A stretch of 64,000 nt of DNA from a phage. Positions 1 through 64,000 of this stretch are shown here, piece after piece. The notes beneath the pieces were generated by a model. It ran no database searches. It was given only the letters and a program-made list of their open reading frames with translations, and was not told the DNA's origin. Positions within the stretch are counted from its first letter, which is position 1. Each line of letters starts with the position of its first letter. The position numbers and the translations under genes were made by a program. The stretch is taken from the sequence record PX104380.1, one strand, 5' to 3'.

Positions 1-1
1 T

Positions 2-1562
<1,561 letters not shown>

Positions 1563-1568
1563 TTTTTG

Positions 1569-1576
1569 AATAAATA
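1569..1576 (+). promoter_or_regulatory. Late-promoter-like box AATAAATA upstream of holin t (one mismatch to T4 late consensus TATAAATA)
   Basis: motif 19 nt upstream of t ATG, followed by AAGGAGG SD. Confidence 0.35.
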
Positions 1577-1594
1577 TCCTTAAAAGGAGGGTCT

Positions 1595-2251
1595 ATGGCA
1601 GCACCTAGAATATCATTTTCGCCCTCTGATATTCTATTTGGTGTTCTAGATCGCTTGTTCAAAGATAACGCTACCGGGAAAGTTCTTGCTTCCCGGGTAG
1701 CTGTCGTAATTCTTTTGTTTATGATGGCGATTGTTTGGTATAGGGGAGATAGTTTCTTTGAGTACTATAAGCAATCAAAGTATGAAACATACAGTGAAAT
1801 TATTGAAAAGGAAAGAAATGCACGCTTTGAATCTGTCGCCCTGGAACAACTCCAGATAGTTCACATATCATCTGAGGCAGACTTTAGTGCGGTGTATTCT
1901 TTCCGCCCTAAAAACTTAAACTATTTTGTCGATATTATAGCATATGAAGGAAAATTACCTTCAACAATAAGTGAAAAATCACTTGGAGGATATCCTGTTG
2001 ATAAAACTATGGATGAATATGCAGTTCATTTAAATGGACGTCATTATTATTCCAACTCAAAATTTGCTTTTTTACCAACTAAAAAGCCTACTCCCGAAAT
2101 AAACTACATATACAGTTGTCCATATTTTAATTTGGATAATATCTATGCTGGAACGATAACCATGTACTGGTATAGAAATGATCATATAAGTAATGACCGC
2201 CTTGAATCAATATGCGCCCAGGCGGCCAGAATATTAGGAAGGGCTAAATAA
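1595..2251 (+). CDS. t: Holin t
   Basis: 218 aa; N-terminus MAAPRISFSPSDILFGVLDRLFKDNATGKVLASRVAVVILLFMMAIVWY matches remembered T4 holin with one TM segment and large periplasmic domain. Confidence 0.95.
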   Translation: MAAPRISFSPSDILFGVLDRLFKDNATGKVLASRVAVVILLFMMAIVWYRGDSFFEYYKQSKYETYSEIIEKERNARFESVALEQLQIVHISSEADFSAVYSFRPKNLNYFVDIIAYEGKLPSTISEKSLGGYPVDKTMDEYAVHLNGRHYYSNSKFAFLPTKKPTPEINYIYSCPYFNLDNIYAGTITMYWYRNDHISNDRLESICAQAARILGRAK

Positions 2252-2524
2252 TTATTTGTTCGTATACATCTCTAGATATCGATATACACCCTCAAAACCC
2301 TCGTTGAATTCGTCGATGAGGGTTTTCTTATCTTCTTGAGTTAATTCAGAAACAATTTTACGGAATGAATTCTGATTTAATTTTCTACCTTCATGTGTTA
2401 CTCCAATCTCATTCAGAAATGCAATAAAATTAGCACGATTTTCAACAATATCTTCTCTGGAAAATTTAATTAAAATAGACGCAACAGTAATAATTTCACG
2501 AACTGTATCAATATTTTTATTCAT
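2252..2524 (-). CDS. asiA: Anti-sigma70 factor AsiA
   Basis: 90 aa, MNKNIDTVREIITVASILIKFSREDIVENRANFIAFLNEIGVTHEGRKL matches T4 AsiA from memory. Confidence 0.93.
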   Translation of the reverse strand: MNKNIDTVREIITVASILIKFSREDIVENRANFIAFLNEIGVTHEGRKLNQNSFRKIVSELTQEDKKTLIDEFNEGFEGVYRYLEMYTNK

Positions 2525-2685
2525 TAACTATACCACTCAATTAGTTGACTTTGTTATAATATCATCAGACGCTTGATTTGTAAACTGGTCTGTGTTATTT
2601 TCTTCAAAAATTTTTTCTACGAATTCCTTGAACGACTTACGTTCCTGAGCTACATTATGCTCGATTACTTTTTCAAGATTATGAC

Positions 2686-2964
2686 TCATTCGAAATAATC
2701 TTCAATTTCATAATCATGGACGTAAATCATTATAGTTTTTAATACATCATCAATACTTTTTCCTGGTGCTGGAATTACGTAGAAATATCCTGCTTTTGAA
2801 AGGTCTTTATAAGTTCCAATCAAGAAATCATTATTCTCGAGATGTAATTCTTCAACTAATTCATTAACAATTGAGTGGTATAAATTTGGTAGAAACTTAT
2901 ATAGCTTTTCTAGAATATCAATTTTGATTGTGTATTGAACCACAGACTGAGAATCAATAATCAT
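2686..2964 (-). CDS. arn: Anti-restriction nuclease Arn-like protein (inhibitor of McrBC)
   Basis: 92-aa acidic protein directly downstream of asiA; size and position as T4 arn; sequence identity not verified. Confidence 0.6.
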   Translation of the reverse strand: MIIDSQSVVQYTIKIDILEKLYKFLPNLYHSIVNELVEELHLENNDFLIGTYKDLSKAGYFYVIPAPGKSIDDVLKTIMIYVHDYEIEDYFE

Positions 2965-3047
2965 AGACCTTCCCCTTATGTTTCTGTTTACGATTAGAAT
3001 CTTTAAACGCTTTCTTCTTATCTTTATGAACAGAAGCTTTATTAAAA

Positions 3048-3266
3048 TTATGTTTTGCGACTAAATTGTTCATAGTGCTGAATTACCTCTCTTAAACATT
3101 TGCATGTAAATGAGAACTTTTTAGCTACACCACATTCAAATATATGTTCTCTTAAATCACGCGTATCAGTATATCCCATCTCAACAATAAAATGCCTTAT
3201 TAGATTTTTATCTTTATCATTGAGAGAATTAAAATAATCAGATTTTGAATTAATTTCCCTGGCCAA
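3048..3266 (-). CDS. Hypothetical protein (arn-motA interval)
   Basis: 72-aa ORF with CxxC...CKC cysteines; start codon uncertain. Confidence 0.45.
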   Translation of the reverse strand: MAREINSKSDYFNSLNDKDKNLIRHFIVEMGYTDTRDLREHIFECGVAKKFSFTCKCLREVIQHYEQFSRKT

Positions 3267-3546
3267 ATTGAATCACCTTCAGTTGACGTTTTAATTCTTT
3301 TATCATTTCTTCGTTCATCGCAATATAAAGATCGCGTAAAGCAGGTTTTAGCATGTCATTTATTATAGAACTAAATGGACATACATAATCTTTTCCTACG
3401 AGCTTTTTGGTGAATTCCATATCACAGAACTTAAATCCCGGCTCATTGGTATAAATTCCCCAATTAGTTGACATCATTTTATTGGCATATTCTAGTGCCT
3501 GGATTTGATTCATAATTCCATCAATTTGAAACTTTTTAATATTCAT
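3250..3546 (-). CDS. Hypothetical protein (arn-motA interval)
   Basis: 98-aa ORF, stop overlaps next gene start. Confidence 0.5.
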   Translation of the reverse strand: MNIKKFQIDGIMNQIQALEYANKMMSTNWGIYTNEPGFKFCDMEFTKKLVGKDYVCPFSSIINDMLKPALRDLYIAMNEEMIKELKRQLKVIQFGQGN

Positions 3547-4007
3547 TAGTAAAGGTCCTCAGAGTAAAGTTCTTTTTCACTACCACCACGTTCAATACGT
3601 ACTTGTCCAGCGTAAGTTGCAATAATCATTGCTTCTTCACGTGTCCAATAATTACTATATTGGTCAATAAACCCTTGGTCATCATCACAAACTTGTTGAG
3701 TAACTAATTGAGGTTTAACTACATCTAAAACTTCTGCCATATCTTTAGAATAATGACGAGCACCTGGAATAATAAGAGTTCGTCCATCTTTTAATTTAAA
3801 ACGATTAGCTGCACAGACAATTCGTCGTTGATACTTTTGGTTTTCATCCCAGTACGCAGTCTGCCAACAGATTTCAGGAACTTCTTTCAGAATATCTTCT
3901 TCTGTGCATTTATAACCATGCGCTTTAAATTTTTGAACAAGACTCTCCGGAGTCTCACGAGATAAAGGCACATTCAGCATTTTTAAACGATTAATAAATG
4001 GGTTCAT
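3546..4007 (-). CDS. Hypothetical protein (arn-motA interval)
   Basis: 153-aa ORF, ATGA-type coupling with neighbours. Confidence 0.55.
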
Positions 4008-4333
4008 TTAAACCATCCTTTAATACGCTGCCACAAAGTTTTCTGCTGAGCTTTGTTGACACCAATTGAACGAATAACTGGTTGAGATTCCTGGAATTCT
4101 TTATAATCGGCAAGGTAAATTTCGTAAGCTGCATCCGTAAATGAACTTATCGCTGCCATAAAATTATTGCGAATACCTACTGGAGCATCTTTACTTTCAC
4201 GAATAATCATGTATTTACCAGTCTTAATCTTTACAATAGTTCCAAGATAAGCTCCATGATACCAGATGTCCCAACCCTCTTGAGTAGGTTCTGCACAACG
4301 ACGAAGTTCATTAACAATTTCTAACTTGTTCAT
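4004..4333 (-). CDS. Hypothetical protein (motA.1 position)
   Basis: 109-aa ORF directly downstream of motA. Confidence 0.55.
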
Positions 4334-4343
4334 TATTTATTCC

Positions 4344-4979
4344 TCACAGTTCAGATGCTACAGTGATTACTGCTTCAATGTTTTCTGCCGAGCGTTTAAT
4401 GTCAAGATAAACATTACCGTTTTTAGCGATTTTACAAGACATTCCGATATCAGTAAATTTCTGAATATGATGTTCCATCATTTTGTATCCAAAAATTCGC
4501 ATATTTCCATTGTTGTTAATTTCAAAATTACGAATTCCGTGAGTGCGTTTTTCTAAAATAGCGAGATAGTTACTGCGATAAGTTTCAACCTTTTTAAGAA
4601 CAAATCCATTTTCATCTAAAAGTTTTAACATGAGGTCTTTATCTTCTTCCATATCAGAAGTAATCTCACGAGCTTTACGAGTTGCTCGTTTTTTCAGTAG
4701 TTCCGGAGCATTTTCCTGTGCGTATAAAGTTGCTGCATTTGAAATAATATCCTGGGCTTCACCTGTAATGATTAATCCATCACCAGATTTCTCCACCAGG
4801 CCTTTTTTAATCAATACCCCAATATTACTATTAACTACTGCGTTACCTAAATCTGGATGCACCCCACGAACTTCTGCGGCTGTAATGAAATCTTTCTTAG
4901 CAATGGTAATTAAAATCGCAGCAGTTTTTTCATTCAGAACATCGTTAGAAGCTTTGATGATGTAAGTTACTTTAGACAT
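4344..4979 (-). CDS. motA: Middle-transcription activator MotA
   Basis: 211 aa, MSKVTYIIKASNDVLNEKTAAILITIAKKDFITAAEVRGVHPDLGNAVVNSNIGVLIKKGLVEKSGDGLIITGEA matches remembered T4 MotA. Confidence 0.95.
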   Translation of the reverse strand: MSKVTYIIKASNDVLNEKTAAILITIAKKDFITAAEVRGVHPDLGNAVVNSNIGVLIKKGLVEKSGDGLIITGEAQDIISNAATLYAQENAPELLKKRATRKAREITSDMEEDKDLMLKLLDENGFVLKKVETYRSNYLAILEKRTHGIRNFEINNNGNMRIFGYKMMEHHIQKFTDIGMSCKIAKNGNVYLDIKRSAENIEAVITVASEL

Positions 4980-5014
4980 TTTCTAATCTCCGTAATTCTG
5001 TATCAGTAGTTGAT

Positions 5015-5075
5015 AGTTGTATAGTACCACAGTATGCTTTGGTTGTAAACCGTTTTATGAAAAAAATTTTAAAAT
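5015..5075 (-). promoter_or_regulatory. Early (sigma70) promoter module upstream of motA
   Basis: - strand GTTTAC (plus 5045-5050), 17/18-bp spacer, extended -10 TGGTACTAT (plus 5021-5029), AT-rich UP region; conserved leader with GGAG before motA ATG. Confidence 0.65.
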
Positions 5076-5100
5076 AAAAAGGGAGAGCCTCGGCTCTCCC
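5061..5100 (-). terminator. Intrinsic terminator downstream of gene 52 and the 49-aa ORF
   Basis: - strand 8-bp GC-rich stem (GGGAGAGC/GCTCTCCC, 4-nt loop) followed by T-run TTTTTATTTTAAAATTTTTT. Confidence 0.7.
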
Positions 5101-5105
5101 TAAAA

Positions 5106-5255
5106 TTACTGCATGACTGTGATAACTGTCATGATAACACGTTGAATTCCGAACGCAAGAAGACCTCCTGCTACGGCTGGAACAACACCTAAACCCGCCA
5201 GTAAAATGCTACCGGATACTAATGCAGCGCTTGTAATACCAATGAATGGACTCAT
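5106..5255 (-). CDS. Small hydrophobic membrane protein (49 aa), translationally coupled to gene 52
   Basis: ATG 5255 overlaps gp52 stop (ATGA); own translation MSPFIGITSAALVSGSILLAGLGVVPAVAGGLLAFGIQRVIMTVITVMQ; below the 60-aa track cutoff. Confidence 0.5.
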   Translation of the reverse strand: MSPFIGITSAALVSGSILLAGLGVVPAVAGGLLAFGIQRVIMTVITVMQ

Positions 5256-6580
5256 TTGATTTCCTCTAAATCTTTAGTGTATTCTGTAACTACATCAGTA
5301 GTTTTCCAATATTCGTTTTCTTCTTTTTTAGCTTTAGCTTCTTCAGCAAGTTTCTTTGCTTCGTCGGAAGTCATATGAAAAATATTCATTCCGACTAGTT
5401 TATCGACATAAGAAGAATACATCTCAATTTTAGAAAGTTCTTCGGTCAGTTCTTTGCGAGTTTTACCCTGTACAACAATTTCACCTGAAATTACTTTCTT
5501 AATGAAATGCGCCTTGGCAAAGGCTAAACGAAAAGCTGACTCAGTTTCTTTGATTTTGTTATCAATTCGTTTTTGGACATAAGTTTTACGAACTTCAACG
5601 AAGTCTTTGATTAAATCAACTACGTTATCGTAAACTTGTAGCTTTCCTTTCTCATTAATAACGGTAATATTTTGGGAACGACGCTCAATCAACCCAAAGT
5701 CTTTCATAATTTTTGCATGGCGTTCTTCTTCGTTATCGCTCAAAGAATATTCTTTGCGGAATTTAACTTTGAAGCCAAAACCATGCTCACCACAAGCATC
5801 ATCCCATGTAATGAAGCCTTTATCTTCAAGTGGATCTAAAATTTTGCTCACATAAGTTTCACGATCATACTTATACGGAATCTCAGTGATATGCATTTGC
5901 GTTCGTGAAGTAAACTTATATGTTCCACGAATTTCATATTGACCGTCAATCTCAACGACTTCACCACGAAATTCTGGGAATTCTACCTTCGGTTTAGTTA
6001 CTTTCTTTCCTTGAAGAGCTTGCAGTACAGCTTTCTTGACAGAAGAAACACTATGAGGAAGAATGTAAGTTGCATAACCAGTTGCAATACCGGAAACACC
6101 ATTAAGAAGAACAGTAGGAATAATAGGCAAATAGAAAGCAGGCGGAATGTGTTCTTTATCTTGATGTACCGGAGCATATTCAGTATCTTTATATACGTTA
6201 TAGAAATTTTTACTTACACGAGCAAAAATATAACGACTTGCTGCTGCTTTTTGAACGGTACGAGAACCAAAGTTTCCTTGACCATCTAACAAAGGAAAGT
6301 TATTATTCCAAGTGTTAGCCATCAAAGCCCCCGCATCTTGTGCAGAGTTTTCACCATGATGATATCCAAGGTCCGCTACACCACCTGCAATAGAAGCGAG
6401 TTTGTGAAACTTATCTTTATTTCCTCGTGCCAAATCAAGAGCTCGAGCAATAACAAATCGTTGAACTGGCTTAAATCCGTCAATCATATTTGGAATGGCA
6501 CGATTTTCAACCGTGTACATAGCATAAGCCAATGCTTCATTATCAATGATACTTTTTAAATCGCGATTATTCAGTTGCAT
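5252..6580 (-). CDS. 52: DNA topoisomerase II medium subunit gp52 (GyrA-like)
   Basis: 442 aa, matches T4 gp52 length and order (motA-52); breakage-reunion region IDGFKPVQRFVIARAL. Confidence 0.93.
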   Translation of the reverse strand: MQLNNRDLKSIIDNEALAYAMYTVENRAIPNMIDGFKPVQRFVIARALDLARGNKDKFHKLASIAGGVADLGYHHGENSAQDAGALMANTWNNNFPLLDGQGNFGSRTVQKAAASRYIFARVSKNFYNVYKDTEYAPVHQDKEHIPPAFYLPIIPTVLLNGVSGIATGYATYILPHSVSSVKKAVLQALQGKKVTKPKVEFPEFRGEVVEIDGQYEIRGTYKFTSRTQMHITEIPYKYDRETYVSKILDPLEDKGFITWDDACGEHGFGFKVKFRKEYSLSDNEEERHAKIMKDFGLIERRSQNITVINEKGKLQVYDNVVDLIKDFVEVRKTYVQKRIDNKIKETESAFRLAFAKAHFIKKVISGEIVVQGKTRKELTEELSKIEMYSSYVDKLVGMNIFHMTSDEAKKLAEEAKAKKEENEYWKTTDVVTEYTKDLEEIK

Positions 6581-6584
6581 AAAT

Positions 6585-6725
6585 TTACCATACTAGTGAA
6601 TGTAGTGCCATAATAACATCAGAAATGAAAAGCACGACTTGAATTAATCCGAACATTACTCCATAATATAGTGCTACTAATAAAGTAGCAAGGGCTAATG
6701 AATAGCCCAAGATTTTCTTAATCAT
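6585..6725 (-). CDS. Small hydrophobic peptide (46 aa)
   Basis: own translation MIKKILGYSLALATLLVALYYGVMFGLIQVVLFISDVIMALHSLVW; directly upstream of gene 52. Confidence 0.4.
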   Translation of the reverse strand: MIKKILGYSLALATLLVALYYGVMFGLIQVVLFISDVIMALHSLVW

Positions 6726-6883
6726 TAGTAGATAACAACACAAATGTTAAATATGCACACATACCCTGAGCTAAAGCTTGCGAAAACACACTGCTGGCAT
6801 CAATACAGATAGTTAAAACACATGCTACTATCCAACAAATAAATGAAATAACTCCTAATAATTTTGCAATATTCATATTTTCC

Positions 6884-6997
6884 TCACATAAATCCAAAGT
6901 AAACGTTTAATACATCAATCATTAAAACGATTGGGAATATACTCAAAACTACTAGTATTATAACTACATTCCATATAGCTTTAACAATCTTTTTCAT
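6884..6997 (-). CDS. Small membrane peptide (37 aa) behind conserved early leader
   Basis: ATG 6997 preceded by GGAGGAACAGAAA leader; MKKIVKAIWNVVIILVVLSIFPIVLMIDVLNVYFGFM; track ORF is an upstream extension. Confidence 0.45.
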   Translation of the reverse strand: MKKIVKAIWNVVIILVVLSIFPIVLMIDVLNVYFGFM

Positions 6998-7019
6998 TTT
7001 CTGTTCCTCCGTAGTTGAT

Positions 7020-7080
7020 AGGGTAATAGTACCACGGAAGAACAGTCTTGTAAACAGCTTTTTTAAAAATATTCGTAATA
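7020..7080 (-). promoter_or_regulatory. Early promoter module
   Basis: - strand GTTTAC (7050-7055), 17/18-bp spacer, TGGTACTAT (7026-7034), AT-rich upstream. Confidence 0.6.
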
Positions 7081-7240
7081 AATGTGAATACCAACTACTA
7101 CCGCTGAAACCTGTGCAACCCACCACGCACAAGCAATAAGTACAGAATTCAAAATTTTCATAATAACCTCATTACAAAAGTAAATGTTAAACAAATTACT
7201 GGAATACTAATTAACCAAACAAAACACCACCATAGTGAAC

Positions 7241-7504
7241 TCATAGCTCAATCTCAGCGATTTTCATTTCATTACTATTAATAGCCGCTTTAAGACTATC
7301 TGAAAGAATTACATTCCAATGGTCATTCATATGACCATTAACTAAGCGTGTAATTTCTTCGGGAGTTGAAAAATAAGGCTGATCAGACTCCCAATGCGAT
7401 AGTCCCAAGCGAGTATAAATCATACCTTCATCATCGCTAGAATATTCAACTGACACAAACTCATCAGTTATTTTATGTTTAGCGTAATAAAATTTAAATT
7501 TCAT
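7241..7504 (-). CDS. Hypothetical protein (87 aa)
   Basis: ORF behind conserved leader CGGAGGAACAGAAAATG and an early promoter. Confidence 0.55.
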   Translation of the reverse strand: MKFKFYYAKHKITDEFVSVEYSSDDEGMIYTRLGLSHWESDQPYFSTPEEITRLVNGHMNDHWNVILSDSLKAAINSNEMKIAEIEL

Positions 7505-7526
7505 TTTCTGTTCCTCCGTAGTTGAT

Positions 7527-7587
7527 AGTTATATAGTACCACGGTCCTTGTGGTGTGTAAACCATTTTGTGAAAAATTTTTTAAATG
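7527..7587 (-). promoter_or_regulatory. Early promoter module
   Basis: GTTTAC (7557-7562), spacer, TGGTACTAT (7533-7541), AT-rich UP. Confidence 0.6.
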
Positions 7588-8138
7588 GAAAGATACCATC
7601 CGTTGTAGTTGCTTTTTCGCACTACCTTACGAAGGTCTTCTCTGTCACCGATGAACTTCGGAGTGTACTGGATGACACCTGGATGAATTTCTTTAGTGTT
7701 GAATATAATTATACAGTCCGCGACTTGATGATTTAGAATGGGCCCTAGATTTATTCCAGAACCATATGGATACTCTCCGCTGCATCCCGTTGTTACCGAA
7801 ATCCAACGCGAGTCAGTTTGATGTGTCTTAACTTCTACACGGAGCCCACAGTATTTTGGATGTGCTAAAACATCCCATGCATACGTGTACGGATCATCGG
7901 CATCTTCTTGACCTTTGTTAACATATCCACTCAACCAATCTGCTACCACATACTCGGCATACACAGCAATACGGCATCTTTCGATAACTTCTGCCTTATC
8001 CTGATTTGGGTTTTGTTTTAAAGAGTATCTTGCAGTATCAGCAATTTTGGCCTTCATTTCACTAGTCAAGTCACTGTTAGATAGTGTAAATGACGGAATC
8101 TGAAATAGTCTCTGCAAACCCGGATTCGTTTTCTGCAT
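7581..8138 (-). CDS. denB: Endonuclease IV DenB-like
   Basis: 185 aa, the size of T4 DenB, directly upstream of rIIB as in T4; sequence not verified. Confidence 0.6.
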   Translation of the reverse strand: MQKTNPGLQRLFQIPSFTLSNSDLTSEMKAKIADTARYSLKQNPNQDKAEVIERCRIAVYAEYVVADWLSGYVNKGQEDADDPYTYAWDVLAHPKYCGLRVEVKTHQTDSRWISVTTGCSGEYPYGSGINLGPILNHQVADCIIIFNTKEIHPGVIQYTPKFIGDREDLRKVVRKSNYNGWYLSI

Positions 8139-8167
8139 TTAAACTTTCCTTTATGTCGGAATCATAA

Positions 8168-8198
8168 TTTCTCTTAAAACAAAAGGGCCGAAGCCCTT
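8168..8198 (-). terminator. UUCG hairpin with T-rich tail (terminator-like)
   Basis: - strand AAGGGC-TTCG-GCCCTT then TTTTGTTTTAAG. Confidence 0.45.
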
Positions 8199-8201
8199 AT
8201 T

Positions 8202-8396
8202 TTATTTGAATTGTGCAATTCTTTTTTCTAAACAATCTGCGTAAGATTTCATTGAGATGAACTGTGAAAGCAGTAATTCTTGCTCAACTGCATTAACTGT
8301 TAGAAACTTTGCGCTTTCTAAAAATTTACTCAGTGCATTAATTTTGAGCATTAATTGATCGTATTCTTCTTTTACTCGTGCTTGATAACCTAACAT
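8202..8396 (-). CDS. Hypothetical protein (64 aa) between rIIB and denB
   Basis: ORF with predicted helical/coiled character. Confidence 0.45.
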   Translation of the reverse strand: MLGYQARVKEEYDQLMLKINALSKFLESAKFLTVNAVEQELLLSQFISMKSYADCLEKRIAQFK

Positions 8397-8428
8397 AATT
8401 TTCCTTAATGTGATAAGGGACGAAGCCC

Positions 8429-9367
8429 TTATTTAAATTGTTCTGTAACGTCTTCAACTACTTCGTATTGGCAGGTACGCATTTTAGCATCGTTGTAATC
8501 AATCGGAATTGATACTACATCACGCGGATGTACTTTAACTTTTACAACTCGGCTAGTTGAACTGCCAAAGTGACGAATATAAGATTTAGAACACACATGC
8601 AGACCGCGAGAACAAGTTTGTGTATCATCGTCATTCACACGAGTACGTGGCATTTTAACTACTTTACCAGGGCTGTTATCAAAAGTATTTGAATGACAGT
8701 CAAAGTAATTGCTGCGAACTACTTTCCAAGCATAGAAGTAACCGTCTTCTGTAATTTCAATATCGTTTGCTACCAAGAAATCAAAGAGTCGAGATACCGC
8801 TTTTTGGCTTGGGTTTTCCAGCAGATTTTCCAAGAACGGAAAATAGAATTCAAAGTTTTCGCCTTTTTCCATCGAGTCAAGAATACGATCAACCAAACCA
8901 GACCGTAATTCGATATTTTGATAGAACAAGCTTCCACCTTCAATTCGAACATCGCCGGAAATATATTTTTCAACAGCGCGGCGAACATTAATTTTTTGCG
9001 CAGCTTCTTCCAGCTTATCTGCTACAAGCAGATTAAGAATTTCCTGGAAGTTTGAATGAGTATTAGGAGTTGCGTTATAAGTTACACCGTCAACAGTAAT
9101 TGAAATGAATTTTTTAGATGCATTCCAAATAATGTCAGATTTAGCAACTGGAGCAATAGCTACATCACTCTTAACTTCAACTGTAATGTCACCGCTAATA
9201 GTAACTTTGGAGCGTTTAGCTTCTTCAGCATTTTTCAAAACACGACGGATTGTGTCAACCGATACACCTTGCCAATCAGCCAATTCCTGTTGGGTGTAAT
9301 TACCACTTGAATACAGCTTAACAATTTCAGCTTGTTCGTTTTTGGTCAGGCATTTAATATTGTACAT
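8429..9367 (-). CDS. rIIB: rIIB protein
   Basis: 312 aa, MYNIKCLTKNEQAEIVKLYSSGNYTQQELADWQGVSVDTIRRVLKNAEEAKR N-terminal HTH; downstream of rIIA. Confidence 0.9.
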   Translation of the reverse strand: MYNIKCLTKNEQAEIVKLYSSGNYTQQELADWQGVSVDTIRRVLKNAEEAKRSKVTISGDITVEVKSDVAIAPVAKSDIIWNASKKFISITVDGVTYNATPNTHSNFQEILNLLVADKLEEAAQKINVRRAVEKYISGDVRIEGGSLFYQNIELRSGLVDRILDSMEKGENFEFYFPFLENLLENPSQKAVSRLFDFLVANDIEITEDGYFYAWKVVRSNYFDCHSNTFDNSPGKVVKMPRTRVNDDDTQTCSRGLHVCSKSYIRHFGSSTSRVVKVKVHPRDVVSIPIDYNDAKMRTCQYEVVEDVTEQFK

Positions 9368-9378
9368 AATTTTCCTTA

Positions 9379-11556
9379 TTAGGCCGCAAGGGCCTTCATA
9401 GTTTTAGCGATTTGAGAAACTTCATCATCACTTAAAGAGTTGCGATATCCGATGAAGTCGGAAACAATACGGAATTTCTTGGTAAACTCAGCAACCATTT
9501 TATCACTGTTTTTTGAAGCATTATTTGATAATACATCAAAAAGATTAGTTACTGTCCAGATGTCATGACCGATGGTATCTTTTCCACCATTAAAATACAC
9601 ACCCTGCAATGAACTAACCATATTAGCGAGTCGTGTATATTCTTCAGAAACTTCATCTGTACTGAAGTACTTCATCATAAAATCTAGTTCAGGATGCTTG
9701 ATAATTTTATCAATATATCGTTGAGCTGAACTTGAATAACCTACATACTTATCATAATCTACATCATCAAAAGCATCTACATATAAATCACGTAAAGCTT
9801 CAAAAATACATTGGCACTGACCAAGCTCTTTTACCTTTTTCTGCAAAAGCGGACGAATAACATAAAATTCATTAATGCCAATAAGATTAGCCATACGAAT
9901 CAAAATATTCATAGATGGATGACAAAGCGATGTAGTACCATCCATAGAGAAAATATCAGAACGATGCATATACGCTACATACCCAGTAATTTCATCTGCT
10001 TCTGATGTGAGCGTAAATAATTCCTCTTTTTCCCAGCGCCCGTCTTTAATTTCAAACTTAAATGCTGTAGCAGCTTTAGGACGAGGAGCTTTACTTTTAA
10101 CTACCTTTGGAATATAGCTTTTAACTAAAGCTTCAATTTCTGACAAATAATGAATGTTAACTTCATCACTTTCAAACATCGCCATAATATCAGGAAGCAA
10201 ATCAATCTGCGATTCTACTTCTGGATTAATAAACAGAAGGCGTTCGTTGTGATGAATATTTAAGGTGTTATTAAATTCACTATCATCTAACGCATGTGCT
10301 AATCCACGGACAATATTAACACGATTTTTAATATTATCAATAACGATATTAATTTTTGTTGCATTAATACCAAACAGACGATAACTTGATGCAACGGCTG
10401 AAGTTTCATGACTTTGCTTAATGCGTTTCAGTCGAGGGTCAAGATTTACTTCATACACAACTCCTGCATTGCATAACTTACTATCAGGTTCAAACATACT
10501 CTGCATCTTTTTATATGACAGATTTTTAGTCGTGAATTTGACTGAATTACTAATCATATAATCTCGAGCAGAATACCCCATCTTCATCAATTCACGATAT
10601 GTGTGACGAGGAGATGTAGATTCTTTAAATCGTTTTACATCTTCATTAAATGCTTTCTCACTGAGTTCTTTAACTCGTTCAATAATATTTTTACGAGTAC
10701 GATCATCCAGTGAAAGAGCCTCACGAGATGGAGCAATATCAAGTGAACCCATTGGAAACTTAATGTAATTCACTTCATTGCGAATGCTTAGCCAGTTACG
10801 GTCTCTAATAACACCGTCGATAGGATAAACAATACCGCCATAGATAGCATATAATCCGCCGCGATCTGGCCAGTATCTTTCTGGATTTACACCGTAATAA
10901 TCATCAAAATCCGGAAAATAATCAATTTCGCGGTCAAGACCGTTAATGATAGCCAAATCTTTGAACGGTCGCATGATATAAGAAACTTCATAAGCAAAGT
11001 TTCTAAAGTCTTTTTCTTCAACTGGAACTACGATTTCAATACCAGTTTTATCATCTGGATCCATTTCTTTTACGAATGTAGGTTTAATCTGTGGACCATC
11101 ACCATCCATGTAAGCTACATAACCACGAATTTCACCTTTATGATACGAAGTAATACTAAACGTATCAGTATAACTAAACGGAGATTTAGAACCTAAACCA
11201 AATCCACCAATGAAATCATTAGATTCAGCTTTAGATGAACTGAAATATGAATTATACAGACCAGGAGAATTATCATCACCCTGAATATCAAAATCACTCA
11301 TACCCGGACCAAAATCTCGACAAACAAATCGTGGATCTAAACGTCCAGGAACTTGAATGATAAATTTTTCAGGATTTCCATTGAGAGAATGGGCATCAAT
11401 CATGTTGGTAATCAATTCACGGACTACTGCGCGAATCTTGTTTGTATACAAATCAGACGACAGAATTTTAAATACTTTAGGAGATGCTGTGATGCTAAAT
11501 GCTTTTGATTTAGAACCATTGCCAAGAATTGTTTCTTTTTCAGTGGTGATAATCAT
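9379..11556 (-). CDS. rIIA: rIIA protein (GHKL-type ATPase fold)
   Basis: 725 aa; N-box-like [10 protein letters not shown] and G-box-like GGFGLGSKS motifs; T4 rIIA length. Confidence 0.93.
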
Positions 11557-11566
11557 AATTTCCTCA

Positions 11567-11770
11567 TTAATTCATATTACGCTTAATAACTTCAGCAACT
11601 TCTAGTAATTCATCTTTAGTTGCAGTGTCGGATTGAATTTTATCTCTAATATCTTTAAAGCGGTTTTTAAATTCTTCGGCTTCTCCCATATCGAAAAAGC
11701 GTTGAATGATTCTATATTCTCGATGAACTGCTTTATCAAAAAGTTCTAAATTTACTTTATATGATTTCAT
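11567..11770 (-). CDS. rIIA.1: Hypothetical protein rIIA.1-like (67 aa)
   Basis: small ORF between gene 39 and rIIA. Confidence 0.55.
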
Positions 11771-11789
11771 TTCAATATCCTCATTTGCC

Positions 11790-11845
11790 CAATTAATTAT
11801 ACCACATCCTTGTGGTAAAGTAAACTACTGGCTCATCCATTCTTT
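11790..11845 (-). promoter_or_regulatory. Early promoter for rIIA.1/rIIA
   Basis: - strand GTTTAC (11820-11825), 18-bp spacer, TGGTATAAT (11796-11804); overlaps 3' end of gene 39. Confidence 0.55.
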
Positions 11846-13642
11846 ACGAAGGTCAGCATTATCTCCCATGAGCATTTCAAAAAGCTCATTCCAGTTCTCA
11901 GGAAGTTTAACAACATCATATACCGGATTTTGAATCATCTCACGATATTCAGATTTTTCCAAAGAGCCAAGTCCCTTAATATAACGGATGCTATGTTTAG
12001 GTAGAGCATCTTTAGCACTCTCATATTCAGCGACTGTATAAAACCATTCTTGTTTTTTACCGACCTGAGCGATGATTACAGGAGTTTTGACAAAGCGAAT
12101 TCTTCCTTGTTCAAACAGTTCTGGCCAATTACTAAAAAATCCGAGCAGAGAAGGATAAATGCTTCCTAGACCATCATGGTCAGCATCGGTCATAATAGCA
12201 ATATTATGATAATTCAAGTTTTCAGCTTTTTCACCAAGAACTAATCCAGTGATTGCGCAAATATCAAACAGTTCTTTGTTTTTAAGCATATCAGCATATG
12301 ACATACCCCAACTGTTGAGAACTTTACCGCGCAATGGATAGCCACCATGAAGTTCTTTATCACGAACATCGATTAAATAACCAATTGCAGAATCACCCTC
12401 AGTCAAGAAAAGAGTAGTGTCAGCATCTTTACCACAAAGATTCGCTTTGATATGTTTATGAACCTTAGCTTTAGAAGCCTTTTTAGCTGCTTTAGTTTCT
12501 GCTGCTTTTTCTGCCGCCAATTTACGAGCCAAGGCAGCTTCAATAATCGGCATTAAAATTGCTTCATTATTTAGAATAGCGCGTGAAATCTTTTTAGCAT
12601 CAAGTTGAATATGACTACGAATTTCGCCAAATGGAGAAGTCAAACGCTCTTTAGTTTGAGAATCAAATCGCATGTTTTTCATATCACGGACAAACATAAC
12701 GATAGTCAAACATTCTTTAACGCGTGCTTTAGTCACATCAATTTTGAACTTACGTTTGATTTGTGGAATAAGGTCTTCACAAATATCATCCATAACACAG
12801 TCAATGTGATGGCCACCATTCTTAGTGTGAATGTTATTCACATAAGTTAATTGACGAAAACCATCCGGTGAACGACCAACCGCAATAGAGCAATTTTCTT
12901 GTTCTTGAACGATAGCATGCTCATCATATTGGCGTGCATATTTCTTAAAATTGCCCTGAACCTTTTTACCATTAAAGGTAAATTGAATATCAGGATAAAC
13001 TACTGCAAGTGTCTGGAGACGATCTAGTGTAATGTCAAGATAAACTTGGGACAGCTCATTAGTTTCAAATGACATAAAATCAGGAATGAAAGTAACACGA
13101 GTTCCTTTCCATTTTCCAGGAATAGTTTCCCATGATTTATTTTCCATGCCATTTGAACAACGAACTACAATATTATTTTGACCATCACCAGTTTCACCGA
13201 CAAACATCACAGAAAAAATGTTTGTCAAACTAGAACCAACACCATTCATACCGCCAGTGACGCGTTCTTTATCATCACCGAAGTTACCACCTGCTTTTGG
13301 AATAGTCCAGGCAGCAACAGGACCAGGAATTTCTTCACCGGTAGGTGTTTTGACCATCGCTTGTGGAATACCGCGACCGTTATCTTCAACTGTTACCTGA
13401 TTATTTTTAATGGTAACATTAATTTTATTCGCGAATTTAAACTTAGTACGAATACCTTCATCTACTGAGTTATCGATAATTTCATCAATAAGCTTAACAA
13501 GACCAGGTACATACTGAACACTTTCCCATTTACCAAACAGAAAGCGCTCATGCATTTCATTAGCAGAAGAGCCAATATACATGCCGCTACGCTTTTTGAT
13601 ATGTTCAATATCGCTCAGAATTTTAATTTCATTCTTAATCAT
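11825..13642 (-). CDS. 39: DNA topoisomerase II large subunit gp39 (GyrB-like), uninterrupted
   Basis: 605 aa single ORF with ATPase N-terminus and TOPRIM motifs (TEGDSA, DADHDG); no gene 60 split. Confidence 0.93.
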   Translation of the reverse strand: MIKNEIKILSDIEHIKKRSGMYIGSSANEMHERFLFGKWESVQYVPGLVKLIDEIIDNSVDEGIRTKFKFANKINVTIKNNQVTVEDNGRGIPQAMVKTPTGEEIPGPVAAWTIPKAGGNFGDDKERVTGGMNGVGSSLTNIFSVMFVGETGDGQNNIVVRCSNGMENKSWETIPGKWKGTRVTFIPDFMSFETNELSQVYLDITLDRLQTLAVVYPDIQFTFNGKKVQGNFKKYARQYDEHAIVQEQENCSIAVGRSPDGFRQLTYVNNIHTKNGGHHIDCVMDDICEDLIPQIKRKFKIDVTKARVKECLTIVMFVRDMKNMRFDSQTKERLTSPFGEIRSHIQLDAKKISRAILNNEAILMPIIEAALARKLAAEKAAETKAAKKASKAKVHKHIKANLCGKDADTTLFLTEGDSAIGYLIDVRDKELHGGYPLRGKVLNSWGMSYADMLKNKELFDICAITGLVLGEKAENLNYHNIAIMTDADHDGLGSIYPSLLGFFSNWPELFEQGRIRFVKTPVIIAQVGKKQEWFYTVAEYESAKDALPKHSIRYIKGLGSLEKSEYREMIQNPVYDVVKLPENWNELFEMLMGDNADLRKEWMSQ

Positions 13643-13694
13643 TACTTATCCTCGTTTGGTTTCGGGAATATTATACTCCAATAATCATAAAGCT

Positions 13695-13712
13695 AAAGGC
13701 CCGAAGGCCTTT
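13695..13712 (-). other. UUCG hairpin in gene 39 5' region
   Basis: - strand AAAGGCC-TTCG-GGCCTTT; followed by AGCTTTA and TATAAT-like elements. Confidence 0.5.
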
Positions 13713-13972
13713 TATTTAAAACGAATAGTTGAATCCTTAAAGAACAGCCCAGAACATACTGTTCCTTCTACTTTCTGCCCGGTAGGTCCAATAGCACGAA
13801 ATCCAGTATGCTGGAAATCATTTTCAGAGCAACCGAACCAATTATATCCAGTGATTTCAATATTAGTAAAACCACTTGAAGACAAAACTTTGGTTGCATT
13901 ATCAGCATCAGTACATCCTACTAAAGATACTGCTAATACTAATGCCGCGATAGAACGATTAACATATTTCAT
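13712..13972 (-). CDS. Putative lipoprotein (86 aa)
   Basis: signal peptide with lipobox LVGC (MKYVNRSIAALVLAVSLVGCTD). Confidence 0.6.
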   Translation of the reverse strand: MKYVNRSIAALVLAVSLVGCTDADNATKVLSSSGFTNIEITGYNWFGCSENDFQHTGFRAIGPTGQKVEGTVCSGLFFKDSTIRFK

Positions 13973-13976
13973 AATT

Positions 13977-14348
13977 TCACTTAAATTTAATGGCTTGAAG
14001 GAGACTAATAATTCTTAAACGGCTTCTTTCATCTTTAACTGTAAAGGAAAGAGGGTCACCAGATTTCATAGTGATAGTGCATCCAAAATCAAAATTTTCG
14101 GAAACTTCTTCGAAGAAGTCAAATTCTTCAGCATAAATTAGAACATTACTCTGCATACTGTGAAGAATTTTTCCATCATTTCCAGATGCTGTACTAATCA
14201 TCGTAACATTATGACCTTTCATATCTTCAACGATAAATTCGCTTGTAGATATTACAGCATTAATAGAACCATTCCTATAAATAGCAGACATTAGATATTT
14301 CTTTTCTTCACCTTCGCGAACACGATATTTCTTACCGATTTTAAACAT
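13977..14348 (-). CDS. Hypothetical protein
   Basis: ORF; ATG at 14348 preferred over GTG 14354 of the track. Confidence 0.5.
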   Translation of the reverse strand: MFKIGKKYRVREGEEKKYLMSAIYRNGSINAVISTSEFIVEDMKGHNVTMISTASGNDGKILHSMQSNVLIYAEEFDFFEEVSENFDFGCTITMKSGDPLSFTVKDERSRLRIISLLQAIKFK

Positions 14349-14350
14349 AA

Positions 14351-14527
14351 TCACCCTTTAAGTAAATCGTAAAAACCACCATTCACATGCTTAGGAGCAG
14401 AAGGCCGACGAGTAGACAAACGATGACATTTAGGGCAAACATCATTTTCTCGTTCAGAAATCTTTTTAATTTTTTCATATTCATGCCCGCAGTCTTCAGA
14501 TTGGCATTTATAATCATACATTGGCAT
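14351..14527 (-). CDS. FmdB-like zinc-ribbon protein (58 aa), not in ORF track
   Basis: own translation MPMYDYKCQSEDCGHEYEKIKKISERENDVCPKCHRLSTRRPSAPKHVNGGFYDLLKG; CxxxxC...CxxC; AAGGA SD before ATG. Confidence 0.5.
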   Translation of the reverse strand: MPMYDYKCQSEDCGHEYEKIKKISERENDVCPKCHRLSTRRPSAPKHVNGGFYDLLKG

Positions 14528-14529
14528 AA

Positions 14530-14934
14530 TTATTCCTTAAAGTGTGCTTTCAACATCTGATACAAGGACCATGCTTGTTCATTATTTTCAATAGTAACTT
14601 TCATTACCGGGAATTCTGAGAAATCTTCTATCTGTTCTTGCTCTTCAGAAGCTTGGTATGGATTTTCAACTTCATCAAAGAACCCAGCTTCGTTAGTAGA
14701 GAGCCAGATAAAGTTTTCGTCAAGGATATCACCGCCGGCACAACGTTTGAGTACACCTGTGGATGTCATAATTTTAGTAGGACGCCCAAGATAATCAGCA
14801 TCTAAAATTTTAAAAGGCTCCATACCTAAACGTCGTGCATAGATTCCGTTATCAGTATGGTCTTTAATAAAATTTTCTTGAGCTTGTTTATTTTTAAATT
14901 GATACCATTTATTAACTTCAAATTTAATAGCCAT
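14530..14934 (-). CDS. Hypothetical protein (134 aa)
   Basis: ORF, stop/start overlap with the next gene. Confidence 0.55.
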
Positions 14935-15149
14935 TAATAAATTTCCTTCCAGTAAGTTGTGCCGTCTTCAGTAATTTCACGGAATACACCATAAATCGGT
15001 TGTTTATCACCGACTTTCTCATACACATAAACCGAAGTCAAGTGAGTAAACTTAACGGTATGTTCCTTTTGAACCACTACCAAATCTGGATCGAATAATA
15101 CATCTTCAAATTCGTCATTAGTACAGTTCTGAACAATTTTACGTTTCAT
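14934..15149 (-). CDS. Hypothetical protein (71 aa)
   Basis: ORF. Confidence 0.5.
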
Positions 15150-15162
15150 TACAATTTCCTCA

Positions 15163-15432
15163 TTAATTGAACAGCGGAGCGATACGTTTCAGAAGAGTAG
15201 CAGCACCTTTAGCGAATTTTACATCATGAAAAACAGTTTCTTCTTCTGTAACAACTCGAACTTTAATATTTTCACAATCCCAATTTTTACGAACAATCTT
15301 CAAAAGCTGCAGTAAATCTTTACATTCAGCAATATCGATAACACATCCACGAGAATCTTCCATTATCGCACGATAACCGTAAGCCATACCATAATCGTTG
15401 AAAGATTGCTCGATGATAATTAAGTTTTCCAT
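15163..15432 (-). CDS. Hypothetical protein (89 aa)
   Basis: ATG 15432 behind GGAGAATAAA leader; track start is a TTG extension. Confidence 0.5.
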   Translation of the reverse strand: MENLIIIEQSFNDYGMAYGYRAIMEDSRGCVIDIAECKDLLQLLKIVRKNWDCENIKVRVVTEEETVFHDVKFAKGAATLLKRIAPLFN

Positions 15433-15469
15433 TTTATTCTCCAAGTTGTTTTCTGTATCAGTAGTTGAT

Positions 15470-15530
15470 ATTGATATAGTACCATAATCAACTACTGATG
15501 TATATAGTTTTATGAAAAAATTTTAAACTT
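15470..15530 (-). promoter_or_regulatory. Early-promoter-like module (degenerate -35)
   Basis: TGGTACTAT -10 (15476-15484) but -35 is TATACA; flanked by inverted repeat ATCAGTAGTTGAT/ATCAACTACTGAT. Confidence 0.4.
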
Positions 15531-16027
15531 TATGCATAGCGAGCTTTGCTGTAGTGTTTAATCCAACTTTCAGGAATGACTTTGTATGTTCCCAAAAATA
15601 CCACGTTGTACAACTTAACACCATCTTCTACCCACTGATCGGTAATGTATGCACACATAGCACGAGTATGATGTTTTTGAACAACCCCTTCCTCATCTTC
15701 AGTAAATTCGAATTCATAAGGAGCAACGAACTTAATAGCTTGACCGAGTTTCCACTTAAAGTCTACACCTACATGTGAAGTATCAATCGTTTCAATTCCT
15801 TTAGCAGGAACAGCTTTCAAAAACGCAGACTCAAGAAATTTCGCACGAACATAGCCAAACTGAGGTTTAGACTTTCCATCTTTAGGAATGATACGCACTT
15901 TTACTTCAGAATCTTCATCTTTAACACCATGTTTAAGCTGAATGCTTACAATTTCGACCAATTTTCCTGCTGCTTTAGAACGGGATTTATCAGATACACG
16001 AGCAATTTCACCAATATTAATAATCAT
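15530..16027 (-). CDS. Hypothetical protein, paralog A (165 aa)
   Basis: C-terminal motif CAYITDQWVEDGVKLYNVVFLGTYKVIPES shared with the next ORF. Confidence 0.55.
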   Translation of the reverse strand: MIINIGEIARVSDKSRSKAAGKLVEIVSIQLKHGVKDEDSEVKVRIIPKDGKSKPQFGYVRAKFLESAFLKAVPAKGIETIDTSHVGVDFKWKLGQAIKFVAPYEFEFTEDEEGVVQKHHTRAMCAYITDQWVEDGVKLYNVVFLGTYKVIPESWIKHYSKARYA

Positions 16028-16103
16028 AGTTATCTCTCACTTGTTAAAAAGATTTTATACTCCACGGGACCAGAGTATAATGGTCCCAAGAGTTTGTAAA
16101 CTA

Positions 16104-16649
16104 TTAATTTAAAATAGCTACCACCGCACTACGAGGTACTACACTAAAATCACCTGCATGAACAACGTTCAGAAGTTCAACACCATCTTCAATCCACTGG
16201 TCTGTTACCCAACCACAGATAGGATTATCAAAAGGACGACGGATAGACACAGCAGCACACAACAGGTCTGTAGGGTCTTGTTCTTCAACTTCTTGGAACA
16301 GGATGAACTCATCTTCATAAACCAGGTTTTTCTTTATTTTGTTATTATCTAACCGGCGACCGTGGATGACGTAAGATTTGTCAAACCACTCACTTTTGGC
16401 AAATTCTTCAACAATAAATTCGCCTTCGCCAAAAACATCAGTCAGAGTTTTATGACCAGAAATCAAGGCATTAGTTTTAATTTTAGGTTCAACCAGTTTG
16501 TAGGTTTTGCCGATTTCAATAGCGATAGTCATAGTAGGTTCCTTAATTTCCAGTGGTTTAACAGGGCATACATAAGTGCTTACAACATCAAAATCAATCA
16601 GTTTAGCTACCGGATTTGGTATGTATTCAGGATTATAATTAAATTTCAT
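16104..16649 (-). CDS. Hypothetical protein, paralog B (181 aa)
   Basis: C-terminal motif CGWVTDQWIEDGVELLNVVHAGDFSVVPRS. Confidence 0.55.
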   Translation of the reverse strand: MKFNYNPEYIPNPVAKLIDFDVVSTYVCPVKPLEIKEPTMTIAIEIGKTYKLVEPKIKTNALISGHKTLTDVFGEGEFIVEEFAKSEWFDKSYVIHGRRLDNNKIKKNLVYEDEFILFQEVEEQDPTDLLCAAVSIRRPFDNPICGWVTDQWIEDGVELLNVVHAGDFSVVPRSAVVAILN

Positions 16650-16651
16650 AA

Positions 16652-17152
16652 TTATCTCATTTCAATAAAATCTACGAGTTCAGCATGCGATTTGCGGAAC
16701 ATTACTTGGTGCCCACCAATGATAACTTCATCTTCAGGAACTTCGTATACAGCGAGATAAAATCCTTTAGAAGATAATTCTTCCCGCTCTTCTCGTGTGA
16801 ACCATCTCATCATATCATACTCACTAGCGAAAGCAAAATGATAAAGAGCTATAAACCATCCTGGAATATGATATTCTACTCCAACATAATCTTTCTTGAA
16901 CTTAGTATTAATTACTATATTAGCGTTTTTAACTAATAGTTTATCTTCGTGTGGTAAAGGAATTCTTTTATTATTATCGCTATGATGCATAAAATTAGGT
17001 CTGTCATAACCTACGTGTAATAGCCACTCTTCGCTCCATGAATCTATTATACTCCTGTACGGAGTTATTTGAACACAAAGATTTCGACGTATTGTTATAG
17101 CATCTTCATAATCAAGAATACTAAACGATGATTCAACACGATAAATTTTCAT
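16652..17152 (-). CDS. Hypothetical protein (166 aa)
   Basis: ORF behind GAGG SD, downstream of an early promoter. Confidence 0.55.
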   Translation of the reverse strand: MKIYRVESSFSILDYEDAITIRRNLCVQITPYRSIIDSWSEEWLLHVGYDRPNFMHHSDNNKRIPLPHEDKLLVKNANIVINTKFKKDYVGVEYHIPGWFIALYHFAFASEYDMMRWFTREEREELSSKGFYLAVYEVPEDEVIIGGHQVMFRKSHAELVDFIEMR

Positions 17153-17174
17153 TTTATTATCCTCAGTAGCTATG

Positions 17175-17230
17175 GTGTTATAATACCATAACTAACCGAG
17201 GAAGTAAACAACTTTTTATCGTTTTGTTGG
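17175..17230 (-). promoter_or_regulatory. Early promoter
   Basis: GTTTAC (17204-17209), 18-bp spacer, TGGTATTAT (17180-17188). Confidence 0.55.
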
Positions 17231-17899
17231 AAGAGATAGAGGATCACACTCTTCCTCTGACGGAGCATCTTCAAGACCCATAGCATATCGCAAAGCATAC
17301 TTCATCATCAGGATGTCTTTCGCACAGTCATGAATAGAATCATGCGCAACGAATCCATTTAAGGTTCCCTTCGGAAGAGGACACGTGGTCATATCACGAA
17401 CAAGGAGAAGTGCTTCAATTCTAGTACGAATATCACGCTGATTCCAAAATTTACAAGGTTCTAACTTAAATGTATCAAGCTCATTCTCGGAAACGCCGTT
17501 AAGACGTTGAATATCGCGAATGAGATCGACTAAAATTGGAAAATCAAACGACATTCCACGGCACCAGCCTTGAGATTTCCAAGGATCGATATTATGTGCA
17601 TTGATGTAATCATTGAATTTTGCAATACCATCAATGGTGCTTACATCTTCATCTGATGGTGCAATATTTTTTCTAGCTTCAGGCGATTGATTTTTCCACC
17701 ATTCAATAGTGCTTTTAGTAAAAAGACGGTGTCCTTTTTGACTTTTTAAGTCAAATTTAATTTTAATGCCACGTGAAACTAGTTCATCGAATGTTTCAAC
17801 AACTTCCGGGTTAGGGTCAAAGGCAATAACAGCCAAATCAATAACAGCTGCCTTTTCACCGCTTCCCATTGTTTCAAAATCTATAATAAAATCAAACAT
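17216..17899 (-). CDS. dexA: Exonuclease A DexA (DEDD 3'-5' exonuclease)
   Basis: 227 aa; N-terminal DFETMG exo motif; T4 DexA length. Confidence 0.88.
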   Translation of the reverse strand: MFDFIIDFETMGSGEKAAVIDLAVIAFDPNPEVVETFDELVSRGIKIKFDLKSQKGHRLFTKSTIEWWKNQSPEARKNIAPSDEDVSTIDGIAKFNDYINAHNIDPWKSQGWCRGMSFDFPILVDLIRDIQRLNGVSENELDTFKLEPCKFWNQRDIRTRIEALLLVRDMTTCPLPKGTLNGFVAHDSIHDCAKDILMMKYALRYAMGLEDAPSEEECDPLSLPTKR

Positions 17900-18141
17900 T
17901 AAACTTTCCTCGCTAAATCGCGAATTTGACCTACAGTATAATCTTGAATATAAACTTTATTAATAGGCTCATCCATAAATTTTGCCATAGATTCAATATC
18001 TTTTTGCATCTCTTCAAGACTGTATACTATCTTTGAAGCTTTTTCACGAATAGTTACATTTTCAGGTCCTGGATTTTCTTCAATGACAGCTTTAACATTT
18101 GCCATAAGAGATTTAAACTGATACCAACTTAATTCAATCAT
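17899..18141 (-). CDS. Hypothetical protein (dexA.1 position)
   Basis: ORF; start adjusted to internal ATG. Confidence 0.4.
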   Translation of the reverse strand: MIELSWYQFKSLMANVKAVIEENPGPENVTIREKASKIVYSLEEMQKDIESMAKFMDEPINKVYIQDYTVGQIRDLARKV

Positions 18142-18394
18142 TAATAACCGCCTTATAAAGATGGTTAATTTCACCCAAAACATAATCACTTATTGTAACA
18201 GTTTTTACTTCACCACAAAAGAATTCTAACGCAATTAAATCTCGTTCAATTTCTTCTAATTGAAGCATTAACTTGCCAGATTCAATTTTTACATTTCTAC
18301 GATTTTTACTATAAGCTATTTCATAAATTTCGCTCACTTTATCTTGAAGAAGATAAAACTGGTCTTTAGTTATTTCCACGAATAGCTTCCTCAA
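18134..18394 (-). CDS. Hypothetical protein (86 aa)
   Basis: ORF. Confidence 0.45.
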   Translation of the reverse strand: MRKLFVEITKDQFYLLQDKVSEIYEIAYSKNRRNVKIESGKLMLQLEEIERDLIALEFFCGEVKTVTISDYVLGEINHLYKAVIND

Positions 18395-18626
18395 ATTTAA
18401 TTAGTAATTTACAGACACTTTCATCTAGTGTAATTACCGTATCTGTATTACTGTGATATGATTGTTTTTCAATTCGTTTAATTGCTAATATAGTATCACT
18501 TATAAGATAAAGCTTATGAAGGAGCTCAGCTCCTGTTACCATAACATCGAGATTATCTTGCTTATTAGTATGCTTCCTTATACCATCTATTAGACGATTT
18601 AAATATTTTGAATTGATGTTAATCAT
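18366..18626 (-). CDS. Hypothetical protein (86 aa)
   Basis: ORF directly downstream of dda. Confidence 0.45.
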   Translation of the reverse strand: MININSKYLNRLIDGIRKHTNKQDNLDVMVTGAELLHKLYLISDTILAIKRIEKQSYHSNTDTVITLDESVCKLLIKFEEAIRGNN

Positions 18627-18632
18627 ATAGCC

Positions 18633-19952
18633 TCACACATAAAATACATCATAACGACCACGAGTTACACCAACATAAAGAAGTTGTTGGGCCAATTCAG
18701 CATCTGCATAATGAATACAAGGCGTATAAATGAAAGCACGGTCTACAGACATACCCTGAGCTTTATGGAATGTTGATGCAGGAAGTGCTTTCACTTTACT
18801 AAACTGTGATTTAGCATCCCAAAAATCACTCCATGGAGCTTTTCCGCCTTTGTTCCAATTTTTATAAGTTTCTGCCGTTTTACCTAAAAATAGGTTAAAC
18901 TTATACAATTCTTCATCAGATGAAATTATTTTAATCTTTTCACGATAATATTCATCATCGCCGTAAGTTTCTACTGTTAAATCCCAATGACGAATTAAGT
19001 ATTCTCCAGGAACACCACGAGCTTTAACAAACGTCGATGTATACTCTGCTTCTATAATACGAACTAATTGTCCGTTATTAAAAATAATTTCTGACACAGG
19101 CTTTCCATCAATTTTATATGTTTTAATTAATGGTTCCTGCATTACAATAATTTCACCAACAATAAAATCTTTATCAGTTTCAAAAATCTTTTTACGAATA
19201 ATGCTATTTAACTTGTCAACAGATTTATTCGTAAATGCCATTACGCGATTTTCAAACAAATCATCTAAAGATTTGACGATTGAAAAATAATTTACCATAA
19301 AATCGCGTAAAGCGGTATCACCAGTAAATCCACGTACTCCATGCCCGTCAACAACTTTATCATAAATCCACTTACCGTTACGAACATCAGTAGCTACATC
19401 AATAATAGGAGCATTACTGCGTTTAACTTCAGTAAGTTCACACTGATAAAAATCTTTGTGTGTAAAGAATGGACTGATATAAGCAGTATTTTCTCCTGGG
19501 TCAACAGGTCTAATTTGCTTATTATCGCCTATTCCAATTATAGTACACCACGGTGGGATAGTTGAAAGCAAAATTTTGAAGAGCTTTCTATCATACATTG
19601 ACACTTCGTCGCAGATTAATACCCTGCATTTAGCTAAATCTGGTACTTCTTTTTGTTCAAAAAGAACGTTTTCTTCATACGTAACTGGGTTAATTTTAAG
19701 AATACTGTGAATAGTACTCGCTTCTTTCCCCGACAGTTTTGAAAGAATCTTTTTAGCTGCATGAGTAGGAGCTGCTAAAATAATACCAGTTTCACCCGTA
19801 GATATTAAAGCTTCAATGATGAACTTAGTAAGAGTAGTCTTACCAGTACCAGCAGGTCCATTAATAGTTACATGATGTTTCTTTTCTTTAATAGCCCTCA
19901 TAACGATGTTAAAGGCATTTTTCTGGCCTTCTGTCAAATCATCAAATGTCAT
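18633..19952 (-). CDS. dda: DNA helicase Dda (SF1B)
   Basis: 439 aa; Walker A GPAGTGKTT; N-terminus MTFDDLTEGQKNAFNIV as T4 Dda. Confidence 0.95.
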   Translation of the reverse strand: MTFDDLTEGQKNAFNIVMRAIKEKKHHVTINGPAGTGKTTLTKFIIEALISTGETGIILAAPTHAAKKILSKLSGKEASTIHSILKINPVTYEENVLFEQKEVPDLAKCRVLICDEVSMYDRKLFKILLSTIPPWCTIIGIGDNKQIRPVDPGENTAYISPFFTHKDFYQCELTEVKRSNAPIIDVATDVRNGKWIYDKVVDGHGVRGFTGDTALRDFMVNYFSIVKSLDDLFENRVMAFTNKSVDKLNSIIRKKIFETDKDFIVGEIIVMQEPLIKTYKIDGKPVSEIIFNNGQLVRIIEAEYTSTFVKARGVPGEYLIRHWDLTVETYGDDEYYREKIKIISSDEELYKFNLFLGKTAETYKNWNKGGKAPWSDFWDAKSQFSKVKALPASTFHKAQGMSVDRAFIYTPCIHYADAELAQQLLYVGVTRGRYDVFYV

Positions 19953-20260
19953 CGGAAAGCCCCTGCAATTGGAATACTAACAATACGCCCAGTATCTAGA
20001 ATTCGTTGATATAATCTTTGTGTATCTACATCAGGCTTAACATGTTTAACTTCTATTTTATTAAACCAAAACTTGCGTGGAGTCTCAACTAATCTTGGAA
20101 TTCCCTTACCTAAAGCTAGTTGATACTGCTCTTTAAGAGTGGTAAATACTTTATCAGCAATCTCTCTTTCAAAAAATACAGCAGGACGATGTTCATCAAG
20201 TGGAACTGGCGCCGTAAATCCGTCTTTGTCTCGGTAAACTATCGCATATACATAAACCAT
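19949..20260 (-). CDS. Hypothetical protein dda.1-like (103 aa)
   Basis: ORF overlapping dda start. Confidence 0.5.
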   Translation of the reverse strand: MVYVYAIVYRDKDGFTAPVPLDEHRPAVFFEREIADKVFTTLKEQYQLALGKGIPRLVETPRKFWFNKIEVKHVKPDVDTQRLYQRILDTGRIVSIPIAGAFR

Positions 20261-20261
20261 A

Positions 20262-21008
20262 TTATCCTCGGATAAGTTTAAAAATTGAACAATTTAGCGG
20301 GTATCCTCTTTTCAGTTTAAGTTTATCAATAAAAGACAAGTTTTGATACCGCTCTACACCTTGAATAATTTTATCACACATATCATATTGCATTTCTGCT
20401 TCTGACAACTTTTTCACAGTTTTCCAATCCGAGCCTTTAAGAAGAACGTTCAATTTAACAACTTCAGCGCCTTCTGCTATGCGAGAACCATCAATACGAG
20501 CTTTAAGTGCTATAATCGTTAGCTTAACGTCAGAAGTTTGTTTTGATTTAGAAAGCTGAGAAATGTGTTCAATTCGGTTTTCACGTTTTTTCTGTATAGC
20601 TTTAATTTGATTATAAGTCTTTTTGATTTTAGCCCATTTCTTTTCATCTAAATTTAGTTTATGAACTTTTTTCGCAGATGAACGACCAATTCGCAAAGCA
20701 AATAAATCACGTTTTTCAATTAACTCCTCTAAAGTATAATCAGAACGAAATGTATTATACTTTTTCTTTACTGCAATAACATTCCCTTTAATGTATCCAA
20801 TGTTATTATCAAAACGTTCTAATGATAATTTCTCTCCTTCAATACGATTATCAAAAGGTTCTCCTGAATAGGCACAAACTTTTTGATCTAAAATGTTCTT
20901 AATGTAATTGAAGTCTAAGTTAAAATCTTTAGAACGTCTTTTTGCAGATGCCTGAGTATGCTCTAAACGACGTTTAATTTTACGAATTTGATTATTAGAC
21001 AGTTTCAT
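20262..21008 (-). CDS. srd: Srd-like protein (by position between dda and modA)
   Basis: 248-aa basic protein; T4 srd occupies this slot; identity not verified. Confidence 0.45.
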   Translation of the reverse strand: MKLSNNQIRKIKRRLEHTQASAKRRSKDFNLDFNYIKNILDQKVCAYSGEPFDNRIEGEKLSLERFDNNIGYIKGNVIAVKKKYNTFRSDYTLEELIEKRDLFALRIGRSSAKKVHKLNLDEKKWAKIKKTYNQIKAIQKKRENRIEHISQLSKSKQTSDVKLTIIALKARIDGSRIAEGAEVVKLNVLLKGSDWKTVKKLSEAEMQYDMCDKIIQGVERYQNLSFIDKLKLKRGYPLNCSIFKLIRG

Positions 21009-21130
21009 ATTTTTCTCACATCTTACGGACGATTGACTACTATACTATAACATTTTTACCTTAGCTTGTAAACAACTTTATGTAAAAATGCTTTAAAAAT
21101 TTCATGGTATAATGAATCTAAGTCCTTCCA

Positions 21131-21733
21131 TTATAGATTAAATCCTTCAAAATCAAGAGTATAGATAGTGTATGTTGAATACTTTTTATACTCATATCTA
21201 TCTGCAATTCTAAATACACTTCCAGCTGGTATCATTACTTCTTGTTCATCTGAAACTAATTCCATATTACGATAACGATGGCTATCCGGAAACTTAAAGT
21301 TTGGATTGTATTCTTTACAGCGTAGAGCTTTTATAGCATACTCCTGGAAATTGAATACCATAGGAGCTTTGAATTCAAAAATAACCTGTGTGCTATACTC
21401 TAAACCAGAAGCAAAATGTAGAGCTATATTTTTATCATATGAAGCTGATACGACTTTATCAAATGTAATAATATCAATTCCTTGATTTAACACCTGCTTA
21501 GTCTCAGCTGGAACACCTCTCCAAAGAGGTTTATCGTTTGGTTCCAAACGAGATTTGATTATTTCATTTAACCAAGTATGGTCATCTGGCTTATTAGTAA
21601 TACAATGAATTAAAAGTTCAATTTCAGATAAATTAAACCCTTCAGAAAGTAATTCTTCACGAATAGAAGCACGCACCGATGCATCCATTGATTTTATTTT
21701 AAAATCTTTTAGTTGCATTACTGAGTATTTCAT
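21131..21733 (-). CDS. modA: ADP-ribosyltransferase ModA
   Basis: 200 aa; R-S-ExE signature (WRG, SAS, QEVMIP); T4 ModA length. Confidence 0.8.
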   Translation of the reverse strand: MKYSVMQLKDFKIKSMDASVRASIREELLSEGFNLSEIELLIHCITNKPDDHTWLNEIIKSRLEPNDKPLWRGVPAETKQVLNQGIDIITFDKVVSASYDKNIALHFASGLEYSTQVIFEFKAPMVFNFQEYAIKALRCKEYNPNFKFPDSHRYRNMELVSDEQEVMIPAGSVFRIADRYEYKKYSTYTIYTLDFEGFNL

Positions 21734-22353
21734 TCAACTACCTCAATATCATAAACTTTAAATGTTCCAAACGAATCGTGTAATTTTTCTTTTGAAATAG
21801 AAGTTATTTTATACTTTCCAATTGGAATCATCCATTCTTGTTCACGCACGATCATCATTAAGTTATCAGTACGCTCTGAATCTAATCCATCAGTATCTTC
21901 ATATGTATACTTAAACTCAGTATTAGGAGAAGAAAGTATAATATCGCTGATATGGTCAGAGTAATTAAAAGCTTTATCAGTTTTTAAGCGGAATATTATT
22001 TCAGTGAAATATTCAGCATAAGAAAAAGAACACGCTGTGTGTAAACTAGTAGTAAATGAATCTACCCTATTCGTTGAAAACACATCTCCAACCTGTAAAT
22101 TTTCTATTATTTCTTTTGTTGTTTTTGATATACCACGATATAACTGATAAGGCGATTTAGTTAAATGCTTTTTAATGATTTTATTCAACTGTCTGTGAAG
22201 AGCTTCATTCTTTTTGGCTTCCATACATTGCCAAAGAATTGATTGTTCAAAATCAGTAAACTTTTCACAAACCTTTTTATACATATCATATTGAAAATCA
22301 ACGCTTTCAGCTTTTATAGATAACTGTTCAACATCTGCAAGATTAATAATCAT
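21730..22353 (-). CDS. modB: ADP-ribosyltransferase ModB
   Basis: 207 aa; R-S-ExE signature (YRG, STN, REQEWMIP); paralog of ModA. Confidence 0.8.
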   Translation of the reverse strand: MIINLADVEQLSIKAESVDFQYDMYKKVCEKFTDFEQSILWQCMEAKKNEALHRQLNKIIKKHLTKSPYQLYRGISKTTKEIIENLQVGDVFSTNRVDSFTTSLHTACSFSYAEYFTEIIFRLKTDKAFNYSDHISDIILSSPNTEFKYTYEDTDGLDSERTDNLMMIVREQEWMIPIGKYKITSISKEKLHDSFGTFKVYDIEVVE

Positions 22354-22374
22354 GATAGCCTCCGTATACTTCAG

Positions 22375-22430
22375 AAGCTATCATATCATTGTTAGAAAGG
22401 AAAGTAAACAACTTTTTGAATTATTTTGCC
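22375..22430 (-). promoter_or_regulatory. Early promoter for modB-modA
   Basis: GTTTAC (22404-22409), 18-bp spacer, TATGAT -10. Confidence 0.5.
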
Positions 22431-22603
22431 CAGGGAGCCCAAGGCGGAGGGTCAAGATGGTATGAAGCCAGTTCTTCTAGAAGAGCATCTGGGGCTTCAA
22501 TTCCATAATTCTGTAATACTATACGGTATTCTTTCTTATAATCACTAGAATCATTCTGGATATTCGTAGAATGATTATCTTCTAACATCTCAAATAAATC
22601 CAT
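22421..22603 (-). CDS. Hypothetical protein (60 aa)
   Basis: ORF. Confidence 0.4.
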   Translation of the reverse strand: MDLFEMLEDNHSTNIQNDSSDYKKEYRIVLQNYGIEAPDALLEELASYHLDPPPWAPWAK

Positions 22604-22611
22604 ACTAATTC

Positions 22612-23082
22612 CTAGCGATAAAAACCAAATTGACGATTAGCTTCAATAATCTTTCTTTCTTCTTCGGACATTCTCCAGCGTAGTCCAACATCAAAATGAG
22701 CCCAGACCATCTTAACAAATGCATTTATATCTTTAATATCTTCAATAATGAATGTTTTACTTTTAGAAGGTTGACTCGCTAATTTAACTTTATCATCTTC
22801 AAATAGGTCAAAAAGACCATATTCATGAGCTCTTTTATAGCCTTTAATAGTTAAAGCTTCAGAAGAAGAAAACGGTGAATCGGTATTATGCAAAATATCT
22901 TCAGTATGCTTTATAATTAGAATAACATTTTCTGGATATTTTCTTTCTTTTATATCTTTAATTAAAAAATCCGGATTTTCTGCTAAAGGAATAATTAATG
23001 AGCATTTTTTATCAAGTGTATTTACTGATTTACCTTCTTTAGACATAAATTCTATTGAATATAATTTTGCTACTTCAATCAT
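22612..23082 (-). CDS. Hypothetical protein (156 aa)
   Basis: ORF in modB-soc interval. Confidence 0.55.
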
Positions 23083-23235
23083 GTGATTTCCTTTTGCCTA
23101 CTAATGGACCGTCAGGAACTTTGTTTTCCTGAATGTATTTCTCATTTTCTTCCATCATTTTACTACCAATTTTAAGAAGCAAATCCATTGCTTCATTTGC
23201 TTTTGCTTTAGCCTCTTCCAATGTCATATCTTTGC

Positions 23236-23439
23236 TCATGATTTATCACCATAGATGTCTCTCATCAATTTAAGCGCTGAGCGTTCTAATTTCTTTTCTT
23301 TCTCAGCACTAATCATTGATTTCATCCATTCTTCTGATTCGTTCTGCATTTCTTTATTTGCTTGTTCAACCCAACCATCATCAATATACATTGAGTTTGG
23401 TCTATTGAACCATTCAAGAATCTTCTTGAGAGCTTTCAT
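23236..23439 (-). CDS. Hypothetical protein (67 aa)
   Basis: ORF. Confidence 0.45.
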
Positions 23440-23911
23440 TTATTTTACCTAAAACAATAGTATGGACACCGTCAAATTTATGAATTTTTAGCAAATTAGG
23501 ATTTAAATTATTCCATAAAGAGGTAATAAAATATGATAGTGCATTTTCTTCTGTAATTATAAATTTATTTCCCTTATCTATTTTCCAGTCATATATTGAA
23601 TCGTATGAATATAATGGCAATGGTTTATTGTTATAATATGATTCAGCAACATCAATATAGTTAGATTTAGTAAATGCTTGAATTGACATAAATGGAGAAT
23701 TTCGTACAGTTTCAATAATTCCGATCTTTTTAAGTTTTATTTCAACATCTTCTGGAACTGGCATTGAAATAAAATCTTCTACTAGATACATGTTATTATC
23801 ATATCTTTTATCAATCATTACTGCTACTGTAATTGGAATATCTTTAGCAAACGCCATGCTATCACTATTGATAGACATTTCAAACAAAATCGCTTCCATA
23901 ATTTTCCTCAA
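23414..23911 (-). CDS. Hypothetical protein (about 160 aa)
   Basis: ORF. Confidence 0.5.
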
Positions 23912-24249
23912 TCACAAGATGTAGATGAACAACCAGAATCACAAGAACTTCCACATGAATCGCCCGTCCATACATGAACAGGAACATTAGTGTCATATGA
24001 ATCAGAACTAGACTGTGTATTCTGCGTATTAGATGATGTAGTAGGTGTTGACCAGCGCCAAGGATTTTTATAATATTCTTGGGCTTCTTCATAAGTCATA
24101 GTAACTGCTTCTACTGTTCCATCTCCCATATAAACATATTCAACTACAGTTAAAGGAAGGTAGTCATTTGAAATAGGAACTACACCTTCTCCGGGAGTTG
24201 TAGAGAAAAAATCCGTAAAGAAACTTTTAAACCAATTAAAGATAAACAT
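23908..24249 (-). CDS. Hypothetical protein with Ser/Thr/Cys-rich C-terminal tail
   Basis: 113 aa ending [34 protein letters not shown]. Confidence 0.5.
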
Positions 24250-24461
24250 TACAAAAAGCCTCTCTTAAATTCGATTCTTTGAAATCCACCCCAGTCAGTG
24301 TATCGCATTTCAGCATTGAACTCGACTGAACCATCTGCATGCATCATGAATGAATGCGTGACGATATCACAATCCCAGCTTTTCATACCCCATTTATCAG
24401 AGATAGCTTTATCAAGAACCTTCTGGAGGTCTTCATTTGGTTTAATCCAACGATTTAACAT
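24249..24461 (-). CDS. Hypothetical protein (70 aa)
   Basis: ORF behind early promoter. Confidence 0.5.
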   Translation of the reverse strand: MLNRWIKPNEDLQKVLDKAISDKWGMKSWDCDIVTHSFMMHADGSVEFNAEMRYTDWGGFQRIEFKRGFL

Positions 24462-24481
24462 AGTGCTCTCCTCTATAAGAT

Positions 24482-24531
24482 AATTCTATTATACCATACT
24501 CATTTTGGAAAGTAAACCAGTAAAATGAAAA
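24482..24531 (-). promoter_or_regulatory. Early promoter
   Basis: GTTTAC (24512-24517), 18-bp spacer, TGGTATAAT (24488-24496). Confidence 0.6.
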
Positions 24532-24552
24532 AAGGACTCCCGAAGGAGTCCT
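24521..24552 (-). terminator. Intrinsic terminator after soc
   Basis: - strand AGGACTCC-TTCG-GGAGTCCT (8-bp stem, UUCG loop) followed by TTTTTCATTTT. Confidence 0.75.
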
Positions 24553-24559
24553 TGAATTA

Positions 24560-24796
24560 TTAACCACCTATTTGTGTAGGCGTAAACATTGCAGCATTCT
24601 TAGTTTTCCAAGTTGCTGCATCAGAAACTACAGTAGAATATGCCGCCTTTTCAGAAGGAAAGGTCTGATAATGAGAATCTGCAATACGATGCTCGTTAGA
24701 ATAAATTTCAAACGGAACAGAAACTTCCATACCTTTAACTTCTTTGCCTTCACCTGCTGGATGAGTAAAGGTCTTGATGTTAACGAAACCACCCAT
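24560..24796 (-). CDS. soc: Small outer capsid protein Soc
   Basis: 78 aa; VNIKTF...HYQTFPSEKAAYSTV matches remembered Soc core. Confidence 0.85.
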   Translation of the reverse strand: MGGFVNIKTFTHPAGEGKEVKGMEVSVPFEIYSNEHRIADSHYQTFPSEKAAYSTVVSDAATWKTKNAAMFTPTQIGG

Positions 24797-24827
24797 AATA
24801 AACTCCTTTATTGTTTAATTACAAGTG

Positions 24828-24835
24828 TATTTATA
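24828..24835 (-). promoter_or_regulatory. Late promoter TATAAATA for soc
   Basis: exact T4 late consensus on - strand about 30 nt upstream of soc ATG. Confidence 0.7.
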
Positions 24836-25667
24836 ATCCATTTTCAAATCTCTTTATCATGTTTATATAATTTTCGTCAGGATAACCTAGGCTAACTGCT
24901 AGTTTTCTAAAATTGACATATTTAGGTTTGTTGTTATTAATCCATAATTCTCTAAGCTCTTTTTCATAATTCCATTTAAGTTGATTTCTGCGTGCAGTTT
25001 TGCTTAAAGTTTTTCCTTTAGCTTTTAAAGCTTTTTCAGATGACTGTTTTAATTTTTGAATATTTAAAACTTCTTCTATAGATAAATTATTTTCCTTTGA
25101 ATATCTTATGCAAAAATCTTTTACTGCGGCTATTAGGCAATTTTTGTGAGTACCTAAAATTTCTGGGTTATTTTCTTCAACTAAAATTCCCCAATATCTT
25201 CGGTAGCGAGGCATATCTCTTGAAATCCAGTCATTATACCAAAAATCAAAGTTGGAATACATGAAAGATTTTCTTTTACGAAGAGTATCTTGGTTTATCC
25301 ATTGCTCACGTTTATCAGCCCATAACTTAATAGTAAAGTCTTTTTCTGAGTCAGAAAGCTTCTTAAATTGCGAGCTATTTACTGAGGTCATTCTCTGGAA
25401 TGCATTCAGCAATCCAAATCTTCCAGTTGAACATAAGAGATAGTGAACATATATGTGTTGATATATTGGGAGATATACTCTATTCCAAGGATGTATTTTA
25501 AAATCACTATACTCAGGAAATGCGCATTTAGGAAGTATATGATGGGCTTCTGTTTTAGATTTGATGTGAGTGTTTAACTTATATTTATCTATAATTTTTA
25601 AGTACTCATCTAAAAGTTCCCATTGCGGGAACTTTTCTTTAAGAGCAGATTTGAAATTAATATCCAT
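24831..25667 (-). CDS. HNH-family homing endonuclease-like protein (Mob-like)
   Basis: about 278 aa; HNH-like core EAHHILPKCAFPEY...HPWNRVYLPIYQHIYVH; sits between 56 and soc. Confidence 0.65.
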   Translation of the reverse strand: MDINFKSALKEKFPQWELLDEYLKIIDKYKLNTHIKSKTEAHHILPKCAFPEYSDFKIHPWNRVYLPIYQHIYVHYLLCSTGRFGLLNAFQRMTSVNSSQFKKLSDSEKDFTIKLWADKREQWINQDTLRKRKSFMYSNFDFWYNDWISRDMPRYRRYWGILVEENNPEILGTHKNCLIAAVKDFCIRYSKENNLSIEEVLNIQKLKQSSEKALKAKGKTLSKTARRNQLKWNYEKELRELWINNNKPKYVNFRKLAVSLGYPDENYINMIKRFENGL

Positions 25668-26175
25668 TATCTTGACGTTCAAAATTATGCTTGTTCTTCA
25701 GATAATAAAGTTTAAAGATTTCTTCAGCAGTAAGGCCGAGACCTTGGAACATGTTCAGAACGAAATGAAGAATATCAATCATTTCGAATTTAATTTCCAA
25801 CTGGTCTTGTGGAGACAAATCAGTAATCAGAGTTTCACGACGTTCACCATGCTGCGACTTCCAAGGCTTCCATACAGCAGATGCATCTTTTTCACCATTG
25901 CTCATACCACCAAGAGAAGTCAGAAGTTCACGGAATTCATCATCAATGTAATCTTTCTGATTACGCAGCCAATCGACAACTTCACCTGCAGTAGCCAAAT
26001 CATCAGGATGACGGTTATATTCAGGTTTATCTTTAGCTAAACGAACCTGCAGAGATTTCTGCATATCAAGCATAACTTGCAGTGGGTCTTTTTCATCACC
26101 GAGAATATCCCAGTATTCATTTTGAGCTTTATCAGCACCAGCGATCAGATGACTACATTCGTTGAAATGTGGCAT
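25657..26175 (-). CDS. 56: dCTP pyrophosphatase gp56 (MazG-like)
   Basis: 172 aa; MPHFNECSHLIAGADKAQNEYWDILGDEKDPLQVMLDMQ matches remembered T4 gp56. Confidence 0.92.
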   Translation of the reverse strand: MPHFNECSHLIAGADKAQNEYWDILGDEKDPLQVMLDMQKSLQVRLAKDKPEYNRHPDDLATAGEVVDWLRNQKDYIDDEFRELLTSLGGMSNGEKDASAVWKPWKSQHGERRETLITDLSPQDQLEIKFEMIDILHFVLNMFQGLGLTAEEIFKLYYLKNKHNFERQDNGY

Positions 26176-26218
26176 GTTATTTTTCCTTTCAATTCATGGG
26201 TTAGTAGATTAATTATAC

Positions 26219-26226
26219 AATAAATA
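26219..26226 (+). promoter_or_regulatory. Late-promoter-like box AATAAATA upstream of the + strand small ORF
   Basis: same architecture as upstream of holin t: box, about 12 nt, AAGGAGG, ATG. Confidence 0.35.
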
Positions 26227-26248
26227 TATAAAGCAATAAGGAGGACAT

Positions 26249-26449
26249 ATGGTACAAAAATTAATGGCACTTGTTAATGCCATAAAAGGTAATAAAAAAC
26301 GTATAGCTTTTACTATTTCTGCTATGGTAGGAATTTTACTCTGGAACTTTATTTTATCACCTGTTGCAATTGCACATGGTGTTAATATTCCAGTAGTTAC
26401 TCTTGATACATTTGTAGATTTAGCATTTGCTTTAGTTGGGTTAATTTAA
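26249..26449 (+). CDS. Small hydrophobic protein (66 aa), only + strand gene inside the - strand block
   Basis: strong SD AAGGAGG 5 nt before ATG; hydrophobic segments; convergent with gene 61. Confidence 0.55.
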   Translation: MVQKLMALVNAIKGNKKRIAFTISAMVGILLWNFILSPVAIAHGVNIPVVTLDTFVDLAFALVGLI

Positions 26450-27474
26450 ATCTTAGCATATTTAGATAACCGCATTTTAGCCATTAACCCCTGGGCAATA
26501 TTATTTTTCATATATTCCATAATTTGTTCAGGGGTTGCACCTTCCTTTCTAATCATATCATTAACATCTTTTGATTTCCAGGGAGATTTATCCCAAAACA
26601 TAACCCTTTCTCCTGCATCAACTAATTTAGTCATTCGCTTGATAGTGTCAGGATGACGAGGTTCATTATCTAAAACCCACACTCGTCTATCTTTAAATGG
26701 AACAACTTCTAGGTCTAATTGACCACCCGTAATAGCTATACCATTTTCAATGAAAAGGGAATCGATAGGTCCTTCTAGAACATATACATCGCCATCTTTA
26801 ACTCGTTCAACTCCATAGATTTTTGTTGCCTCAGGATAAGCTTTAATGGTGATATATTTTTGAGGAGCATCTTTCTTTAATGCGCGTCCTTGAAAAGACT
26901 CAGCCTTTCCGTCAGCATTATAAATTGGAATAACAAGACGAGGCTCAGAAATTTCCTTTTTGTATGTTCCCGGTGCGATGCTATTAACTAATTTAGGCCA
27001 TTCGGTTGTAAACCAAAGATATTTCCATTTATCCTTTGGAATACAACGAGCTTTTACATATTTTATAATTGGATGGTCTTCCGCCAGTTTATCTAATCTA
27101 ACACATGACGGAAGAGATTTAATTATTTTCTTCTCAGGTTGTTTAGGAAGTTCTTTAGGTTTTTCTACTGAACGACTTTTACCTTTTTCTTTTCTTATTT
27201 CAAAGATATACTCACGATATAAATCAGGTTCAAACTCCTTTAAATATATTCCGATTGGTGCATGATAGTTACAGTTATAACAATGAATATTTCCTTCATT
27301 ATTATCACCATAATACCATCCACGGGCTTTATTCTGGTCGGTTTTTGAATCTCCACAAACTGGGCATCTAAACCGTAATTTAAAAGTTGAACTATTATTT
27401 ACTTGTGTGAATTTAGGTAAATGAGCTAATGCACGGTATGCAAACTCATTATCAATCCAAGGTATTGATGACAT
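26446..27474 (-). CDS. 61: DNA primase gp61
   Basis: 342 aa; zinc ribbon CPVCGDSK...CYNC, TOPRIM EGPIDSL; N-terminus as T4 gp61. Confidence 0.95.
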   Translation of the reverse strand: MSSIPWIDNEFAYRALAHLPKFTQVNNSSTFKLRFRCPVCGDSKTDQNKARGWYYGDNNEGNIHCYNCNYHAPIGIYLKEFEPDLYREYIFEIRKEKGKSRSVEKPKELPKQPEKKIIKSLPSCVRLDKLAEDHPIIKYVKARCIPKDKWKYLWFTTEWPKLVNSIAPGTYKKEISEPRLVIPIYNADGKAESFQGRALKKDAPQKYITIKAYPEATKIYGVERVKDGDVYVLEGPIDSLFIENGIAITGGQLDLEVVPFKDRRVWVLDNEPRHPDTIKRMTKLVDAGERVMFWDKSPWKSKDVNDMIRKEGATPEQIMEYMKNNIAQGLMAKMRLSKYAKI

Positions 27475-27476
27475 TT

Positions 27477-27641
27477 TTACTCTTCTTTTTCTTTAGATTC
27501 CTCTTTTTTCTTTTTAGGAATCTGTTCAGGACCTTTATTTACTATAGCACCTGATGTTGTTCCAGTAGAGATATTTTCAGGATTACCACCTGAATCTCCA
27601 GCAACCATATCTTCTTTAATAAATTCTTTATATGTTTTCAT
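27477..27641 (-). CDS. Small hydrophilic protein (about 54 aa), not in track
   Basis: own translation MKTYKEFIKEDMVAGDSGGNPENISTGTTSGAIVNKGPEQIPKKKKEESKEKEE; abuts gene 61 start. Confidence 0.4.
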   Translation of the reverse strand: MKTYKEFIKEDMVAGDSGGNPENISTGTTSGAIVNKGPEQIPKKKKEESKEKEE

Positions 27642-27642
27642 A

Positions 27643-28290
27643 TTAACCTCTATTCATAAAAGCATTAAAAATTTGATCGTCAATAGAAACTTTTACTTTA
27701 GGCTGTTCTTCAAACGGTAATTCATATCCACATATTACAATTTTGTGATCGATACCAAAATACACAGAAGCAATATGATTAATATTATTTTCAGTGAAAT
27801 CTAAATCAACATCAACATCTTTTTGACTAACGCTCAAAGGATAATTAATACGAATAATTCGATTATCTTTAACAAAGATTCCACCGACATACTCTGTGTT
27901 GCGTTTAAAGTTTACACGTTTCCTAAATGAAAAATATTCAGGTTCTTTATGAGCCCGACTCATAGGACACAATGAGTAGCTAGAATAAGAGATGTCAAAT
28001 CCTACACCTTCAATATGAATATGAGCCAACGTGTCATGATTAAACCAATTATAATCATATGCCAAATCCATTATATTGTAATATGTGAAAGGCACCGGAT
28101 TAACATCATGTGTTGTACCTTTAAAATCTGCCCAGGCAACGATTTCGTTATCTTTAACAATTACAAAAATTGTGCCAATAAGATATCCACGGTTATTTTC
28201 ATCAGGCGTTATAGTATAACATTGTGCATCAGGAAATTTACCGTATTTAAACGGTGGATTTTTGTGCATATAATAAATCATATTATTCAC
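27643..28290 (-). CDS. Hypothetical protein (215 aa)
   Basis: ORF between sp and 61. Confidence 0.55.
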   Translation of the reverse strand: MNNMIYYMHKNPPFKYGKFPDAQCYTITPDENNRGYLIGTIFVIVKDNEIVAWADFKGTTHDVNPVPFTYYNIMDLAYDYNWFNHDTLAHIHIEGVGFDISYSSYSLCPMSRAHKEPEYFSFRKRVNFKRNTEYVGGIFVKDNRIIRINYPLSVSQKDVDVDLDFTENNINHIASVYFGIDHKIVICGYELPFEEQPKVKVSIDDQIFNAFMNRG

Positions 28291-28576
28291 CTGTGATTTC
28301 GGTTACGATATTTTTGTTATTAAAGTTTTTATCGCAATACAGAACATAATTATACTGCATTACACCACCAGACTTAAGCTGTTTTTGTACTTCAGCTTTC
28401 ATTTCAGGACGATCGCGCTCAACAATATTCATAATATCCGCTTCAATTTGAGTTTCAACTTCAGTCTGATCTGCAGTCATAGACCATTCACACAAATCTT
28501 TATCATATCCTGCCATAGCAGGCTGAGCAGCACAAGAAGCCAAAGTAAAAATTGTAGCAAAAATAAATTTTTTCAT
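28283..28576 (-). CDS. sp: Spackle periplasmic protein Sp (superinfection exclusion)
   Basis: 97 aa with signal peptide MKKFIFATIFTLASCAAQPAMAGYDKDLCEW matching remembered T4 Sp. Confidence 0.9.
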   Translation of the reverse strand: MKKFIFATIFTLASCAAQPAMAGYDKDLCEWSMTADQTEVETQIEADIMNIVERDRPEMKAEVQKQLKSGGVMQYNYVLYCDKNFNNKNIVTEITGE

Positions 28577-28599
28577 GATAATCTCCTCAGTAGTTTATG

Positions 28600-28655
28600 T
28601 TTATATAGTATCTCAATTTCCAACAAAAGTAAACAGCTATTTTAAAACTTCTGTA
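28600..28655 (-). promoter_or_regulatory. Early promoter for sp
   Basis: GTTTAC (28629-28634), 18-bp spacer, TACTAT (28605-28610); GAGG SD before sp ATG. Confidence 0.55.
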
Positions 28656-28894
28656 TAATCACATGTTACAAACTGTTTCTCTAACTTGACGATTTTACGA
28701 AAATACCTTTTACACTGACGAATCTGTCGCTTCGTAGGACGTACAGCAAACTTAATAAATTCCACTCGACCAAATGGAGGACTTTCTTCTGCTGGAATAT
28801 CTAGCACCAATTCCCACGTATCTGCAATAAGTGCTTTGAATTGAGTATTTTTCCTGACGTTATACGGAGTAGGTTTAAATAAAACAATATGCAT
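28637..28894 (-). CDS. Hypothetical protein (85 aa, 61.4 position)
   Basis: ORF. Confidence 0.5.
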   Translation of the reverse strand: MHIVLFKPTPYNVRKNTQFKALIADTWELVLDIPAEESPPFGRVEFIKFAVRPTKRQIRQCKRYFRKIVKLEKQFVTCDYTEVLK

Positions 28895-28895
28895 A

Positions 28896-29078
28896 TTATC
28901 CTCGGCAATCTACTTCACATACTTTCTTGTCATCAATGAAAGCTTTAACTAATGCTGTATTAACTTCAGCATATTGAGTAGTAGCCCATTGAACGTCATC
29001 TTTCATCATTGTGATTTCTTTAGTAAACGTACTTTCATTCTTAAACCACCCCATAAAAACTACCTTTACCAATTCCAT
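28896..29078 (-). CDS. dmd: Dmd, antitoxin against RnlA/LsoA RNases
   Basis: 60 aa, MELVKVVFMGWFKNESTFTKEITMMKDDVQWATTQYAEV matches remembered T4 Dmd. Confidence 0.88.
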   Translation of the reverse strand: MELVKVVFMGWFKNESTFTKEITMMKDDVQWATTQYAEVNTALVKAFIDDKKVCEVDCRG

Positions 29079-29136
29079 AACAATCTCCTCATTTAACCAA
29101 CAAGACTACTATACCATAGTCTTGTCAGCTTGTAAA

Positions 29137-30564
29137 CTAAAATTTTAATTCATTTGCCAAAGCATCTAACTGAGCTCGAGCTGATTCGTTTCTTTGATAG
29201 CGATTCTGTTCAGCCTGAATCTGCTGTGAACCTGCTACTTCACTCACTTCGGTTGGAGTAGAATCTTGTTCAATTTCTACCCATTTTTGATTTCCTTTTT
29301 GAACACCCATCAAAAACTTATTCCACTTATTCTTATCGCCATAACGTGATTTGATTTGCTTAATGAGTTGTTGTTCAGCAGCTGCTAGCTCCTCGGTTTC
29401 AATGACCGCAAGCATAAAATCAGCTGTTGCTGGAAGACCAGCAGATTCTGCAATATCGCTCATGTTAACATCGGAAGAGTCCCAAGCTTGTTTACCAACC
29501 TGTGCTGCAGTCCAAAGAACAGTTTCGGTTTCAACAGCCAGAGCACGCAATTCCTCTGCAATAGCTTTAACAGTTGTGTAACTATTTTCTGAGTAAACTC
29601 TGATGCGGCAAGATTTACAAATACCTAGATAGTCGACAATAATGATTGTTGGAACAAAATTCTTCTTGAGCTTTAATTCATTTAAAAGTGATCGAAATGT
29701 ATTAGCGTCTGCTCCACCAGTAGGATATTGCTTAACGATTAAACGACCGAGAGTAGATTTCTCACGCCATTTTTCCATTTTTCCTTTATACTCGGCATAA
29801 GAAATATGTCCATCATCAATGTCATCAAGAGAAACATCAAGCATGTTAGCGTCAATACGTTTAGCGCAGACTTCTTCTGCCATTTCCATGGAGATATAAA
29901 GAACGTTATGACCAAGCTGTAAATAATCCGCTGCTAATGAACACAATCCTAATGACTTACCAACGTTAACGCCAGCCATTAAAACGTTCAGTGTTCCTGT
30001 TTCAGCTCCGCCTTTTGTAATTTTATTCAAAATACGGAGTTTAAATGGAACCTTACGAGCTTTATTCATATAAGATAGCCAGCGTGCTTCGTAGTCATCC
30101 ATCCAATCATGACCAACGTAGCTATCAAATGAAATTGATAATGCTTGACGCATGATGTCAGGAATAGCACCAACATCCGGCATTTTCTTATTTCGTTTTT
30201 CCGGAGGAAGCTCAGCATTAGTTTGAATTTCAATTATTTTAGACGTAGCATTAAACATCGCCCTTTGCTGAACATATTTTTCTGTTTCTTTTATTAACCA
30301 ACTGTGGTCTTCTGGAGAATCAGCTAGTTTTGAAATAAGTGTTTTTACACCAGAATATTCTGTTTCAGTAAATGAACTATTTTCTAATGCAACATTTAAC
30401 GCATTAATAGATGGAACGCTATGGTACTCATTAACATGAGATTTAATTAATTTGAATGTATTTTTAGCTGGACCACTTTCAAAATATTCTGAATCCATAT
30501 ATGGCCAAACTTTTGAAAAATAAGCTTGATCAAATATGAGATGAGAAAGAATAATTTCTACCAC
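29137..30564 (-). CDS. 41: Replicative DNA helicase gp41 (DnaB-like)
   Basis: 475 aa; Walker A GVNVGKS; T4 gp41 length. Confidence 0.95.
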   Translation of the reverse strand: MVEIILSHLIFDQAYFSKVWPYMDSEYFESGPAKNTFKLIKSHVNEYHSVPSINALNVALENSSFTETEYSGVKTLISKLADSPEDHSWLIKETEKYVQQRAMFNATSKIIEIQTNAELPPEKRNKKMPDVGAIPDIMRQALSISFDSYVGHDWMDDYEARWLSYMNKARKVPFKLRILNKITKGGAETGTLNVLMAGVNVGKSLGLCSLAADYLQLGHNVLYISMEMAEEVCAKRIDANMLDVSLDDIDDGHISYAEYKGKMEKWREKSTLGRLIVKQYPTGGADANTFRSLLNELKLKKNFVPTIIIVDYLGICKSCRIRVYSENSYTTVKAIAEELRALAVETETVLWTAAQVGKQAWDSSDVNMSDIAESAGLPATADFMLAVIETEELAAAEQQLIKQIKSRYGDKNKWNKFLMGVQKGNQKWVEIEQDSTPTEVSEVAGSQQIQAEQNRYQRNESARAQLDALANELKF

Positions 30565-30573
30565 ACTTACTCC

Positions 30574-30936
30574 TTAAAAGAATTTAAATTTTTTCTTTGA
30601 CCTTTTATTAAATGCATCTTGTAGTTGCATTGTAATACATTTTTCTACATGAGGAGCTAACTCAGCTTTTCTTTCTTGGTCAAGAACAGCAAAGTCCATT
30701 ACGACTTTTCCATCAACCCAATCTAATTTTGTCACATACACAATGTGTGTAGAACCATCTTCTAGTTTAATGACAATCTCCTGGATAACATTTTCCATGG
30801 CAGATTTAATTATCTTAAGAGATTCATTAAAAAGACGTTCTTTTCTTTCTTCTTCCCCCTCCGAAGAGGGGGATTCATCGATAATTTCTAGATCTAAATC
30901 TAAATCATCTTTATTCATTAAATTCTTCCATATCAC
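30574..30936 (-). CDS. 40: gp40-like protein (by position between uvsX and 41)
   Basis: 120-aa ORF; contains an intragenic UUCG hairpin at 30855-30872. Confidence 0.55.
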   Translation of the reverse strand: MIWKNLMNKDDLDLDLEIIDESPSSEGEEERKERLFNESLKIIKSAMENVIQEIVIKLEDGSTHIVYVTKLDWVDGKVVMDFAVLDQERKAELAPHVEKCITMQLQDAFNKRSKKKFKFF

Positions 30937-32092
30937 TTAACTGCTCGAGGTCAGTTTCTAAATCAGCAGCTGATTTACTTTTACTTTCTGAAGATTTAAA
31001 TTTTTCAACTTTTGAGTTAATTAATTCATCAACTTCAGCTTCAACAATTTCATTACTATCAATAGCACCTAACTGATAAGCACGTTTAATAGCATCTCGG
31101 AATGGTTGATGCTTAAATAAAGGACCCCAGAATGTAGTGCAGTTGGTATCTTTTGCACGCCAAGATTTTTCTTCGCGAATCATCTCACCGGTTTCTTCAT
31201 CAAGAAATTCACGAGCATACCAACCATTTTTAGGTTTTACCACGAATCCTAATTCTAGAGCCATATCTAACAATCCAGAATAAGGATCAATACCACCGTC
31301 AAATTTAACATCAATAAAGAATTTACTTTTTTCTTTAACGGTACGAGATTTTTCTACATTTAGAACAAATTGATACCCCTGAAGATCAGAGCCATCTTTA
31401 ATCTGACGTTTACCGATAATGAATACGGTATCAGCCGAATACATTACGCCTGTACCACCTGTCATCACGGTTTTACTAAACATTTCAATTGTTTCAATTG
31501 TATGGTTAACCGCAACACATGGAATATTTTTAATGCTAAAGTAAGGAGTAACAATACGGAATAATGACTTCAGTGATTTAGCACGAGTCATATCTGCCAC
31601 AGATTTTTCATTCAAGGCATCTTCCGTTTCTTTCTTAGAAGCCATATTACCAATTGAGTCGATGAATACAATAACCTTTTCACCACGCTCAATAGCTTCA
31701 AGCTGATTCACCATATCAATTTTCAGCTGTTCAACTGACTGAATTGGCGTATGAATTACTCGTTCCGGGTCAACTCCCATGGATCGCAAATAAGCTGGAG
31801 TAATACCAAATTCGCTATCATAGAATAGACAAACCGCGTCAGGATATTTGTTCAAATATGCCGCAACCATAGTCAAAGACATATTTGATTTAAAGTGTTT
31901 AGAAGGTCCTGCGAAAATAGTTAAACCAGACTGCATACCGCCATCAATCGCACCAGAAATAGCAATATTAAGCATTGGGATTTTTGTACGAATTACATCC
32001 TTTTCATTAAAAAATTTAGATGTAGTCAGTTCAGCAGTCATTTTAGAAGTGGAAGCTTTAATCAAACGGGATTTTAAATCTGCAATAGACAT
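30911..32092 (-). CDS. uvsX: Recombinase UvsX (RecA/Rad51 family)
   Basis: 393 aa; Walker A GPSKHFKS; N-terminus MSIADLKSRLIKAS. Confidence 0.95.
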   Translation of the reverse strand: MSIADLKSRLIKASTSKMTAELTTSKFFNEKDVIRTKIPMLNIAISGAIDGGMQSGLTIFAGPSKHFKSNMSLTMVAAYLNKYPDAVCLFYDSEFGITPAYLRSMGVDPERVIHTPIQSVEQLKIDMVNQLEAIERGEKVIVFIDSIGNMASKKETEDALNEKSVADMTRAKSLKSLFRIVTPYFSIKNIPCVAVNHTIETIEMFSKTVMTGGTGVMYSADTVFIIGKRQIKDGSDLQGYQFVLNVEKSRTVKEKSKFFIDVKFDGGIDPYSGLLDMALELGFVVKPKNGWYAREFLDEETGEMIREEKSWRAKDTNCTTFWGPLFKHQPFRDAIKRAYQLGAIDSNEIVEAEVDELINSKVEKFKSSESKSKSAADLETDLEQLSDMEEFNE

Positions 32093-32169
32093 TCATTTTT
32101 TCCATAGGCATCATTATATTTTCCTCACTGGTTAAAGATAAAGTAATTATAACACAATAAATTTAGGCA

Positions 32170-33018
32170 TTAATCAACTGCTATCGGATGAATAGCATTA
32201 AACTTATGAAATGCTTCTGATTTTTCTTTACGCGAAACACACATGCGAAGAACCTTTAATGGCTCGTCTTCTTCACCCAACGATTTTCGTTTTTCAATAT
32301 TAGAAGTTTTCCAACGAGCTTGCTCTGGAAACTCTCTATTGATTTGCTCAAGCGCTCTATTATGTTTAGAATTACTACGAATTGAACTGCACCCGCCAGG
32401 AGCTTGTGCTTTTCCAGATACAACCAGATATTTGAACAAGGCCAAATGCGGATAACCTTGATTAATTAAATTGAGAAATGCATACATATCTTCGCACAAA
32501 TCAATTTTTCCATACCCAATTTGTTCTGTCGTAAGTTTTCCAAGGTCATACCATGTATTCGTGAATCCATACGAATTTTCACGATAATTACCCCAAGATG
32601 AAGTAATTTTAAAAATAGGTAGACGAGCATGGCCATGATAATACCCACAATCCATGGCATCCTCAACATATTGAATCAATTCATAGAACTGTTCACGGGT
32701 TAATTGATTGACTTTATCCACACAACGACGATCATCTCTTTTTCGCATTGAACTCATACGAATAGTAGTATCATCGTCAATCATCCAGATTCGTTGACCT
32801 GCATACATATCAGTAATTGCTTTACGAGTACCGGCAATTCCGTTTACATCATCAGGAATAGTTATAATTTTAGCTCTAGACCCATAAGCGTCATGATAAG
32901 CTTTTTCTTCATGTTCACGTACTACGATATGAGGTTCATAATCAGTCGGAAACATATCAAGGGCAGAAACTGCCCCTACACGTTGATAGCTCGGAATTAC
33001 GAATTGAATCATTTCCAC
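32170..33018 (-). CDS. Putative DNA glycosyltransferase (GT-A-like, DxD motif) at the beta-gt locus
   Basis: 282 aa with IWMIDDDTTI; between uvsX and 42; unlike T4 beta-gt (351 aa). Confidence 0.5.
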   Translation of the reverse strand: MEMIQFVIPSYQRVGAVSALDMFPTDYEPHIVVREHEEKAYHDAYGSRAKIITIPDDVNGIAGTRKAITDMYAGQRIWMIDDDTTIRMSSMRKRDDRRCVDKVNQLTREQFYELIQYVEDAMDCGYYHGHARLPIFKITSSWGNYRENSYGFTNTWYDLGKLTTEQIGYGKIDLCEDMYAFLNLINQGYPHLALFKYLVVSGKAQAPGGCSSIRSNSKHNRALEQINREFPEQARWKTSNIEKRKSLGEEDEPLKVLRMCVSRKEKSEAFHKFNAIHPIAVD

Positions 33019-33749
33019 TCACCGTTATAATCTTTTTTCACAATATGAGTTTCGCCAGTATTCCACCAATGATCAACCAAGTAAAAATGACGAGAATATA
33101 CATGAAGACTTCCGACATTCCATATAATAGAACCTGCTTTATATTGCCGCGATGGGTCGCCTGCATTCAAATCAGATACTAATTTATCTAGTACGTATTT
33201 TTGCCAAGCATAATCATTACGATAGCCTGCCCAGCAATCATTGCTTCTCATGCTAACAACCGCATTGACTTTCTTATCACGAATCAGGTACTGTACTGTA
33301 TTAGTACACATGAAATCTGACATACCATCTTTATTGTAGTCAAATTGCATGGATGGACGAGTATAAATCATGATACCACGTCGAGAATCAGGATTTTGAC
33401 CAAGTTCAGCTAAACACATATCATACTGGGCATAGTTATCTTCTGACCAGATAGCCCAACCATAATTTGAGTTAATTTCACCTTTAGAAGATGCTACCTG
33501 CTGCCAAATCTTTGGTGTTTCACCTGGAATATCTTTAACAAACAAGCTCTTAGATTTATACCATTCAAGTTCACGTTGAATGTATTCATCATTAAGAGCG
33601 CCAAAAATAAACGGTTCATCTGCTACAAATGATGCGCCAATAATTTCAATAGTTTTAACGCCAGTTTTATCAACTACGAAATCTTTTTCTTTTAATGCAA
33701 GCCCCAAATGAAGACGGATTTCTTCAACTGTCATAGAGTCACTAATCAT
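33009..33749 (-). CDS. 42: dCMP hydroxymethylase gp42
   Basis: 246 aa; thymidylate-synthase-like fold; T4 gp42 length and position. Confidence 0.92.
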   Translation of the reverse strand: MISDSMTVEEIRLHLGLALKEKDFVVDKTGVKTIEIIGASFVADEPFIFGALNDEYIQRELEWYKSKSLFVKDIPGETPKIWQQVASSKGEINSNYGWAIWSEDNYAQYDMCLAELGQNPDSRRGIMIYTRPSMQFDYNKDGMSDFMCTNTVQYLIRDKKVNAVVSMRSNDCWAGYRNDYAWQKYVLDKLVSDLNAGDPSRQYKAGSIIWNVGSLHVYSRHFYLVDHWWNTGETHIVKKDYNGEWK

Positions 33750-33902
33750 TTAAACCTCAATTGATACATTCATATTTAACTTGTAACAGTAATAAACCCC
33801 AACCTAAAATAATAGTTGGAATCATAAGAGGAACCGTTACACTATAGTATATACTTATTATAATCATCAAGATTAAAAGCAACACTGCTATAATTTTGCT
33901 TT

Positions 33903-34154
33903 TCATTCCTTCTCTCTGATGATAATTACCTGATTTGGTTGTGCAGACTTTTTAGTTTCACCCGCAATTGACCAAATAAATGTAATAAACCAACCAATAA
34001 TTGACCAGTTAAACAGTAAAGATGTGAAAAAGATTCCTACTGTCGATTTTGACCCACGCATCAAGGCGATAAACCATGGAAGCATGTATATAATAATAGC
34101 CAACACACCTGAAACTAAAACCATAAAAATTGAACCTGCTACTAAAGTTTCCAT
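33903..34154 (-). CDS. imm: Immunity protein Imm (superinfection exclusion)
   Basis: 83 aa, METLVAGSIFMVLVSGVLAIIIYMLPWFIALMRG matches remembered T4 Imm. Confidence 0.9.
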   Translation of the reverse strand: METLVAGSIFMVLVSGVLAIIIYMLPWFIALMRGSKSTVGIFFTSLLFNWSIIGWFITFIWSIAGETKKSAQPNQVIIIREKE

Positions 34155-34161
34155 GTTTTCC

Positions 34162-34542
34162 TCACTTAGTCAAATTTTTTACACATGAATTATAAGAATT
34201 CACTACATACTCCATCGGAGCATTTTTACCAGTACGCCATTGGTAATTATTAGCCCAATTAGCCCAAAGCTCGGCGCAGTAGTTTTCAATTTTTTCTTCG
34301 CGTGTAATTACATCCGAATTACGATATGCTTGAGCAGATTCATCTGGACGAATAGCTTCGTCAAAATTCGCCTGCATTTGTTCGACTGTTTGCTTTGGAG
34401 CTTCTTTATAACACTTGACATTAGGATTATAAAATTTGCTTGAACAGTTTACAATTTTTCCTACATCAGACTGATTTACTACCGGTCCTTGAGCTACACA
34501 ACCAGTAAGACCTAATGCAATAACCAAAATAGTGATTTTCAT
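34162..34542 (-). CDS. Putative lipoprotein (126 aa)
   Basis: signal peptide with lipobox LTGC. Confidence 0.55.
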   Translation of the reverse strand: MKITILVIALGLTGCVAQGPVVNQSDVGKIVNCSSKFYNPNVKCYKEAPKQTVEQMQANFDEAIRPDESAQAYRNSDVITREEKIENYCAELWANWANNYQWRTGKNAPMEYVVNSYNSCVKNLTK

Positions 34543-34552
34543 AATAATTTCC

Positions 34553-34789
34553 TCAAATGCAAGTAGTAATTACTCCAGTAGTGCTTATGCAGGTATTACC
34601 CATTTGCACACCTAAAGATCCATTTGTATTCACATGAAGATTATCATCAATTTTAACTGATATTTTACCATTAGTGTGAATAACGGTGCTAGATTCAATC
34701 ACAGGTTGAGTATCATTTTCAACACTAACAAATGGAACTGCTGCTAATGCAACTAAACAAACTGCTAAGCATCCAATAACAATTTTCAT
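34553..34789 (-). CDS. Small secreted protein (78 aa)
   Basis: ATG 34789 behind GGAGAATAAA leader; N-terminal signal-like segment. Confidence 0.5.
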   Translation of the reverse strand: MKIVIGCLAVCLVALAAVPFVSVENDTQPVIESSTVIHTNGKISVKIDDNLHVNTNGSLGVQMGNTCISTTGVITTCI

Positions 34790-34817
34790 TTTATTCTCCA
34801 AATCTGTATTAGTTGAT

Positions 34818-34875
34818 AGTTGTATAGTACCATGGAAGAACAGTCTTGTAAACAGTTTTGTGAAAATTTTTTAGG
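34818..34875 (-). promoter_or_regulatory. Early promoter
   Basis: GTTTAC (34848-34853), 18-bp spacer, TGGTACTAT (34824-34832). Confidence 0.6.
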
Positions 34876-34969
34876 GAATTCTAAAGGTCCAGAATCATCT
34901 GTTTTTCATAAGTATAGATTTATATTACTTGTATGAAAAAGGGACCCGGAGGTCCCTAGATTTATTCTA

Positions 34970-37666
34970 TCAGCCAAACAGGAAGTCTAACGAAGCTTTT
35001 TCTTCATAGTCCATACCAGCCGATTCACACATGCCCGCAAGCGGTTTAACAAACGATTTTTGGAACAAAGTTGAATAGTCAATCCAAGACAGTACGTCAG
35101 AACGAATTTCTTTTGGAAGTTCTGTACCCGACGGCCAAGCAATGCATTTGTCACCAAATGGATTTCCTTCACGCAATGGAAGAACCATTACTTTATTTCC
35201 ATCCAAAATTGGAGCTACACCTAAACCGCTAACAGCTCGACGATAAGTTAGCACACCACGAATATGGAACGGACATTTAAATCCTGGCCAACCTTTATCA
35301 TCATATTTCGCTATATCGTTCGCAGTTTTTACTTCAGCAATAACTTTATAGTCAAGTTGACGATATTCTTTCTCGAAGTTCTTGTAATATTCTTGGACAG
35401 ACTCTTCACCTTCCTGAAGAATACGACGAATACTTTCTTCAAGAGCTTCTTGGACCGCTTTAGGCGTTGAACTTTGCTGAGTTTCCATACCCATGATTTT
35501 TAGATGCGGTTCAGCAAATCGCTTATCTTCCATATCATAAACGTTCAGAGCATAACGCTTTTTCGCTTTCCAAAATCCACCAACGCCCTTTGAACCAAGT
35601 GGAGGGCAAGAAATAGCTTCACGGTCCATATGCATCAGATGCTCGCGGTTATTCATATAATCACATAACTCACGATATGCAACATCAATCATAGGTTCCA
35701 TCTTTTTCTTACCGAACTGATTCATGAATTCAACTAAATCGTTCTGCTCTTTGAATCGGCCAAGACCAACTTTTTCAATAACTTTATCTACACAAACATA
35801 TACCGAATCAGTATCACCTGCTGCGATGAAATCTTCGCCATTAGTTCCGCATACTTTATTCAGATATTCATTAATTTTACGAGCAATCCACTGAATACCA
35901 ACTTGGCCGAAAATTGTGATAGCAGTAGCATTTCGCAAATCATAGTAACGGAAATGAATATTACCAAGAGCACCATAAAGACTGTTAATAAGAATTTTAC
36001 GGTTCAGCTGATTTGTGTTAGCAAGTGTAGCCGCTTTTTCACATTCTTCAATCAAACTATTGAGAACAGATTCAGTATAATTCGATAGTTCATTTAAGAA
36101 ATCATCACTGAACTTAACATATCGTTCAACTTCAGGTTTAGTTGAACAAGACCCTGCGCCTTTCATAATAATCTTTTTAATAGCTTCGGCATTCATTTCT
36201 TCAGCGAACATTTTCTTTTTCCAATCTTTACGCTGGAAAAATACTTTAGCGATTTCCTTTGGAATGATACCTTCTTGATGCTTATCGTACATCCATCCAT
36301 TCGGAGAACAAGAATATTCATCACTCGGTTTAGGAGCTGTTCCTGCGATATATTCATGAATTGGATGAACTTTAAACTGACCACGAATAGTCTCAGGACT
36401 AATGTTAACCTGACGAATAATGCTCGGATACAGAGAAGTCAAGTCAAAACTCATAATATATCGACGAGCAATTGGTTTAGGTTCAAATACGAATGCACCC
36501 GGAAAACTCTGTTTAACATGCGAACCTTGTTGAGGAATAACCTTATGTTCACCTTTCAATGAGTTAAAAATAATAGCATCCCAGGTTTTAATAGGACTCA
36601 TTACACCAGAAAAAGGCATTTTAGCGTAATAAGACATACTTAAAACTAGATCGATAAACCCGCGAATTTTATCAATTGCTTGAACTGATTCTACGTCAAT
36701 GATGTTATAACTAATGTATCGTTGATGATTAGTCTCACGAAGTTTATTAATAGGACCGTCGTATGGTAATTTACCTTTTTTGGTTTCATGCTGAGCAACT
36801 GATTCCAAAGAGAATGACGGCAAATTAGTAAATGCGAATTTCTTATACAAATCTAAATAATCAAGAATAGATACGCCATCAATAGAATAAATTTCTTTGC
36901 TACCGTACATATTTTGGATAAGTTTAGATTTTACTCGACCGATTGGAGAGAAGCGTTTCATACTACGTTCACCGAGAACCATTTTAACGCGATTCATGAT
37001 ATACGGAACGTCAAACCCCTCAATATTCCAACCAGTAAAAATAGCAGGTCGTTTCTGTTCCCAGAGATTGATATATTCCATGAGCATATCACGCTCATTA
37101 TCGAATGGCATATAAATTACTCGGTCAAGAATTTCTTGAGGAACTTCATCACCACCTTCACAGTCAAGCTTAGCAGCTAACTTTGCATCCCATTTTGATA
37201 CTGAACCATACATTGAATTCAAAAGGTCGAAAACATAAAAACGATCATCAATTGAATCGTAATGAGTGATAGCATCAATTTCATATTCTGCTTTCATTGG
37301 GTCAGGAAATTTATCGCCAGTAACCTCAATGTCACAGTTAGCTACACGAACAAATTTTCGGTCATAAACAATTTCTGAACCGTATGTATCACTGATATAA
37401 GCGAGTTTAAAATCGTTCATACCGAGAGCTTCGAGACCGATATCTTCCATTCGTTTCATCCAATCTCGAGCATCTTTCATTGATGGAAATTTTTGAGGAG
37501 CGCAGTTTTTACCATAGATGTCTTTGTACTTTGACTCTTCCTTACAATGCCTAAACATAGTTGGAAGATATTCTACTTCACGAGTACGTTCCTTTCCGTT
37601 TTCATCAATATAACGTTCAACAATGTTATTTCCGACTGTTTCAATAGAGATATAAAATTCTTTCAT
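34970..37666 (-). CDS. 43: DNA polymerase gp43 (family B)
   Basis: 898 aa; exo and pol motifs including AAGDTDSVYV; T4 gp43 length. Confidence 0.97.
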   Translation of the reverse strand: MKEFYISIETVGNNIVERYIDENGKERTREVEYLPTMFRHCKEESKYKDIYGKNCAPQKFPSMKDARDWMKRMEDIGLEALGMNDFKLAYISDTYGSEIVYDRKFVRVANCDIEVTGDKFPDPMKAEYEIDAITHYDSIDDRFYVFDLLNSMYGSVSKWDAKLAAKLDCEGGDEVPQEILDRVIYMPFDNERDMLMEYINLWEQKRPAIFTGWNIEGFDVPYIMNRVKMVLGERSMKRFSPIGRVKSKLIQNMYGSKEIYSIDGVSILDYLDLYKKFAFTNLPSFSLESVAQHETKKGKLPYDGPINKLRETNHQRYISYNIIDVESVQAIDKIRGFIDLVLSMSYYAKMPFSGVMSPIKTWDAIIFNSLKGEHKVIPQQGSHVKQSFPGAFVFEPKPIARRYIMSFDLTSLYPSIIRQVNISPETIRGQFKVHPIHEYIAGTAPKPSDEYSCSPNGWMYDKHQEGIIPKEIAKVFFQRKDWKKKMFAEEMNAEAIKKIIMKGAGSCSTKPEVERYVKFSDDFLNELSNYTESVLNSLIEECEKAATLANTNQLNRKILINSLYGALGNIHFRYYDLRNATAITIFGQVGIQWIARKINEYLNKVCGTNGEDFIAAGDTDSVYVCVDKVIEKVGLGRFKEQNDLVEFMNQFGKKKMEPMIDVAYRELCDYMNNREHLMHMDREAISCPPLGSKGVGGFWKAKKRYALNVYDMEDKRFAEPHLKIMGMETQQSSTPKAVQEALEESIRRILQEGEESVQEYYKNFEKEYRQLDYKVIAEVKTANDIAKYDDKGWPGFKCPFHIRGVLTYRRAVSGLGVAPILDGNKVMVLPLREGNPFGDKCIAWPSGTELPKEIRSDVLSWIDYSTLFQKSFVKPLAGMCESAGMDYEEKASLDFLFG

Positions 37667-37703
37667 AGATATTCCTTAGTTTATAGCCCGAGTTATTAGG
37701 CTC
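37667..37703 (-). promoter_or_regulatory. Gene 43 translational operator
   Basis: - strand RNA GAGCCUAAUAACUCGGGCUAUAAACUAAGGAAUAUCUAUG: 5-bp stem, 8-nt loop next to the SD, as in the described T4 gp43 autoregulatory site. Confidence 0.6.
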
Positions 37704-37724
37704 TTGATATATTATACTCCAAAT

Positions 37725-37742
37725 AAGGGGCCGAAGCCCCTT
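37725..37742 (-). other. UUCG hairpin upstream of gene 43
   Basis: - strand AAGGGGC-TTCG-GCCCCTT, 7-bp stem. Confidence 0.55.
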
Positions 37743-37744
37743 GC

Positions 37745-37966
37745 TTAAATTAGTACTATTTGTCGGTGAAAAATTGTCATTCCATCTGCATTAATTGACT
37801 TAACGACTGCAGTAAAGTGTTTTTGTTCTGGGTGAATTAATTTTTGAAATTCTACCTGAAATTTTAGTTGAAGATTTTCTGGTAAATCGAAAAGTGTTTC
37901 TGTTGCAGAAAGATTATATTTTTCTTTAAGAGACGCCATGTATTCTTGTGGAGTTATAGCAGTCAT
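37745..37966 (-). CDS. Hypothetical small protein between regA and 43
   Basis: ORF from internal ATG; weak support. Confidence 0.3.
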   Translation of the reverse strand: MTAITPQEYMASLKEKYNLSATETLFDLPENLQLKFQVEFQKLIHPEQKHFTAVVKSINADGMTIFHRQIVLI

Positions 37967-37967
37967 A

Positions 37968-38336
37968 TTAATTACCAATCGTATATTTAGGAACGAGTTT
38001 CCATTCATGTTTTTGTTTAAAAGAAATAACTCGGAAGTTATTAGTTAAATCTTTCATAAAAGTTCTTTGACCAGGAACGATTTCAATCAGTCCCCAATCT
38101 TCTAATAGCCATGCAATCGAATCACGACGAACTTCATCTTCTTCTGTCATTTCAACTTGGCGACCATCCATACGAAGCATTTCTTTAAAATGAACGATAT
38201 AATATAGTCCTTTTTTCTGAAGAATATGACAGGACTGATACAGAACTTTATCTTTATTATTAGCAATTCCCATACGAGTCAAAGTTTCTTTTACTTTCAG
38301 AAAATCTTCAGGTTTTTTAAGAGTAATTTCAATCAT
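37968..38336 (-). CDS. regA: Translational repressor RegA
   Basis: 122 aa, MIEITLKKPEDFLKVKETLTRMGIANNKDKVLYQSCHILQKKGLYYIVHFKEM. Confidence 0.93.
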   Translation of the reverse strand: MIEITLKKPEDFLKVKETLTRMGIANNKDKVLYQSCHILQKKGLYYIVHFKEMLRMDGRQVEMTEEDEVRRDSIAWLLEDWGLIEIVPGQRTFMKDLTNNFRVISFKQKHEWKLVPKYTIGN

Positions 38337-38337
38337 T

Positions 38338-38901
38338 TTACCATTCCAATGCTAGTTTTTTGAGTTGTTTCTGTTCTTTTACGTTCTTAGTCACTTCTTT
38401 CAAAAAATCATCCGTGACTAAACCTTTTAGTTCTTTTAATACTAAAGGTAGTTTTCCATTTTTAGTAAGAATTGATTTATAGTTAATTGCATCATTTGTG
38501 TTAACTTGATACCGCTTAGCAAGTAACTTAATAATCAATACTTCGGTGGAATCTTCAACCAGTTTTGCCCATTTACCATATCTTTTACCACGAGGAACTG
38601 CAGCCATTAGATAATTAAAATGGGCTTCATCACTTAAGCCTGATCCAATTAAATTCATAGCATATACAGCTGGCATGCACTCTGGAAATTGTGACAATGC
38701 ATTTTCAACCATGAATTTTGAATAATCTTTTTGAGCAATAGAGCATTTAGTTTTATTATTAATAGCTCCAATTATTTCAAAAAATTCATTTTCAGCTTTT
38801 TCTTTAAAAGAATCAGCAGCGGATTGGACAGCTGTCCAATCTTTAGAATACCAAGCAACTTGATGCTCGTTTAATTGAATATCATCTTCAAATAAGCTCA
38901 T
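38338..38901 (-). CDS. 62: Clamp loader small subunit gp62
   Basis: 187 aa between regA and 44. Confidence 0.88.
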
Positions 38902-38902
38902 A

Positions 38903-39862
38903 TCACTTCCACTGCATTTCGCATGCTAATTGAATGAAAAGATAAGCTAGATGCAATTCAGTATTAGCTGCAATACCATGATACTGATTATTTTCGCCGA
39001 CAATTTCGTACATACGAATAATACTCTGTGGTGTTACACGTGAATAGATTTCTTCGGCAAGTTTACCAACAAACCAAGAATAATCTGCTGCATATTTTGG
39101 TGCTAAAGCTCTGAGTTGTTTAACATCTTTATTTTTGAGAGACTCAAGAACATCATCAATAGCACCACGATCGTTAGTAACCAGTGATAAAATACCAGCA
39201 TCCAAAACACCTTTAGATGAATAACTATCGAGCTCGCCAATAGTTTTACGAAAATCAGGAAAATTCTTTTTAACCAAAGCTGCTACAACTTTCATATCAG
39301 CTATAGCAATACCTTCATGTTTACAGATTTCAGTCAACCGACGAATCATCTGCTTCATCATTTCAATTTTATCTTCATCGGTCGGTTGACCGAATGTGAT
39401 AACTCGACAGCGTGACTGAAGCGGTTTAATAATACCATCAATATTGTTAGCAGTAATAATAATACTACAGTTCGAACTATAAGCTTCCATAAAGGAACGA
39501 AGATGTCGCTGAGACTCTGCTAATCCTGAGCGGTCAAATTCATCAATAACAATTACCTTTTGACGACCATCAAATGAAGCGGCGCTGGCAAAATTAGTCA
39601 AAGGACCACGAACGAAATCAATTTTACAATCTGATCCATTCACAAACATCATATCAGCATTTACATCATGGCACAATGCTTTTGCTACAGTTGTTTTACC
39701 TGTTCCTGGAGAAGGAGAATGAAGAATAATATGTGGAATCTTACCTTTACTTGTAATAGATTTAAAGGTTTCTTTATCAAAGGCGGGAAGAATACATTCA
39801 TCGATAGTAGATGGACGATATTTCTGTTCAAGAATGTGTTCTTTTTCATTTACGGTAATCAT
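38903..39862 (-). CDS. 44: Clamp loader large subunit gp44 (AAA+)
   Basis: 319 aa from ATG 39862 ([17 protein letters not shown]); Walker A GTGKTT. Confidence 0.93.
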
Positions 39863-39896
39863 AATTTCCTCATTCAAGTTTTAGTGTAAATTATAA

Positions 39897-39910
39897 AGGG
39901 CCGAAGCCCT
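39897..39910 (-). other. UUCG hairpin between genes 45 and 44
   Basis: - strand AGGGC-TTCG-GCCCT. Confidence 0.5.
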
Positions 39911-39913
39911 CTA

Positions 39914-40600
39914 TTAAAAATCGTGGGTAGAATCAGCTTCAAGAGCTACTACATAATTCGCGTGTTCACCTTCAAATTTAGCAGCACCTTGTTTACCTTT
40001 TGCCCAGAGCAGAAGTTTATAATTTCCTGGTTGCATTTTCATATTTGCCATATTGATAATGAAATTAAATGTATTTTCACCATCATAATCACCAAGAGTC
40101 AAAGAATATTTAACACGTGTCAGAGCAGAATCTTCTACTTTATTAAAACCGTTAATTACGATTTTACCTTCTTTTACCGTGATAGCAATTGTATCAATTT
40201 GCAGACCACGAGATACACGCAACAGTTGTTGAAGGTCTTCAGCTTTAATTTCAGTAACAACAGATGCTACCGGGAATGGAATTGGTTTATTAGGAGCAAC
40301 TACTGTACTCGGATCGGCTGCTGGCCAAAAAATTGTTGAACGGGCATCAGCAATTTTAATATTTCCATCTTCTGACTGGGAAATTTCTGCATCATCATTA
40401 ACTAGAGACAGAATACCGAGAAAACCGTTCAAATCGTAAATTGCTACATCAAAATCAATAGTGTCAGAAATATTTGCTTCCGCATAAGTTGTACCATTAA
40501 CTGCGCGAGTCATAATAAATTGACCGGATTTAAGCATAATACCGGAGTTAATAGTAGCGAAATTTTTCAAAATATTCAGTGTGTCTTTAGATAATTTCAT
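39914..40600 (-). CDS. 45: Sliding clamp gp45
   Basis: 228 aa; [64 protein letters not shown]. Confidence 0.95.
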   Translation of the reverse strand: MKLSKDTLNILKNFATINSGIMLKSGQFIMTRAVNGTTYAEANISDTIDFDVAIYDLNGFLGILSLVNDDAEISQSEDGNIKIADARSTIFWPAADPSTVVAPNKPIPFPVASVVTEIKAEDLQQLLRVSRGLQIDTIAITVKEGKIVINGFNKVEDSALTRVKYSLTLGDYDGENTFNFIINMANMKMQPGNYKLLLWAKGKQGAAKFEGEHANYVVALEADSTHDF

Positions 40601-41484
40601 TTCAATTTCCTATTTACATAATAGTTAGACCAGGACCGTACAGCACCCTGATAAGATTCGTCGTTAAACCCATTAGCTACTGCAATTTTACGAAATTTAT
40701 TATAACTCGGTTTTCCGTAAGCATGCCATAAAGATTTTAATTCATCTTCATGTTCAATCCAAGTTCCTCTAGCTTTAGATTTTCTAAATTTTGATTTGAA
40801 TTCCGGTGAATTATTTCTAACAGTTGCTTGAATTGAAGCTCTCTGTCTTCTTTCAGCATTATTCCATAACTCTTTTTGAGATTTAGAAATTTTTGATTTT
40901 ACACTTTCTGAATTCATTATATCACTAAACTTTTTAGCATAACTGCAATCAAGATATTTCAATTTCATCTTATTTGAAAGTTTAAGCTTTTTCTCATCGG
41001 TCCAGTGATTCTTCATTGAATTAGATATTTTGTATTTTACGTCAGAACTATGTTTGTAACCTTTACGAATACCAACATAATCGGGCGTAATTTCAGATTG
41101 CGAAAGCTTTACAATTTTTCCAGTTAAAACATTTTTATATGTTCCATATCCTTTAGCGCCAATTAAAGTATTTTCATCTGCGTATGCTTTATTAAAATAT
41201 TTTATATTACTTTTTGCTTTAACTTTTAATTGAAAAAATCTTTCCAATTTTCTTGGATCTAATATAGTTTCAGCTAAAATTTTGACGGTATATTTAGTGG
41301 TTTTAATAAGCTCAAAATATTCATCGCTATAACTCGATGACACGCTTCCAGTATAAATCTTTCCAGCTGAATCAATTATATTTGTTCCATCGAAAATTGC
41401 GTCAATTTTCGAACCTATATAATAACATGGAAAAATATTTTTAGCTTCCCGCTCTGGAAAGCTAATAAGATATACTAAATTCAT
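40597..41484 (-). CDS. GIY-YIG-like (Seg-type) homing endonuclease candidate between 45 and rpbA
   Basis: 295 aa; N-terminal VYLISF...YYIGSK resembles GIY-YIG; C-terminal module shared with two other endonuclease-like ORFs. Confidence 0.5.
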
Positions 41485-41870
41485 TTATTAAAATCAGCCA
41501 CAATTGTTTCCGCAACAAGTTGAGCAGCAACAATTAGACGTTCATCTGCATTACCGCAATAATCATCTTCAAGACGTTCACCGCATGAAGTCATAATAAA
41601 TTTAGCGCCAGCATTTAGAGATTCTGTCGTATGTTTACGCATTAGTTCAATCCATTTATCACTCACTTCACGATCGATAGCTTCATAATACGCATGACGA
41701 GCAGGTGCAGATTTAATTTTGTTCTGTATAACTTCCATTGCGTTATCAGAAAGAGACAAAACCCATGCTCGACGAATTTTATTTTGGTTTTGCGGATTTG
41801 ATTCAGAACGCACGTGTTTTGGCTGAATATCTTTTACATCAACAGTATAATTCACAGTAATTTTAGTCAT
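41481..41870 (-). CDS. rpbA: RNA polymerase-binding protein RpbA
   Basis: 129 aa between 45 and 46. Confidence 0.8.
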
Positions 41871-41879
41871 AATACACCT

Positions 41880-42068
41880 TTAGTCATAATAATCAGTAAC
41901 AGTCCAAGCTTCATTTCTATTGGACATTATTTTTGTATATTCTGCTTTAAATGCATTCCTAAGCATAGATTCAGTAACTATATGCTCTTCATTGGAAAAA
42001 TTATTTCTCAGAATATATCGTTTTATTTCAGGAAAAGTTAATAAATGCTGTCCAGTTGAATATTCCAT
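41880..42068 (-). CDS. Hypothetical protein (62 aa)
   Basis: ORF. Confidence 0.45.
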   Translation of the reverse strand: MEYSTGQHLLTFPEIKRYILRNNFSNEEHIVTESMLRNAFKAEYTKIMSNRNEAWTVTDYYD

Positions 42069-42123
42069 GTTTTTCCTCCATAGAGATTATACTCTAATAA
42101 ATTAAAGCATAATCTCTTATAAA

Positions 42124-43806
42124 TTAAACCATTACAGTAAATCGACCAACTTTCTTCATTTGAAGATGCTGACCGTATTCTTGTGGGTCATGGTCTTTAT
42201 GCGAAATTATAAAAACATTAGTGTTTTTCATTGAATTTATAATATTAGCTACACCTTTAATACCTTCGGCATCAAATGACCCATCAAACACTTCATCGAG
42301 TATTAATGTACTAATACTAACACCAGATACAATAGAAGCAATATCACGCCAAGTAAATAAAAGAGCAATATCGATTCGTGCCTTTTCACCTTCACTAAAT
42401 GAAGCATAACTAAAATCTTCGCGACCACGGGATTTAATTGTCTCATTAAATTCTTCATCTAATGTAAACACATAATCCGCTTCCATTATTTTAAGATAAT
42501 GGTTAATCTGCTTATTAAATAATGGAATGTACTTTTTAATAATAGCACCTTTAATACCAGAATCTTTGAGCATATCAGTCAAAATTCCTCGGTGGTATTT
42601 TTCCATTACTAAATTAGTTTTTGTCTTAACAATTTTATCAAGTTCTTCTTGAAGCAGTGCTATTTCATCAGCATGGTCAATAAACTCAGAAGATGCTTTT
42701 TCTATAGCCGCTTTAACTTTTTTAGCTTTATCTACCGTCGTGATTAGAGATTGCTTTTTATTGCGAATATCATTTGCCAACGACTGTTGGGTTTTAATAT
42801 TATCTCGGTATTCATCAACAAGAACTTTTAAATTATCACGATGTGTTGAAAGCTGTTCAAACGAATGCGTGCATTCAGAAACTTTATCTTTAATTTTAGA
42901 AACAACTTTATCACCGGAACTCAATTGTGACAAACAGGTTGGACATAATCCACTTTCGTGATACATATTAATGACTTTATTATACGAGTCAATTTTTGAT
43001 TTAATTAAAACTGCTTCTTGACCGATTTTATTAAATGCATCAGTCGGGTCTTCATCCAAAACAATATTAACTAATCTTTCATTAGCTTCTTCTATTTCCG
43101 ATTTTAGCGTTCTAGCTTCTTTTGCCAAATCATCATACATATTTTGAAGACGAGTAAGGTTGTCACCTGTTAATTTTTTCTGGCGTTCAACGTTATCATT
43201 ATATATTTTAATTTGTTGGATAATACTATCTTTTTTAACATCAAGCACTTGGTTTTGTGAATTTAATTCACGTATTAGTGCTTTATTAAGCTTATCCATT
43301 TCAGCTAATGTTCCTACCTCAAGCAGGTCTTCCACAAGCTTTCTTCGCGCAGGGGTCGACAAACCCATGAAAGGGGTATACCCTGCTGTACCAAGGACAA
43401 CAATCTGCTTGAAACTGGCATATGACATTCCGATAAGCTGTTCAAATTCTGCTTGGAAATCTTTACTGCTGGCAGATTCATTAAGACGTGTACCGTTAAC
43501 GGTGATTTCGAAAACGTTTGGTTTTTGTCCTCTTTTGATATAATACTTTTTCTCATCATATTCCATCCACAGTTCAACTAAAAGTTCTTTCTTATTTGTG
43601 CTGTTTATTAATTGACCTTTCTTTACATCACGAAATGGCTTACCAAAAAGCCCAAATGTGATGGCTTCTAACATAGTAGACTTACCACCGCCATTTCGTC
43701 CAGTAATAAGAGTTTTTTGAACCTTATCTAATTGAATGTCAACTCCATTTTGACCAACTGACATTATATTTTTATATTTTACTCGGTTTAATTTAAAATT
43801 CTTCAC
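42124..43806 (-). CDS. 46: Recombination nuclease subunit gp46 (Rad50/SbcC-like)
   Basis: 560 aa; Walker A GRNGGGKST, coiled-coil middle. Confidence 0.95.
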   Translation of the reverse strand: MKNFKLNRVKYKNIMSVGQNGVDIQLDKVQKTLITGRNGGGKSTMLEAITFGLFGKPFRDVKKGQLINSTNKKELLVELWMEYDEKKYYIKRGQKPNVFEITVNGTRLNESASSKDFQAEFEQLIGMSYASFKQIVVLGTAGYTPFMGLSTPARRKLVEDLLEVGTLAEMDKLNKALIRELNSQNQVLDVKKDSIIQQIKIYNDNVERQKKLTGDNLTRLQNMYDDLAKEARTLKSEIEEANERLVNIVLDEDPTDAFNKIGQEAVLIKSKIDSYNKVINMYHESGLCPTCLSQLSSGDKVVSKIKDKVSECTHSFEQLSTHRDNLKVLVDEYRDNIKTQQSLANDIRNKKQSLITTVDKAKKVKAAIEKASSEFIDHADEIALLQEELDKIVKTKTNLVMEKYHRGILTDMLKDSGIKGAIIKKYIPLFNKQINHYLKIMEADYVFTLDEEFNETIKSRGREDFSYASFSEGEKARIDIALLFTWRDIASIVSGVSISTLILDEVFDGSFDAEGIKGVANIINSMKNTNVFIISHKDHDPQEYGQHLQMKKVGRFTVMV

Positions 43807-44066
43807 AAAAGATTCCTTTTAATGTATCTTTTAGACCATTCTATCATATCATCATAATCTAAAAAGTATTCATCAAATTCAGCCATGCAAACAACACCTT
43901 GTGCTGCTTTTGATGTGATATAAATTATTCCAACATATCTAGAATCTTCTTCGGTATAATCAATATTTGCTATGAATTCATCATTAATGTCAAATGTCGA
44001 AAACTTCACTGTATGCATCCTTAATACAAGATACAGCCATATCTCGTAATGATTTAGGTGTGTCAT
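43803..44066 (-). CDS. Hypothetical protein (87 aa, 46.1 position)
   Basis: ORF. Confidence 0.5.
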   Translation of the reverse strand: MTHLNHYEIWLYLVLRMHTVKFSTFDINDEFIANIDYTEEDSRYVGIIYITSKAAQGVVCMAEFDEYFLDYDDMIEWSKRYIKRNLL

Positions 44067-44253
44067 TATCTAAAATGTTGAAGTTAAAAGATACAGCCCA
44101 GTCAGTGCAGACCGTGACCTTTTTAATACAATTATCTTCAACCTCTAGCGGTTCAAACCAATATTCAATAATTTCTTTATGCCCAATATCATCTTTTACT
44201 TCGCATTCAAAATGCTGACTCATCATAACATTTTTAAATTCATCAAAAGTCAT
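43990..44253 (-). CDS. Hypothetical protein (87 aa, 46.2 position)
   Basis: ORF; start may be internal because of overlap. Confidence 0.45.
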   Translation of the reverse strand: MTFDEFKNVMMSQHFECEVKDDIGHKEIIEYWFEPLEVEDNCIKKVTVCTDWAVSFNFNILDNDTPKSLRDMAVSCIKDAYSEVFDI

Positions 44254-45269
44254 TGTGTTGCCTCTACATATAACTGATTTGCATATTGAATAAGTGCTTC
44301 ACGGTCAGAATCAGTGATGTCTGGAATTGCATTAATGTATTCTTCCATCAACGTCTGAAGCGATTGAACTTCAACTTCTTCACTATCATCTGACTCGACA
44401 GAGTTATCAATCTTTGACACAACTCGTAATGAATGCACAACTTTTTCTAGTTCAGATTCGAACTTCGTTAGATTTTTGTCTACTTCAGTTACTATAACAC
44501 GTACTGATAGATTTGTAAAATCTTTATAGTCAATTTTTCCTTTAAATGGATAATGAATTCTACGATGCCAGGTAGTATTGTTTGGAATAAATTCCATTCG
44601 TTCTGTTTCTGTATCAAACATCCAGAACCCACGAGGGTCATTCTCGTCACCTGCAGTTAGTGTCCATGGTGTCCCAATATATCTGACATTAGCAGCCTCA
44701 GAGATAGTATGGAAGTGACCAGACCACACTTCTTTATAAGTCTTAAGGAAATCAGGTTCAAGACCATGAGATTTCATTCCTTTATAAAAATAAAATCCGT
44801 TCAGTTCCCAGTGACCAACACAAAAAGAAGCAGATGAAGTTTTGATGTGCTCAAGAATTTCACCAGTATTTTCTTCACACATCCAAGGAATTAAATCAAT
44901 TAAACATCCGTCAAAATCTACCGTAGTAGGCTTATCATATACTTTAACATTAGGATATTTAGCCAAAAGCTCAGTAGAGGCATTTGGGGTTAAAGTATTT
45001 TTAAAGTGCATATCATGGTTTCCTACAACAGTATGTAGGGTAATACCGGCATCATCAAGCATTTGAACTATTTCACGAGCGAACTCCATAGTTTTATGCG
45101 TGATCGCTTTTCGTACATCAAAAATATCACCATATTGAATCCATACAGTAATTCCATTTTTCTTAGAATATTCTATCGCTTGCTTAATTCCATCAATTTG
45201 AATACCGCGAATCCACTCATCATCAGCTTTAACGCCTAAATGCCAATCACCTAAATTTAAAATTTTCAT
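44250..45269 (-). CDS. 47: Recombination nuclease subunit gp47 (Mre11/SbcD-like)
   Basis: 339 aa; phosphoesterase motifs GDWH, GNHD. Confidence 0.95.
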   Translation of the reverse strand: MKILNLGDWHLGVKADDEWIRGIQIDGIKQAIEYSKKNGITVWIQYGDIFDVRKAITHKTMEFAREIVQMLDDAGITLHTVVGNHDMHFKNTLTPNASTELLAKYPNVKVYDKPTTVDFDGCLIDLIPWMCEENTGEILEHIKTSSASFCVGHWELNGFYFYKGMKSHGLEPDFLKTYKEVWSGHFHTISEAANVRYIGTPWTLTAGDENDPRGFWMFDTETERMEFIPNNTTWHRRIHYPFKGKIDYKDFTNLSVRVIVTEVDKNLTKFESELEKVVHSLRVVSKIDNSVESDDSEEVEVQSLQTLMEEYINAIPDITDSDREALIQYANQLYVEATQ

Positions 45270-45406
45270 ATATCAAGAACCGTCATTGAAATGCAAAATA
45301 AAATTATTGAAATAAACCCATCTGGTGTGCTAAAGAACCCAATCCAACATGCTCTAGTGAATAGATAAAATGCAAGAAAAAGTATCACATATCCAAGAAA
45401 TATCAT
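45266..45406 (-). CDS. Small membrane protein (46 aa, 47.1 position)
   Basis: ATG 45406 behind GGAGG; MIFLGYVILFLAFYLFTRACWIGFFSTPDGFISIILFCISMTVLDI. Confidence 0.45.
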   Translation of the reverse strand: MIFLGYVILFLAFYLFTRACWIGFFSTPDGFISIILFCISMTVLDI

Positions 45407-45430
45407 TGTATCAAACCTCCGTATAAAGCT

Positions 45431-45448
45431 AAAGGGCCGAAGCCCTTT
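45431..45448 (-). other. UUCG hairpin downstream of a-gt
   Basis: - strand AAAGGGC-TTCG-GCCCTTT; flank ATAAAGCTAAAGG also present at 13687. Confidence 0.5.
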
Positions 45449-46649
45449 ATTTTGTAATAATGTCAAACTGTTCTTTAAAGCAGAAGCTTGAATCTTGATG
45501 CTGATACAAAAATTCATAAGCTTTTTCGCGTTCGCGGTCATAAAGAGTTCGGTCAGATGACAGTTCTTTAATACGCTCGAATGTTGATTCCATGTCATTT
45601 TCATCAAACCAAACGATACCGCTATCATGAGAAATTAATGGAGTGTTATCAACACGGAATTTTAAATTTTCGCCAGTAGATTTCCAAAATACCGGAATTG
45701 TTCCACATGCACCAAGCTCGAGATGAGTATATTCTAAAGAACGCTGTAGATATTTTTTGTCCAACTTACTCAGCTGATAACCAAAACCGGATTTACTCAT
45801 ACGTTCAAGCATTTCGCTATTTACATAACGGTCAAGAATTTGCGTTGGCAAATTAGGAGCAATTTTAATTTGGTCTACTTGATGAAGACGATAATACTCG
45901 TATGGAATTCCTTTTTCTTTAATAGGAATGAACGCTGGAGAACGTTCCAGACCTTCCATAATAGTACTTAGTCCTGCAGGTTTAAGATGTTTTTCATGAA
46001 AATCAAACATCTGATAAAAACCTTTCCATGTAGTCGTACGACCAATCCAACGGTTGATATTCATGTTAATTTCAGAAACATCTTTCCAGTAGGTTGACCG
46101 AACCTTCGCAATATCCATAGGAGGCTGAAAGTTATATACGGTCGGCGCTTCTTCAATATCATCAAACAGAGAAACAGTTTCTGGATACCATTCTTTCATC
46201 AGAACTTTATTAAAATCACCATTATCAGAATGGCTAAAAATAACATCAGCTCGACGAACAGTTTCTTCTAATCCCAAATTTCGACGCAAAGAAAGAGAAG
46301 AATGGTCGTGTTGATAAACTACAACACGAACAGAAGGTTTAATGTTATCAATAATTTTTTTATAGTTATTAATAGTGTCTTCTTCAACCGAAGTAGCAGG
46401 AACCGAATTGATAATTAGAATATCACAATCATTTACCAGCTTAAGTGTTTTATCGTATTCTTTTGCCAATAAAACCGGAATTGAAAATGATTTATAATCA
46501 TGCGCACAATTACGAGTAAATGATTTATCTTTAGCATAAACCAAAGTTACTTCATGACCATTTTTAATAAACCAATCACGTTGCTCAAGAGAAAATTTAG
46601 TTACACCACAACCTTCAAGACCTCGAGCCATAAAAATACATACTTTCAT
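45447..46649 (-). CDS. a-gt: DNA alpha-glucosyltransferase
   Basis: 400 aa; MKVCIFMARGLEGCGVTKFSLEQRDWFIKNGHEVTLVYAKDKSF matches remembered T4 alpha-gt. Confidence 0.93.
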   Translation of the reverse strand: MKVCIFMARGLEGCGVTKFSLEQRDWFIKNGHEVTLVYAKDKSFTRNCAHDYKSFSIPVLLAKEYDKTLKLVNDCDILIINSVPATSVEEDTINNYKKIIDNIKPSVRVVVYQHDHSSLSLRRNLGLEETVRRADVIFSHSDNGDFNKVLMKEWYPETVSLFDDIEEAPTVYNFQPPMDIAKVRSTYWKDVSEINMNINRWIGRTTTWKGFYQMFDFHEKHLKPAGLSTIMEGLERSPAFIPIKEKGIPYEYYRLHQVDQIKIAPNLPTQILDRYVNSEMLERMSKSGFGYQLSKLDKKYLQRSLEYTHLELGACGTIPVFWKSTGENLKFRVDNTPLISHDSGIVWFDENDMESTFERIKELSSDRTLYDREREKAYEFLYQHQDSSFCFKEQFDIITK

Positions 46650-46673
46650 TTAATATCCTCTTTGTTTTGGTTT

Positions 46674-46697
46674 ATTTTACCAAAAATTTATAAAGCA
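46674..46697 (-). promoter_or_regulatory. Candidate MotA-dependent middle promoter for a-gt
   Basis: - strand TATTGCTTTA (MotA box TGCTTTA), 11 nt, TAAAAT. Confidence 0.45.
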
Positions 46698-46700
46698 ATA

Positions 46701-46718
46701 TAGGAGCCGAAGCTCCTA
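46701..46718 (-). other. UUCG hairpin
   Basis: - strand TAGGAGC-TTCG-GCTCCTA. Confidence 0.5.
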
Positions 46719-46892
46719 TCCACATAATACATCATACAAAGGCTCATTAGAGCTTCTAAATTTTATGCGCTTATATGTTATAGTTCCTTCTGCTTTAGCT
46801 TTATCATGAGACTCTTTAAAGAGTCTCATCATTTCCTCTTTAGAGGAACGAATTTTATTATAATCTATTTCAGAAGTCTGGGTGTTCATCTT

Positions 46893-47099
46893 TCATAACT
46901 GCCACCATTTTTTGACTTGATAAGAATCAACCCACACTTTCATATTAGGGTCTGCTCTTACAATAGGAGGATTAACTTCTTTAATTGAACTATCATGGTA
47001 TTCTTTTTCAGAAATTTTCACACAAAGATGACCATTCAAAGATTCAGTAAATCCTGCATTAATTTTAAGACGCTTGAATTTTACGTGTGTAAGCATCAA
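46893..47099 (-). CDS. Hypothetical protein (68 aa)
   Basis: ORF. Confidence 0.45.
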   Translation of the reverse strand: MMLTHVKFKRLKINAGFTESLNGHLCVKISEKEYHDSSIKEVNPPIVRADPNMKVWVDSYQVKKWWQL

Positions 47100-47382
47100 T
47101 CATATCCTCAATTTGCGATCTAGTAGTCTTCCAAAGAATACTGATGAGTTCATCGTTATATGGCTGTTTTAGAATATCCCGACTTTTCTTGATAGCATAT
47201 TCGTATTGAGCAAAATTATTATTTTCAGCTGCAATCTGAGCGTGCTTATAAAGACGATTCAGTTCGCGTTTGTTTTTAGACAATAACTTATTTGCTTTTC
47301 TTTCTGCTTCAAGACGGTTCTTTTCTTCAATAGAAGAAATAAGCTTTTCCACTTCATCATTAATTTCGGGTTTATCAGTCAT
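47065..47382 (-). CDS. Hypothetical protein (about 100 aa)
   Basis: ORF; helical. Confidence 0.5.
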   Translation of the reverse strand: MTDKPEINDEVEKLISSIEEKNRLEAERKANKLLSKNKRELNRLYKHAQIAAENNNFAQYEYAIKKSRDILKQPYNDELISILWKTTRSQIEDMIDAYTRKIQAS

Positions 47383-47383
47383 A

Positions 47384-47602
47384 TTATTTCTCTAATATAA
47401 AATAAAAATCATCATCTGTTAAATGATACCGATAGTTTAATTCTACACCATTAGATTTAAAAGCGGTATCATACGGATTTTCTGGATCAATATCAATGTC
47501 AAGAGCTAAAACTTCCCTGAGATACATTTTAAGTAAATAGGGAATAGCTTCAACTTCAGGTATTTCTTCCAAGAATCCGGAGAGGTTAATCGTTAGCCTC
47601 AT
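47384..47602 (-). CDS. Hypothetical protein (72 aa)
   Basis: ORF directly downstream of gene 55. Confidence 0.5.
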
Positions 47603-48143
47603 ATAAAAAATCCAAACTAGGAGAATCGTCTACAACACTTTTCTTTTCAGCCCCCGGTGTTCTATAGGTTGATTCTTCGTAATGCGTCATTTTATCGTAG
47701 ATGTCTTGAATAAAAGTTTCATCTACTAACGCAACCATATCGTCGTCACGACTGTCATAGACATTGTGAACGAAGTAACTATATTTCTTTGCAACTTCCT
47801 TACGTTCTTTTTTAATACGCTGGACGAATGCATTAAAACAAGCTTGAGTTATATATGCATGTGGGTTTTTATATTTCGTTTCATCAAAATTATGAAGTCC
47901 TTTAATAGAAGCTTCTATACCATCTGCAATCATTTCTTGTTTCCAAGACTGGGTGTATCCTGAAAAGTTGAAACGTTTAGATAAGCCTTCTGCAATAAGC
48001 ATAATGGCTAATCCGATAGTATCATTCTGACGAACTACTTTATTTGGGTCTTTATTATTTGCTAATTCTGTTTTCCAATCAATAATAGCTTGTAAAAGCT
48101 CTTTATTGTTTACGTAATTATATTTAGGCTTAGTTTCTGACAT
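47586..48143 (-). CDS. 55: Late sigma factor gp55
   Basis: 185 aa from ATG 48143 ([24 protein letters not shown]). Confidence 0.93.
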
Positions 48144-48225
48144 TTTCACCTCTTAGCTCAATTCATAGATCTATTATATCATAATATTTGAAGATCTATC
48201 TTAAAGCATAGAGGATGAATCAATT

Positions 48226-48441
48226 TCAAGCATTCATCAGCTTAGCCGCTCCAAGAGCTGTATCTAGTGAATCAAATTGGTCAACATATTCAATCAATTC
48301 GCCGTAATTAGCATATAACCACCATTGGCTAAATTCATACTCAAGGATGAATCCGTTTCCTTCAATTTGAGTTAAACCATTGCCGTTTGTATTTACTTCA
48401 TATCCGGCAAGACGCAAATCGTTAATAAGAGCTTCGTTCAT
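48226..48441 (-). CDS. Hypothetical protein (71 aa)
   Basis: ORF. Confidence 0.5.
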   Translation of the reverse strand: MNEALINDLRLAGYEVNTNGNGLTQIEGNGFILEYEFSQWWLYANYGELIEYVDQFDSLDTALGAAKLMNA

Positions 48442-48443
48442 AA

Positions 48444-48770
48444 TTATACCTTAGTAATTTTCAGGTCTGCAAATTTTTTCTTGCGTTGATTTTTCATGCG
48501 ACGAATAGTTTTATCGGAAATTTCATGCTTTTGATAAGCTTTAGATTCTACACCAAAAGCTTTAACATCAAATTCTGACAAGATATATTGAACCAACAAT
48601 TCACGGACAGTATTGCGTCCAATCTTCTGATCATTCTGTTTCATCGTTTGATGAAGCTCTTTTTCCCATTTATCCAAAATTTGAGGAGTTACAATATCGC
48701 CTTTTTCTAGCAAAGAAACTACTTTATCATATGCGTAAGAATTAATGACGTTTTTAATTTGAATAGTCAT
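48444..48770 (-). CDS. Hypothetical protein (108 aa)
   Basis: ORF. Confidence 0.5.
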   Translation of the reverse strand: MTIQIKNVINSYAYDKVVSLLEKGDIVTPQILDKWEKELHQTMKQNDQKIGRNTVRELLVQYILSEFDVKAFGVESKAYQKHEISDKTIRRMKNQRKKKFADLKITKV

Positions 48771-48822
48771 ACATTATCCTCAATTACGTTAAAATTTTAT
48801 TATCCAAAAAGGGCCGAAGCCC

Positions 48823-49023
48823 TTAGCTAAACTGTTTGGCACCCTTCCAGCCTTCGTACATCATTGCGGCTGATATTAATATTGCTCCTGAGCAACTTGA
48901 ATATTTGTGATTCCAAAACCAGTTTAGAAAAACTTCGTCATCAATACCTTGAGCTATCATATTTTCAAAGAACTGACGACGAGATTCGGCAATTCGTTGT
49001 GATAATTTAGATTCAGGATTCAT
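48823..49023 (-). CDS. Hypothetical protein (66 aa)
   Basis: ORF. Confidence 0.45.
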   Translation of the reverse strand: MNPESKLSQRIAESRRQFFENMIAQGIDDEVFLNWFWNHKYSSCSGAILISAAMMYEGWKGAKQFS

Positions 49024-49162
49024 TTAAATTTCCCAATTACCATTTTCATCAATAAATTTAATCCAGTCATTTACTGACCACTTAGTCGTATCGCCTTTTG
49101 GAGTAACATTTAAAGTATATAGCCCTTGCTTAAAAAGCATTCGTTTGATATTCATAATTTCC

Positions 49163-49495
49163 TCAGCTGTAACGATAACACTCGTTTGATTTACGTTTAG
49201 CAACTCGTTGAGAAGTATTATAATCAAAATCATCGTCAATGTAAACTGATTTTTTCAACTTTCTTACTTCACCACGTAATTGGCGATTTAGCTCATCTTT
49301 AACTTCTGAATCAATACCTTTCATTCTACGCCATTTATCTGAGCGAAAAATGTTTTCAACCATATCTTTATGACTTACCCCATCAGGAGCTTTACGCTTT
49401 CCGAAATAGTCATAATCACGCACTTTTAAGTCTTTACGACGATATGTTTTACCCATGGAGTTTAATTTCCTTAGCAACTGAACTAAATACAGCAC
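49163..49495 (-). CDS. Hypothetical basic protein (about 100 aa)
   Basis: ORF; start uncertain. Confidence 0.4.
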   Translation of the reverse strand: MLYLVQLLRKLNSMGKTYRRKDLKVRDYDYFGKRKAPDGVSHKDMVENIFRSDKWRRMKGIDSEVKDELNRQLRGEVRKLKKSVYIDDDFDYNTSQRVAKRKSNECYRYS

Positions 49496-49631
49496 GATCG
49501 CAAATCATACGTTTATGTAACTTGAGTATAATATAGCAAACTTCAAAACTATTTACATGAGTAACGCGAACAACATTACCATTAATAAAATAATATTGTC
49601 CCTTTTTAATTTCTTTATCAACCATAACCAT
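49449..49631 (-). CDS. Hypothetical protein (60 aa)
   Basis: ORF behind early promoter. Confidence 0.45.
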   Translation of the reverse strand: MVMVDKEIKKGQYYFINGNVVRVTHVNSFEVCYIILKLHKRMICDRAVFSSVAKEIKLHG

Positions 49632-49655
49632 ATCAATTCCTCAAAGGTAATTCAT

Positions 49656-49712
49656 ATGTTAATAATACCACGGTTTGAACTTGTTGTAAACAACTTTGTG
49701 AAAAATATTTTA
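49656..49712 (-). promoter_or_regulatory. Early promoter
   Basis: GTTTAC (49686-49691), 18-bp spacer, TGGTATTAT (49662-49670). Confidence 0.55.
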
Positions 49713-49789
49713 GGGAATGATAAGAAGGGAACGATAGCTTAGAATGGTAATATACAGAATGTAAGAAAGAAAGGCCCAGAGGGCCCGTC

Positions 49790-50113
49790 TTAGTCTTCTA
49801 TGATATCTCTATCATATCCAAGTGAAATGAGAGTTTCTTTGAAGTGTTTAATGTTCTTTTGTCTAGAATCATTAATGAAAATGACAGGATACCGAATATT
49901 AAGAGATGTGAATCCAGCGCGTTTAGCAAGAGATACAATCAATGGGCGATCGTACTCAATCTTACCATTATTAGTAAGAACTTTATAGAAAGTAAAAGGA
50001 GCATTGAGCTCCTTTAGAAGTTTTGTAACTGATTGACATCCAGGACAACGACCTACTTCATCTGGAATTCCATAGACTTCAATCTTATTCTTTAAGTTCG
50101 AGTTTTGTTCCAC
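49790..50113 (-). CDS. NrdH-like glutaredoxin (CPGC), non-ATG start
   Basis: redox motif GRCPGCQ; no in-frame ATG upstream of motif; GTG at 50113 with AAGGA 10 nt upstream proposed. Confidence 0.45.
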   Translation of the reverse strand: MEQNSNLKNKIEVYGIPDEVGRCPGCQSVTKLLKELNAPFTFYKVLTNNGKIEYDRPLIVSLAKRAGFTSLNIRYPVIFINDSRQKNIKHFKETLISLGYDRDIIED

Positions 50114-50396
50114 GAGAAATAATTCCTTGGTAAGCCCAATAAGGAGGATTAGCAGAATCCTCACCAGAGTTTTCTTCAGGAAAATAAACCTGGATAACGA
50201 AGCCGGATTCATCAAAGGTAAAATAAACCGTAGGCAGTTCACCTAACAAATCGGCACGAGCGTTGATTTCTTCGAGGTCTTGTTCACGTCCAGCCCAGAA
50301 GCTTGGGTTCAGACTACATTCATAGAAATAATAGTCATTACCGAACATATCAAAACCATTCCAACTCTCTACTACATACCGCTCAAAACTAATCAT
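50085..50396 (-). CDS. Hypothetical acidic protein (103 aa)
   Basis: ORF. Confidence 0.5.
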   Translation of the reverse strand: MISFERYVVESWNGFDMFGNDYYFYECSLNPSFWAGREQDLEEINARADLLGELPTVYFTFDESGFVIQVYFPEENSGEDSANPPYWAYQGIISRGTKLELKE

Positions 50397-50398
50397 AA

Positions 50399-50614
50399 TT
50401 AAGCCTTTTTATCAAGAACCGCATTCAGCTTGTTAGTAATTTTATCCAGACGCTCATTGAACTCACTAGAAGATAAGCCCTTTTCTGGAGAAATCAAACT
50501 AATTACGAAAAATATAACAATAAAAGGAATAAGGAAAATAGCTCCAACTGCCATGAACAAAAAGAATGTTACAGTTGTAAGAAAATCAGCTAAACCTTTA
50601 CGAAATTTATACAT
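50399..50614 (-). CDS. Small membrane protein (71 aa)
   Basis: ORF with TM segment FLFMAVGAIFLIPFIVIFFVISLI. Confidence 0.5.
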   Translation of the reverse strand: MYKFRKGLADFLTTVTFFLFMAVGAIFLIPFIVIFFVISLISPEKGLSSSEFNERLDKITNKLNAVLDKKA

Positions 50615-50729
50615 ATTTTACCCTTAATTGATTAACCAAGCATTGATAAGCACTAAACTATATTGCGAATAAAATTCTGGACCAAAATGAAAAATCATAT
50701 CATTTATAGTATCCATAATGTAATTCAAT

Positions 50730-51200
50730 TTAATCATGTGTCCACACCCCATCGGTATTTGACCAAAGTCGCTGATTATCTGATCCTCGCCACAGCTTTT
50801 TAGTCGGAAGATTTTTCTCATACTTCCCATCAATAATAACATCAACATATTTAAGCATTTCTAGTTGTTTAATATCTTCAAACTTATATCCTGTCCACAA
50901 CCAAATGCTTTTATTGGGATAAAGATTTTTAATAGTTTGAACCACAGAGTGAATCACGTCTCTGTTATCAGGATAAAGAGGGTCACCTCCGGTTATAGTT
51001 AATCCTTCTATATAATCATTATTCAAACATTCAATCAATTGTTCTAGTGTTTCACCAGTGAATGGAATACCATTTCTAGCATTCCATGTTGATTTATTAT
51101 AACACCCTTCGCATTTATGCAAACAACCTGTAACGAAAAGAACGACCCTGCATCCAGGGCCATTCACAAAGCAGCACGGGTATATTCTGTCATAATTCAT
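50730..51200 (-). CDS. nrdG: Anaerobic ribonucleotide reductase activase NrdG (radical SAM)
   Basis: 156 aa from ATG 51200; CxxxCxxC motif CLHKCEGCYNK. Confidence 0.88.
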   Translation of the reverse strand: MNYDRIYPCCFVNGPGCRVVLFVTGCLHKCEGCYNKSTWNARNGIPFTGETLEQLIECLNNDYIEGLTITGGDPLYPDNRDVIHSVVQTIKNLYPNKSIWLWTGYKFEDIKQLEMLKYVDVIIDGKYEKNLPTKKLWRGSDNQRLWSNTDGVWTHD

Positions 51201-52027
51201 AATAATATCCAATTTTTCCAAGCTTCATCAGTAGAATTACAGCGTTTTAGTATAAGATGTCTAGAAACTTTTATGGCATTTGAGCACTTTTTAATTGAAT
51301 CATATTTAATACCGTCAACTGAAACGGTTTTGCTCGTTGGAGAAATTTTTCCATACATTGGATTTTTTGAACCAACTTGAAGTCCTTTTAAAGCTTTTGA
51401 AAGCTTTTGTCTAGATTCCAATGACATGGGAGAATTCTTTTTACCTTCAATAATTCGCTTGCGATGAAGTTCGCGTTCTTCTTCGCTCAAAGAATTGTAA
51501 TATTTTTTAACACCGTTTGATATAGATAATTTATCTTTCTCAGACCGCTCTCCAACTAATTTACTTCTAACATCTTTTCGCTTCATAGCTATGCTTACAG
51601 CTTTATTTAAATTTGCTTGATGCTCTGGCGTACGTTTATATTTCTTTAAAGCACGTGAAATAGCTATTTTAGTTTCTACTGTTTTCTTTTTACCTTTATT
51701 TGCTAAACTATTTTTGTGGCGATGTTCAAGTGTCTGTTCATAAGCAGTTCCACCTTTTCCACCGGGTTTAATATTATATGTATTTTCTTTTAGACAATAC
51801 TCTTCGGTTACAAGTTCAGCTTCTTTATCATACATTTGTTTTTCATTATCAAAAACATGTAAAATTTCTTTATTAAAATTTTTTCTACCATATTTTAATA
51901 AAGCGGCACGAATCAATGTTCCTGATCCCATATAACCGTCATTTATGTTATCGGTGCTATGCGCACCGATATATTCCTTTGAATTAATTATATTTGTTAT
52001 TTTATAAATTATATAATACCTATGCAT
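51197..52027 (-). CDS. GIY-YIG homing endonuclease (I-TevI/Seg-like), free-standing between nrdD and nrdG
   Basis: 276 aa; N-terminal YYIIYKITNIINSKEYIGAHS...YMGSG; basic NUMOD-like repeats; overlaps nrdD stop by 8 nt and nrdG start. Confidence 0.72.
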   Translation of the reverse strand: MHRYYIIYKITNIINSKEYIGAHSTDNINDGYMGSGTLIRAALLKYGRKNFNKEILHVFDNEKQMYDKEAELVTEEYCLKENTYNIKPGGKGGTAYEQTLEHRHKNSLANKGKKKTVETKIAISRALKKYKRTPEHQANLNKAVSIAMKRKDVRSKLVGERSEKDKLSISNGVKKYYNSLSEEERELHRKRIIEGKKNSPMSLESRQKLSKALKGLQVGSKNPMYGKISPTSKTVSVDGIKYDSIKKCSNAIKVSRHLILKRCNSTDEAWKNWILL

Positions 52028-53837
52028 GTTTTACTCGTTTTACCATTTCTTTCATTTTACCTAAATTCCATGGAACAACGCTAGGAGTTCCAAGATATCC
52101 GCATGTTCTTCTTATGGTATTCATCTTTTTAGGATCAGTTTCTCCACAAATAGAACAAACAAATCCGTTTTCAGTAGGAGTCATTTCATGGGTACTTCCA
52201 CATGTAAAACATTTATCTACTGGCATATTAACACCAAAATAATCTAAATGTTGTGCAGCATAATCCCATACGGCCTCAAGACCCTTTAAGTTATTTTTCA
52301 TATCAGGAAGTTCAACATAAGAAATGTGGCCGCCTGTCGCAATGAAATGATATGGCGCTTCACGAGAAATCTTTTCAAACGGAGTAACATTTTCTTCTAC
52401 TGAAACGTGGAAACTGTTAGTGTACCAGCCTTTATCGGTAACATCTTTTACACTTCCATATTTTTCGGTATCAAGTTTACAGAAGCGATAACACAGGTTT
52501 TCAGCAGGAGTAGAATACAAGCTAAAAGCAAATCCGGTTCTTTCTGTCCACTGCTTAAGACGAGCATTCATTTTAGTTAAAATTTCTTGTCCAATATCAC
52601 GACCGACAAGAATATTCAATTCGTGAATACCAATGTATCCTAAGGACACTGAACTTCTACCGTTTTTAAATAACTCAATTATATCATCATCAGGTTTAAG
52701 ACGAACCCCGAATGCACCTTCTTGGTAAAGAATAGGAGCAACAGTCGCTTTAACTCCTTTTAAGGAACTAATTCTACACATCAAAGCTTCAAAACACAGA
52801 TCCATTCGTTCATTAAATAGCTCAACAAATTTCTGCTCATTGAATTGAGTTCCAATATAAGAATCTAATGCGATGCGAGGAAGATTCAATGTTACAACAC
52901 CAAGATTATTACGTCCATCAAGAATTTCATTACCGGTTGAATCTTTCCACACACTCAAGAAACTACGACAACCCATTGGAGAAACAGGAGTAGATGAGCC
53001 GGTGATAGCTTTATTGTTCTTAGCCGAAATGATGTCAGGATACATTCTTTTGCTTGCGCACTCTAGAGCAAGCTGTTTAATATCATAGTTCGGGTCGTCT
53101 TTATAAAGATTAACACCTTCTTCAACGAACATAACAAGTTTAGGGAAAATAGGAGTTATCCCATCACGACCAAGACCTTTAATACGATTTTTCAGAATTG
53201 CTTTCTGAATCATTCGTTCAGTCCAGTCAGTTCCCGTACCAAATGTAATTGTTACAAAAGGCGTTTGTCCGTTTGAACTAAAGAGAGTATTTACTTCATA
53301 TTCATAAGCTTGGAATGCATCGTATACATCTTTTTCTGTTTTAGATTGAGCATAATTCAACGCATCAGCGATTTGCCATTTTTCTGCATCCTCAATATGT
53401 TTTGCATAGGTGCGTTTAACATAAGGAGAAAGTACTTTATCTACATTCGCAAAAGTCGTTCCGCCGTATTGATGGGAAGCAACCTGTGCAGTAATTTGTG
53501 CCATAATTGCAGTAGCAACACCGATTGATTTAGGAGTTTCAATCTGTGCATTACCAAGCTTAAATCCGTTCTCAAGCATTCCTTTTAAATCTACTAAACA
53601 ACAATTAGTAAATGGAAGAGCAGGGGAATAATCAATATCATGGAAATGAATAATTCCGCTTTCATGCGCTTTCATAATAAAAGACGGGACCATATTTTTG
53701 GCAATGTGTTTAGACACAATACCAGCCATAAGGTCCCGTTGAGTTGGAAAAACACGAGAATCTTTATTAGCATTCTCGTTTAAAAGGTCTTTATTAGTTT
53801 TATGAATCAATCCTTCAATTTCTTTTTCAATTGTCAT
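52020..53837 (-). CDS. nrdD: Anaerobic ribonucleotide reductase NrdD, intronless
   Basis: 605 aa contiguous; glycyl-radical region RRTCGYLG and C-terminal Zn ribbon CFTCGS...CSICG. Confidence 0.95.
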   Translation of the reverse strand: MTIEKEIEGLIHKTNKDLLNENANKDSRVFPTQRDLMAGIVSKHIAKNMVPSFIMKAHESGIIHFHDIDYSPALPFTNCCLVDLKGMLENGFKLGNAQIETPKSIGVATAIMAQITAQVASHQYGGTTFANVDKVLSPYVKRTYAKHIEDAEKWQIADALNYAQSKTEKDVYDAFQAYEYEVNTLFSSNGQTPFVTITFGTGTDWTERMIQKAILKNRIKGLGRDGITPIFPKLVMFVEEGVNLYKDDPNYDIKQLALECASKRMYPDIISAKNNKAITGSSTPVSPMGCRSFLSVWKDSTGNEILDGRNNLGVVTLNLPRIALDSYIGTQFNEQKFVELFNERMDLCFEALMCRISSLKGVKATVAPILYQEGAFGVRLKPDDDIIELFKNGRSSVSLGYIGIHELNILVGRDIGQEILTKMNARLKQWTERTGFAFSLYSTPAENLCYRFCKLDTEKYGSVKDVTDKGWYTNSFHVSVEENVTPFEKISREAPYHFIATGGHISYVELPDMKNNLKGLEAVWDYAAQHLDYFGVNMPVDKCFTCGSTHEMTPTENGFVCSICGETDPKKMNTIRRTCGYLGTPSVVPWNLGKMKEMVKRVKHA

Positions 53838-54307
53838 TTTAAACTCTTTCTAAGCTGCTTCTTGAATGAAGCTATTAATTGTGTTTTGGTGTCAGATTCA
53901 TTATATTCAAATCCTCTTTGAAGCATCTCGGCAATCATTTCCTCTTTTCCTAAACGAGAAAATTCCTTTGATTTATCTCCAACAAAGTTAGGGTGAATAT
54001 TATTTTGGGTGTAATCGGATTTTAAATAAGTAAGTAAATTTTCTAACCATTCAAGATAATCAACACCTTGCCCCTTTAAGCCAGAACGATTAAATTTATG
54101 TTTCATTTGACCTTCCGCGGCATTGCAGAGATTACAAAGCAATCCACGTACCTTTCCTGCTTTTGGTCCATTTAATTCATGGTCATGGTCAAGGTGATTA
54201 GCTTGAACATCAGGATTTAATTCTCGTTGGCAAATTAAGCATTTACCATTTTGTGCATCATAAAATTTCTGTTTTTCTTCTTTATATAATTTGCCAGTCA
54301 ATAACAT
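53834..54307 (-). CDS. 49: Endonuclease VII gp49
   Basis: 157 aa; MLLTGKLYKEEKQKFYDAQNGKCLICQRELNPDVQANHLDHDHELNGPKAGKVRGLLCNLCN. Confidence 0.95.
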   Translation of the reverse strand: MLLTGKLYKEEKQKFYDAQNGKCLICQRELNPDVQANHLDHDHELNGPKAGKVRGLLCNLCNAAEGQMKHKFNRSGLKGQGVDYLEWLENLLTYLKSDYTQNNIHPNFVGDKSKEFSRLGKEEMIAEMLQRGFEYNESDTKTQLIASFKKQLRKSLK

Positions 54308-54348
54308 AATAAACCCTTACCTTAAATAGATAAGGGTATTTATTATTT

Positions 54349-54834
54349 TCAAGTATTGTAAAACATTCGATGCAATCGCTTATATTGCCGAATCTTTTGG
54401 TCAGAAAAAGAAATTTGGGTTTCAAGCCATTCAATATATTCTGCCGCAGCTTGCATCAGGTTACCTTCATAGCCATCGTTATTTTCTTGCGCAGCTAATT
54501 TAGCTAATGCGTATGAAATACGTTCACCTTGAAAATCGGCTTTAGGCTTCTGAACAACTTGATTAGTTCGCTCTACAACTTCTTCAATTTCGCCATTTTC
54601 AACGGATTCAGTATTCCATAAGCACCAATACGTAATTGGCTTATCATAGATATTAATAATCTTTCCGTCGGAAAGTTCAATTTCAATAATTCCAGTATCA
54701 GGCTCTATATCATCTTCACATTCTTTTGCAAGTTCACGAACTTTAAAGACAGTACCTGCGCTAAGTTCCGGCCAGTAATTACACAGCCCTGTATCAGCAC
54801 GATTAATTCTAAACCACTTATCTACTGTAATCAT
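54349..54834 (-). CDS. pin: Protease inhibitor Pin-like
   Basis: 161 aa from ATG 54834; directly downstream of 49 as in T4. Confidence 0.6.
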   Translation of the reverse strand: MITVDKWFRINRADTGLCNYWPELSAGTVFKVRELAKECEDDIEPDTGIIEIELSDGKIINIYDKPITYWCLWNTESVENGEIEEVVERTNQVVQKPKADFQGERISYALAKLAAQENNDGYEGNLMQAAAEYIEWLETQISFSDQKIRQYKRLHRMFYNT

Positions 54835-54956
54835 GTCCCATCTCCATATCAATTAAGTCATTTATCGTTGGTTCATTATATACTGTTTCTTCATCAGTGT
54901 AAACCGGTTCTTCCGGCTCTGGCTCTACAGTTTCCCATCTAGCCGCCCACCAAGGT

Positions 54957-55166
54957 TTAACCCCGAAGCTTATTAAGTTCTTCATCATCAATCCAGGATT
55001 CTAGTCCTGTTGGCAGGTCACATTCAATTTCCCAAAGAAGTTCTTCAATTTTCTGAAGACGATCTAGTTCTTCAGCAGGAATAGTAACCATTGACGGAGC
55101 TCTTGCTACATTAATATCGTAAATCATATTTACCCCAGTTTGACCATACAATCGCCGTATTTCCAC
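54957..55166 (-). CDS. Hypothetical protein (69 aa)
   Basis: ORF. Confidence 0.45.
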   Translation of the reverse strand: MEIRRLYGQTGVNMIYDINVARAPSMVTIPAEELDRLQKIEELLWEIECDLPTGLESWIDDEELNKLRG

Positions 55167-55345
55167 TTAGAAATAGACTTTTCACCATTAGAATAATAAA
55201 CTTCAAGTTTAGCACGATTATTTTTAATTTGAATAACCTTGGCTGTCATCAAAGTTCCATACCCATAATAAACTGCAACTTCATCACCTACATATACCGC
55301 GCTTCCGCGGTAATCATGGATATAATCAGTTCCTTCGAGCATCAT
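55130..55345 (-). CDS. Hypothetical protein (71 aa)
   Basis: ORF. Confidence 0.45.
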   Translation of the reverse strand: MMLEGTDYIHDYRGSAVYVGDEVAVYYGYGTLMTAKVIQIKNNRAKLEVYYSNGEKSISKWKYGDCMVKLG

Positions 55346-55605
55346 TTAAAGTATTCCCGCAATTGGTCAAATCCACCAATATGACTTCCATCAGGAGCAA
55401 ATACTTGTGGCATTGTCAAACCAATTTGAGTATCACGACCTAGTTTAGTCAGAAGCTCAGCGATTTTCTCATCATCAAAAACACCTTTTTCCGGCATAAT
55501 GTTGATAAATTCAAACGGCTGTTTCTTCACGGTCAAAAGACGTTTTGCATTATCACAATACACGCATTTGTGGATGTTGCTATCATAACCATATACTTTA
55601 AACAT
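55342..55605 (-). CDS. nrdC: Glutaredoxin/thioredoxin NrdC
   Basis: 87 aa; MFKVYGYDSNIHKCVYCDNAKRLLTVKKQPFEFINIMPEKG with CVYC active site. Confidence 0.95.
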   Translation of the reverse strand: MFKVYGYDSNIHKCVYCDNAKRLLTVKKQPFEFINIMPEKGVFDDEKIAELLTKLGRDTQIGLTMPQVFAPDGSHIGGFDQLREYFK

Positions 55606-55606
55606 A

Positions 55607-55849
55607 TTATTCCTTAATTCCTAGTACTTGTTTAAAAGTCTCGTCGTAATCAAGACTTTGACCCGTTTGTTCTTTATGTTTGTATATAATATCACTTACT
55701 TCTGATAGCATATTTTTATATGAACGAGTTAAAGCAGATTTAAGCACGCTGTATCTATCAGGAAATTTACCATGTTCATTATAATAAGCTATTGCTAATT
55801 CACGGACTGCCTTTTCAGCAGCCTCCATATATTCTTTACGCTTGGTCAT
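55607..55849 (-). CDS. Hypothetical protein (80 aa)
   Basis: ORF. Confidence 0.5.
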
Positions 55850-55851
55850 TT

Positions 55852-56241
55852 TTAATCCAAAATATTATTAGGCATTGGTTGAACACTCACAAGTTCTTTA
55901 AAGAACTCAGTAGAATCAGGCAATTTAACCATTTCCGGAGCATGCTTACTGAATTTATGTTTACATTGACGGCATTTATATTCAAGCTCTGGTTTACGCC
56001 AGTTAATCAATTGAACTTGTTCAGTACCGCATTCAGGGCAATTAGGAACATTTTTAGAAGCTCTTTCACGTCGTTCAACCATAACCATAATGGCATCCCA
56101 AGCAGGAGGTTTAAAGTCTAAATCGTCACAACCATGAATCTTTCCACGCATTTCCAAATCGTCTTCTTCACCAGCCATAATAATTTTAATTAGACTAGAA
56201 TTACTTGAAGCTGCAATATCTTCTAATAAACGCTTTTTCAT
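55852..56241 (-). CDS. Zinc-ribbon protein (129 aa)
   Basis: CPECGTEQ...CRQCKH. Confidence 0.55.
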
Positions 56242-57164
56242 TTCAGTACCTCAATAGCATCACGTAAACCATTTGCTTTGGCGGTTAAAGCCTTAAGAAC
56301 TTTAGTATGCTCTTCAATTTGTTTTTCAACTTCAATCAAACGAGCATTGAGATATTCGCGTTCTTCTTTCATAGTATCATTTCCATGATTGGATTTTGGT
56401 GTAGGTTTAAATTCACTAGGGTCCTTTAACTTAATAACAAATTTAGTTTCAAACAGTGAAAGACCATAATTCGTATTATCATCAAAGGATTTAACTACAT
56501 CCATATTAGATAATAACTCATGCAAATTATAAGACAAAGAACTAATAGTTTCATTGTGTTTATTAGCTTCGCGTGGTTTCATATACGGAAGATTTTTATA
56601 TATCTCATGCGGAGCGCAAACGATAATTGACAATTCAAATTGTCCATTCTGGGACGATGGAATGAATTTAGCCGTAACCCAGTCTTTTACATTCACATTA
56701 ATAGTACGGTTATCACCATGACAAAACAGTCTACGAGAATGCTTAAAAAGCATATTCACGTTATTATTGAATTCGTGTGAAAATTCACTAGCAAATTTTT
56801 CTTTACTATCTTTAGAAAACCATTCTTCTAAATAAGTTCTTTTCACGTCATTAATAATATTAAATGTAACAACACTAGCATTTGATACATTAGTCTTAAT
56901 GTAGCTTGGATACATAAATTTTTTAACATTATTAACAGCTATCACAGAAGATAGTAATCGGGAACGTTTGAACCACTCGAGCAAAGAACCAAGAGAATGT
57001 GAATACGCATTTTGTGTATCTTTACAAATATGGTTTTCCCATCCAATATAGTCTAAAAAATCACGAAGAATATTATTGATTACTGCTCTGTGTCCGATCT
57101 GATAATTACGATGTTTAGTAATAAGACTGTCAAAATAATCAATATAATGTTTACGAGTTTTCAT
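56238..57164 (-). CDS. Coiled-coil paralog family member 1 (308 aa)
   Basis: C-terminal heptad-like region [42 protein letters not shown]. Confidence 0.6.
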   Translation of the reverse strand: MKTRKHYIDYFDSLITKHRNYQIGHRAVINNILRDFLDYIGWENHICKDTQNAYSHSLGSLLEWFKRSRLLSSVIAVNNVKKFMYPSYIKTNVSNASVVTFNIINDVKRTYLEEWFSKDSKEKFASEFSHEFNNNVNMLFKHSRRLFCHGDNRTINVNVKDWVTAKFIPSSQNGQFELSIIVCAPHEIYKNLPYMKPREANKHNETISSLSYNLHELLSNMDVVKSFDDNTNYGLSLFETKFVIKLKDPSEFKPTPKSNHGNDTMKEEREYLNARLIEVEKQIEEHTKVLKALTAKANGLRDAIEVLK

Positions 57165-57216
57165 GTTCTTCTCACTTGGTTAATGATTTATACTCCGAGC
57201 CATCCTTGGCTTTAAA

Positions 57217-58218
57217 TTACTTAATTAACTGTAAAGCCTGTTCTAAACGATCAAGACGATTAACAGATTCTTCCCAAATCCTTTTAGCCTGCTCATATTC
57301 TTTCTGCGCTTTATTAGAAATTTCTAGAACTTCTTTATAAGCTTTTTCTAATGCAATAACTTCTGGACGAATTTCTACCGGTTCAGGTGAATCATCAAGA
57401 CATTCCATTAGTTCCTCAAGGGTAGTTTCTTCTTTAGGAGTATTCACAATTTCATCACATTTTTGTTGGTAAATTTCTTTACTAGTAGGTGAATAAGTAC
57501 ATTTCACTTCACGAAGACTAACTACAATTTTATATCCTTCCCAACCGCATATATTCTTAAAAGGATATGTATGAATATTTTCTACCGTTTCCATACAAAG
57601 TAATGCAGTCTCTAACTGATGAGTTGTATCACTAGCAATTGAGAAAAATTTATTAATATTCTTTTGATTAGCTTCTGGTGTAAAAAATTCATAATTCACA
57701 AAAATAGCTGCTTTATTTTTATCAAGTTCATATTCTTTTATGATAATCATATCAGAAGCCAAAGGATGAATTTGACGATAATCGCCATAACATAATTTAG
57801 AAGCTGATTTTAGAATTTGCTTCTTGAAAAGTCTAAAATTACTAATCCAACGACGAGTAAAAATATTCTCAGGGTCTTCTTTATTATTAAGATGATAAGA
57901 ATTAACATCACCGAACCAACTGTATCCTACTACATCTTTGGTTCGTTTAATTTCTTTCCCAAAATTACTAAGAATATCTTGATTAACTAAATATGAAAGA
58001 AGACGAGACCCTTTAAAGGTTTCCTTAATATCATCTTTATCTACACGACTAGAAATTTTATGAACTTCATGAATAAATTTGCTGGAAGAAACAATACTTG
58101 CATCAGTATTGTTGAGCCACTGATTGATAATAGAAAGAACACTATTCTGACTAGACATAGGTTTAACTTTATCATCAATAACACTATTGAATGATTTGAT
58201 ATATTCGTTACGAGTCAT
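57217..58218 (-). CDS. Coiled-coil paralog family member 2 (333 aa)
   Basis: start at ATG 58218 behind GGAG; shared motif FRLFKKQILKSASKL; C-terminal coiled coil. Confidence 0.6.
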   Translation of the reverse strand: MTRNEYIKSFNSVIDDKVKPMSSQNSVLSIINQWLNNTDASIVSSSKFIHEVHKISSRVDKDDIKETFKGSRLLSYLVNQDILSNFGKEIKRTKDVVGYSWFGDVNSYHLNNKEDPENIFTRRWISNFRLFKKQILKSASKLCYGDYRQIHPLASDMIIIKEYELDKNKAAIFVNYEFFTPEANQKNINKFFSIASDTTHQLETALLCMETVENIHTYPFKNICGWEGYKIVVSLREVKCTYSPTSKEIYQQKCDEIVNTPKEETTLEELMECLDDSPEPVEIRPEVIALEKAYKEVLEISNKAQKEYEQAKRIWEESVNRLDRLEQALQLIK

Positions 58219-58240
58219 ATTAATCTCCTCAGTAGAAAGT

Positions 58241-58297
58241 AAGAACATTATACCACATCCTTGTGGCAAAGTAAACTAGTTCAGTGCATTTAGTGCG
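58241..58297 (-). promoter_or_regulatory. Early promoter
   Basis: GTTTAC (58271-58276), 18-bp spacer, TGGTATAAT (58247-58255). Confidence 0.55.
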
Positions 58298-59280
58298 TTG
58301 TTCAATTTAGAACGTTGCTTCGTGAGATTTTTTACTTTTTCTTGAGCTTTTTCTAGCATCTTTTCAGCTTCTAACACTTCATTAGTTGCTTTAACGAGTT
58401 CATCATCTACTGCCTTGATAGACTTCTCAATCGCATCCGCGTGCCATTTTTCAACAGGTTTAAGACTCGGATTTTCAACAGGAAGAAAATTCACTTTATT
58501 GAATTTCCATGCATCATTATTACCTGAACTATACATCCAAAATTTAGGATCGTTTGATGAGTAATTAGTTTGGTGTTCAGGTTTTTTCTCTTGTATAACT
58601 TCGTCCTTTCTCAAAAAATCGTATTTAAATGAAACGATCATATCAAGTTCATACGTTGTTGTGTCTAATTTAAATCGTTCAAAACGAGGTAAAATCTTAG
58701 ATTGAACAGCAGCAACAACATCCATATACTTAAATGCTTCTGTCAGCTGTGATTTAAGACATTCACAAATTGAAAGAGAATTTTTTGTATTAGGTTTAAA
58801 GCTAATTCGTGCAGTTCTATTATTTTCTTTTAATGGTCTTACTTCCATCTGAAGAGTATAACCATCAAATTTCAGGTTCTTTAAGTTAATGTCAGAACCT
58901 TTTAATCGACTAGCCGTCGACAAAATTTGCTTTAATTGTTTACGGAATAGAGCAATAAATCTCCATTCAATACGATAATGATTTGGATTGAAAAATCCAG
59001 ATGATAAATCGACCTTACTTTGACCAACGCCTTGAACAAATAAAGGATTTTTATAATCAATAGTTTTACAGAAATCGGTGAGCTGCTCACGAGCAGTCAT
59101 TTGTGTAATATACCCTGCTTCATTAAAATTACGCACCCATTCACTGCTATTCATATATTTAAAGTGAATGGAACTATTAACTTTATCAGGGTCTAAATTA
59201 TTTTGGCACAAAAATGTCATAACATCACGAGTATAGCTGGCATTACGAACCATATCTTCAATTTGAGAACGAGTTTTCAT
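58276..59280 (-). CDS. Coiled-coil paralog family member 3 (334 aa)
   Basis: shared motif FIALFRKQLKQILSTASRL; C-terminal coiled coil. Confidence 0.6.
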   Translation of the reverse strand: MKTRSQIEDMVRNASYTRDVMTFLCQNNLDPDKVNSSIHFKYMNSSEWVRNFNEAGYITQMTAREQLTDFCKTIDYKNPLFVQGVGQSKVDLSSGFFNPNHYRIEWRFIALFRKQLKQILSTASRLKGSDINLKNLKFDGYTLQMEVRPLKENNRTARISFKPNTKNSLSICECLKSQLTEAFKYMDVVAAVQSKILPRFERFKLDTTTYELDMIVSFKYDFLRKDEVIQEKKPEHQTNYSSNDPKFWMYSSGNNDAWKFNKVNFLPVENPSLKPVEKWHADAIEKSIKAVDDELVKATNEVLEAEKMLEKAQEKVKNLTKQRSKLNNALNALN

Positions 59281-59288
59281 GGTGTTCC

Positions 59289-60191
59289 TTAAGATTTAAG
59301 TAAATCAACAATTTTAATTAATTTTTCACGTTCAGATTTAGCTTTACTACTCAATCCGGATAGTCTAAAGATTTCATCGTCATACTGTTGAATAGAAATA
59401 TTTAGCTCTTCAATTTGCTTATTAAAATAATCAATTTGCTCAGAATGTTTTTCGTTACTGCGAACTGGTACAGGTTTTGTAGGCAATTTAGTTAAACTGG
59501 ATTCATCCGGGCGATAAATTAAAATACAACTTGAACCAATCGGGCATTTTGCACCAGATGAATATTCTAATGTTCCGGCTTCTTTTAAAACTTCAAAAGC
59601 TAAACAGAGATGATGCCCCATATTAACATAATCTGTAGAGCGAGCTCTGACGTAATAATCATCGCCGCGAATACTAAATTTAAAGCATTTAAGGTCTTCT
59701 GTATTATTGGTCTTAAAAATCATTTGTTTATCTAGACCTTTAGCTAATCGAGCGCCTAATGCTAATAATCGTCGTTGATTTTCCCACAAATCTGCGATCA
59801 TTTGGTCAAATGATAATTTCGGCATTAGTCGACCATAAAGGTCATATCCTTTATTATAATTACGAAGGATTTCACTCGCGTTAATACGAGACAATGCTCC
59901 AATTTTATTAAGGGCTTTCATAATGCGATTAGATAAACCCATTCCAGACCCGTTTGTTCGCTGCAAATGTTTTTCTAATCCAAATCCAATATCAACTTTA
60001 AACTTATCTAAAATTTCTGCATGAACATCTCTGTCAATAACATTCAAATCCAAAGTTGGGTTAAATCTATGAAAAAATTTATCTGGCTCTCCACGACGAA
60101 GTACAGTCCATTCATTCATTTTTTTATTAACTAAAGATTTAATTACTGTATTGACATTATTAATTACTACTGACATATTTTTCTCACTCAA
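59289..60191 (-). CDS. Coiled-coil paralog family member 4 (300 aa)
   Basis: shared motif LWENQRRLLALGARLAKGL; C-terminal coiled coil. Confidence 0.6.
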   Translation of the reverse strand: MSEKNMSVVINNVNTVIKSLVNKKMNEWTVLRRGEPDKFFHRFNPTLDLNVIDRDVHAEILDKFKVDIGFGLEKHLQRTNGSGMGLSNRIMKALNKIGALSRINASEILRNYNKGYDLYGRLMPKLSFDQMIADLWENQRRLLALGARLAKGLDKQMIFKTNNTEDLKCFKFSIRGDDYYVRARSTDYVNMGHHLCLAFEVLKEAGTLEYSSGAKCPIGSSCILIYRPDESSLTKLPTKPVPVRSNEKHSEQIDYFNKQIEELNISIQQYDDEIFRLSGLSSKAKSEREKLIKIVDLLKS

Positions 60192-60592
60192 TTTTCAATT
60201 TTACTAAATACACAGAATATGATGGAAAAGACTATATAAGCACCGCATACAGATTGAACTAATACCATTCCAAAGAACCAAACAATATTATCAAACAATG
60301 TCTGTTTTACGTCGAAAGGACGTAAACTTACAGTAATATTATCGCCTTTTTCTATTGATGAATACATCTCTGGTGAAATATATTCGCTAAATCTATAACC
60401 ATCATTCAGCTCATATACAGCAATAAACGATAAACTAGACCCCTTTCCTTGTGTTCCTGTAATAGTATTAACTACAGTAACATCATAATCTTTATAATGC
60501 ATATAATCATTAATTGCATAATAACCATATGCAATTACTATACATAAACAACATATCAATAAATTCAATCTTTTAATTATCAACTGTTTCAT
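60188..60592 (-). CDS. Membrane protein (134 aa)
   Basis: N-terminal and C-terminal TM segments. Confidence 0.55.
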   Translation of the reverse strand: MKQLIIKRLNLLICCLCIVIAYGYYAINDYMHYKDYDVTVVNTITGTQGKGSSLSFIAVYELNDGYRFSEYISPEMYSSIEKGDNITVSLRPFDVKQTLFDNIVWFFGMVLVQSVCGAYIVFSIIFCVFSKIEN

Positions 60593-60647
60593 AATAATCT
60601 CAATTAAAAGGGCTTAGAACCATTATACCATCCTTGGTATAAAGCGG

Positions 60648-61175
60648 TTATGCGAGTACCGTCTTTAACCGTTCTTCAAACTTCCGAAGAGTATTCTGGC
60701 GTTCAGCTCTTTGCTTTTTGTAAGTTTCAATACGCTCTGAAATGAGAGTGTATCGTTCATTTACTGATTCTTTCATAAAATCAGGAATTTCACGAGAAGC
60801 TTTAATCTCATCAAATTTATCAATAACAGCTTGCTCTTCAGCAATTAAGTTATCATACATCAAAATATCTTTCTTGATGAACTCAATATCTTCTTGAGTT
60901 ACACGAGATAACTTAGATGCTTTATCCTTTTTGTACTGTTCGTTAGTATCACGAGACCAGTGTAATGTACGATTTTTATTCGTATTTTTGTAAATTTCTA
61001 CGATACCAATCTCATCAATAATAACGATCCAATTCCAACGGGATTTGTAAATTTGTCCTCCATCAACTGTGATTTCACCTCCGATTGAGATGTCATTAAA
61101 GAACTTGCTTTGTGCTTCAGATTTAAATTTACCATCGTTGTAATTTACCAAGTTGAAAATATCTTTAGCGTTCAT
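60648..61175 (-). CDS. Hypothetical protein (175 aa)
   Basis: ORF behind conserved leader and early promoter. Confidence 0.55.
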   Translation of the reverse strand: MNAKDIFNLVNYNDGKFKSEAQSKFFNDISIGGEITVDGGQIYKSRWNWIVIIDEIGIVEIYKNTNKNRTLHWSRDTNEQYKKDKASKLSRVTQEDIEFIKKDILMYDNLIAEEQAVIDKFDEIKASREIPDFMKESVNERYTLISERIETYKKQRAERQNTLRKFEERLKTVLA

Positions 61176-61197
61176 TTTCTGTTCCTCTGTAGTTGAT

Positions 61198-61255
61198 AGT
61201 TGTATAGTACCACAGAGGAACAGTCTTGTAAACCACTAAAAGAAACTTCTTTCAC
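61198..61255 (-). promoter_or_regulatory. Early promoter module
   Basis: GTTTAC (61228-61233), 18-bp spacer, TGGTACTAT (61204-61212); 12-bp inverted repeat CTGTTCCTCTGT/ACAGAGGAACAG flanks the -10. Confidence 0.6.
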
Positions 61256-61550
61256 AATTTTTTCCACTGAACCACGCGCTCACTGCTTTCTTAGTCTCAG
61301 GAGCAGTGTTATCCATAAACCATTCAAAGGCAGCCTTTTTATGATTCTGGAGGGCTTCTCGGGCTTTAATCTGCTCACGGTCTATTAACACTAACATATG
61401 AGCCTTTCTTGTCACCAAGGGCTTCTTATGATTTTTTGAATACTCCCAATCATTTGTCCATCGCATCGTTGTTGCGAACTGAAATACTGCTTCTTTAATT
61501 TTAGTTTCGTAAATTTCACGAGCCTTTGAGTATAACATCATTACCTCCAT
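61236..61550 (-). CDS. Hypothetical protein (104 aa)
   Basis: ORF. Confidence 0.5.
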   Translation of the reverse strand: MEVMMLYSKAREIYETKIKEAVFQFATTMRWTNDWEYSKNHKKPLVTRKAHMLVLIDREQIKAREALQNHKKAAFEWFMDNTAPETKKAVSAWFSGKNCERSFF

Positions 61551-61620
61551 TTACTAGTTTAATTCTAGTCATCTTTTTGATGGCAGTCCATATAATCTAT
61601 TTCTGAACTGCCTTTTTGTC

Positions 61621-62340
61621 TTAGGATTCTTCTAAATGTCTTTTCTGAAAAGTTGATACCATACTACGATACGGTTCATTTGGATACCCGTGTTTTATAG
61701 CTTCCTTTGTAAATTTTCTCCATCCATATTTAGTTTCTTTCCAAAGCTCGAATAATTCATCTTCATACTGCCATATAGTTAAATGAGAACGCTTTGCAGC
61801 TTTAATTCCATTAATATGCTTTTCTTTTACTACAGGATTGCTTAGTTTCTTTTTAATAATATTACTAACTTTTCTAACAAAAACTGGGTCCTTATATCGT
61901 TGCGAAGTTTTTATTGAAGTGTTTAATTTAGCTTCCGGTGTGGATGTGACCTCTTTCATCTTTTTCTTCATATGCTGTATATGATTAGGATTTTTCCATA
62001 AATTTATAGAATGCTTTTTGCATTTTATCCTAGTTTCATCTGCAACCTTTCCTCCTTCACCTCCGTATGACAGGTTAACACAGTTTTTTCCATATTTCAA
62101 TTTACCTGCCATGATATATAATATTTCAGCTTGTACCATTTTATCATAATTATCAAAAACTTCTAAAACCGTTTTTGATAATATGTGGTCATTTGACACT
62201 TTTACACGTTCTATATAATTTCCACTACCAACATACGAATCATTGATGTTATTAGTTATATGTCGACCATAATAGTATTTCTTAATACCTGTCTTTAAAT
62301 TTAATATTTCAGTTTTATAGATAGTAAAATATTTTTTCAT
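61621..62340 (-). CDS. GIY-YIG (Seg-like) homing endonuclease candidate
   Basis: 239 aa; N-terminal YFTIYKTEILN...YYYGRH...YVGSG; C-terminal module shared with ORFs at 24831 and 40597. Confidence 0.6.
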   Translation of the reverse strand: MKKYFTIYKTEILNLKTGIKKYYYGRHITNNINDSYVGSGNYIERVKVSNDHILSKTVLEVFDNYDKMVQAEILYIMAGKLKYGKNCVNLSYGGEGGKVADETRIKCKKHSINLWKNPNHIQHMKKKMKEVTSTPEAKLNTSIKTSQRYKDPVFVRKVSNIIKKKLSNPVVKEKHINGIKAAKRSHLTIWQYEDELFELWKETKYGWRKFTKEAIKHGYPNEPYRSMVSTFQKRHLEES

Positions 62341-63305
62341 TTTAATAATACCGTTTCAGCAATTTCTTCCCAATGATTTTTGTCGGTCATAATAAAGTCA
62401 GCAAGATAAAGAGCAGTACGCAGTGAAACATTGCGTAAACGATTAACATTGACTTTCATCCATGATAATGCTTTATAAGTTTCTTCATCAGAAAGACCGC
62501 GCTTTTGCATCATGTCAGTTGAAAGAATAACATCTTCAACCCTGACCATAATTTCTTCATTAGTGTGAACACCCAAATCCAAATAAACTGAGCGGGACAC
62601 TAATGCTTGTAAATGTGGAGCAAGTTTAGTACCACGGTCTAATTCGCGGTCAATGTCAACGTTTGTGATAAAAACAATCGTTCCTTTAAATTCAAACTCA
62701 CGCTCAATGCCTTTTTCTTCTAAGTAAGAAGATGCGGTGCTCCAGCAGACTTTACGGGTCTCTCCAGTGTCCAGAGCAGCTTTCAGAAGATTAAGAATGT
62801 CCATATCAGAGAAAACATCCACATCATCAATCAAAAGGACAGAATTCTCTTCACGATTATTCCAAAGCTGTTCATAAAGACCGATACCAGAGATTTTACC
62901 ATTAATGCTTTTATACTCAATGTATCCAATATCATTTGCTTTATTTAAAGCTTTATCTAAAGAATACGTTTTACCAATACCCGCCGCGCCAGAGATAATT
63001 AATGAACGAATGTTTCCGTTAATAATACCATTCGTCATCATTCCCATAACATTAAATCTTTTATTAATGCGGGTTTTCATATCTTCATACGATTCTTTAA
63101 CTTCTTCAACTTTTACACCATCATATGAAATGTCTGATTTGTAAACCCAAACACCGCGACGTTTACCGTCAATTTCAACAAAAACTTTACCATCTCCTTG
63201 TGCATCTACTGGAGCATTATCAGGGAACCACTCACCTAAGAGTTCAAAGGTTCCAGAGATTTCTTTGCCAAAGTAAATACCCTTATTGATAGTTACAGTT
63301 TTCAT
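62337..63305 (-). CDS. P-loop NTPase (AAA-like)
   Basis: 322 aa from ATG 63305; Walker A GAAGIGKT, Walker B LLIDDVD; track extension reads through a terminator hairpin. Confidence 0.55.
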   Translation of the reverse strand: MKTVTINKGIYFGKEISGTFELLGEWFPDNAPVDAQGDGKVFVEIDGKRRGVWVYKSDISYDGVKVEEVKESYEDMKTRINKRFNVMGMMTNGIINGNIRSLIISGAAGIGKTYSLDKALNKANDIGYIEYKSINGKISGIGLYEQLWNNREENSVLLIDDVDVFSDMDILNLLKAALDTGETRKVCWSTASSYLEEKGIEREFEFKGTIVFITNVDIDRELDRGTKLAPHLQALVSRSVYLDLGVHTNEEIMVRVEDVILSTDMMQKRGLSDEETYKALSWMKVNVNRLRNVSLRTALYLADFIMTDKNHWEEIAETVLLK

Positions 63306-63333
63306 TTTATTCTCCAAATCTGTATCAGTTGAT

Positions 63334-63390
63334 AGTTGTATAGTACCATAAAGCTTTATGCTTGTAAACAACTTTGTGAAAAATTTTTGA
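63334..63390 (-). promoter_or_regulatory. Early promoter module
   Basis: GTTTAC (63364-63369), 18-bp spacer, TGGTACTAT (63340-63348). Confidence 0.6.
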
Positions 63391-63419
63391 AATAAAAAAA
63401 GGGAGCCCGAAGGCTCCCT
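63391..63419 (-). terminator. Intrinsic terminator
   Basis: - strand GGGAGCC-TTCG-GGCTCCC followed by TTTTTTTATTT. Confidence 0.75.
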
Positions 63420-63420
63420 A

Positions 63421-63999
63421 TCATTTATAATAACTTCGATGGTTTTCAAGATAGACCTTCTCAAGGAAGTCATCCCAGAAACTCATATCTACCTTATCAG
63501 GCATACCGTTCTTAGAAGCTTCAGTAGATGCTGCTTCTACTTGATCAACCACATCTTCCAAAAACTCTTGAACTGTTTTAAATGGATGTTTACCCAGCTT
63601 CACGTCGAGAATAAATGGAGCATCTTGAAGTGGATAAATTAAGTCGCCAGTTTTGTAAATTTCCAATAGTTGGAGTCCACCACGACAAGCATGACTCAAA
63701 GCTTTCCAGTCAATGCCTTCATTGGCTTCGGCTTTACGAGCACGTTCACCGTATTCAGCATCTAATTTGTTCAGTGACTGCTTAAGCTCAATAAGAGAAA
63801 GCGTTGTCTGATATTTACGACCCAACACAGTGTAGAACGTTTGTGGGCCTGTTTTCTCATGATTATGGAACACCCATTCACAGAATTCGTTTTCTGGAAG
63901 ACGATGCTTAATATCTTCAATTTTAGTGCGACGTTGTCCTTGTGTTCCATCTTCTCGGTAGACATTCCGTTGATCAGGAATTTGATTAATTACTTTCAA
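63421..63999 (-). CDS. Hypothetical protein, probably N-terminally truncated by window edge
   Basis: ORF runs to window end; the first codon is TTG. Confidence 0.45.
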   Translation of the reverse strand: MKVINQIPDQRNVYREDGTQGQRRTKIEDIKHRLPENEFCEWVFHNHEKTGPQTFYTVLGRKYQTTLSLIELKQSLNKLDAEYGERARKAEANEGIDWKALSHACRGGLQLLEIYKTGDLIYPLQDAPFILDVKLGKHPFKTVQEFLEDVVDQVEAASTEASKNGMPDKVDMSFWDDFLEKVYLENHRSYYK

Positions 64000-64000
64000 C

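Follow-up and report, generated by a model that had tools for sequence, protein, structure and literature searches.

Early promoter modules of a T4-like phage and the inverted repeats found within them

Promoter modules and their T4 counterparts

The 64,000-nucleotide stretch of phage DNA analyzed here (sequence record PX104380.1; "the window") is a segment of a Tequatrovirus (T4-like) genome, carrying t/asiA to rIIB plus rIIA to nrdC.11 and collinear with T4 at ∼93 to 97% identity. A sequence-only reading had listed 14 copies of an early promoter and leader unit on the − strand, and 14/14 are present at the places listed. All 14 have a T4 counterpart at the same position, each 5′ of an early gene; the genes downstream include motA, ndd.4, rIIA.1, motB.2, modB, sp, and nrdC.8. 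The motif GTTTAC-N15-TGGTAYWAT has 11 exact matches, all on the − strand, where 0.01 would be expected (100 shuffles), and the remaining three copies (15505, 22409, and 28634; copies are named by the first position of the −35 element) are two positions off the motif. When up to three mismatches were allowed, 38 matches were found against 8.9 expected, with 35 of the 38 on the − strand. The list of about 14 was real throughout but incomplete, as at least four likely promoters had been missed (asiA, motB, srd, and dmd), whose matrix scores are 12 to 17 bits, the best shuffle reaching 14.5 bits. The features are as follows, with the T4 position of the counterpart where noted.

2522..2609 (−): asiA early promoter, previously missed; −35 2585-2580, −10 2561-2556, +1 ∼2549, ATG 2524; one mismatch to the motif; T4 orthologue 161211, followed by the asiA start
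4977..5074 (−): motA early promoter and leader; −35 5050-5045, −10 5026-5021, +1 ∼5014, ATG 4979; T4 163673
5078..5101 (−): intrinsic terminator hairpin directly 5′ of the motA promoter; AGGGAGAGCC..GGCTCTCCCT plus T-run; −17.2 kcal/mol
6995..7079 (−): ndd.4 early promoter and leader A; −35 7055-7050, −10 7031-7026, +1 ∼7019, ATG 6997; T4 166807
7502..7586 (−): early promoter, leader A, 87-aa ORF; −35 7562-7557, +1 ∼7526
11768..11849 (−): rIIA.1 early promoter; −35 11825-11820, +1 ∼11789, ATG 11770; small hairpin CCACA..TGTGG within the spacer; T4 2458
15430..15529 (−): early promoter, 89-aa ORF 5′ of cef; ATATAC −35 15505-15500, +1 ∼15469, ATG 15432; T4 6630
16025..16125 (−): probable motB promoter, previously missed; −35 16101-16096, weak −10; T4 7215
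17150..17233 (−): motB.2 early promoter; −35 17209-17204, +1 ∼17173, ATG 17152; T4 8218
21006..21097 (−): probable srd promoter, previously missed; −35 21073-21068, ATG 21008; T4 11851
22351..22433 (−): modB early promoter; −35 22409-22404, +1 ∼22373, ATG 22353; T4 13186
24459..24553 (−): terminator hairpin (24553-24532), then mrh.2 early promoter; −35 24517-24512, predicted +1 24481, ATG 24461; T4 15288
28574..28658 (−): sp early promoter; −35 28634-28629, predicted +1 28598, ATG 28576; T4 20109
29076..29161 (−): dmd promoter, previously missed; −35 29137-29132, ATG 29078; T4 20612
34787..34877 (−): early promoter, leader B, 78-aa ORF; −35 34853-34848, +1 ∼34817, ATG 34789; T4 27080
49629..49715 (−): 55.6 early promoter; −35 49691-49686, predicted +1 49655, ATG 49631; T4 41706
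58216..58300 (−): nrdC.4 early promoter; −35 58276-58271, predicted +1 58240, ATG 58218; T4 50973
61173..61257 (−): nrdC.8 early promoter and leader A; −35 61233-61228, +1 ∼61197, ATG 61175; T4 53943
63303..63419 (−): terminator hairpin (63419-63398), then nrdC.10 early promoter, leader B; −35 63369-63364, predicted +1 63333, ATG 63305; T4 55384

The assignment of these units to early transcription is supported by the T4 orthologues 5′ of early genes and by the motif, which is the published T4 early consensus, combining an A-rich UP element with GTTTAC at −36 to −31 and a GT-rich extended −10 (PMC1524935; PMC2988021). The spacer of 17/18 bp proposed earlier holds when counted to the TAYWAT hexamer (18) or with the −35 taken as TTTACW (17; the T4/PST consensus is TTTACW-N17-TAYWAT [Comeau 2014, PMC4122927]) but not to TGGTA, which lies 15 nt from GTTTAC; a search of the window with a 17/18-nt gap between GTTTAC and TGGTA returned zero matches. 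The 24 nt 5′ of the −35 average 76% A+T compared to 66% for the window, as an A+T-rich UP element would have it, except in copies 11825 and 58276. The proposed start about 7 nt past the −10 agrees with the T4 record, where Pe133295 places the +1 exactly 36 nt downstream of the G in GTTTAC. The fPS-90 (Yersinia phage) record labels the orthologue of copy 34853 "predicted early promoter," and copy 17209 corresponds to the T4 promoter starting near 8182, probably the experimentally dissected P8.1.

Leaders, repeats, and cassette junctions

The leaders are less uniform than first described: seven copies have CTATCAACT in common, but CAACTACRGAGGAACAGAAAATG occurs only three times (6995, 7502, and 61173), and there are two leader types besides these forms. 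Leader B, TTGGAGAATAAAATG (copies 15505, 34853, and 63369), agrees with the RegB/S1 consensus GG*AGRAYARAA at every position and the motA leader, which has a GGAG site, at 6/7 variable positions, whereas leader A (GGAGGAACAGAA) shares only GGAG with the RegB/S1 sites of early T4 leaders. Copy 34853 has the spacer of copy 7055 but leader B, with its RegB-type Shine-Dalgarno (SD) sequence. The resemblance among the leaders probably reflects shared signals, namely, a conserved start region, GGAG-type SDs, and A-rich spacers, with several SDs fitting the RegB/S1 consensus.

The copies match closely, as claimed (97% identity over 32 nt between copies 58276 and 11825), but exact identity falls short of 30 to 40 bp in all but the longest run, the longest being 30, 27, 27, and 23 nt. 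The suggestion that they mediate recombination is supported by indel junctions relative to T4 that fall exactly in the leader/ATG region at copies 7562 and 34853, a process published as PeSL (promoter-early stem-loop) shuffling of early promoter cassettes (Arbiol 2010, PMC2839356; Comeau 2014, PMC4122927), with the ndd.4/.5 exchange between T4 and PST among the examples. Two cassettes are concerned.

7274..7514 (−): cassette separating ndd.6 from its promoter, missing in T4; upstream junction within the conserved leader CAACTAC
34553..34789 (−): ORF cassette that T4 does not have; junction at GGAGAAT(A/G)AAATGAAAAT

T4 lacks leader A and the 87-aa ORF at the 7502..7586 site, and the 7274..7514 cassette is polymorphic among 498 phage records. 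The 78-aa ORF opened by ATG 34789 is likewise not in T4, and its cassette was found in 321/510 matching records. Synteny with T4 is broken at ∼20 places, of which only two or three coincide with promoter modules; the majority are indels of homing endonucleases or of other sequence. One of the three, at 15225-15424, reflects an in-frame loss of sequence from T4 at a microhomology and not a promoter-promoter crossover. The junctions and the cassette polymorphism suggest a history of crossovers at promoter modules, and because copies are identical over up to 30 nt, the modules may double as crossover points where small ORF cassettes come and go by the PeSL mechanism.

Inverted repeats joining promoter and leader

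Two copies had been said to carry a 12-bp inverted repeat duplicating the SD region. The repeat is real, but its stems are 15 bp (7001-7045 and 61179-61223), it reverse complements the SD region rather than duplicating it, and five more promoters have comparable repeats. The hairpins, all on the − strand, are as follows.

7001..7045 (−): ndd.4, 15 bp; arms 7045-7031 and 7015-7001; duplex −23.3 kcal/mol, 0/200 shuffles as good; MFE −22.7
Copy 15505, 13 bp: arms 15499-15487 and 15469-15457; −19.3 kcal/mol, 0/200 shuffles
motB: arms 16093-16081 and 16072-16059; −19.5 kcal/mol, 0/200 shuffles
motB.2, 17 bp: arms 17202-17185 and 17176-17160, over SD GAGGA
modB, 14 bp: arms 22385-22372 (−10 to +2) and 22364-22351 (SD to AUG); −18.0 kcal/mol
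dmd, 15 bp around the −10: arms 29130-29116 and 29109-29095; −16.8 kcal/mol, 0/200 shuffles
nrdC.8, 15 bp over the SD: arms 61223-61209 and 61193-61179; −24.5 kcal/mol, 0/200 shuffles

The ndd.4 hairpin has a 5′ arm made of the promoter spacer plus TGG, a loop containing the −10 and +1, and a 3′ arm made of ACTAC plus the SD, GGAGGAACAG; RNA from the promoter's own start is predicted to be unstructured. Three window hairpins leave the SD uncovered (15505, 16101, and 29137). The stems are A+U-rich. No U-run follows them, so classic termination is unlikely.

Such hairpins are present in 7/18 window promoters (0/200 shuffles as good in six, with modB additional) and 12/32 T4 early promoters, compared to ∼1% of background sites. 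The T4 count is of promoters with a duplex at −15.5 kcal/mol or better, a level reached by 1.3% of randomly drawn positions and by 0.6% of SD-ATG sites elsewhere. On read-through RNA, opening the ribosome site costs 7 to 17 kcal/mol more than on the promoter's own transcript in 10/32 promoters and 8% of controls (Mann-Whitney P = 4e-4); for the T4 modB copy, the opening cost is 16.2 against 2.3 kcal/mol. Tequatrovirus, Dhakavirus, and Mosigvirus all retain the motB.2 and nrdC.8 hairpins: the arms change between genera, complementarity stays, and the SD is still paired. The repeats are weaker in RB69.

Interpretation and comparison with known systems

We consider it about 90% probable that, in this T4-like phage, the units serve as sigma70-dependent early promoters, with crossovers at the modules and hairpins in about a third of them; promoter activity is judged from T4 orthology, consensus, and literature. 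Each combines an A+T-rich UP element and a −35 GTTTAC with a TGn-extended −10 and, ∼7 nt beyond it, a predicted start, followed by a leader of 19 to 38 nt ending in a strong SD and ATG. Host RNA polymerase would use these promoters immediately after infection, so that each would open an early transcription unit on the − strand. That the copies are non-promoter dispersed repeats, chance matches, or MotA-dependent middle promoters is highly improbable, given the chance expectation for exact matches, the location of every copy on the coding strand 5′ of an SD and ATG, and the orthology to T4 early-promoter positions; moreover, a sigma70 −35 GTTTAC is present and the MotA box, TGCTT at −30 (PMC2988021; PMC1524935), is not.

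About one promoter in three has a −35/−10 spacer complementary to its leader, in many cases to the very SD. RNA from the promoter's own start would lack the 5′ arm and leave the ribosome site open, whereas read-through RNA from upstream would form the hairpin, masking the ribosome site or attenuating the read-through. The likeliest role proposed for the hairpins is insulation from read-through transcripts by either route. A tentative alternative, to which we give appreciable but minority weight, is that they mainly attenuate or terminate upstream transcription, sparing the promoter occlusion and isolating cassettes, with translation not the target. That function was proposed and partly shown for RB49 PeSL stem-loops; the uncovered SDs of three window hairpins favor it, as does the lack of a separate upstream intrinsic terminator at promoters with inverted repeats (0/12 versus 7/20; Fisher P = 0.029, a post hoc and modest statistic that also counts toward the main reading). 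However, the stems are A+U-rich without following U-runs, and the 3′ arm is the SD itself in most strong cases, conserved across genera.

Translational coupling, in which the downstream site on polycistronic read-through RNA would become accessible only once a ribosome completing the upstream ORF had melted the 5′ arm, appears unlikely. In the pairs ndd.5/ndd.4 promoter, dexA/motB.2, and nrdC.9/nrdC.8, the upstream ORF stops 3 to 8 nt before GTTTAC (T4 coordinates), which places the 5′ arm within reach of the terminating ribosome, but the arm begins 13 to 16 nt past the stop codon, at the edge of that reach. We similarly doubt that the repeats act as DNA (cruciforms or hairpins for recombination or promoter melting) or are a mutational by-product (template-switched quasi-palindromes), although the stem-loop was speculated to be a recombination target (Arbiol 2010, PMC2839356) and the T4 record mentions that 14 nt between the cd.2 promoter arms were once reported inverted. 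Against these readings, stems tolerate G·U but not A·C (9 to 1; post hoc and modest), sense folds beat antisense in 19/24 cases (partly selection-biased), arms covary across genera with SD pairing kept, and the hairpin enrichment is promoter specific.

The repeats correspond to the familiar strong early promoters of T4 (Pe), with the same UP region, GTTTAC, TGn-extended −10, spacing, strand, and genomic positions, so the main finding was already known and is correct but ordinary; the differences are insubstantial, being a few base changes and two promoters driving ORFs that T4 lacks. T4 early promoters are covered by the reviews Hinton 2010 (PMC2988021) and Nolan 2006 (PMC1524935); further literature on them includes Liebig & Rueger 1989, Wilkens & Rueger, and Miller 2003. 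PeSL cassettes share the composite of early promoter, stem-loop, SD, and ATG between small ORFs and the crossovers between −10 and ATG, the ndd region being a published example. The T4/PST stem-loops are placed by the published descriptions just 5′ of the promoter and correspond, in the window, to the AGNA-loop-TCNT terminators at 5078-5101, 24532-24553, and 63398-63419. RB49/phi1 stems do run from spacer to leader, bracketing the −10, but are described as G/C-rich terminators (PMC2839356; PMC4122927), whereas those of the present phage are A/U-rich, have no U-run, and in most cases pair with the SD.

The hairpin layer on early promoters is modestly new, its function being predicted from sequence. 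A close parallel is the translational control of T4 e, soc, 49, and I-TevI (PMC3014915), where long transcripts bury the ribosome site in a hairpin and a proximal promoter starts between the arms, giving RNA that is free of the 5′ arm and can be translated; that 2010 review includes no early-promoter cases. Those promoters are late (gp55) and expression is delayed, whereas here the internal promoter is of the early sigma70 type, an arrangement that would confine translation to the immediate-early period.

Early promoters of the window and their T4 counterparts

About 14 early promoter and leader modules had been claimed from the sequence alone, and all 14 listed copies proved real, all on the - strand. 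Each copy is designated here by the window coordinate of the G in its GTTTAC. The motif GTTTAC-N15-TGGTAYWAT is matched exactly at 11 sites, every one of them on the - strand, where 0.01 would be expected, and with up to three mismatches there are 38 matches (8.9 expected), 35 of which are on the - strand. The -35 element is GTTTAC in 13 of the 14 copies and ATATAC in one, the 15-nt gap is identical in all 14, and the extended -10 reads TGGTAYWAT in 12, with TGATATGAT and AGATACTAT in the remaining two. The proposed spacing of 17/18 bp is therefore wrong as a gap to TGGTA (a pattern with a gap of 16 to 19 nt has no match) and right as the 18 nt to the TAYWAT hexamer. Upstream of the -35 element, A+T content averages 76% over 24 nt, compared to 66% for the window, with the consensus AAAATTTTTCACAAAGTT; the A+T-rich UP region holds on average and fails in copies 11825 and 58276. 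Copies described as near-identical over 30 to 40 bp share exact stretches of, at the longest, 30, 27, 27, and 23 nt. Scanning with a matrix derived from these copies identified four extra sites on the - strand (2585, 16101, 21073, and 29137) and none on the + strand. The extra sites score 12 to 17 bits, near the best shuffle, and all four have T4 orthologues, located before asiA, motB, srd, and dmd.

The published consensus of T4 early promoters, which have been termed "uber" UP/-35/TGn/-10 promoters, combines GTTTAC at positions -36 to -31 with an UP-like region rich in A and a -10 element extended by a GT-rich stretch (PMC1524935; PMC2988021), and the consensus for the T4/PST pair is TTTACW-N17-TAYWAT (Comeau et al., PMC4122927). 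Promoters of this class are used from the very start of infection, independently of phage protein synthesis. For all 14 copies, the same promoter is present at the orthologous place in T4. The downstream genes are motA, ndd.4, ndd.6, rIIA.1, a small ORF upstream of cef, motB.2, modB, mrh.2, sp, imm.1, 55.6, nrdC.4, nrdC.8, and nrdC.10; every copy is in gene orientation (- strand), with 19 to 38 nt from the predicted +1 to an ATG preceded by a Shine-Dalgarno sequence (SD). The T4 records NC_000866 and AF158101 contain no promoter features, and one note in them names an early promoter "Pe133295." In the T4 match at that site, GTTTAC begins at 133331; this coordinate and the name together place +1 at G minus 36, in register with the start proposed about 7 nt after the -10 element. 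An annotation in Yersinia phage fPS-90 labels the orthologue of copy 34853 a "predicted early promoter" and places a terminator before it; an intrinsic terminator lies upstream of five window copies. Chance similarity was rejected by the shuffles, and middle promoters were rejected because a MotA box is absent. The identity with the published consensus and the T4 orthologues at all 14 sites uphold the reading as T4-type early promoters, and on these grounds we infer that the copies are active. Such promoters and their part in shuffling are already known from textbooks or published work. The resulting map, which comprises at least 18 early transcription units, is reliable for annotating this phage and also accounts for the sites of small ORF cassette exchange.

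Two further repeats were observed. The spacer CCACAAGGA(T/C)(G/C)GTGGTA is common to three promoters (11796-11827, 58247-58278, and 7533-7562) and folds as a small hairpin lying inside the spacer and the extended -10 element. Two of these promoters overlap the TAG stop of the upstream ORF (TAGTTTAC) and are without an A+T-rich UP region. A second dispersed family, AAAGGGCCGAAGCCCTT(T/A), occurs at 8166-8431, 13679-13712, 37723-37754, 39893-39924, 45415-45448, and 48792-48837, and these G+C-rich hairpins probably serve as intrinsic terminators for units on the - strand.

Leaders, ORF cassettes, and other departures from T4

The leaders fall short of the near-identity proposed for them: seven copies share TGGTACTAT..CTATCAACT, whereas the leader as proposed occurs only three times, and there are two other leader types. 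Many leader SDs are GGAG, and the strong RegB/S1 cleavage consensus is GG*AGRAYARAA (review of T4 posttranscriptional control, PMC3014915). The leader TTGGAGAATAAAATG of copies 15505, 34853, and 63369 matches this consensus at every position, and the motA leader is a near fit. Shared translation and decay signals thus account for part of the leader similarity.

Megablast searches with 7-kb and 25-kb pieces of the window found hundreds of Tequatrovirus genomes at 94 to 97% identity, none of them identical. The alignment with T4 comprises two segments, with window genes on the - strand from about 2.5 kb on:

Window 1570-9367, T4 160197-168903: t, asiA, motA, gene 52, ndd.4-6, denB, and rIIB
Window 9368-64000, T4 1 to ~56013: rIIA to nrdC.11

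Approximately 20 indels or replacements break this alignment. The T4 block stp-ndd-ndd.1-ndd.3 (T4 165508-166624) is missing at a junction (window 6872-6887) whose flanks share a 16-nt overlap, and tblastn with T4 Ndd and Ndd.1 gave no match in the window. At window 12161-12224, 64 nt stand in place of T4 2794-3910, which in T4 covers the bypass region of gene 60, 60.1, mobA, and the last part of gene 39, so the gene for the large topoisomerase subunit is probably uninterrupted as in RB69, without translational bypass. Homologues of T4 dam, beta-gt, segA, mobB, and I-TevII are absent at their T4 positions (window 26217-26238, 32081-33026, 46640-46665, and 53299-53302). An ORF of 282 aa adjoins gene 42 in place of segA/beta-gt and, judged by position, could be the T2/T6-type second glucosyltransferase annotated there in fPS-90. 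Two ORFs for GIY-YIG Seg-like homing endonucleases (51209-52044 and 61625-62357), which tblastn relates distantly to T4 SegA and SegF, occupy sites at which T4 carries either mobC or nothing; the latter is between nrdC.9 and nrdC.10, amid promoter copies. Further - strand ORF insertions relative to T4, at 13986-14345, 18402-18632, 37749-37998, and 40612-41486 (~120, 77, 82, and 291 codons), do not adjoin any early-promoter copy.

Recombination through the copies, also proposed from the sequence, is supported at two promoters that open ORFs missing from T4. An extra 87-aa ORF follows promoter 7562, and its upstream junction, at 7515, is within the conserved leader (CAACTAC/GGAGG versus CAACTAC/TGATAC, with the slash marking the junction). 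The extra 78-aa ORF after promoter 34853 has its junction at GGAGAAT(A/G)AAATGAAAAT, between the ATG region (34787-34789) and 34775. Both cassettes are polymorphic: some Tequatrovirus records have them, and others lack them. At the third difference, 15225-15424, T4 has an in-frame deletion, located at a microhomology that adjoins the ATG. Most other breaks are homing-endonuclease or unrelated indels away from promoters, which makes the promoters one contributor to rearrangement among several. In the promoter-early stem-loop (PeSL) cassettes of T4-type phages, crossovers occur between -10 and the ATG, and an exchange of ndd.4/.5 between T4 and PST is documented (PMC4122927; PMC2839356). Stem-loops that terminate or attenuate transcription from upstream, and mini-circles arising by recombination, also characterize this class. 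The window resembles these cassettes in that spacer-to-leader stems occur at seven promoters and terminator hairpins upstream of five, ending in SD and ATG, and in that two indel junctions relative to T4 fall in the leader/ATG.

Inverted repeats joining promoter spacer and leader

A 12-bp inverted repeat had been noted at two copies, the promoters of ndd.4 (7055) and nrdC.8 (61233). Both repeats are real, but the stems are 15 bp long and more copies carry them. At these two promoters, the spacer and TGG pair with ACTAC and the SD (-22.7 and -26.1 kcal/mol), the transcript from the promoter's own start is predicted to be unstructured, and the pair differ by a compensatory change (CCG/CGG versus CTG/CAG). 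When positions -36 to -13 were tested for complementarity to the leader in each of the 18 window promoters, 0 of 200 shuffles were as good in six (7055, 15505, 16101, 17209, 29137, and 61233); at the modB promoter (22409), a stem runs from the -10 to the SD/AUG. Across the whole T4 genome, 12/32 early promoters, including those of regB, 57B, alt.-2, cd.2, and rnlA, have a duplex of ≤-15.5 kcal/mol; random positions reach this absolute energy threshold in only 1.3% of cases and other SD-ATG sites in 0.6%. With the T4 consensus, only 8 to 10 promoters are found in the first 50 kb of RB69, and their repeats are weaker (best, 7 to 25 of 200 to 300 shuffles). An Rfam scan of the window at gathering thresholds gave no match. 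In the T4 record, the 14 nt at 133300-133313 in Pe133295 are described as the "inverted complement of previously reported sequence." They correspond exactly to the loop plus 2 nt per side between the arms GGTAGAG/CTCTACC, and represent either a true hairpin-bounded inversion variant or a hairpin-caused sequencing artifact.

Orthologues were gathered via the downstream proteins, with motB.2 present in about 700 Tevenvirinae records; an exact-pattern scan of IMG/VR gave 17 stretches on 7 contigs, too few for covariation. Upstream of motB.2 (17209 in the window), UCCUCGGU.UAG... pairs with ...CUACUGAGGA in Tequatrovirus, UUCUCCUCAUG with CAUGAGGAGAA in Dhakavirus Bp7 and related contigs, and UUCUCCUCUGGUU with AACCAGAGGAGAA in Mosigvirus SF. 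The element folds in all three genera, with z-scores of -4.2 to -6.8 and the SD covered in each. Compensatory changes were taken directly from the folds, since the anti-SD shifts by 1 to 2 nt and puts the MAFFT alignment of the three genera out of structural register. Upstream of nrdC.8, the repeat differs in each of three clades; it covers the SD in two and brackets the -10 in one.

Four results bear on the level of selection on the repeats. Non-Watson-Crick stem positions comprise nine G·U and one A·C, in stems picked by a strand-symmetric criterion. In 19/24 cases, folding is better for the sense than for the antisense strand, a figure partly biased by the choice of set. An intrinsic terminator lies upstream of 0/12 promoters with inverted repeats and 7/20 others (p = 0.029). 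Finally, for 10/32 T4 promoters, compared with 8% of 158 controls, the predicted cost of opening the ribosome site is 7 to 17 kcal/mol higher when the RNA reads through from upstream than when it starts at the promoter itself. These data favor a sense-strand RNA structure acting on transcripts from upstream.

The strongest predicted masking (opening cost on read-through RNA versus own transcript, 14 to 17 versus 2 to 4 kcal/mol) is at T4 62797 (regB, an RNase), 13186 (modB, an ADP-ribosyltransferase), 136336 (rnlA, RNA ligase 1), and 123093 (alt.-2, an ORF for an Alt fragment). The promoters at the last two sites are nearly duplicates of each other.

A possible early-promoter switch and its known relatives

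For 7055, 17209, 22409, and 61233, the SD and/or AUG is predicted to be paired on long transcripts, with +1 between the arms. A transcript from the promoter itself would be without the 5′ arm and hence translatable, as well as open to RegB, while a read-through transcript would fold and have its ribosome site hidden, or would be attenuated. An internal early promoter might in this way confine translation to the immediate-early period. We put at roughly one in four the probability of the full proposal, namely, that about one-third of T4-type early promoters lie within a conserved RNA hairpin (5′ arm in the -35/-10 spacer, 3′ arm in the leader/SD) and that downstream translation (of regB, modB, motB.2, rnlA, ndd.4, nrdC.8, alt.-2, and others) is set by the originating promoter, open on its own immediate-early transcript and closed on read-through, so that toxic early proteins would be made only in the first minutes of infection. 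If so, the hairpins would explain why some early proteins (RNase, ADP-ribosyltransferase) are strictly immediate-early despite extensive read-through, along with part of the so far unexplained conservation within early-promoter spacers.

This layer is the only point here that could matter scientifically. It is a well-supported sequence feature with a putative function, and its novelty is modest at best. Promoter plus stem-loop is a known kind of element. The A/U-rich, SD-pairing version in T4 proper was not found in the literature searched, although older T4 papers, which were out of reach, may mention it, and an early-promoter hairpin switch is not among the cases in the 2010 review of T4 posttranscriptional control (PMC3014915). 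The closest relatives are T4 e, soc, 49, and I-TevI, whose hairpins enclose a late promoter and follow a like logic (PMC3014915), and the proposed switch would be their genome-wide early counterpart. The internal promoters described here are σ70 early promoters rather than late ones (TATAAATA, gp55); thus, the mechanism, as predicted here, is alike, and the promoter class is different.

Follow-up and report, generated by a model that had tools for sequence, protein, structure and literature searches.

At three places in the window, the 64,000-nt stretch of phage DNA analysed here, one gene gives way to the next across a compact regulatory unit that is very probably a junction of the PeSL (promoter-early stem-loop) type, made up of a rho-independent terminator, a gap of 14–30 nt and a T4-type early promoter; the unit as a whole may also serve as a homology patch. 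The three sites are located between motA.1 and motA (J1), between soc and mrh.2 (J2) and between nrdC.11 and nrdC.10 (J3). An earlier note on this DNA had described a hairpin with a T-run upstream of an early promoter at each of them, which we could confirm; its coordinates are accurate and refer to minus-strand features, a point left unstated in the note. Judged by their sequence, the elements are PeSLs of the T4/PST subtype and thus of a kind that is already known.

The window belongs to a mosaic Tequatrovirus (T4/T2/T6-like) genome with the early genes on the minus strand. BLAST against the phage sequences in GenBank yielded 94–98% identity in many pieces and a full-length match to no single record. 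The gene order is colinear with T4 from the tail-fibre/asiA/motA region via rIIB/rIIA to nrdC.11, interrupted by some 25 indels or replacements. Minus-strand ORFs make up 107 of the 117 crude calls and almost all genes beyond about 2.25 kb have this orientation, therefore the junctions are described here as they appear on the minus strand, to which all features given below belong. For comparison we used a panel of seven genomes, consisting of six unannotated Tequatrovirus genomes and T4, and for the deep conservation of the motA junction 13 loci obtained with a MotA query against IMG/VR. Rfam gave no match in the whole window at the gathering threshold, the RefSeq record of T4 is annotated without promoter and terminator features, and the literature searched contained no mapping of transcript 3’ or 5’ ends for T4 or this phage.

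All three junctions show the same order of elements, namely stop codon, GC-rich hairpin, T-run, A/T-rich block, promoter, Shine-Dalgarno sequence and ATG. The upstream stop codon lies 1–6 nt ahead of the hairpin, the stems comprise 8–9 bp with 5–6 G-C pairs and carry tetraloops, and the sequence geometry is that of an intrinsic terminator. From the end of the hairpin to the G of GTTTAC there are 29 nt in J1, 14 nt in J2 and 30 nt in J3. The promoter follows the pattern GTTTAC(A/T)-N17-TA(C/T)(T/A)AT, with a spacer of 17 nt and a TGG (TGn) just before the -10 hexamer, and leads into a leader of about 30–40 nt in which GGAG or GAGGAG is found 6–8 nt ahead of the downstream ATG. Early promoters of T4 use -35, TGn, -10 and UP elements (PMC2988021), and this feature set is complete at J1, J2 and J3 (-35 GTTTAC, TGn, -10 TAnnnT and a UP-like A/T block). 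The counterparts in the intergenic regions of T4 have the same architecture at 95–98% identity.

The UP region deserves separate mention, as the earlier note had proposed that the T-run of the terminator doubles as the UP element. Counting from a transcription start assumed 7 nt past the -10 hexamer, this applies to J2, where the T-run spans -50 to -37, but not to J1 and J3, where it is situated at about -66 to -56 and meets the canonical UP range only at its distal end. When the 19 promoters of this type in the window were stacked on their -35 elements, a conserved AAAAATTTTTCACAAA-nn block was found to abut GTTTAC on its upstream side, also in those promoters that lack a hairpin. In J1 and J3 the T-run lies upstream of this AAAAATTTTTCACAAA block, and the 24 nt preceding the -35 element have an A+T content of 83–88%; at J2 the AAAAATTTTTCACAAA block is missing and its position is filled by the T-run.

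J1 separates the 49-aa gene motA.1 (5106–5255), assigned from an ORF call and T4 colinearity, from motA (4344–4979, ATG at 4979), assigned from the MotA annotation in relatives; gene 52 is located further upstream of motA.1. The motA.1 region is colinear at 96.9% with T4 160197–165508, where motA.1 is annotated. The terminator hairpin AGGGAGAGC-CGAG-GCTCTCCCT (5080–5101), recognised by folding and from relatives, is followed by a T-run at about 5080–5071, an A/T-rich UP-like block at 5070–5051 and the early promoter (5021–5050), with GTTTACA at 5050–5044 and TACTAT at 5026–5021, which belongs to repeat family D1 and is identical in T4. The Shine-Dalgarno sequence GGAG of motA is found at 4991–4988, and the protein starts with MSKVTYIIKASN. 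Among relatives, the J1 hairpin varies only in its loop and in how long the T-run is, the loops being CGAG, CUCG or CUUG and not C(UUCG)G. The reading of a terminator followed by an early promoter, already put forward in the earlier note, is supported not only by the sequence anatomy and by T4 orthology but also by independent annotations: in the record of phage DalCa a rho-independent terminator is annotated at the J1 hairpin, and in record X75802 a sister copy of the promoter carries a promoter annotation that includes -35 and -10 signals. A candidate MotA box inside the spacer of the DalCa-type motA promoter was rejected, as it leaves only 7 nt to the -10 hexamer. Some of the loop variants pair up as exact reverse complements, CGAG with CTCG in the J1 hairpin and TTCG with CGAA in that of J2.

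Upstream of J2 lies the soc cassette (24560–24836), which starts with the late-promoter motif TATAAATA at 24836–24829 and contains the soc coding sequence (24802/24796–24560, stop codon 24562–24560), whose product matches the Pfam family Soc (PF16855, E = 1.1e-19). The terminator hairpin AAGGACTCC-TTCG-GGAGTCCTT (24532–24553) has a C(UUCG)G loop and is directly followed by the T-run (24531–24518) and the promoter with GTTTACT at 24517–24511 and TATAAT at 24493–24488 (together 24488–24531); the downstream gene is a homologue of mrh.2 (24249–24461, ATG at 24461). In ES26 and LF73P1 the stem carries a compensatory change from C-G to A-U, and in CJY920 the loop is inverted to CGAA. Taken by its signals, the combination of late promoter, soc and putative terminator is a self-contained late cassette within the early region, and alignments to relatives break at 24835–24845.

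At J3 the upstream gene is nrdC.11, of which the window contains the 3’ part (63421–64000, stop codon 63423–63421), the gene extending past the window end. The terminator hairpin AGGGAGCC-TTCG-GGCTCCCT (63400–63419), again with a C(UUCG)G loop, is identical in T4, T2 and ECML-134. It is followed by the T-run (63399–63389), the UP-like block and a promoter of family D1 with GTTTACA at 63369–63363 and TACTAT at 63345–63340 (together 63340–63399). The downstream gene nrdC.10 (62337–63305, ATG at 63305) gave only weak Pfam matches to AAA/STAND NTPases, all of them under the curated cut-offs.

The simplest objection is that such arrangements are chance consensus matches in A/T-rich DNA without any function. 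A generic sigma-70 scan could be cited in its favour, with 70 promoter-like sites in the window compared to 79.6 expected from shuffles. As a scan without discriminating power is uninformative, we used the T4-specific pattern together with a dedicated hairpin scan instead. The pattern GTTTACN-N17-TAnnnT has 19 matches on the minus strand and none on the plus strand, against a mean of 0.29 in 200 dinucleotide shuffles, and the combination of this pattern with a terminator at most 35 nt upstream occurs three times in the window and in none of 200 shuffles. Folding energies of the hairpins are -18.5 (J1), -15.1 (J2) and -17.5 kcal/mol (J3), with z-scores of -4.3, -4.2 and -3.8, and none of 200 shuffles folded as well. 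The units are moreover repeated in the window: J1 and J3 are among the eight copies of a 77-nt repeat family (D1), and J2 groups with a second family (D6). Conservation in T4 extends to distant relatives, since at two far more diverged motA loci (L018 and L019, MotA 51% identical) the order of terminator and promoter is kept, although the hairpin sequence is another one, GGGAGC-TTCG-GCTCCC, followed by a T-run. Together with the compensatory change in the stem of J2 and the precise placement of each of the three sites between stop codon and SD-ATG, this leaves chance with practically no probability, and we regard it as refuted by the conservation at distant loci, the shuffle test and the compensatory change. 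The comparisons, i.e. the distant motA loci, the compensatory change in J2 and the variation of loop and T-run in J1, are supporting evidence that function and not inheritance alone maintains the putative elements.

A second question is whether the hairpins terminate transcription. They could instead act mainly as stabilisers of RNA 3’ ends or as processing barriers, with most polymerases reading through and the downstream promoter adding further transcripts. In line with this, two of the three hairpins have C(UUCG)G loops, a motif that is not tied to termination: the window contains ten such hairpins (J2, J3 and eight others), most of them with poor T-runs. Even the stem-loops of PeSLs have been called 'terminator/attenuator' (PMC2839356). 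Against it, the best U-tracts among the 33 stable minus-strand hairpins are those of J1, J2 and J3 (7–8 T in 9 positions), and they directly abut the 8–9-bp GC-rich stems in the canonical geometry of intrinsic terminators. In addition, the stem-loop of PeSL211/210 from RB49/phi1 reduced expression of a lacZ reporter about as much as rrnB T1 (PMC2839356). We therefore consider predominant read-through to be quite improbable, bearing in mind that the roles of stabiliser and terminator are not mutually exclusive, and keep to a terminator as the first part of the junctions. A point against our reading of the junctions is that hairpins are about equally common in intergenic gaps that lack early promoters, and there middle promoters often come next. 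Several C(UUCG)G hairpins directly precede a MotA box plus -10 hexamer and resemble the 'PmSL' elements of phage nt-1. Hyperstable C(UUCG)G tetraloop hairpins are said to have been first noted in T4 intercistronic regions, by Tuerk et al. in 1988; they represent a structural motif, the loop of which J2 and J3 share, and not a functional class.

With terminator and promoter in this order, the hairpin would end the upstream transcription unit and the early promoter, recognised by the sigma-70 RNA polymerase of the host immediately after infection, would restart transcription for the next gene. The terminator would thereby shield the gene that follows from transcription belonging to another temporal class. 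At J1, middle-mode transcripts of gene 52/motA.1 would be kept out of the immediate-early gene motA, and at J2 late soc transcripts would be kept out of the early gene mrh.2. A unit of about 100–135 nt may at the same time act as a homology patch ('linker'), because copies of it recur around the genome and its sequence is shared from phage to phage. At such a unit the phage recombination system could insert, delete or exchange the flanking genes, each of which would bring along its own expression signals.

The earlier note had also suggested that these junctions mark the boundaries of exchanged modules, and comparison with relatives bears this out, supporting the view that, as far as alignments can tell, all three sit at points of gene insertion or exchange. 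At J1 an extra gene of about 0.3 kb is present between motA.1 and motA in DalCa, LF73P1, ES26 and HEMP5. An insertion at this site occurs in three of the seven panel genomes, with an alignment overlap of 23 nt at the -10/5’UTR region, and in an evenly spaced sample of the matches 14 of 32 near-full-length records align in two pieces with extra DNA. The insert in DalCa is preceded by a full hairpin-promoter unit and followed by a promoter-only unit, and the leader sequence ctatcaaataaatgaactgaaac is duplicated with one copy on either side of the extra gene.

J3 offers a similar picture. In T2 a modA-like ADP-ribosyltransferase gene is inserted between nrdC.11 and nrdC.10 with two complete hairpin-plus-promoter units around it, which have about 35 nt of T-run/UP/-35 sequence in common, and the J3 of the window and T4 looks like a recombinant of the two, in which the hairpin comes from the T2-type upstream unit and the promoter from the downstream one. 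ECML-134 carries a DUF4031 gene and another ORF at this place, with a complete unit upstream and only a promoter downstream, and insertions are present in NIC06P2 and CJY920 as well. About 14 of 43 sampled records (evenly spaced sample) align across the locus in two or three pieces, with about 260, 430–480, 620 or 1100 bases of extra DNA, four of these records having been inspected. What sets the events at J1 and J3 apart is that the inserts are bounded by duplicated copies of the regulatory unit, with the junctions inside the unit and 23–35 nt of shared sequence.

No indels were found at J2 in the seven-genome panel; here it is the flanking alleles that vary. A five-way alignment revealed a nearly invariant island of about 135 nt (24432–24566), which begins at the stop codon of soc, takes in hairpin, promoter and leader and ends at the tenth codon of mrh.2, so that the first 30 nt or so of the mrh.2 homologue are included. 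It is flanked by two soc alleles (about 96% and about 70% identical to the window) on one side and by two divergent mrh.2 alleles on the other, and all four combinations occur among seven genomes. For many phages in GenBank, alignments stop at window position 24566–24570 or start at 24435.

These observations have to be weighed against the possibility that the adjacency is a by-product of genome compaction, indels being tolerated at any gene boundary and homology of the element being irrelevant. In a compact one-directional array any terminator needs a promoter after it, therefore adjacency alone is expected. The breakpoint statistics also fit this explanation. Of 61 breakpoint sites in the seven-genome panel, nine fall into promoter/PeSL regions, which constitute 4.6% of the window, an enrichment under a uniform model (binomial p = 0.0017). 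However, gene boundaries of any kind hold 38 of 59 breakpoint sites, and with boundaries defined by promoter-anchored start codons, those bearing a promoter were hit in 9 of 18 cases and the others in 33 of 85 (Fisher p = 0.43). Three of the five terminator-plus-promoter junctions have a breakpoint in this panel. As the enrichment holds only versus the uniform model, a special recombinogenic role is not demonstrated. Many indels furthermore go along with large extra ORFs that are absent from relatives. On the other hand, compaction does not readily account for the duplicated promoter or hairpin-promoter units around the inserts at J1 and J3 with their 23–35 nt of common sequence, for the sharply bounded island between divergent alleles at J2, or for the promoter at 34853, which is a chimera of two family members. 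For RB49/phi1, mini-circles between neighbouring PeSLs have been detected experimentally (PMC2839356). Taken together, we find it unlikely that compaction is the whole explanation, and a homology patch remains part of our preferred reading of the junctions.

In proposing terminator-promoter units as module boundaries, the earlier note had independently re-derived the published PeSL model (PMC2839356, PMC4122927). PeSLs were defined in RB49/phi1 by Arbiol et al. 2010, who demonstrated terminator and promoter activity in reporter assays and put forward a model in which PeSLs mediate the shuffling of modules (PMC2839356). In the T4/PST pair, to which Comeau et al. 2014 carried the concept over, the stem-loop is found just ahead of the promoter and the consensus reads TTTACW-N17-TAYWAT; our three sites are not named in the text of that paper (PMC4122927). 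The promoters of J1 (TTTACA-17-TACTAT), J2 (TTTACT-17-TATAAT) and J3 (TTTACA-17-TACTAT) all conform to this consensus. The likeness extends to the same parts in the same order, to the repetition of a unit of about 100 nt around the genome and to the proximity of indels or replacements between close relatives. The one difference, nothing essential, is that J1, J2 and J3 adjoin named genes (motA, soc, nrdC.10/.11) instead of ORFans. Promoter and terminator activity and mini-circles are experimental results from RB49/phi1 only, whereas J1, J2 and J3 are known from their sequence, from which we infer efficient termination, promoter activity and homology-driven recombination within the element.

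Other known systems resemble the junctions in part. Lambdoid morons are likewise single genes with their own promoter and terminator inserted between two genes, and moron-like in this sense are the modA-like insert of T2 and the soc cassette with its late promoter and terminator. Morons are described as having no flanking conserved repeats and are thought to arrive by illegitimate recombination (Hendrix et al. 2000, as discussed in PMC2839356), whereas at the junctions presented here it is the regulatory unit that provides the repeated homology. The conserved J2 island of about 135 nt between interchangeable alleles recalls the linkers of Botstein and Campbell; that concept is generic, while the linker described here has a defined make-up of terminator and promoter. 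The integron gene cassette, which was raised by the PeSL authors too (PMC2839356), is an analogy only; the elements are without attC-like architecture. No new question is opened by our findings, since the papers of 2010 and 2014 already contain the element, the T4-type consensus and the module-shuffling model. The junctions illustrate how neighbouring genes in a densely packed phage genome may follow separate timing programmes and by which route new genes could be dropped between old ones with working expression signals. They are of use for annotating and engineering T4-like genomes, with J1 and J3 as naturally tolerated insertion sites.

Two looser junctions of the same kind, missing from the earlier note, bring the number of early promoters with an upstream terminator hairpin to five (J1, J2, J3, 34853 and 49691). 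The first (34824–34957) is located between gene 43 and the next ORF, with the hairpin at 34957–34940, 86 nt before the promoter at 34853–34824. The ORF at 34553–34789 is absent from T4 and ESh34, and a breakpoint was found at 34775. In the second (49662–49786) the hairpin (49786–49772) lies 80 nt before the promoter (49691–49662).

Six early promoters without an upstream terminator (7055, 15505, 17209, 22409, 29137 and 61233) have a strong inverted repeat across the -10 region. These repeats have folding energies of -18 to -24.5 kcal/mol (z = -3.5 to -6.6), and in four of them the spacer of the promoter is paired with the Shine-Dalgarno sequence or AUG of the following gene. Terminator class (five) and spanning class (six) do not overlap among the 19 promoters, which is not significant (hypergeometric p ~0.11). 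It is conceivable, if doubtful, that early promoters are insulated in two alternative ways, either by an upstream terminator or by a -10-spanning repeat that blocks translation of read-through RNA. Read-through RNA would be untranslatable, while RNA initiated at the promoter would lack the 5’ arm of the repeat and could be translated. The same principle is documented for the T4 late-promoter genes e, soc, 49 and I-TevI (PMC3014915). The PeSL papers treat all stem-loops as terminators/attenuators, and spanning repeats such as those found here would complement the terminator-type PeSLs.

Strong inverted repeats lie across the -10 hexamer in six early promoters on the minus strand that have no upstream terminator, each promoter being named here by its position in the window. 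The repeats are located at 6996-7046 (promoter 7055), 15456-15500 (15505), 17158-17203 (17209), 22350-22386 (22409), 29094-29131 (29137) and 61174-61224 (61233), with folding energies of -18 to -24.5 kcal/mol and z = -3.5 to -6.6. Where relatives differ in sequence the pairing is preserved, mainly by exchanges between G-U and G-C pairs. The SD of the next gene lies within the 3' arm in 7055, 17209 and 61233, as do both its SD and AUG in 22409, so that at these four promoters the ribosome site would be masked in read-through RNA and free in promoter-initiated RNA. Folding revealed no -10-spanning structure at the three terminator hairpin-early promoter junctions of the published promoter-early stem-loop (PeSL) kind, with z = +1.0 at J1 (motA.1/motA), -1.2 at J2 (soc/mrh.2) and +1.1 at J3 (nrdC.11/nrdC.10).

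The hairpin loops of two of these junctions vary among relatives. At J1 the loop (5089-5092) reads CGAG in the window and T4 versus CTCG in ESh34, LF73P1 and DalCa, and at J2 (24541-24544) it reads TTCG versus CGAA in CJY920. At both sites the variants are exact reverse complements of one another, which suggests that the loop was inverted and not point-mutated, the mechanism being either template switching or the processing of a cruciform. Promoter 34853 (34824-34853) has the spacer of the 7055 type, agactgttcttcc.tgg, and is followed by a leader up to 34789 and an SD of the J3 type, caactaatacagatttggagaataaaATG; the promoter is a chimera, with a composition consistent with recombination within the element. 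It drives an ORF of 78 aa (34553-34789) that is missing in T4 and ESh34. Between the two early-promoter repeat copies 7055 and 7562 there is an ORF of 87 aa (7241-7504, no Pfam match), which is missing in T4 and replaced in ESh34, a pattern that marks it as a cassette with promoter-only units at its bounds. Two further early-type promoters, located 46 kb apart at 11796-11827 and 58247-58278, have a stretch of 32 nt in common with 97% identity (GTTTACTTT.CCACAAGGATGTGGTATAAT). Both carry the small palindrome CCACA-AGGA-TGTGG in the spacer and have no A/T-rich upstream region.

Many of the big indels between the window and the seven comparison genomes are explained by four large extra ORFs at 24831-25667 (278 aa, no Pfam match), 40597-41484 (295 aa), 51197-52027 (276 aa) and 61621-62340 (239 aa). 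They are missing in T4 and several other genomes of the panel; the matching positions in T4 are occupied by segF and mobC-type genes or are empty. About 1.1 kb carried by all seven comparison genomes is missing from the window at 6872-6887, where the flanks of the junction show a 16-nt overlap; the T4 counterpart is 165508-166624, the stp/ndd/ndd.1 region. The topoisomerase large subunit is encoded by a single ORF of 605 aa (11825-13642) and does not show the gene 60/mobA split of T4, which has an additional 1117 nt at window position 12160-12225. Likewise, nrdD has no T4 intron carrying I-TevII (53299-53302), T4 being longer by 1035 nt at 53300. No Rfam match was found in the window, consistent with an nrdD lacking this intron and an undivided topoisomerase gene.

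Hairpins are also combined with middle promoters. At three minus-strand sites, upstream of gene 39 (13695-13712), of an ORF near gene 47 (45430-45449) and of a-gt (46700-46719), a C(UUCG)G hairpin is directly followed by a MotA-box-like GCTTTA and, after 11-12 nt, by a -10 hexamer. These composites resemble the published 'PmSL' elements of vibriophage nt-1. Upstream of gene 43 (37667-37742, minus strand) a C(UUCG)G hairpin is followed 8 nt on by TATAAT and then, just before the SD, by the hairpin GAGCCUAAUAACUCGGGCU, known as the translational operator of gp43 that the original SELEX experiment employed.

Follow-up and report, generated by a model that had tools for sequence, protein, structure and literature searches.

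The window analysed here is a 64,000-nt stretch of phage DNA (sequence record PX104380.1). All genes in its part from denB to motA are encoded on the minus strand, and the features of this part are listed in Table 1 in their minus-strand order. The original prediction, made from the sequence alone, proposed a tandem array of tiny hydrophobic ORFs at 6585-7240. The array was verified as five minus-strand, ATG-started ORFs of 28, 32, 37, 52, and 46 aa within 6585-7244, and the two peptide sequences quoted with the prediction are exact. These five ORFs together occupy 89% of the 660 nt at 6585-7244, and a Shine-Dalgarno sequence (GAGG or GGAGG) is found in four of the five. The ATGA-type overlaps that had been predicted were read directly in the sequence at three junctions: 87-aa ORF/ndd.6, ndd.6/ndd.5, and gene 52/motA.1. 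The third of these is the junction at which a further ORF of 49 aa (5106-5255) had been described as coupled to the stop of gene 52, and the ATGA overlap is present there. At the ac/52.1 junction the overlap is the 8-nt ATGATTAA.

Table 1 Features of the denB-motA part of the window in minus-strand order, from the upstream to the downstream end.
Feature	Position	Strand	Remarks
denB	7581-8138	-	Upstream end of the region
Early sigma-70-type promoter	7533..7561	-	TTTACA, 17 nt, TACTAT, extended TG; upstream of the 87-aa ORF, ndd.6, and ndd.5
87-aa soluble ORF	7241..7504	-	phrog_2390; first gene of its unit; stop overlaps ndd.6 start (ATGA)
ndd.6, 28 aa (MSSLWWCF...)	7158..7244	-	One hydrophobic stretch; phrog_8851, E = 1.6e-17
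ndd.5, 32 aa counted from ATG (MKILNSV...)	7063..7161	-	GAGG Shine-Dalgarno; one hydrophobic stretch; phrog_5011
Early promoter	7026..7054	-	TTTACA, 17 nt, TACTAT, extended TG; precedes ndd.4, ac, 52.1, and gene 52
ndd.4, 37 aa (MKKIVKAIW...)	6884..6997	-	GGAGG Shine-Dalgarno; Lys-rich N-terminus, then one hydrophobic stretch; phrog_3098
Single copy of the 16-nt GTGAGGAAAATATGAA	6872..6887	-	Apparent deletion junction between ndd.4 and ac
ac, 52 aa (MNIAKLLG...)	6718..6876	-	phrog_2501, E = 3.7e-25, residues 1-51
52.1, 46 aa (MIKKILGY...)	6585..6725	-	DUF7396; stop 4 nt ahead of gene 52 ATG
Gene 52, DNA topoisomerase II medium subunit, 442 aa	5252..6580	-	Without a Shine-Dalgarno core of at least 4 nt
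motA.1, 49 aa	5106..5255	-	Gly/Ala-rich, hydrophobic; GAGG Shine-Dalgarno; phrog_3487, E = 2.2e-31
Strong intrinsic terminator	5080..5101	-	Closes the gene 52/motA.1 unit
motA early promoter	5049-5021	-	TTTACA, 17 nt, TACTAT, extended TG; after the terminator
motA	4344-4979	-	Downstream of the motA promoter

The six ORFs were compared with T4 by direct translation against the annotated T4T record, and all of them are 95-100% identical to T4 proteins: Ndd.6, Ndd.5, and MotA.1 at 100%, gp52.1 at 98%, Ac at 96%, and Ndd.4 at 95%. Every one of the six also matches its own PHROG family (E 1.6e-17 to 2.2e-31), and 52.1 is a full-length match to Pfam DUF7396 (PF24129), with 81.9 bits against a cut-off of 27 and model positions 1-46 of 46 covered. 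Hundreds of Tequatrovirus genomes share 97% identity with the region. The gene order agrees with the annotated T4, T2, T6, and ESH35 records, and the same gene names are used in the T2 and T6 records. The array is therefore a rediscovery of six long-annotated, already known T4 early genes, ndd.6, ndd.5, ndd.4, ac, 52.1, and motA.1, because its ORFs match genes named in T4, T2, T6, and hundreds of other records. The view of these ORFs as unannotated micro-ORFs had to be given up. They very probably are early genes of a T4-type phage (Tequatrovirus), all six of them named and non-essential, that give small hydrophobic membrane peptides. The practical value of this identification is a correction, as the length cut-off in the ORF track hid named T4 genes; the conservation ranking, the coupling pattern of 52.1 and gene 52, and the ndd-stp deletion described below add modest value.

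The genes differ little from their T4 counterparts. The 52.1 product has the same 46 aa and terminal Trp as T4 gp52.1, its stop likewise lies 4 nt before gene 52, and only one residue differs (A14T). Compared with the 51-aa T4 Ac, the window form carries one extra Thr near the C-terminus, which is a common variant, and ac overlaps and directly precedes 52.1 as in T4. ndd.4, ndd.5, ndd.6, and motA.1 are arranged in the same order with the same overlaps as in T4. In the 42-aa RefSeq model of T4 ndd.4, translation starts at an upstream ATG, which is ACG in the window. The 87-aa ORF is absent from T4, where only its last 8 codons are kept.

Four or five of the ORFs had been placed between an early promoter at about 7035 and gene 52. 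This placement is correct for the three ORFs of 37, 52, and 46 aa; the 28-aa and 32-aa ORFs are located upstream of that promoter, where they follow the promoter at 7561-7533 and the 87-aa ORF. The expectation of early transcription was borne out by the early-type promoters in the sequence and by a T4 time course, in which the transcripts of motA.1, 52.1, ac, stp, and ndd.2a-ndd.6 were classed as early (Wolfram-Schauerte et al., PMC9697503, Table S2). The expression model proposed here was derived from the sequence and T4 transcriptomics. Right after infection, host RNA polymerase would produce two early polycistronic messages from two sigma-70-type promoters. The first message would carry the 87-aa ORF, ndd.6, and ndd.5, and the second would carry ndd.4, ac, 52.1, gene 52, and motA.1 and end at the terminator at 5101-5080. 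Within the array, the overlapping or abutting stop and start codons would tie the translation of neighbouring genes.

The promoter-leader cassettes at 7561-7533 and 7054-7026 are nearly identical. Such cassettes are repeated at 7600-7495, 7095-6990, and 5090-4975, where they flank small accessory genes, and the cassette at 5090-4975 comes after a stem-loop terminator. Similarly, the PeSL-type promoter-terminator cassettes of the hyperplastic regions of T4-like phages are repeated around small accessory genes (PMC2839356, PMC4122927), and the gene content between denB and gene 52 likewise differs from phage to phage.

A segment containing ndd.3, ndd.2, ndd.1, ndd, and stp, which spans 1,132 bp between ndd.4 and ac in T4, is absent from the window. 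ac follows stp in T4, whereas in the window it comes straight after ndd.4. The 16-nt GTGAGGAAAATATGAA, which comprises a stop codon, a Shine-Dalgarno sequence, and a start codon, occurs twice in T4, at the ndd.4/ndd.3 and stp/ac junctions, and one copy (6887-6872) is found in the window. Because T4 has two copies and the window has one, the 1,132 bp were apparently lost by deletion between the two 16-nt direct repeats. In this respect the event differs from the PeSL arrangement, as the stop/Shine-Dalgarno/start repeat, and not the cassettes, would have been used. ndd was not found elsewhere in the 64-kb window, and it is present in nearly all related loci. The ndd.4-ac junction is shared by one of the 496 matching phage records, that of Shigella phage ESH35, which is marked UNVERIFIED, and by none of the IMG/VR contigs. 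The natural loss of ndd and stp illustrates, on a small but concrete scale, how accessory genes turn over at a short repeat. The original prediction had missed the absence of ndd and stp, which normally lie between ndd.4 and ac.

Shuffled sequences were used to judge how easily such ORFs arise by chance. At least five ORFs of at least 28 aa were obtained in 2 of 2000 dinucleotide shuffles, and the 89% coverage was reached in none of the 2000 (maximum 84%). Shuffling also yields fairly hydrophobic ORFs, with a mean GRAVY of 0.84 (sd 0.48) compared with 1.25-1.86 for the observed ORFs. Since the shuffled ORFs are hydrophobic too, the hydrophobicity is partly a composition effect of the T-rich sense strand, and on such a strand hydrophobicity alone is weak evidence.

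Conservation was analysed in 41 IMG/VR loci around gene 52, with gp52 identity from 47% to 100%, together with eight annotated records. Frames and lengths are kept in 11-35 related loci per gene. Homologues of 52.1 were found in 35 loci, with 44-46 aa and a terminal Trp in all of them. ndd.4 homologues of 36-39 aa were found in 28 loci, and ndd.6 homologues of 25-29 aa in 22 loci, with two outliers, L004 (83 aa, frameshifted) and L011 (53 aa). ac has homologues in 17 loci, which are Tequatrovirus plus 34%-identical forms in two loci; the 14 loci with ndd.5 are all Tequatrovirus; and the 11 loci with motA.1 include 38-45% identical forms in Kanagawavirus-type loci. The ac gene is broken by a premature stop in the T2 reference and frameshifted in T6, which indicates that it is easily lost. 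52.1, ndd.4, and ndd.6 recur across several Tevenvirinae genera. 52.1 is present in Tequatrovirus, Dhakavirus, Kanagawavirus, Karamvirus, and Moonvirus loci and, going by the source name of one match, also in Gaprivervirus. The representative loci are Dhakavirus QL01, a Kanagawavirus locus near Kosakonia phage 305, Karamvirus PG7, and Moonvirus CF1. Database homologues of 52.1 carry PF24129 in 14 of 14 cases, and only close phage relatives were returned.

The dN/dS values were calculated as Nei-Gojobori estimates against the window sequence. The values for the six ORFs are about 0-0.4 in nearly all comparisons, and the variation is mostly at third codon positions. The range is 0.03-0.12 for ndd.5, whose variable sites are distributed as 1/0/10 by codon position, 0-0.13 for ac (within Tequatrovirus), 0-0.11 for motA.1, and 0-0.43 for ndd.6, for which one comparison (L008) gave 0.96. 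Against Dhakavirus-type loci, the range is 0.07-0.11 for 52.1 and 0.10-0.20 for ndd.4. This pattern of substitution indicates that the six ORFs are genuine protein-coding genes under purifying selection in the annotated frame. Frame conservation in related phages was one of the points on which the original prediction had staked itself; the frames are kept, and dN/dS is well below 1.

At the protein level, the products of all six genes are marked NA (Class_P) in the T4 data, that is, not detected by mass spectrometry, as are those of stp and the other genes in ndd.2a-ndd.6 (PMC9697503, Table S2), and no T4 ribosome-profiling study was found in the searchable literature. We therefore infer translation from selection. 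Mass-spectrometric proteomics readily overlooks peptides that are this small and hydrophobic and offer few sites for trypsin. The ORFs might instead be chance products of a T-rich, stop-poor stretch that are never translated into functional peptides, as the hydrophobic ORFs in shuffles of the same composition and the undetected peptides in T4 would allow. Such an origin has next to no probability when set against the 89% tiling that no shuffle reached, the frames, lengths, and start/stop overlaps maintained across genera, the low dN/dS with its third-position variation, and the genetic phenotype of ac, which includes single-residue mutants. By the conservation data, a chance origin appears effectively refuted. 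An RNA element instead of a coding sequence is unsupported as well, with no Rfam family and no stable fold at the 52.1/52 junction; when 4000-9500 was scanned against Rfam (E up to 1), only sub-threshold noise and nothing near a gathering score was returned.

In each of the six ORFs, the best 17-residue Kyte-Doolittle window averages 2.2-3.4, consistent with a hydrophobic helix able to span a bilayer. The original prediction described the peptides as mostly single-TM, which is plausible: they are hydrophobic enough, and 52.1 was modelled by AlphaFold2 as one uninterrupted 44-residue helix (residues 2-45, pLDDT 96). The description fits less well for Ac, 52.1, and motA.1, each of which has two hydrophobic stretches. 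Each gene would give a helical hydrophobic peptide of 28-52 aa, whose most likely location, predicted from the hydrophobicity, is the host inner membrane. In databases, T4 ndd.5 and ndd.6 are labelled as "outer membrane" and motA.1 as "periplasmic"; these labels are old predictions. A single hydrophobic helix would fit the inner membrane better than either label. PDB sequence searches with 52.1, Ac, and motA.1 returned no relatives with solved structure, and the NCBIfam search of the peptides gave no meaningful match. A holin or antiholin function was considered and rejected, as the genes lie under early promoters between denB and motA and no holin match was found in PHROGs, Pfam, or NCBIfam.

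The position of 52.1 relative to gene 52 was then compared across the loci. In all 27 loci having both genes, 4-6 nt separate the 52.1 stop from the first in-frame ATG of gene 52, and this ATG is not preceded by a Shine-Dalgarno core of at least 4 nt. Among the 14 loci without 52.1, the gene 52 Shine-Dalgarno core is present in 10. The association between the presence of 52.1 and the absence of this core has a Fisher p of about 9e-7, with shared ancestry ignored. The only G-rich bases near the gene 52 start are those of the invariant terminal TGG of 52.1 and its stop codon. This arrangement suggests that the production of gp52 relies on ribosomes that have just terminated on 52.1. Because gene 52 lacks its own Shine-Dalgarno sequence and its start codon is 4-6 nt past the 52.1 stop, ribosomes finishing 52.1 would probably re-initiate on gene 52, which would give 52.1 a second, structural role. 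The RNA fold of the 52.1/52 junction is no better than that of shuffles (z = 0.70). Coupling by unfolding is therefore unsupported, and re-initiation by proximity alone remains. Masking of the gene 52 start by RNA structure was dropped as a candidate mechanism on the same z of 0.70.

The same data can be read to mean that 52.1, and perhaps also the ORF overlapping the gene 52 stop, acts mainly as a leader or trailer whose translation governs that of gp52, and that the peptide itself is functionless. The spacing and the lack of a Shine-Dalgarno core in 27 of 27 loci agree with such a role, as does the always-present terminal TGG and stop, which supply the only GG near the gene 52 start. The synonymous divergence against Dhakavirus-type loci is also lower for 52.1 (0.39-0.61) than for gene 52 (1.4-2.0). 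However, a recent exchange of the stp-52.1 segment could account for the low divergence instead, as stp is 96-100% identical in the same Dhakavirus-type loci. A functionless peptide is improbable given the 17 invariant residues spread along 52.1 (for example YYG, QVVLFISD, and the final W), the length fixed at 44-46 aa, and the dN/dS near 0.1. A translated peptide with its own function, whose termination may in addition serve gene 52, is the preferred reading of 52.1.

At the other end of gene 52, a hydrophobic ORF of 20-90 aa starts across the gene 52 stop in at least 25 of the 41 loci. The ORFs overlapping this stop belong to at least six unrelated sequence families, so that the position is conserved and the sequence is not. 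The tight coupling of gene 52 in several genera, upstream to 52.1 and downstream to a small hydrophobic ORF, may be a mildly new point. The pattern of flanking ORFs could mean that small hydrophobic ORFs simply arise easily there; peptides working with the topoisomerase are an unlikely explanation of it. In its strongest form, gene 52 would be the centre of a translationally locked trio, in which termination on 52.1 is needed for the gp52 start and the flanking membrane peptides tether or regulate a membrane-associated topoisomerase II. We regard this as quite unlikely. If true, it would explain why unrelated hydrophobic ORFs repeatedly occupy the gene 52 stop overlap in different genera.

A related possibility is that 52.1 and the motA.1-type peptide are putative membrane partners or anchors of T4 topoisomerase II (gp39, gp52, and gp60), made in step with gp52. 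The tight translational linkage on either side of gene 52 is consistent with such partners, and so are the hydrophobic ORFs, from six or more unrelated families, that overlap the end of gene 52 in at least 25 of 41 loci. According to the introduction of a recent preprint, which cites Miller 2003, acridine resistance also maps to genes 39 and 60 (bioRxiv 10.1101/2025.06.30.662393). Resistance at topoisomerase genes may, however, just reflect the topoisomerase as the drug target and not a link to ac. Several genera keep gene 52 without one or both peptides, the saDelta9 phage lacks 52.1 and is still viable, and small hydrophobic ORFs arise easily at this composition. A partnership with the topoisomerase is therefore given only a slight chance.

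Among the six genes, only ac has a known phenotype, which is that the infected cell is sensitive to acriflavine. In classic work, the Ac-dependent accumulation of acridines was put down to altered permeability. AcrZ is a bacterial small membrane-protein regulator that binds AcrB. Loss or deletion of ac gives acriflavine-resistant T4 and T-even phages, and expression of ac in E. coli leads to more killing by acriflavine and ampicillin (bioRxiv 10.1101/2025.06.30.662393). In the same work, the G38R substitution in Ac abolishes the sensitising effect, and the extra-Thr variant, the form carried by the window, acts like the wild type. The authors of this 2025 preprint propose that membrane Ac would block AcrAB-TolC efflux. 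On either account, acridines build up in the infected cell through the action of Ac. Ac and AcrZ are similar in size, in having a single hydrophobic helix, and in the proposed action on AcrAB-TolC, but they have no detectable sequence similarity: a BLASTP comparison gave no alignment at E up to 100. The likeness, at most one of function, is no sign that Ac belongs to the AcrZ family. ac goes unmentioned in a preprint on DNA-intercalating antiphage molecules.

Apart from Kutter 2018 and the ac preprint, no functional studies on ndd.4/5/6, gp52.1, MotA.1, or DUF7396 were found in the searchable literature. ndd.6, ndd.5, ndd.4, 52.1, and motA.1 are deletable and non-essential. In saDelta9, the deleted genes are 52.1, ac, stp, ndd, ndd.1-ndd.6, and denB; the phage yield is then about 50% of the wild type, and the stimulation of phosphatidylglycerol synthesis after infection is lost (Kutter et al. 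2018, PMC6071114). This lipid effect is the only functional hint for the five genes besides ac.

The original prediction noted that small membrane peptides of T-even phages include host-interaction factors. This statement is supported for ac by its known phenotype (bioRxiv 10.1101/2025.06.30.662393). The view of these products as host-interaction membrane peptides is the standing view of the field, and it is demonstrated only for ac. In our working model, small inner-membrane peptides would be made in the first minutes of infection and would adjust host envelope functions. The five other than Ac may be small modulators of host envelope proteins or of lipid metabolism, useful on some hosts and dispensable in the laboratory.

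Alternatively, the peptides could act like Imm or Sp in superinfection exclusion, as toxins, or by triggering or inhibiting host defence, and not as modulators of efflux or lipids. They are early, membrane-directed, and dispensable; they are encoded in a variable region adjoining stp, a known trigger of the PrrC system; and cloning of many of the small early genes of T4 kills the host (PMC6071114). We consider these activities rather unlikely, as PHROGs, Pfam, and NCBIfam returned only self families and no exclusion, holin, or toxin family, and no experiments on ndd.4-6, 52.1, or motA.1 were found in the searchable literature. The comparative data set the experimental priorities: the 52.1 family is the most widespread and the most constrained of the six.

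The segment of the array between ndd.4 and ac was compared with T4. Five genes, ndd.3, ndd.2, ndd.1, the nucleoid disruption gene ndd, and stp, are all absent from the phage, and in T4 they occupy 1,132 bp. A copy of a 16-nt repeat, GTGAGGAAAATATGAA, lies at each end of this segment in T4, and a single copy lies at the junction in the window. The resulting ndd.4/ac junction was shared by only one of 496 phage records, Shigella phage ESH35, and was found in none of the IMG/VR contigs searched.

Features located in the window around the array and by the small ORF scan
Feature	Position	Strand	Remarks
87-aa soluble ORF	7241-7504	minus	between denB and ndd.6; phrog_2390
Early promoter cassette	7600-7495	minus	near-identical to the next two
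Early promoter cassette	7095-6990	minus	
Early promoter cassette	5090-4975	minus	
ndd.4/ac junction	6872-6887	minus	16-nt repeat, one copy
49-aa strongly hydrophobic ORF	33757-33906	minus	MKSKIIAVLLLILMIIISIYYSVTVPLMIPTIILGWGLLLLQVKYECIN

The stp-52.1 segment was further compared in relatives from another genus, the Dhakavirus-type loci (L007, L008, L033, L036, and L043; about 3560-4000 in each). Here identity to the Tequatrovirus versions is 96-100% for stp and 87-93% for 52.1, but only about 81% for the adjoining gp52. Synonymous divergence is 0.39-0.61 for 52.1 versus 1.4-2.0 for gene 52. The high identity of stp and 52.1 and the low synonymous divergence of 52.1 relative to gene 52 suggest that the segment was recently exchanged between the genera or that its bases are under extra constraint. 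The ac position in these loci is filled by an unrelated two-helix ORF of 53-54 aa.

Damaged copies were also identified. In the T2 reference (LC348380) ac is cut short by a stop at codon 11, in T6 (MH550421) its C-terminus is frameshifted, and in one IMG/VR genome (L004) a frameshift has made ndd.6 part of an 83-aa fusion. It follows that genes of this set readily suffer damage or loss. The 87-aa ORF upstream of ndd.6 is present in most other Tequatrovirus loci; T4 retains only its last 8 codons (MKIAEIEL), joined to a short frame.

The three early promoter cassettes resemble PeSL, the repeated promoter-terminator cassettes that have been put forward as drivers of module shuffling among T4-like phages (PMC2839356, PMC4122927). 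The first two listed also share the leader/Shine-Dalgarno CTATCAACTACGGAGGAACAGAAAATGAAA. The upstream ATG of the 42-aa Ndd.4 in the T4 RefSeq model is ACG in the window (6998-7012, minus strand), which favours the 37-aa form, starting downstream of a GGAGG Shine-Dalgarno.

Directly 3' of gene 52, hydrophobic ORFs of 22-77 aa were found (loci L007-L027), which fall into at least six families unrelated to one another. In different Tevenvirinae genera they either begin at the stop codon of gene 52 or overlap it; the position is kept and the sequence is not. Separately, the 49-aa ORF in the table came from a whole-window scan for small hydrophobic ORFs.

Follow-up and report, generated by a model that had tools for sequence, protein, structure and literature searches.

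What occupies the interval between soc and gene 56 in this phage, and how did it come to lie at a site where T4 carries an unrelated endonuclease gene, segF? In the window (the whole stretch of phage DNA analysed, 64,000 nucleotides of record PX104380.1), the entire gene 56 to soc interval is filled by one ORF at 24831..25667 on the minus strand, in the same orientation as both neighbours, with an ATG start, 278 codons for amino acids and a TAA stop at 24831-24833. The downstream neighbour is soc, encoding the small outer capsid protein (24560..24796, minus; Pfam Soc E 1e-19, phrog_1715 E 5e-41), and a terminator scan places a hairpin after it at 24532-24553. The upstream neighbour and probable target gene is gene 56, the dCTPase/dUTPase (25657..26175, minus; phrog_173 E 8e-47, Pfam dUTPase_2). 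Coordinates at base resolution bear out the claim of an earlier note that the ORF begins within the 3′ end of gene 56: the two share 11 nt (AATGGATATTAA, 25657..25667, minus), with the ATG of the ORF at 25667. A TTG at 25682, which gives the longer form of the ORF listing, is a less likely start. The ATG is preferred because it is the start annotated in GenBank records and because of its pattern among alleles, being found at that position in all eight endonuclease-bearing alleles examined and missing in four of the five endonuclease-free alleles examined, the exception being SQ17.

The layout suggests a gene that depends on its neighbour for expression. A consensus promoter scan, itself weak evidence, gave no suitably placed site serving the ORF start, and no Shine-Dalgarno sequence is visible upstream of the endonuclease ATG; soc has one, AAGGAG, at 24804-24809. 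Translation of the endonuclease presumably occurs by coupling or reinitiation after gene 56. Within the 5′ coding region, 21 nt past the gene 56 stop, lies a hairpin, AAAAGUUCCC-GCAAU-GGGAACUUUU (25612..25636, minus), with a fold energy of -17.9 kcal/mol (z -4.4), which is likely a weak intrinsic terminator or attenuator. A terminator is annotated at the homologous place in the fPS-2 record. The simple scan for terminators missed the window hairpin, because the U-run is taken up in pairing with an upstream A-run. At the equivalent place, T4 segF has a hairpin of another sequence, GGACGCC-GAAA-GGCGUCUUUU, and the 5′ end of segF is described as containing a terminator (PMC2988022).

The 3′ end of the ORF is tied to soc in a comparable way. 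The sequence TATAAATA (24828..24835, minus) is a putative T4-type late-promoter box for soc, and the TAA within it also serves the endonuclease gene as stop codon. The box had been described as contained in the 3′ end of the gene; an exact match is present, but it straddles the ORF end rather than lying wholly inside, running, when read from 24835 to 24828, from the last sense codon through TAA to 3 nt beyond. It stands 31 nt upstream of the soc ATG and is the sole such box near soc, one of only two in the 64-kb window, versus about 10 expected by chance. Its position is kept in T4, fPS-2, Nami, 4E10 and others. Since soc is non-essential, the embedded promoter would be at most a weak shield against deletion of the endonuclease gene.

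As to what the ORF encodes, sequence comparison indicates that its product is a Mob-family HNH enzyme, a predicted nuclease. Motif, profiles and an AlphaFold2 model delimit an N-terminal nuclease domain of residues 1-125 (25293..25667, minus), with a predicted beta-beta-alpha core at residues 36-82 (25422-25562, minus) that contains H42, H43, N62, H71 and H75. Together with P46, these five residues are the sole invariant columns among 118 aligned relatives, and the family motif is spaced HH-x18-N-x8-H-x3-H; the N-x8-H-x3-H portion is in keeping with the colicin-type HNH motif. A word-indexed protein search gave only 3-6 relatives, and it took an exhaustive HMMER search to reach 774. The N-terminal HMM matches T4 MobD (E 2e-18), MobC (E 2e-15) and MobB (E 4e-15), and the cut-off of the Pfam HNH model PF01844 is passed by T4 MobB and MobC, as well as by the relatives P0049, P0056 and P0147. 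A profile-profile comparison (hhalign) of the Mob-type profile with six classic HNH relatives, three of which pass PF01844, gave a probability of 99.45% and E 4e-22. In addition, phrog_12434, “HNH endonuclease”, matches residues 17-105 of the ORF (E 4e-10). A stronger match to phrog_655 (E 2.6e-32), which also includes T4 MobD, was set aside as evidence for an HNH domain: a GIY-YIG-type ORF of the window also matches this PHROG (E 3e-32), which is thus too heterogeneous to serve as proof alone.

Direct searches of curated collections are silent. The ORF protein matched no Pfam family at E<=1 and no NCBIfam model, none of 61 close relatives matched the Pfam HNH models, PDB sequence and profile searches returned chance matches only, and three fold searches gave no HNH structure among the hits listed. 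These results are what would be expected if the N-terminal domain were not an HNH nuclease and its His/Asn pattern a coincidence, but that reading is most improbable given the strong homology chain to Pfam-validated HNH proteins and the position of the invariant residues on a confidently predicted beta-beta-alpha element. In the AlphaFold2 model, the N-terminal domain has a pLDDT of 96.5, with strands at 39-43 and 63-67 and a helix at 68-81; H43 closes strand 1, N62 comes before strand 2, and the helix that follows bears H71 and H75. The Pfam HNH model probably misses the ORF because the loop leading from strand 1 to the Asn is 5 residues longer than in MobD (HHILPKCAFPEYSDFKIHPWN vs HHIIPSCIGGNDDSDN); T4 MobD itself falls under the Pfam HNH threshold, at 18.1 bits. 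The proposal of an HNH-type gene between soc and gene 56 therefore stands on profile homology to Pfam-passing HNH proteins together with the invariant motif. The HNH motif that a profile search was expected to reveal is absent with Pfam and NCBIfam but emerges with PHROG, with profile-profile comparison and in the invariant HH-N-H-H residues. No GIY-YIG domain was found in the ORF, which is without N-terminal similarity to SegF, and SegF scores E 0.23 against the Mob N-terminal HMM.

The C-terminal end is built differently and is shared more widely. A module of about 50 amino acids, residues 225-278 (24834..24995, minus), is predicted to form three helices (230-244, 250-259 and 268-277; pLDDT >95). 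No Pfam model covers it. An HMM of the module recognises the window ORF at E 2e-27, T4 MobD at E 6e-22 and T4 SegF at E 9e-07, and finds it one to three times in both HNH and GIY-YIG proteins, including two GIY-YIG ORFs elsewhere in the window; the GIY-YIG proteins P0006, P0010, P0017, P0018, P0023, P0024 and P0029 have two or three copies each. The module is presumed to be a DNA-binding unit common to the Mob (HNH) and Seg (GIY-YIG) endonucleases. An in-situ swap of the nuclease domain, leaving a C-terminus specially shared with SegF, was considered and rejected, as the window module ranks only about 17th of 46 among SegF module matches. The SegF module is a diverged, generic copy.

How two unrelated nucleases came to occupy one slot is best approached from the flanks. 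That T4 has segF between soc and 56 was stated in the earlier note and is confirmed, with the same 11-nt overlap of gene 56 (11 bp in PMC2988022). Across phages, at least five allele types occupy the interval, the other occupants being segF, T2-type soc.1/soc.2 ORFs, one small ORF, or nothing. This variety, the identical start and stop codons used by both endonucleases and the gene 56 tail that they share support the earlier suggestion of a hotspot with family replacement. The last 70 nt of gene 56 are 97% identical between T4 and the window, and the 60 nt just upstream are 63% identical. A near-identical tail in the two phages suggests that one cassette replaced the other via recombination between shared flanks.

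A less probable course of events, though one to be taken seriously, is that segF and the Mob-like gene arrived independently, each at a soc/56 site that was empty, and converged on the same start and stop. The conserved flanks would supply the sole usable ATG, from the gene 56 Asn-Gly codons AAT GGx, and the TAA in TATAAATA, at which one in three reading frames ends by chance; the endonuclease-free Mosigvirus SQ17 already has AATGG at its gene 56 end. The segF alleles of Mexia and VR26 are joined to other gene 56 tails, 81% and 76% identical to that of the window, and the modest rank of the window module among SegF matches also fits separate arrivals. On the other hand, separate entry leaves the break from 97% to 63% identity in gene 56 hard to explain without exchange at the junction, and a hairpin lies at the equivalent place in both cassettes. 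Cassette replacement is, for these reasons, the preferred reading.

Comparison among carriers of the Mob-like gene provides further insight into its movement. Of 777 records that match the locus, about 31 have this gene at this site, and its alleles are 88-99.6% identical. Relative to the window, the endonuclease gene is 97.5% identical in PhiZZ23 and 97.7% in SmallBear; the corresponding values for gene 56 are 72.8% and 77.4%, and soc is 66% identical in SmallBear. An endonuclease gene 97-98% identical beside a gene 56 only 73-77% identical indicates that the gene moved horizontally. It has spread among T4-like phages of several genera, and no more of gene 56 has travelled along than the last ~70 nt (25657..25726, minus), a segment co-inherited with the endonuclease gene and delimited by a drop in identity upstream, in effect a natural co-conversion tract. 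Those 70 nt are 94-97% identical in PhiZZ23, SmallBear and T4, compared with 57-70% for the preceding 60 nt. The high-identity tract opens in gene 56, within the conserved block EEIFKLYYLKN, and closes at TATAAATA, as the mobile tract does in SmallBear and KM16. In PhiZZ23, the endonuclease-linked tail follows a gene 56 body of T2-like sequence. The allele-specific part of the tail is confined to the last ~38 nt, and 13 positions among the last 32 nt of gene 56 set the endonuclease-free alleles apart.

The gene is also maintained. The five copies compared all have an uninterrupted ORF; dN/dS is 0.05-0.14 overall and, against KM16 (the sole comparison made by region), 0.05-0.14 in each of three regions, values that indicate purifying selection. 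Such selection shows function rather than nuclease activity, and might equally act on a domesticated or catalytically dead relative kept as a DNA-binding or regulatory protein, affecting, for example, oriA/gene 56 or soc expression. The C-terminal module is in fact the most constrained region against KM16 (dN/dS 0.05), and old T4 records name the segF ORF “replication protein (g69)”. A dead relative is nevertheless quite unlikely. Every residue of the catalytic motif is retained and invariant, the N-terminal domain is constrained too (dN/dS 0.14), and the gene is missing in most relatives, which means that it is dispensable to the phage. Its sporadic distribution, with near-identical copies in diverged backgrounds, is moreover the signature of active homing.

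The ORF is probably functional, a free-standing homing endonuclease gene that belongs to the T4 Mob family. Its product would be MobD-like in architecture: an HNH (beta-beta-alpha-metal) nuclease domain at the N-terminus, then a helical linker, then a three-helix DNA-binding module at the C-terminus. In the mechanism proposed, the promoter-less gene would be read from gene 56 transcripts, and both the terminator-like hairpin and the coupling or reinitiation of translation would keep its expression low. On mixed infection with a phage that does not have the gene, the enzyme would nick or cut the endonuclease-free copy of the locus, at or close to the 3′ end of gene 56 or the 56/soc junction. 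Recombinational repair from endonuclease-bearing genomes would then copy the gene into the recipient, together with the gene 56 tail next to it. The outcome would be intronless homing with local marker exclusion, already documented at this locus in the case of SegF, and the carrier would be immune to its own enzyme through the allele-specific last ~38 nt of gene 56 and through the insertion itself.

The length of the tract has implications for where the enzyme cuts. In other free-standing endonucleases, hundreds of bp separate the cleavage site from the gene (PMC2988022), a distance much greater than the ~70-nt co-conversion tract seen here. A tract this short could mean that the target is elsewhere, or that the tract was trimmed by later recombination. 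A bolder and rather doubtful proposal takes it at face value, with the enzyme cutting no more than ~70 bp from its own insertion site, in the polymorphic 3′ tail of gene 56 or at the 56/soc junction. The gene 56 tail of T4 and of the Mob-like carriers would then be a common “immunity” haplotype, and two unrelated nucleases would compete for one target and exclude each other from it via variants of one shared C-terminal DNA-binding module. If true, short-range cutting would set this enzyme apart from the other free-standing endonucleases characterised in T4, whose cuts lie hundreds of bp off.

Viewed more broadly, the ORF appears to be a clean but unsurprising example of exchange between selfish nuclease genes at a hotspot already known, and it leaves the current understanding of T4-like phage biology unchanged. 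Its value is chiefly practical. Two unrelated nuclease genes form a natural pair at this locus: they occupy one slot, share their start and stop codons and encode related C-terminal modules. Natural “homing products”, such as PhiZZ23, also exist. It is therefore a handy system for asking how free-standing endonucleases replace one another, how near its gene an HNH nickase must cut, and how DNA-binding modules are shuffled between nuclease families. For automated phage annotation, it is relevant that Pfam and NCBIfam miss both a whole Mob subfamily and the C-terminal module.

Among known systems, the nearest comparison is T4 MobD, at the nrdC.11/mobD.1 locus, which has the same domain order of Mob-type HNH domain, linker and ~50-aa C-terminal module, and which BLASTP aligns with the ORF at 25% identity over 252 residues (ORF 23-274, E 8e-10). 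MobD is likewise encoded by a promoter-less cassette that overlaps its upstream gene, although at a different locus; its own activity and target are listed as unknown (PMC2988022 Table 1). T4 SegF provides the positional counterpart, sharing the identical slot, the ATG, the first three residues (MDI), the TAA inside the soc TATAAATA, a hairpin in the 5′ coding region and a diverged copy of the C-terminal module. It differs in its unrelated GIY-YIG nuclease domain and belongs to phrog_314. Identity among SegF alleles from different genera spans 63% to 100%, and this wider range marks them as older, or more diverged, than their Mob-like counterparts. The target of SegF is gene 56 (PMC2988022 Table 1), and its cleavage of T2 gene 56 causes marker exclusion (PMC2988022, PMC2330249).

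The Mob genes encode HNH enzymes, of which MobA and MobE nick their targets (PMC2988022). These two and I-HmuI of a Bacillus phage resemble the ORF product in combining an HNH motif with a modular C-terminal DNA-binding region, and MobE is, in addition, free-standing, with an internal terminator and an overlap with its upstream gene (PMC2988022). The modules of I-HmuI and MobB are of the NUMOD type, unlike that of the ORF. The targets of MobE, MobA and I-HmuI (nrdB, gene 39 and the DNA polymerase gene) differ from the one presumed here, and nicking, shown for all three enzymes, is a candidate activity of the ORF product. A precedent for replacement comes from other T4-like phages, in which, according to Sandegren et al. 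2005 (cited in PMC2988022), SegH and Hef replace mobC and mobE. There, as at soc/56, endonucleases of different families alternate in one intergenic slot. Those exchanges concern the nrdG/nrdD and nrdA/nrdB loci; at soc/56, the direction is that of an HNH gene in a known GIY-YIG site.

A 278-codon ORF (24831..25667, minus strand) lies between soc (24560..24796) and gene 56, encoding dCTPase (25657..26175), both also on the minus strand, in a stretch of Tequatrovirus (T4-like phage) DNA whose top match in a phage collection search is Escherichia phage Ec_O157kw (95.8% over 24 kb). As the earlier note had proposed, the ORF begins inside the 3' end of gene 56, its ATG lying 11 nt within that gene. 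The note had also placed the late-promoter box of soc, the T4-type octamer TATAAATA, inside the 3' end of the ORF. The box does overlap that end, but it straddles the stop codon instead of falling wholly within the ORF: the TAA (24833-24831) forms the centre of the octamer (24835-24828). The soc ATG follows 31 nt downstream of the box, with AAGGAG as ribosome-binding site, and the position of the box upstream of soc is kept in all alleles examined. The octamer occurs twice in the 64 kb window versus about 10 times expected from dinucleotide-preserving shuffles, a scarcity that would fit avoidance of stray late promoters in this early-gene region. Beyond gene 56, a hydrophobic 66-aa ORF (26249..26449, plus strand; phrog_2024, function unassigned) overlaps with its end the end of the primase gene 61 (26446..27474, minus strand). 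The dam methyltransferase gene present in T4 and T2 is absent between genes 56 and 61 in the window (26176..26449).

Profile searches for an HNH motif gave an ambiguous outcome. The ORF protein has no match in Pfam at E<=1 or in NCBIfam, but in PHROGs it matches phrog_655 'homing endonuclease' (E 2.6e-32) and, over residues 17-105, phrog_12434 'HNH endonuclease' (E 4e-10). Because phrog_655 is heterogeneous, also matching a GIY-YIG-type ORF in the window, weight is given to phrog_12434 alone. PDB searches by sequence and by profile returned no related structure for the ORF protein. Stronger links come through relatives, 774 of which were collected by exhaustive HMMER search. An HMM of the N-terminal domain matches the T4 Mob endonucleases MobD, MobC and MobB (E 2e-18 to 4e-15); MobB and MobC pass the Pfam HNH gathering threshold, as do three 'classic' relatives of the type HHIIPKCLGGSDD..N..EH..AH. 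In hhalign, the Mob-type profile aligns with six classic relatives at 99.45% probability (E 4e-22), with motif residues pairing one to one. The catalytic motif is conserved: across a 118-relative alignment, the sole invariant columns are H42, H43, P46, N62, H71 and H75, spaced HH-x18-N-x8-H-x3-H in the ORF protein. AlphaFold2 predicts the N-terminal domain with pLDDT 96.5 and pTM 0.88, and in the model strands 39-43 and 63-67 with helix 68-81 make up a putative beta-beta-alpha unit that carries the motif residues at the expected positions; all three fold searches returned helical proteins only. The phrog_12434 match, the invariant HH-N-H-H and the HMM and hhalign links to Pfam-passing proteins bear out the HNH type claimed earlier; overall, we assign the domain with confidence to the HNH domains of the Mob family. 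The FPEY...WN loop, from strand 1 to the Asn, is about 5 residues longer in the subfamily of the ORF, the likely reason for the miss by the Pfam HNH model.

As a side observation, Pfam-A and NCBIfam are blind to this FPEY-type Mob HNH subfamily: Pfam HNH models match 0/61 of the relatives scanned, which show only NUMOD3, I-HmuI_NUMOD-like and DUF7487. Both databases also miss the GIY-YIG domain of T4 SegF (3110..3781 of the T4 locus sequence, L002), and the subfamily has no solved structure detectably related by sequence.

The nearest T4 paralogue of the ORF protein is MobD (25% identity, residues 23-274, E 8e-10). The last ~55 residues of the ORF protein form a presumed DNA-binding module, approximately HW.YYDELY.LW..N.KPKY..F.KIAVS.GYPD..Y..M...F, predicted as three helices (pLDDT > 95) and covered by no Pfam model. 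One to three copies occur per protein, both in Mob-type HNH proteins and in proteins with SegF-like GIY-YIG N-termini. In T4, the module matches MobD (E 6e-22) and also the SegF C-terminus (E about 1e-6), which agrees with SegF having been called a 'hybrid' endonuclease (PMC2988022). The SegF copy is not specially close to that of the ORF, and a nuclease-domain swap in situ is therefore unsupported.

The module recurs elsewhere in the window. A 295-aa ORF (40597..41484, minus strand) directly upstream of gene 45 (39914..40600) joins a GIY-YIG-like N-terminus (VYLISF...YYIGSK) to it (E 1.5e-16), matches phrog_655 and phrog_7504 'homing endonuclease', and appears to be a further free-standing endonuclease gene. 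A 239-aa SegF-like GIY-YIG ORF (61621..62340, minus strand; phrog_314, E 1.8e-30; module, E 4.9e-16) overlaps the stop of an upstream 378-aa ORF (62337..63473, phrog_1250). With the soc/56 ORF, the window thus holds three endonuclease genes of two nuclease families sharing one module.

The soc/56 interval is a genuine polymorphic hotspot, as had been suggested. Besides the Mob-like gene or segF, it can hold the small-ORF pair soc.1/soc.2 (named in PMC5931544), as in T2 and Nami, a single small ORF, as in 4E10, or essentially nothing, as in SQ17 and LH2. Interval lengths in a spread sample drawn from the 777 matching records fall into these classes. The Mob-like gene is present in ~31 records (protein identity at least 80%) and segF in ~61 (at least 60%). 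Separately, another HNH gene of the Mob family (216 aa; phrog_655, E 4e-59; NUMOD3) lies directly upstream of gene 56 in fPS-2 (g030c, L001 3178..3828), LH2 (L005 1307..1957) and Mexia (L011 1..191), so that gene 56 of fPS-2 has endonuclease genes on either side; the window lacks this additional gene.

In T4 this slot is indeed filled by segF, which likewise overlaps gene 56 by 11 nt, and alignments show the cassette anatomy. T4 and the window are identical up to and including ...CAAGATAATGGATATTAA, with which gene 56 ends, and differ from there on; segF and the ORF share the ATG, proteins beginning M-D-I, and a TAA within TATAAATA. In each, a hairpin lies a few dozen nt past the start codon, AAAAGUUCCC-GCAAU-GGGAACUUUU in the window (25612-25636, z -4.4) and GGACGCC-GAAA-GGCGUCUUUU in segF, where an intrinsic terminator has been described in the 5' end (PMC2988022); in fPS-2 a terminator is annotated at the site homologous to the window's hairpin. 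The 11-bp overlap is regarded as a probable way to hold segF translation low (PMC2988022). The base-exact start, stop and gene 56 tail held in common are neat, and unsurprising. T4, with segF, matches the Mob-allele gene 56 tail at 97% over 70 nt versus 63% upstream; Mexia and VR26, also with segF, do not have this tail. The pattern favours an exchange, in the T4 lineage, of cassettes with common flanks; independent invasion of soc/56 by segF and the Mob-like gene is possible, if rather doubtful.

All five copies compared retain an intact ORF, which is under purifying selection (dN/dS 0.05-0.14; the same range in each of three regions versus KM16, the sole per-region comparison). In Klebsiella phage Phi_KR8 (PP442064.1, 12773..13605), tblastn aligns the Mob-like ORF in two pieces, suggesting a frameshift, from gene decay or sequencing error. 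The gene has spread horizontally with a short co-inherited tract. Identities to the window for the endonuclease gene, gene 56 and soc are 97.5%, 72.8% and 97.0% in Citrobacter phage PhiZZ23, 97.7%, 77.4% and 66.4% in Klebsiella phage SmallBear, and 91.4%, 79.3% and 65.6% in Salmonella phage KM16 (Moonvirus). The high-identity tract starts inside GAAGAAATCTTTAAACTTTATTATCTGAA (EEIFKLYYLKN), a block that is universally conserved and lies ~70 nt upstream of the stop codon of gene 56, and extends to the TATAAATA box. Gene 56 of PhiZZ23 joins a T2-like body to the endonuclease-linked tail, the structure that homing into a T2-like recipient would produce. In 4/4 endonuclease-free Tequatrovirus alleles examined (T2, Nami, 4E10 and LH2), gene 56 differs at 13 of its last 32 nt, encoding ...AENFARQDRGY versus ...KHNFERQDNGY, and the ORF's ATG is missing.

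We infer that the ORF would be transcribed from gene 56 transcripts, attenuated by the hairpin, and translated by coupling or reinitiation. At the gene 56 tail, or close to it, the enzyme may nick or cleave alleles that lack the endonuclease gene, and recombinational repair would then copy the gene in. That the natural tract is short may point to cleavage nearer the gene than free-standing endonucleases usually cut; later recombination could also have trimmed the tract.

In several genomes the ORF already bears the name 'HNH endonuclease' or 'homing endonuclease' from GenBank and RefSeq pipelines; in the open-access literature, no description was found of it or of segF/Mob alternation at soc/56. 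The proposed intronless homing and local marker exclusion take as their model SegF, for which both are established at this locus (PMC2988022, PMC2330249). Endonuclease-family replacement at T-even loci likewise has a precedent, the replacement of mobC and mobE by SegH and Hef, cited in PMC2988022.
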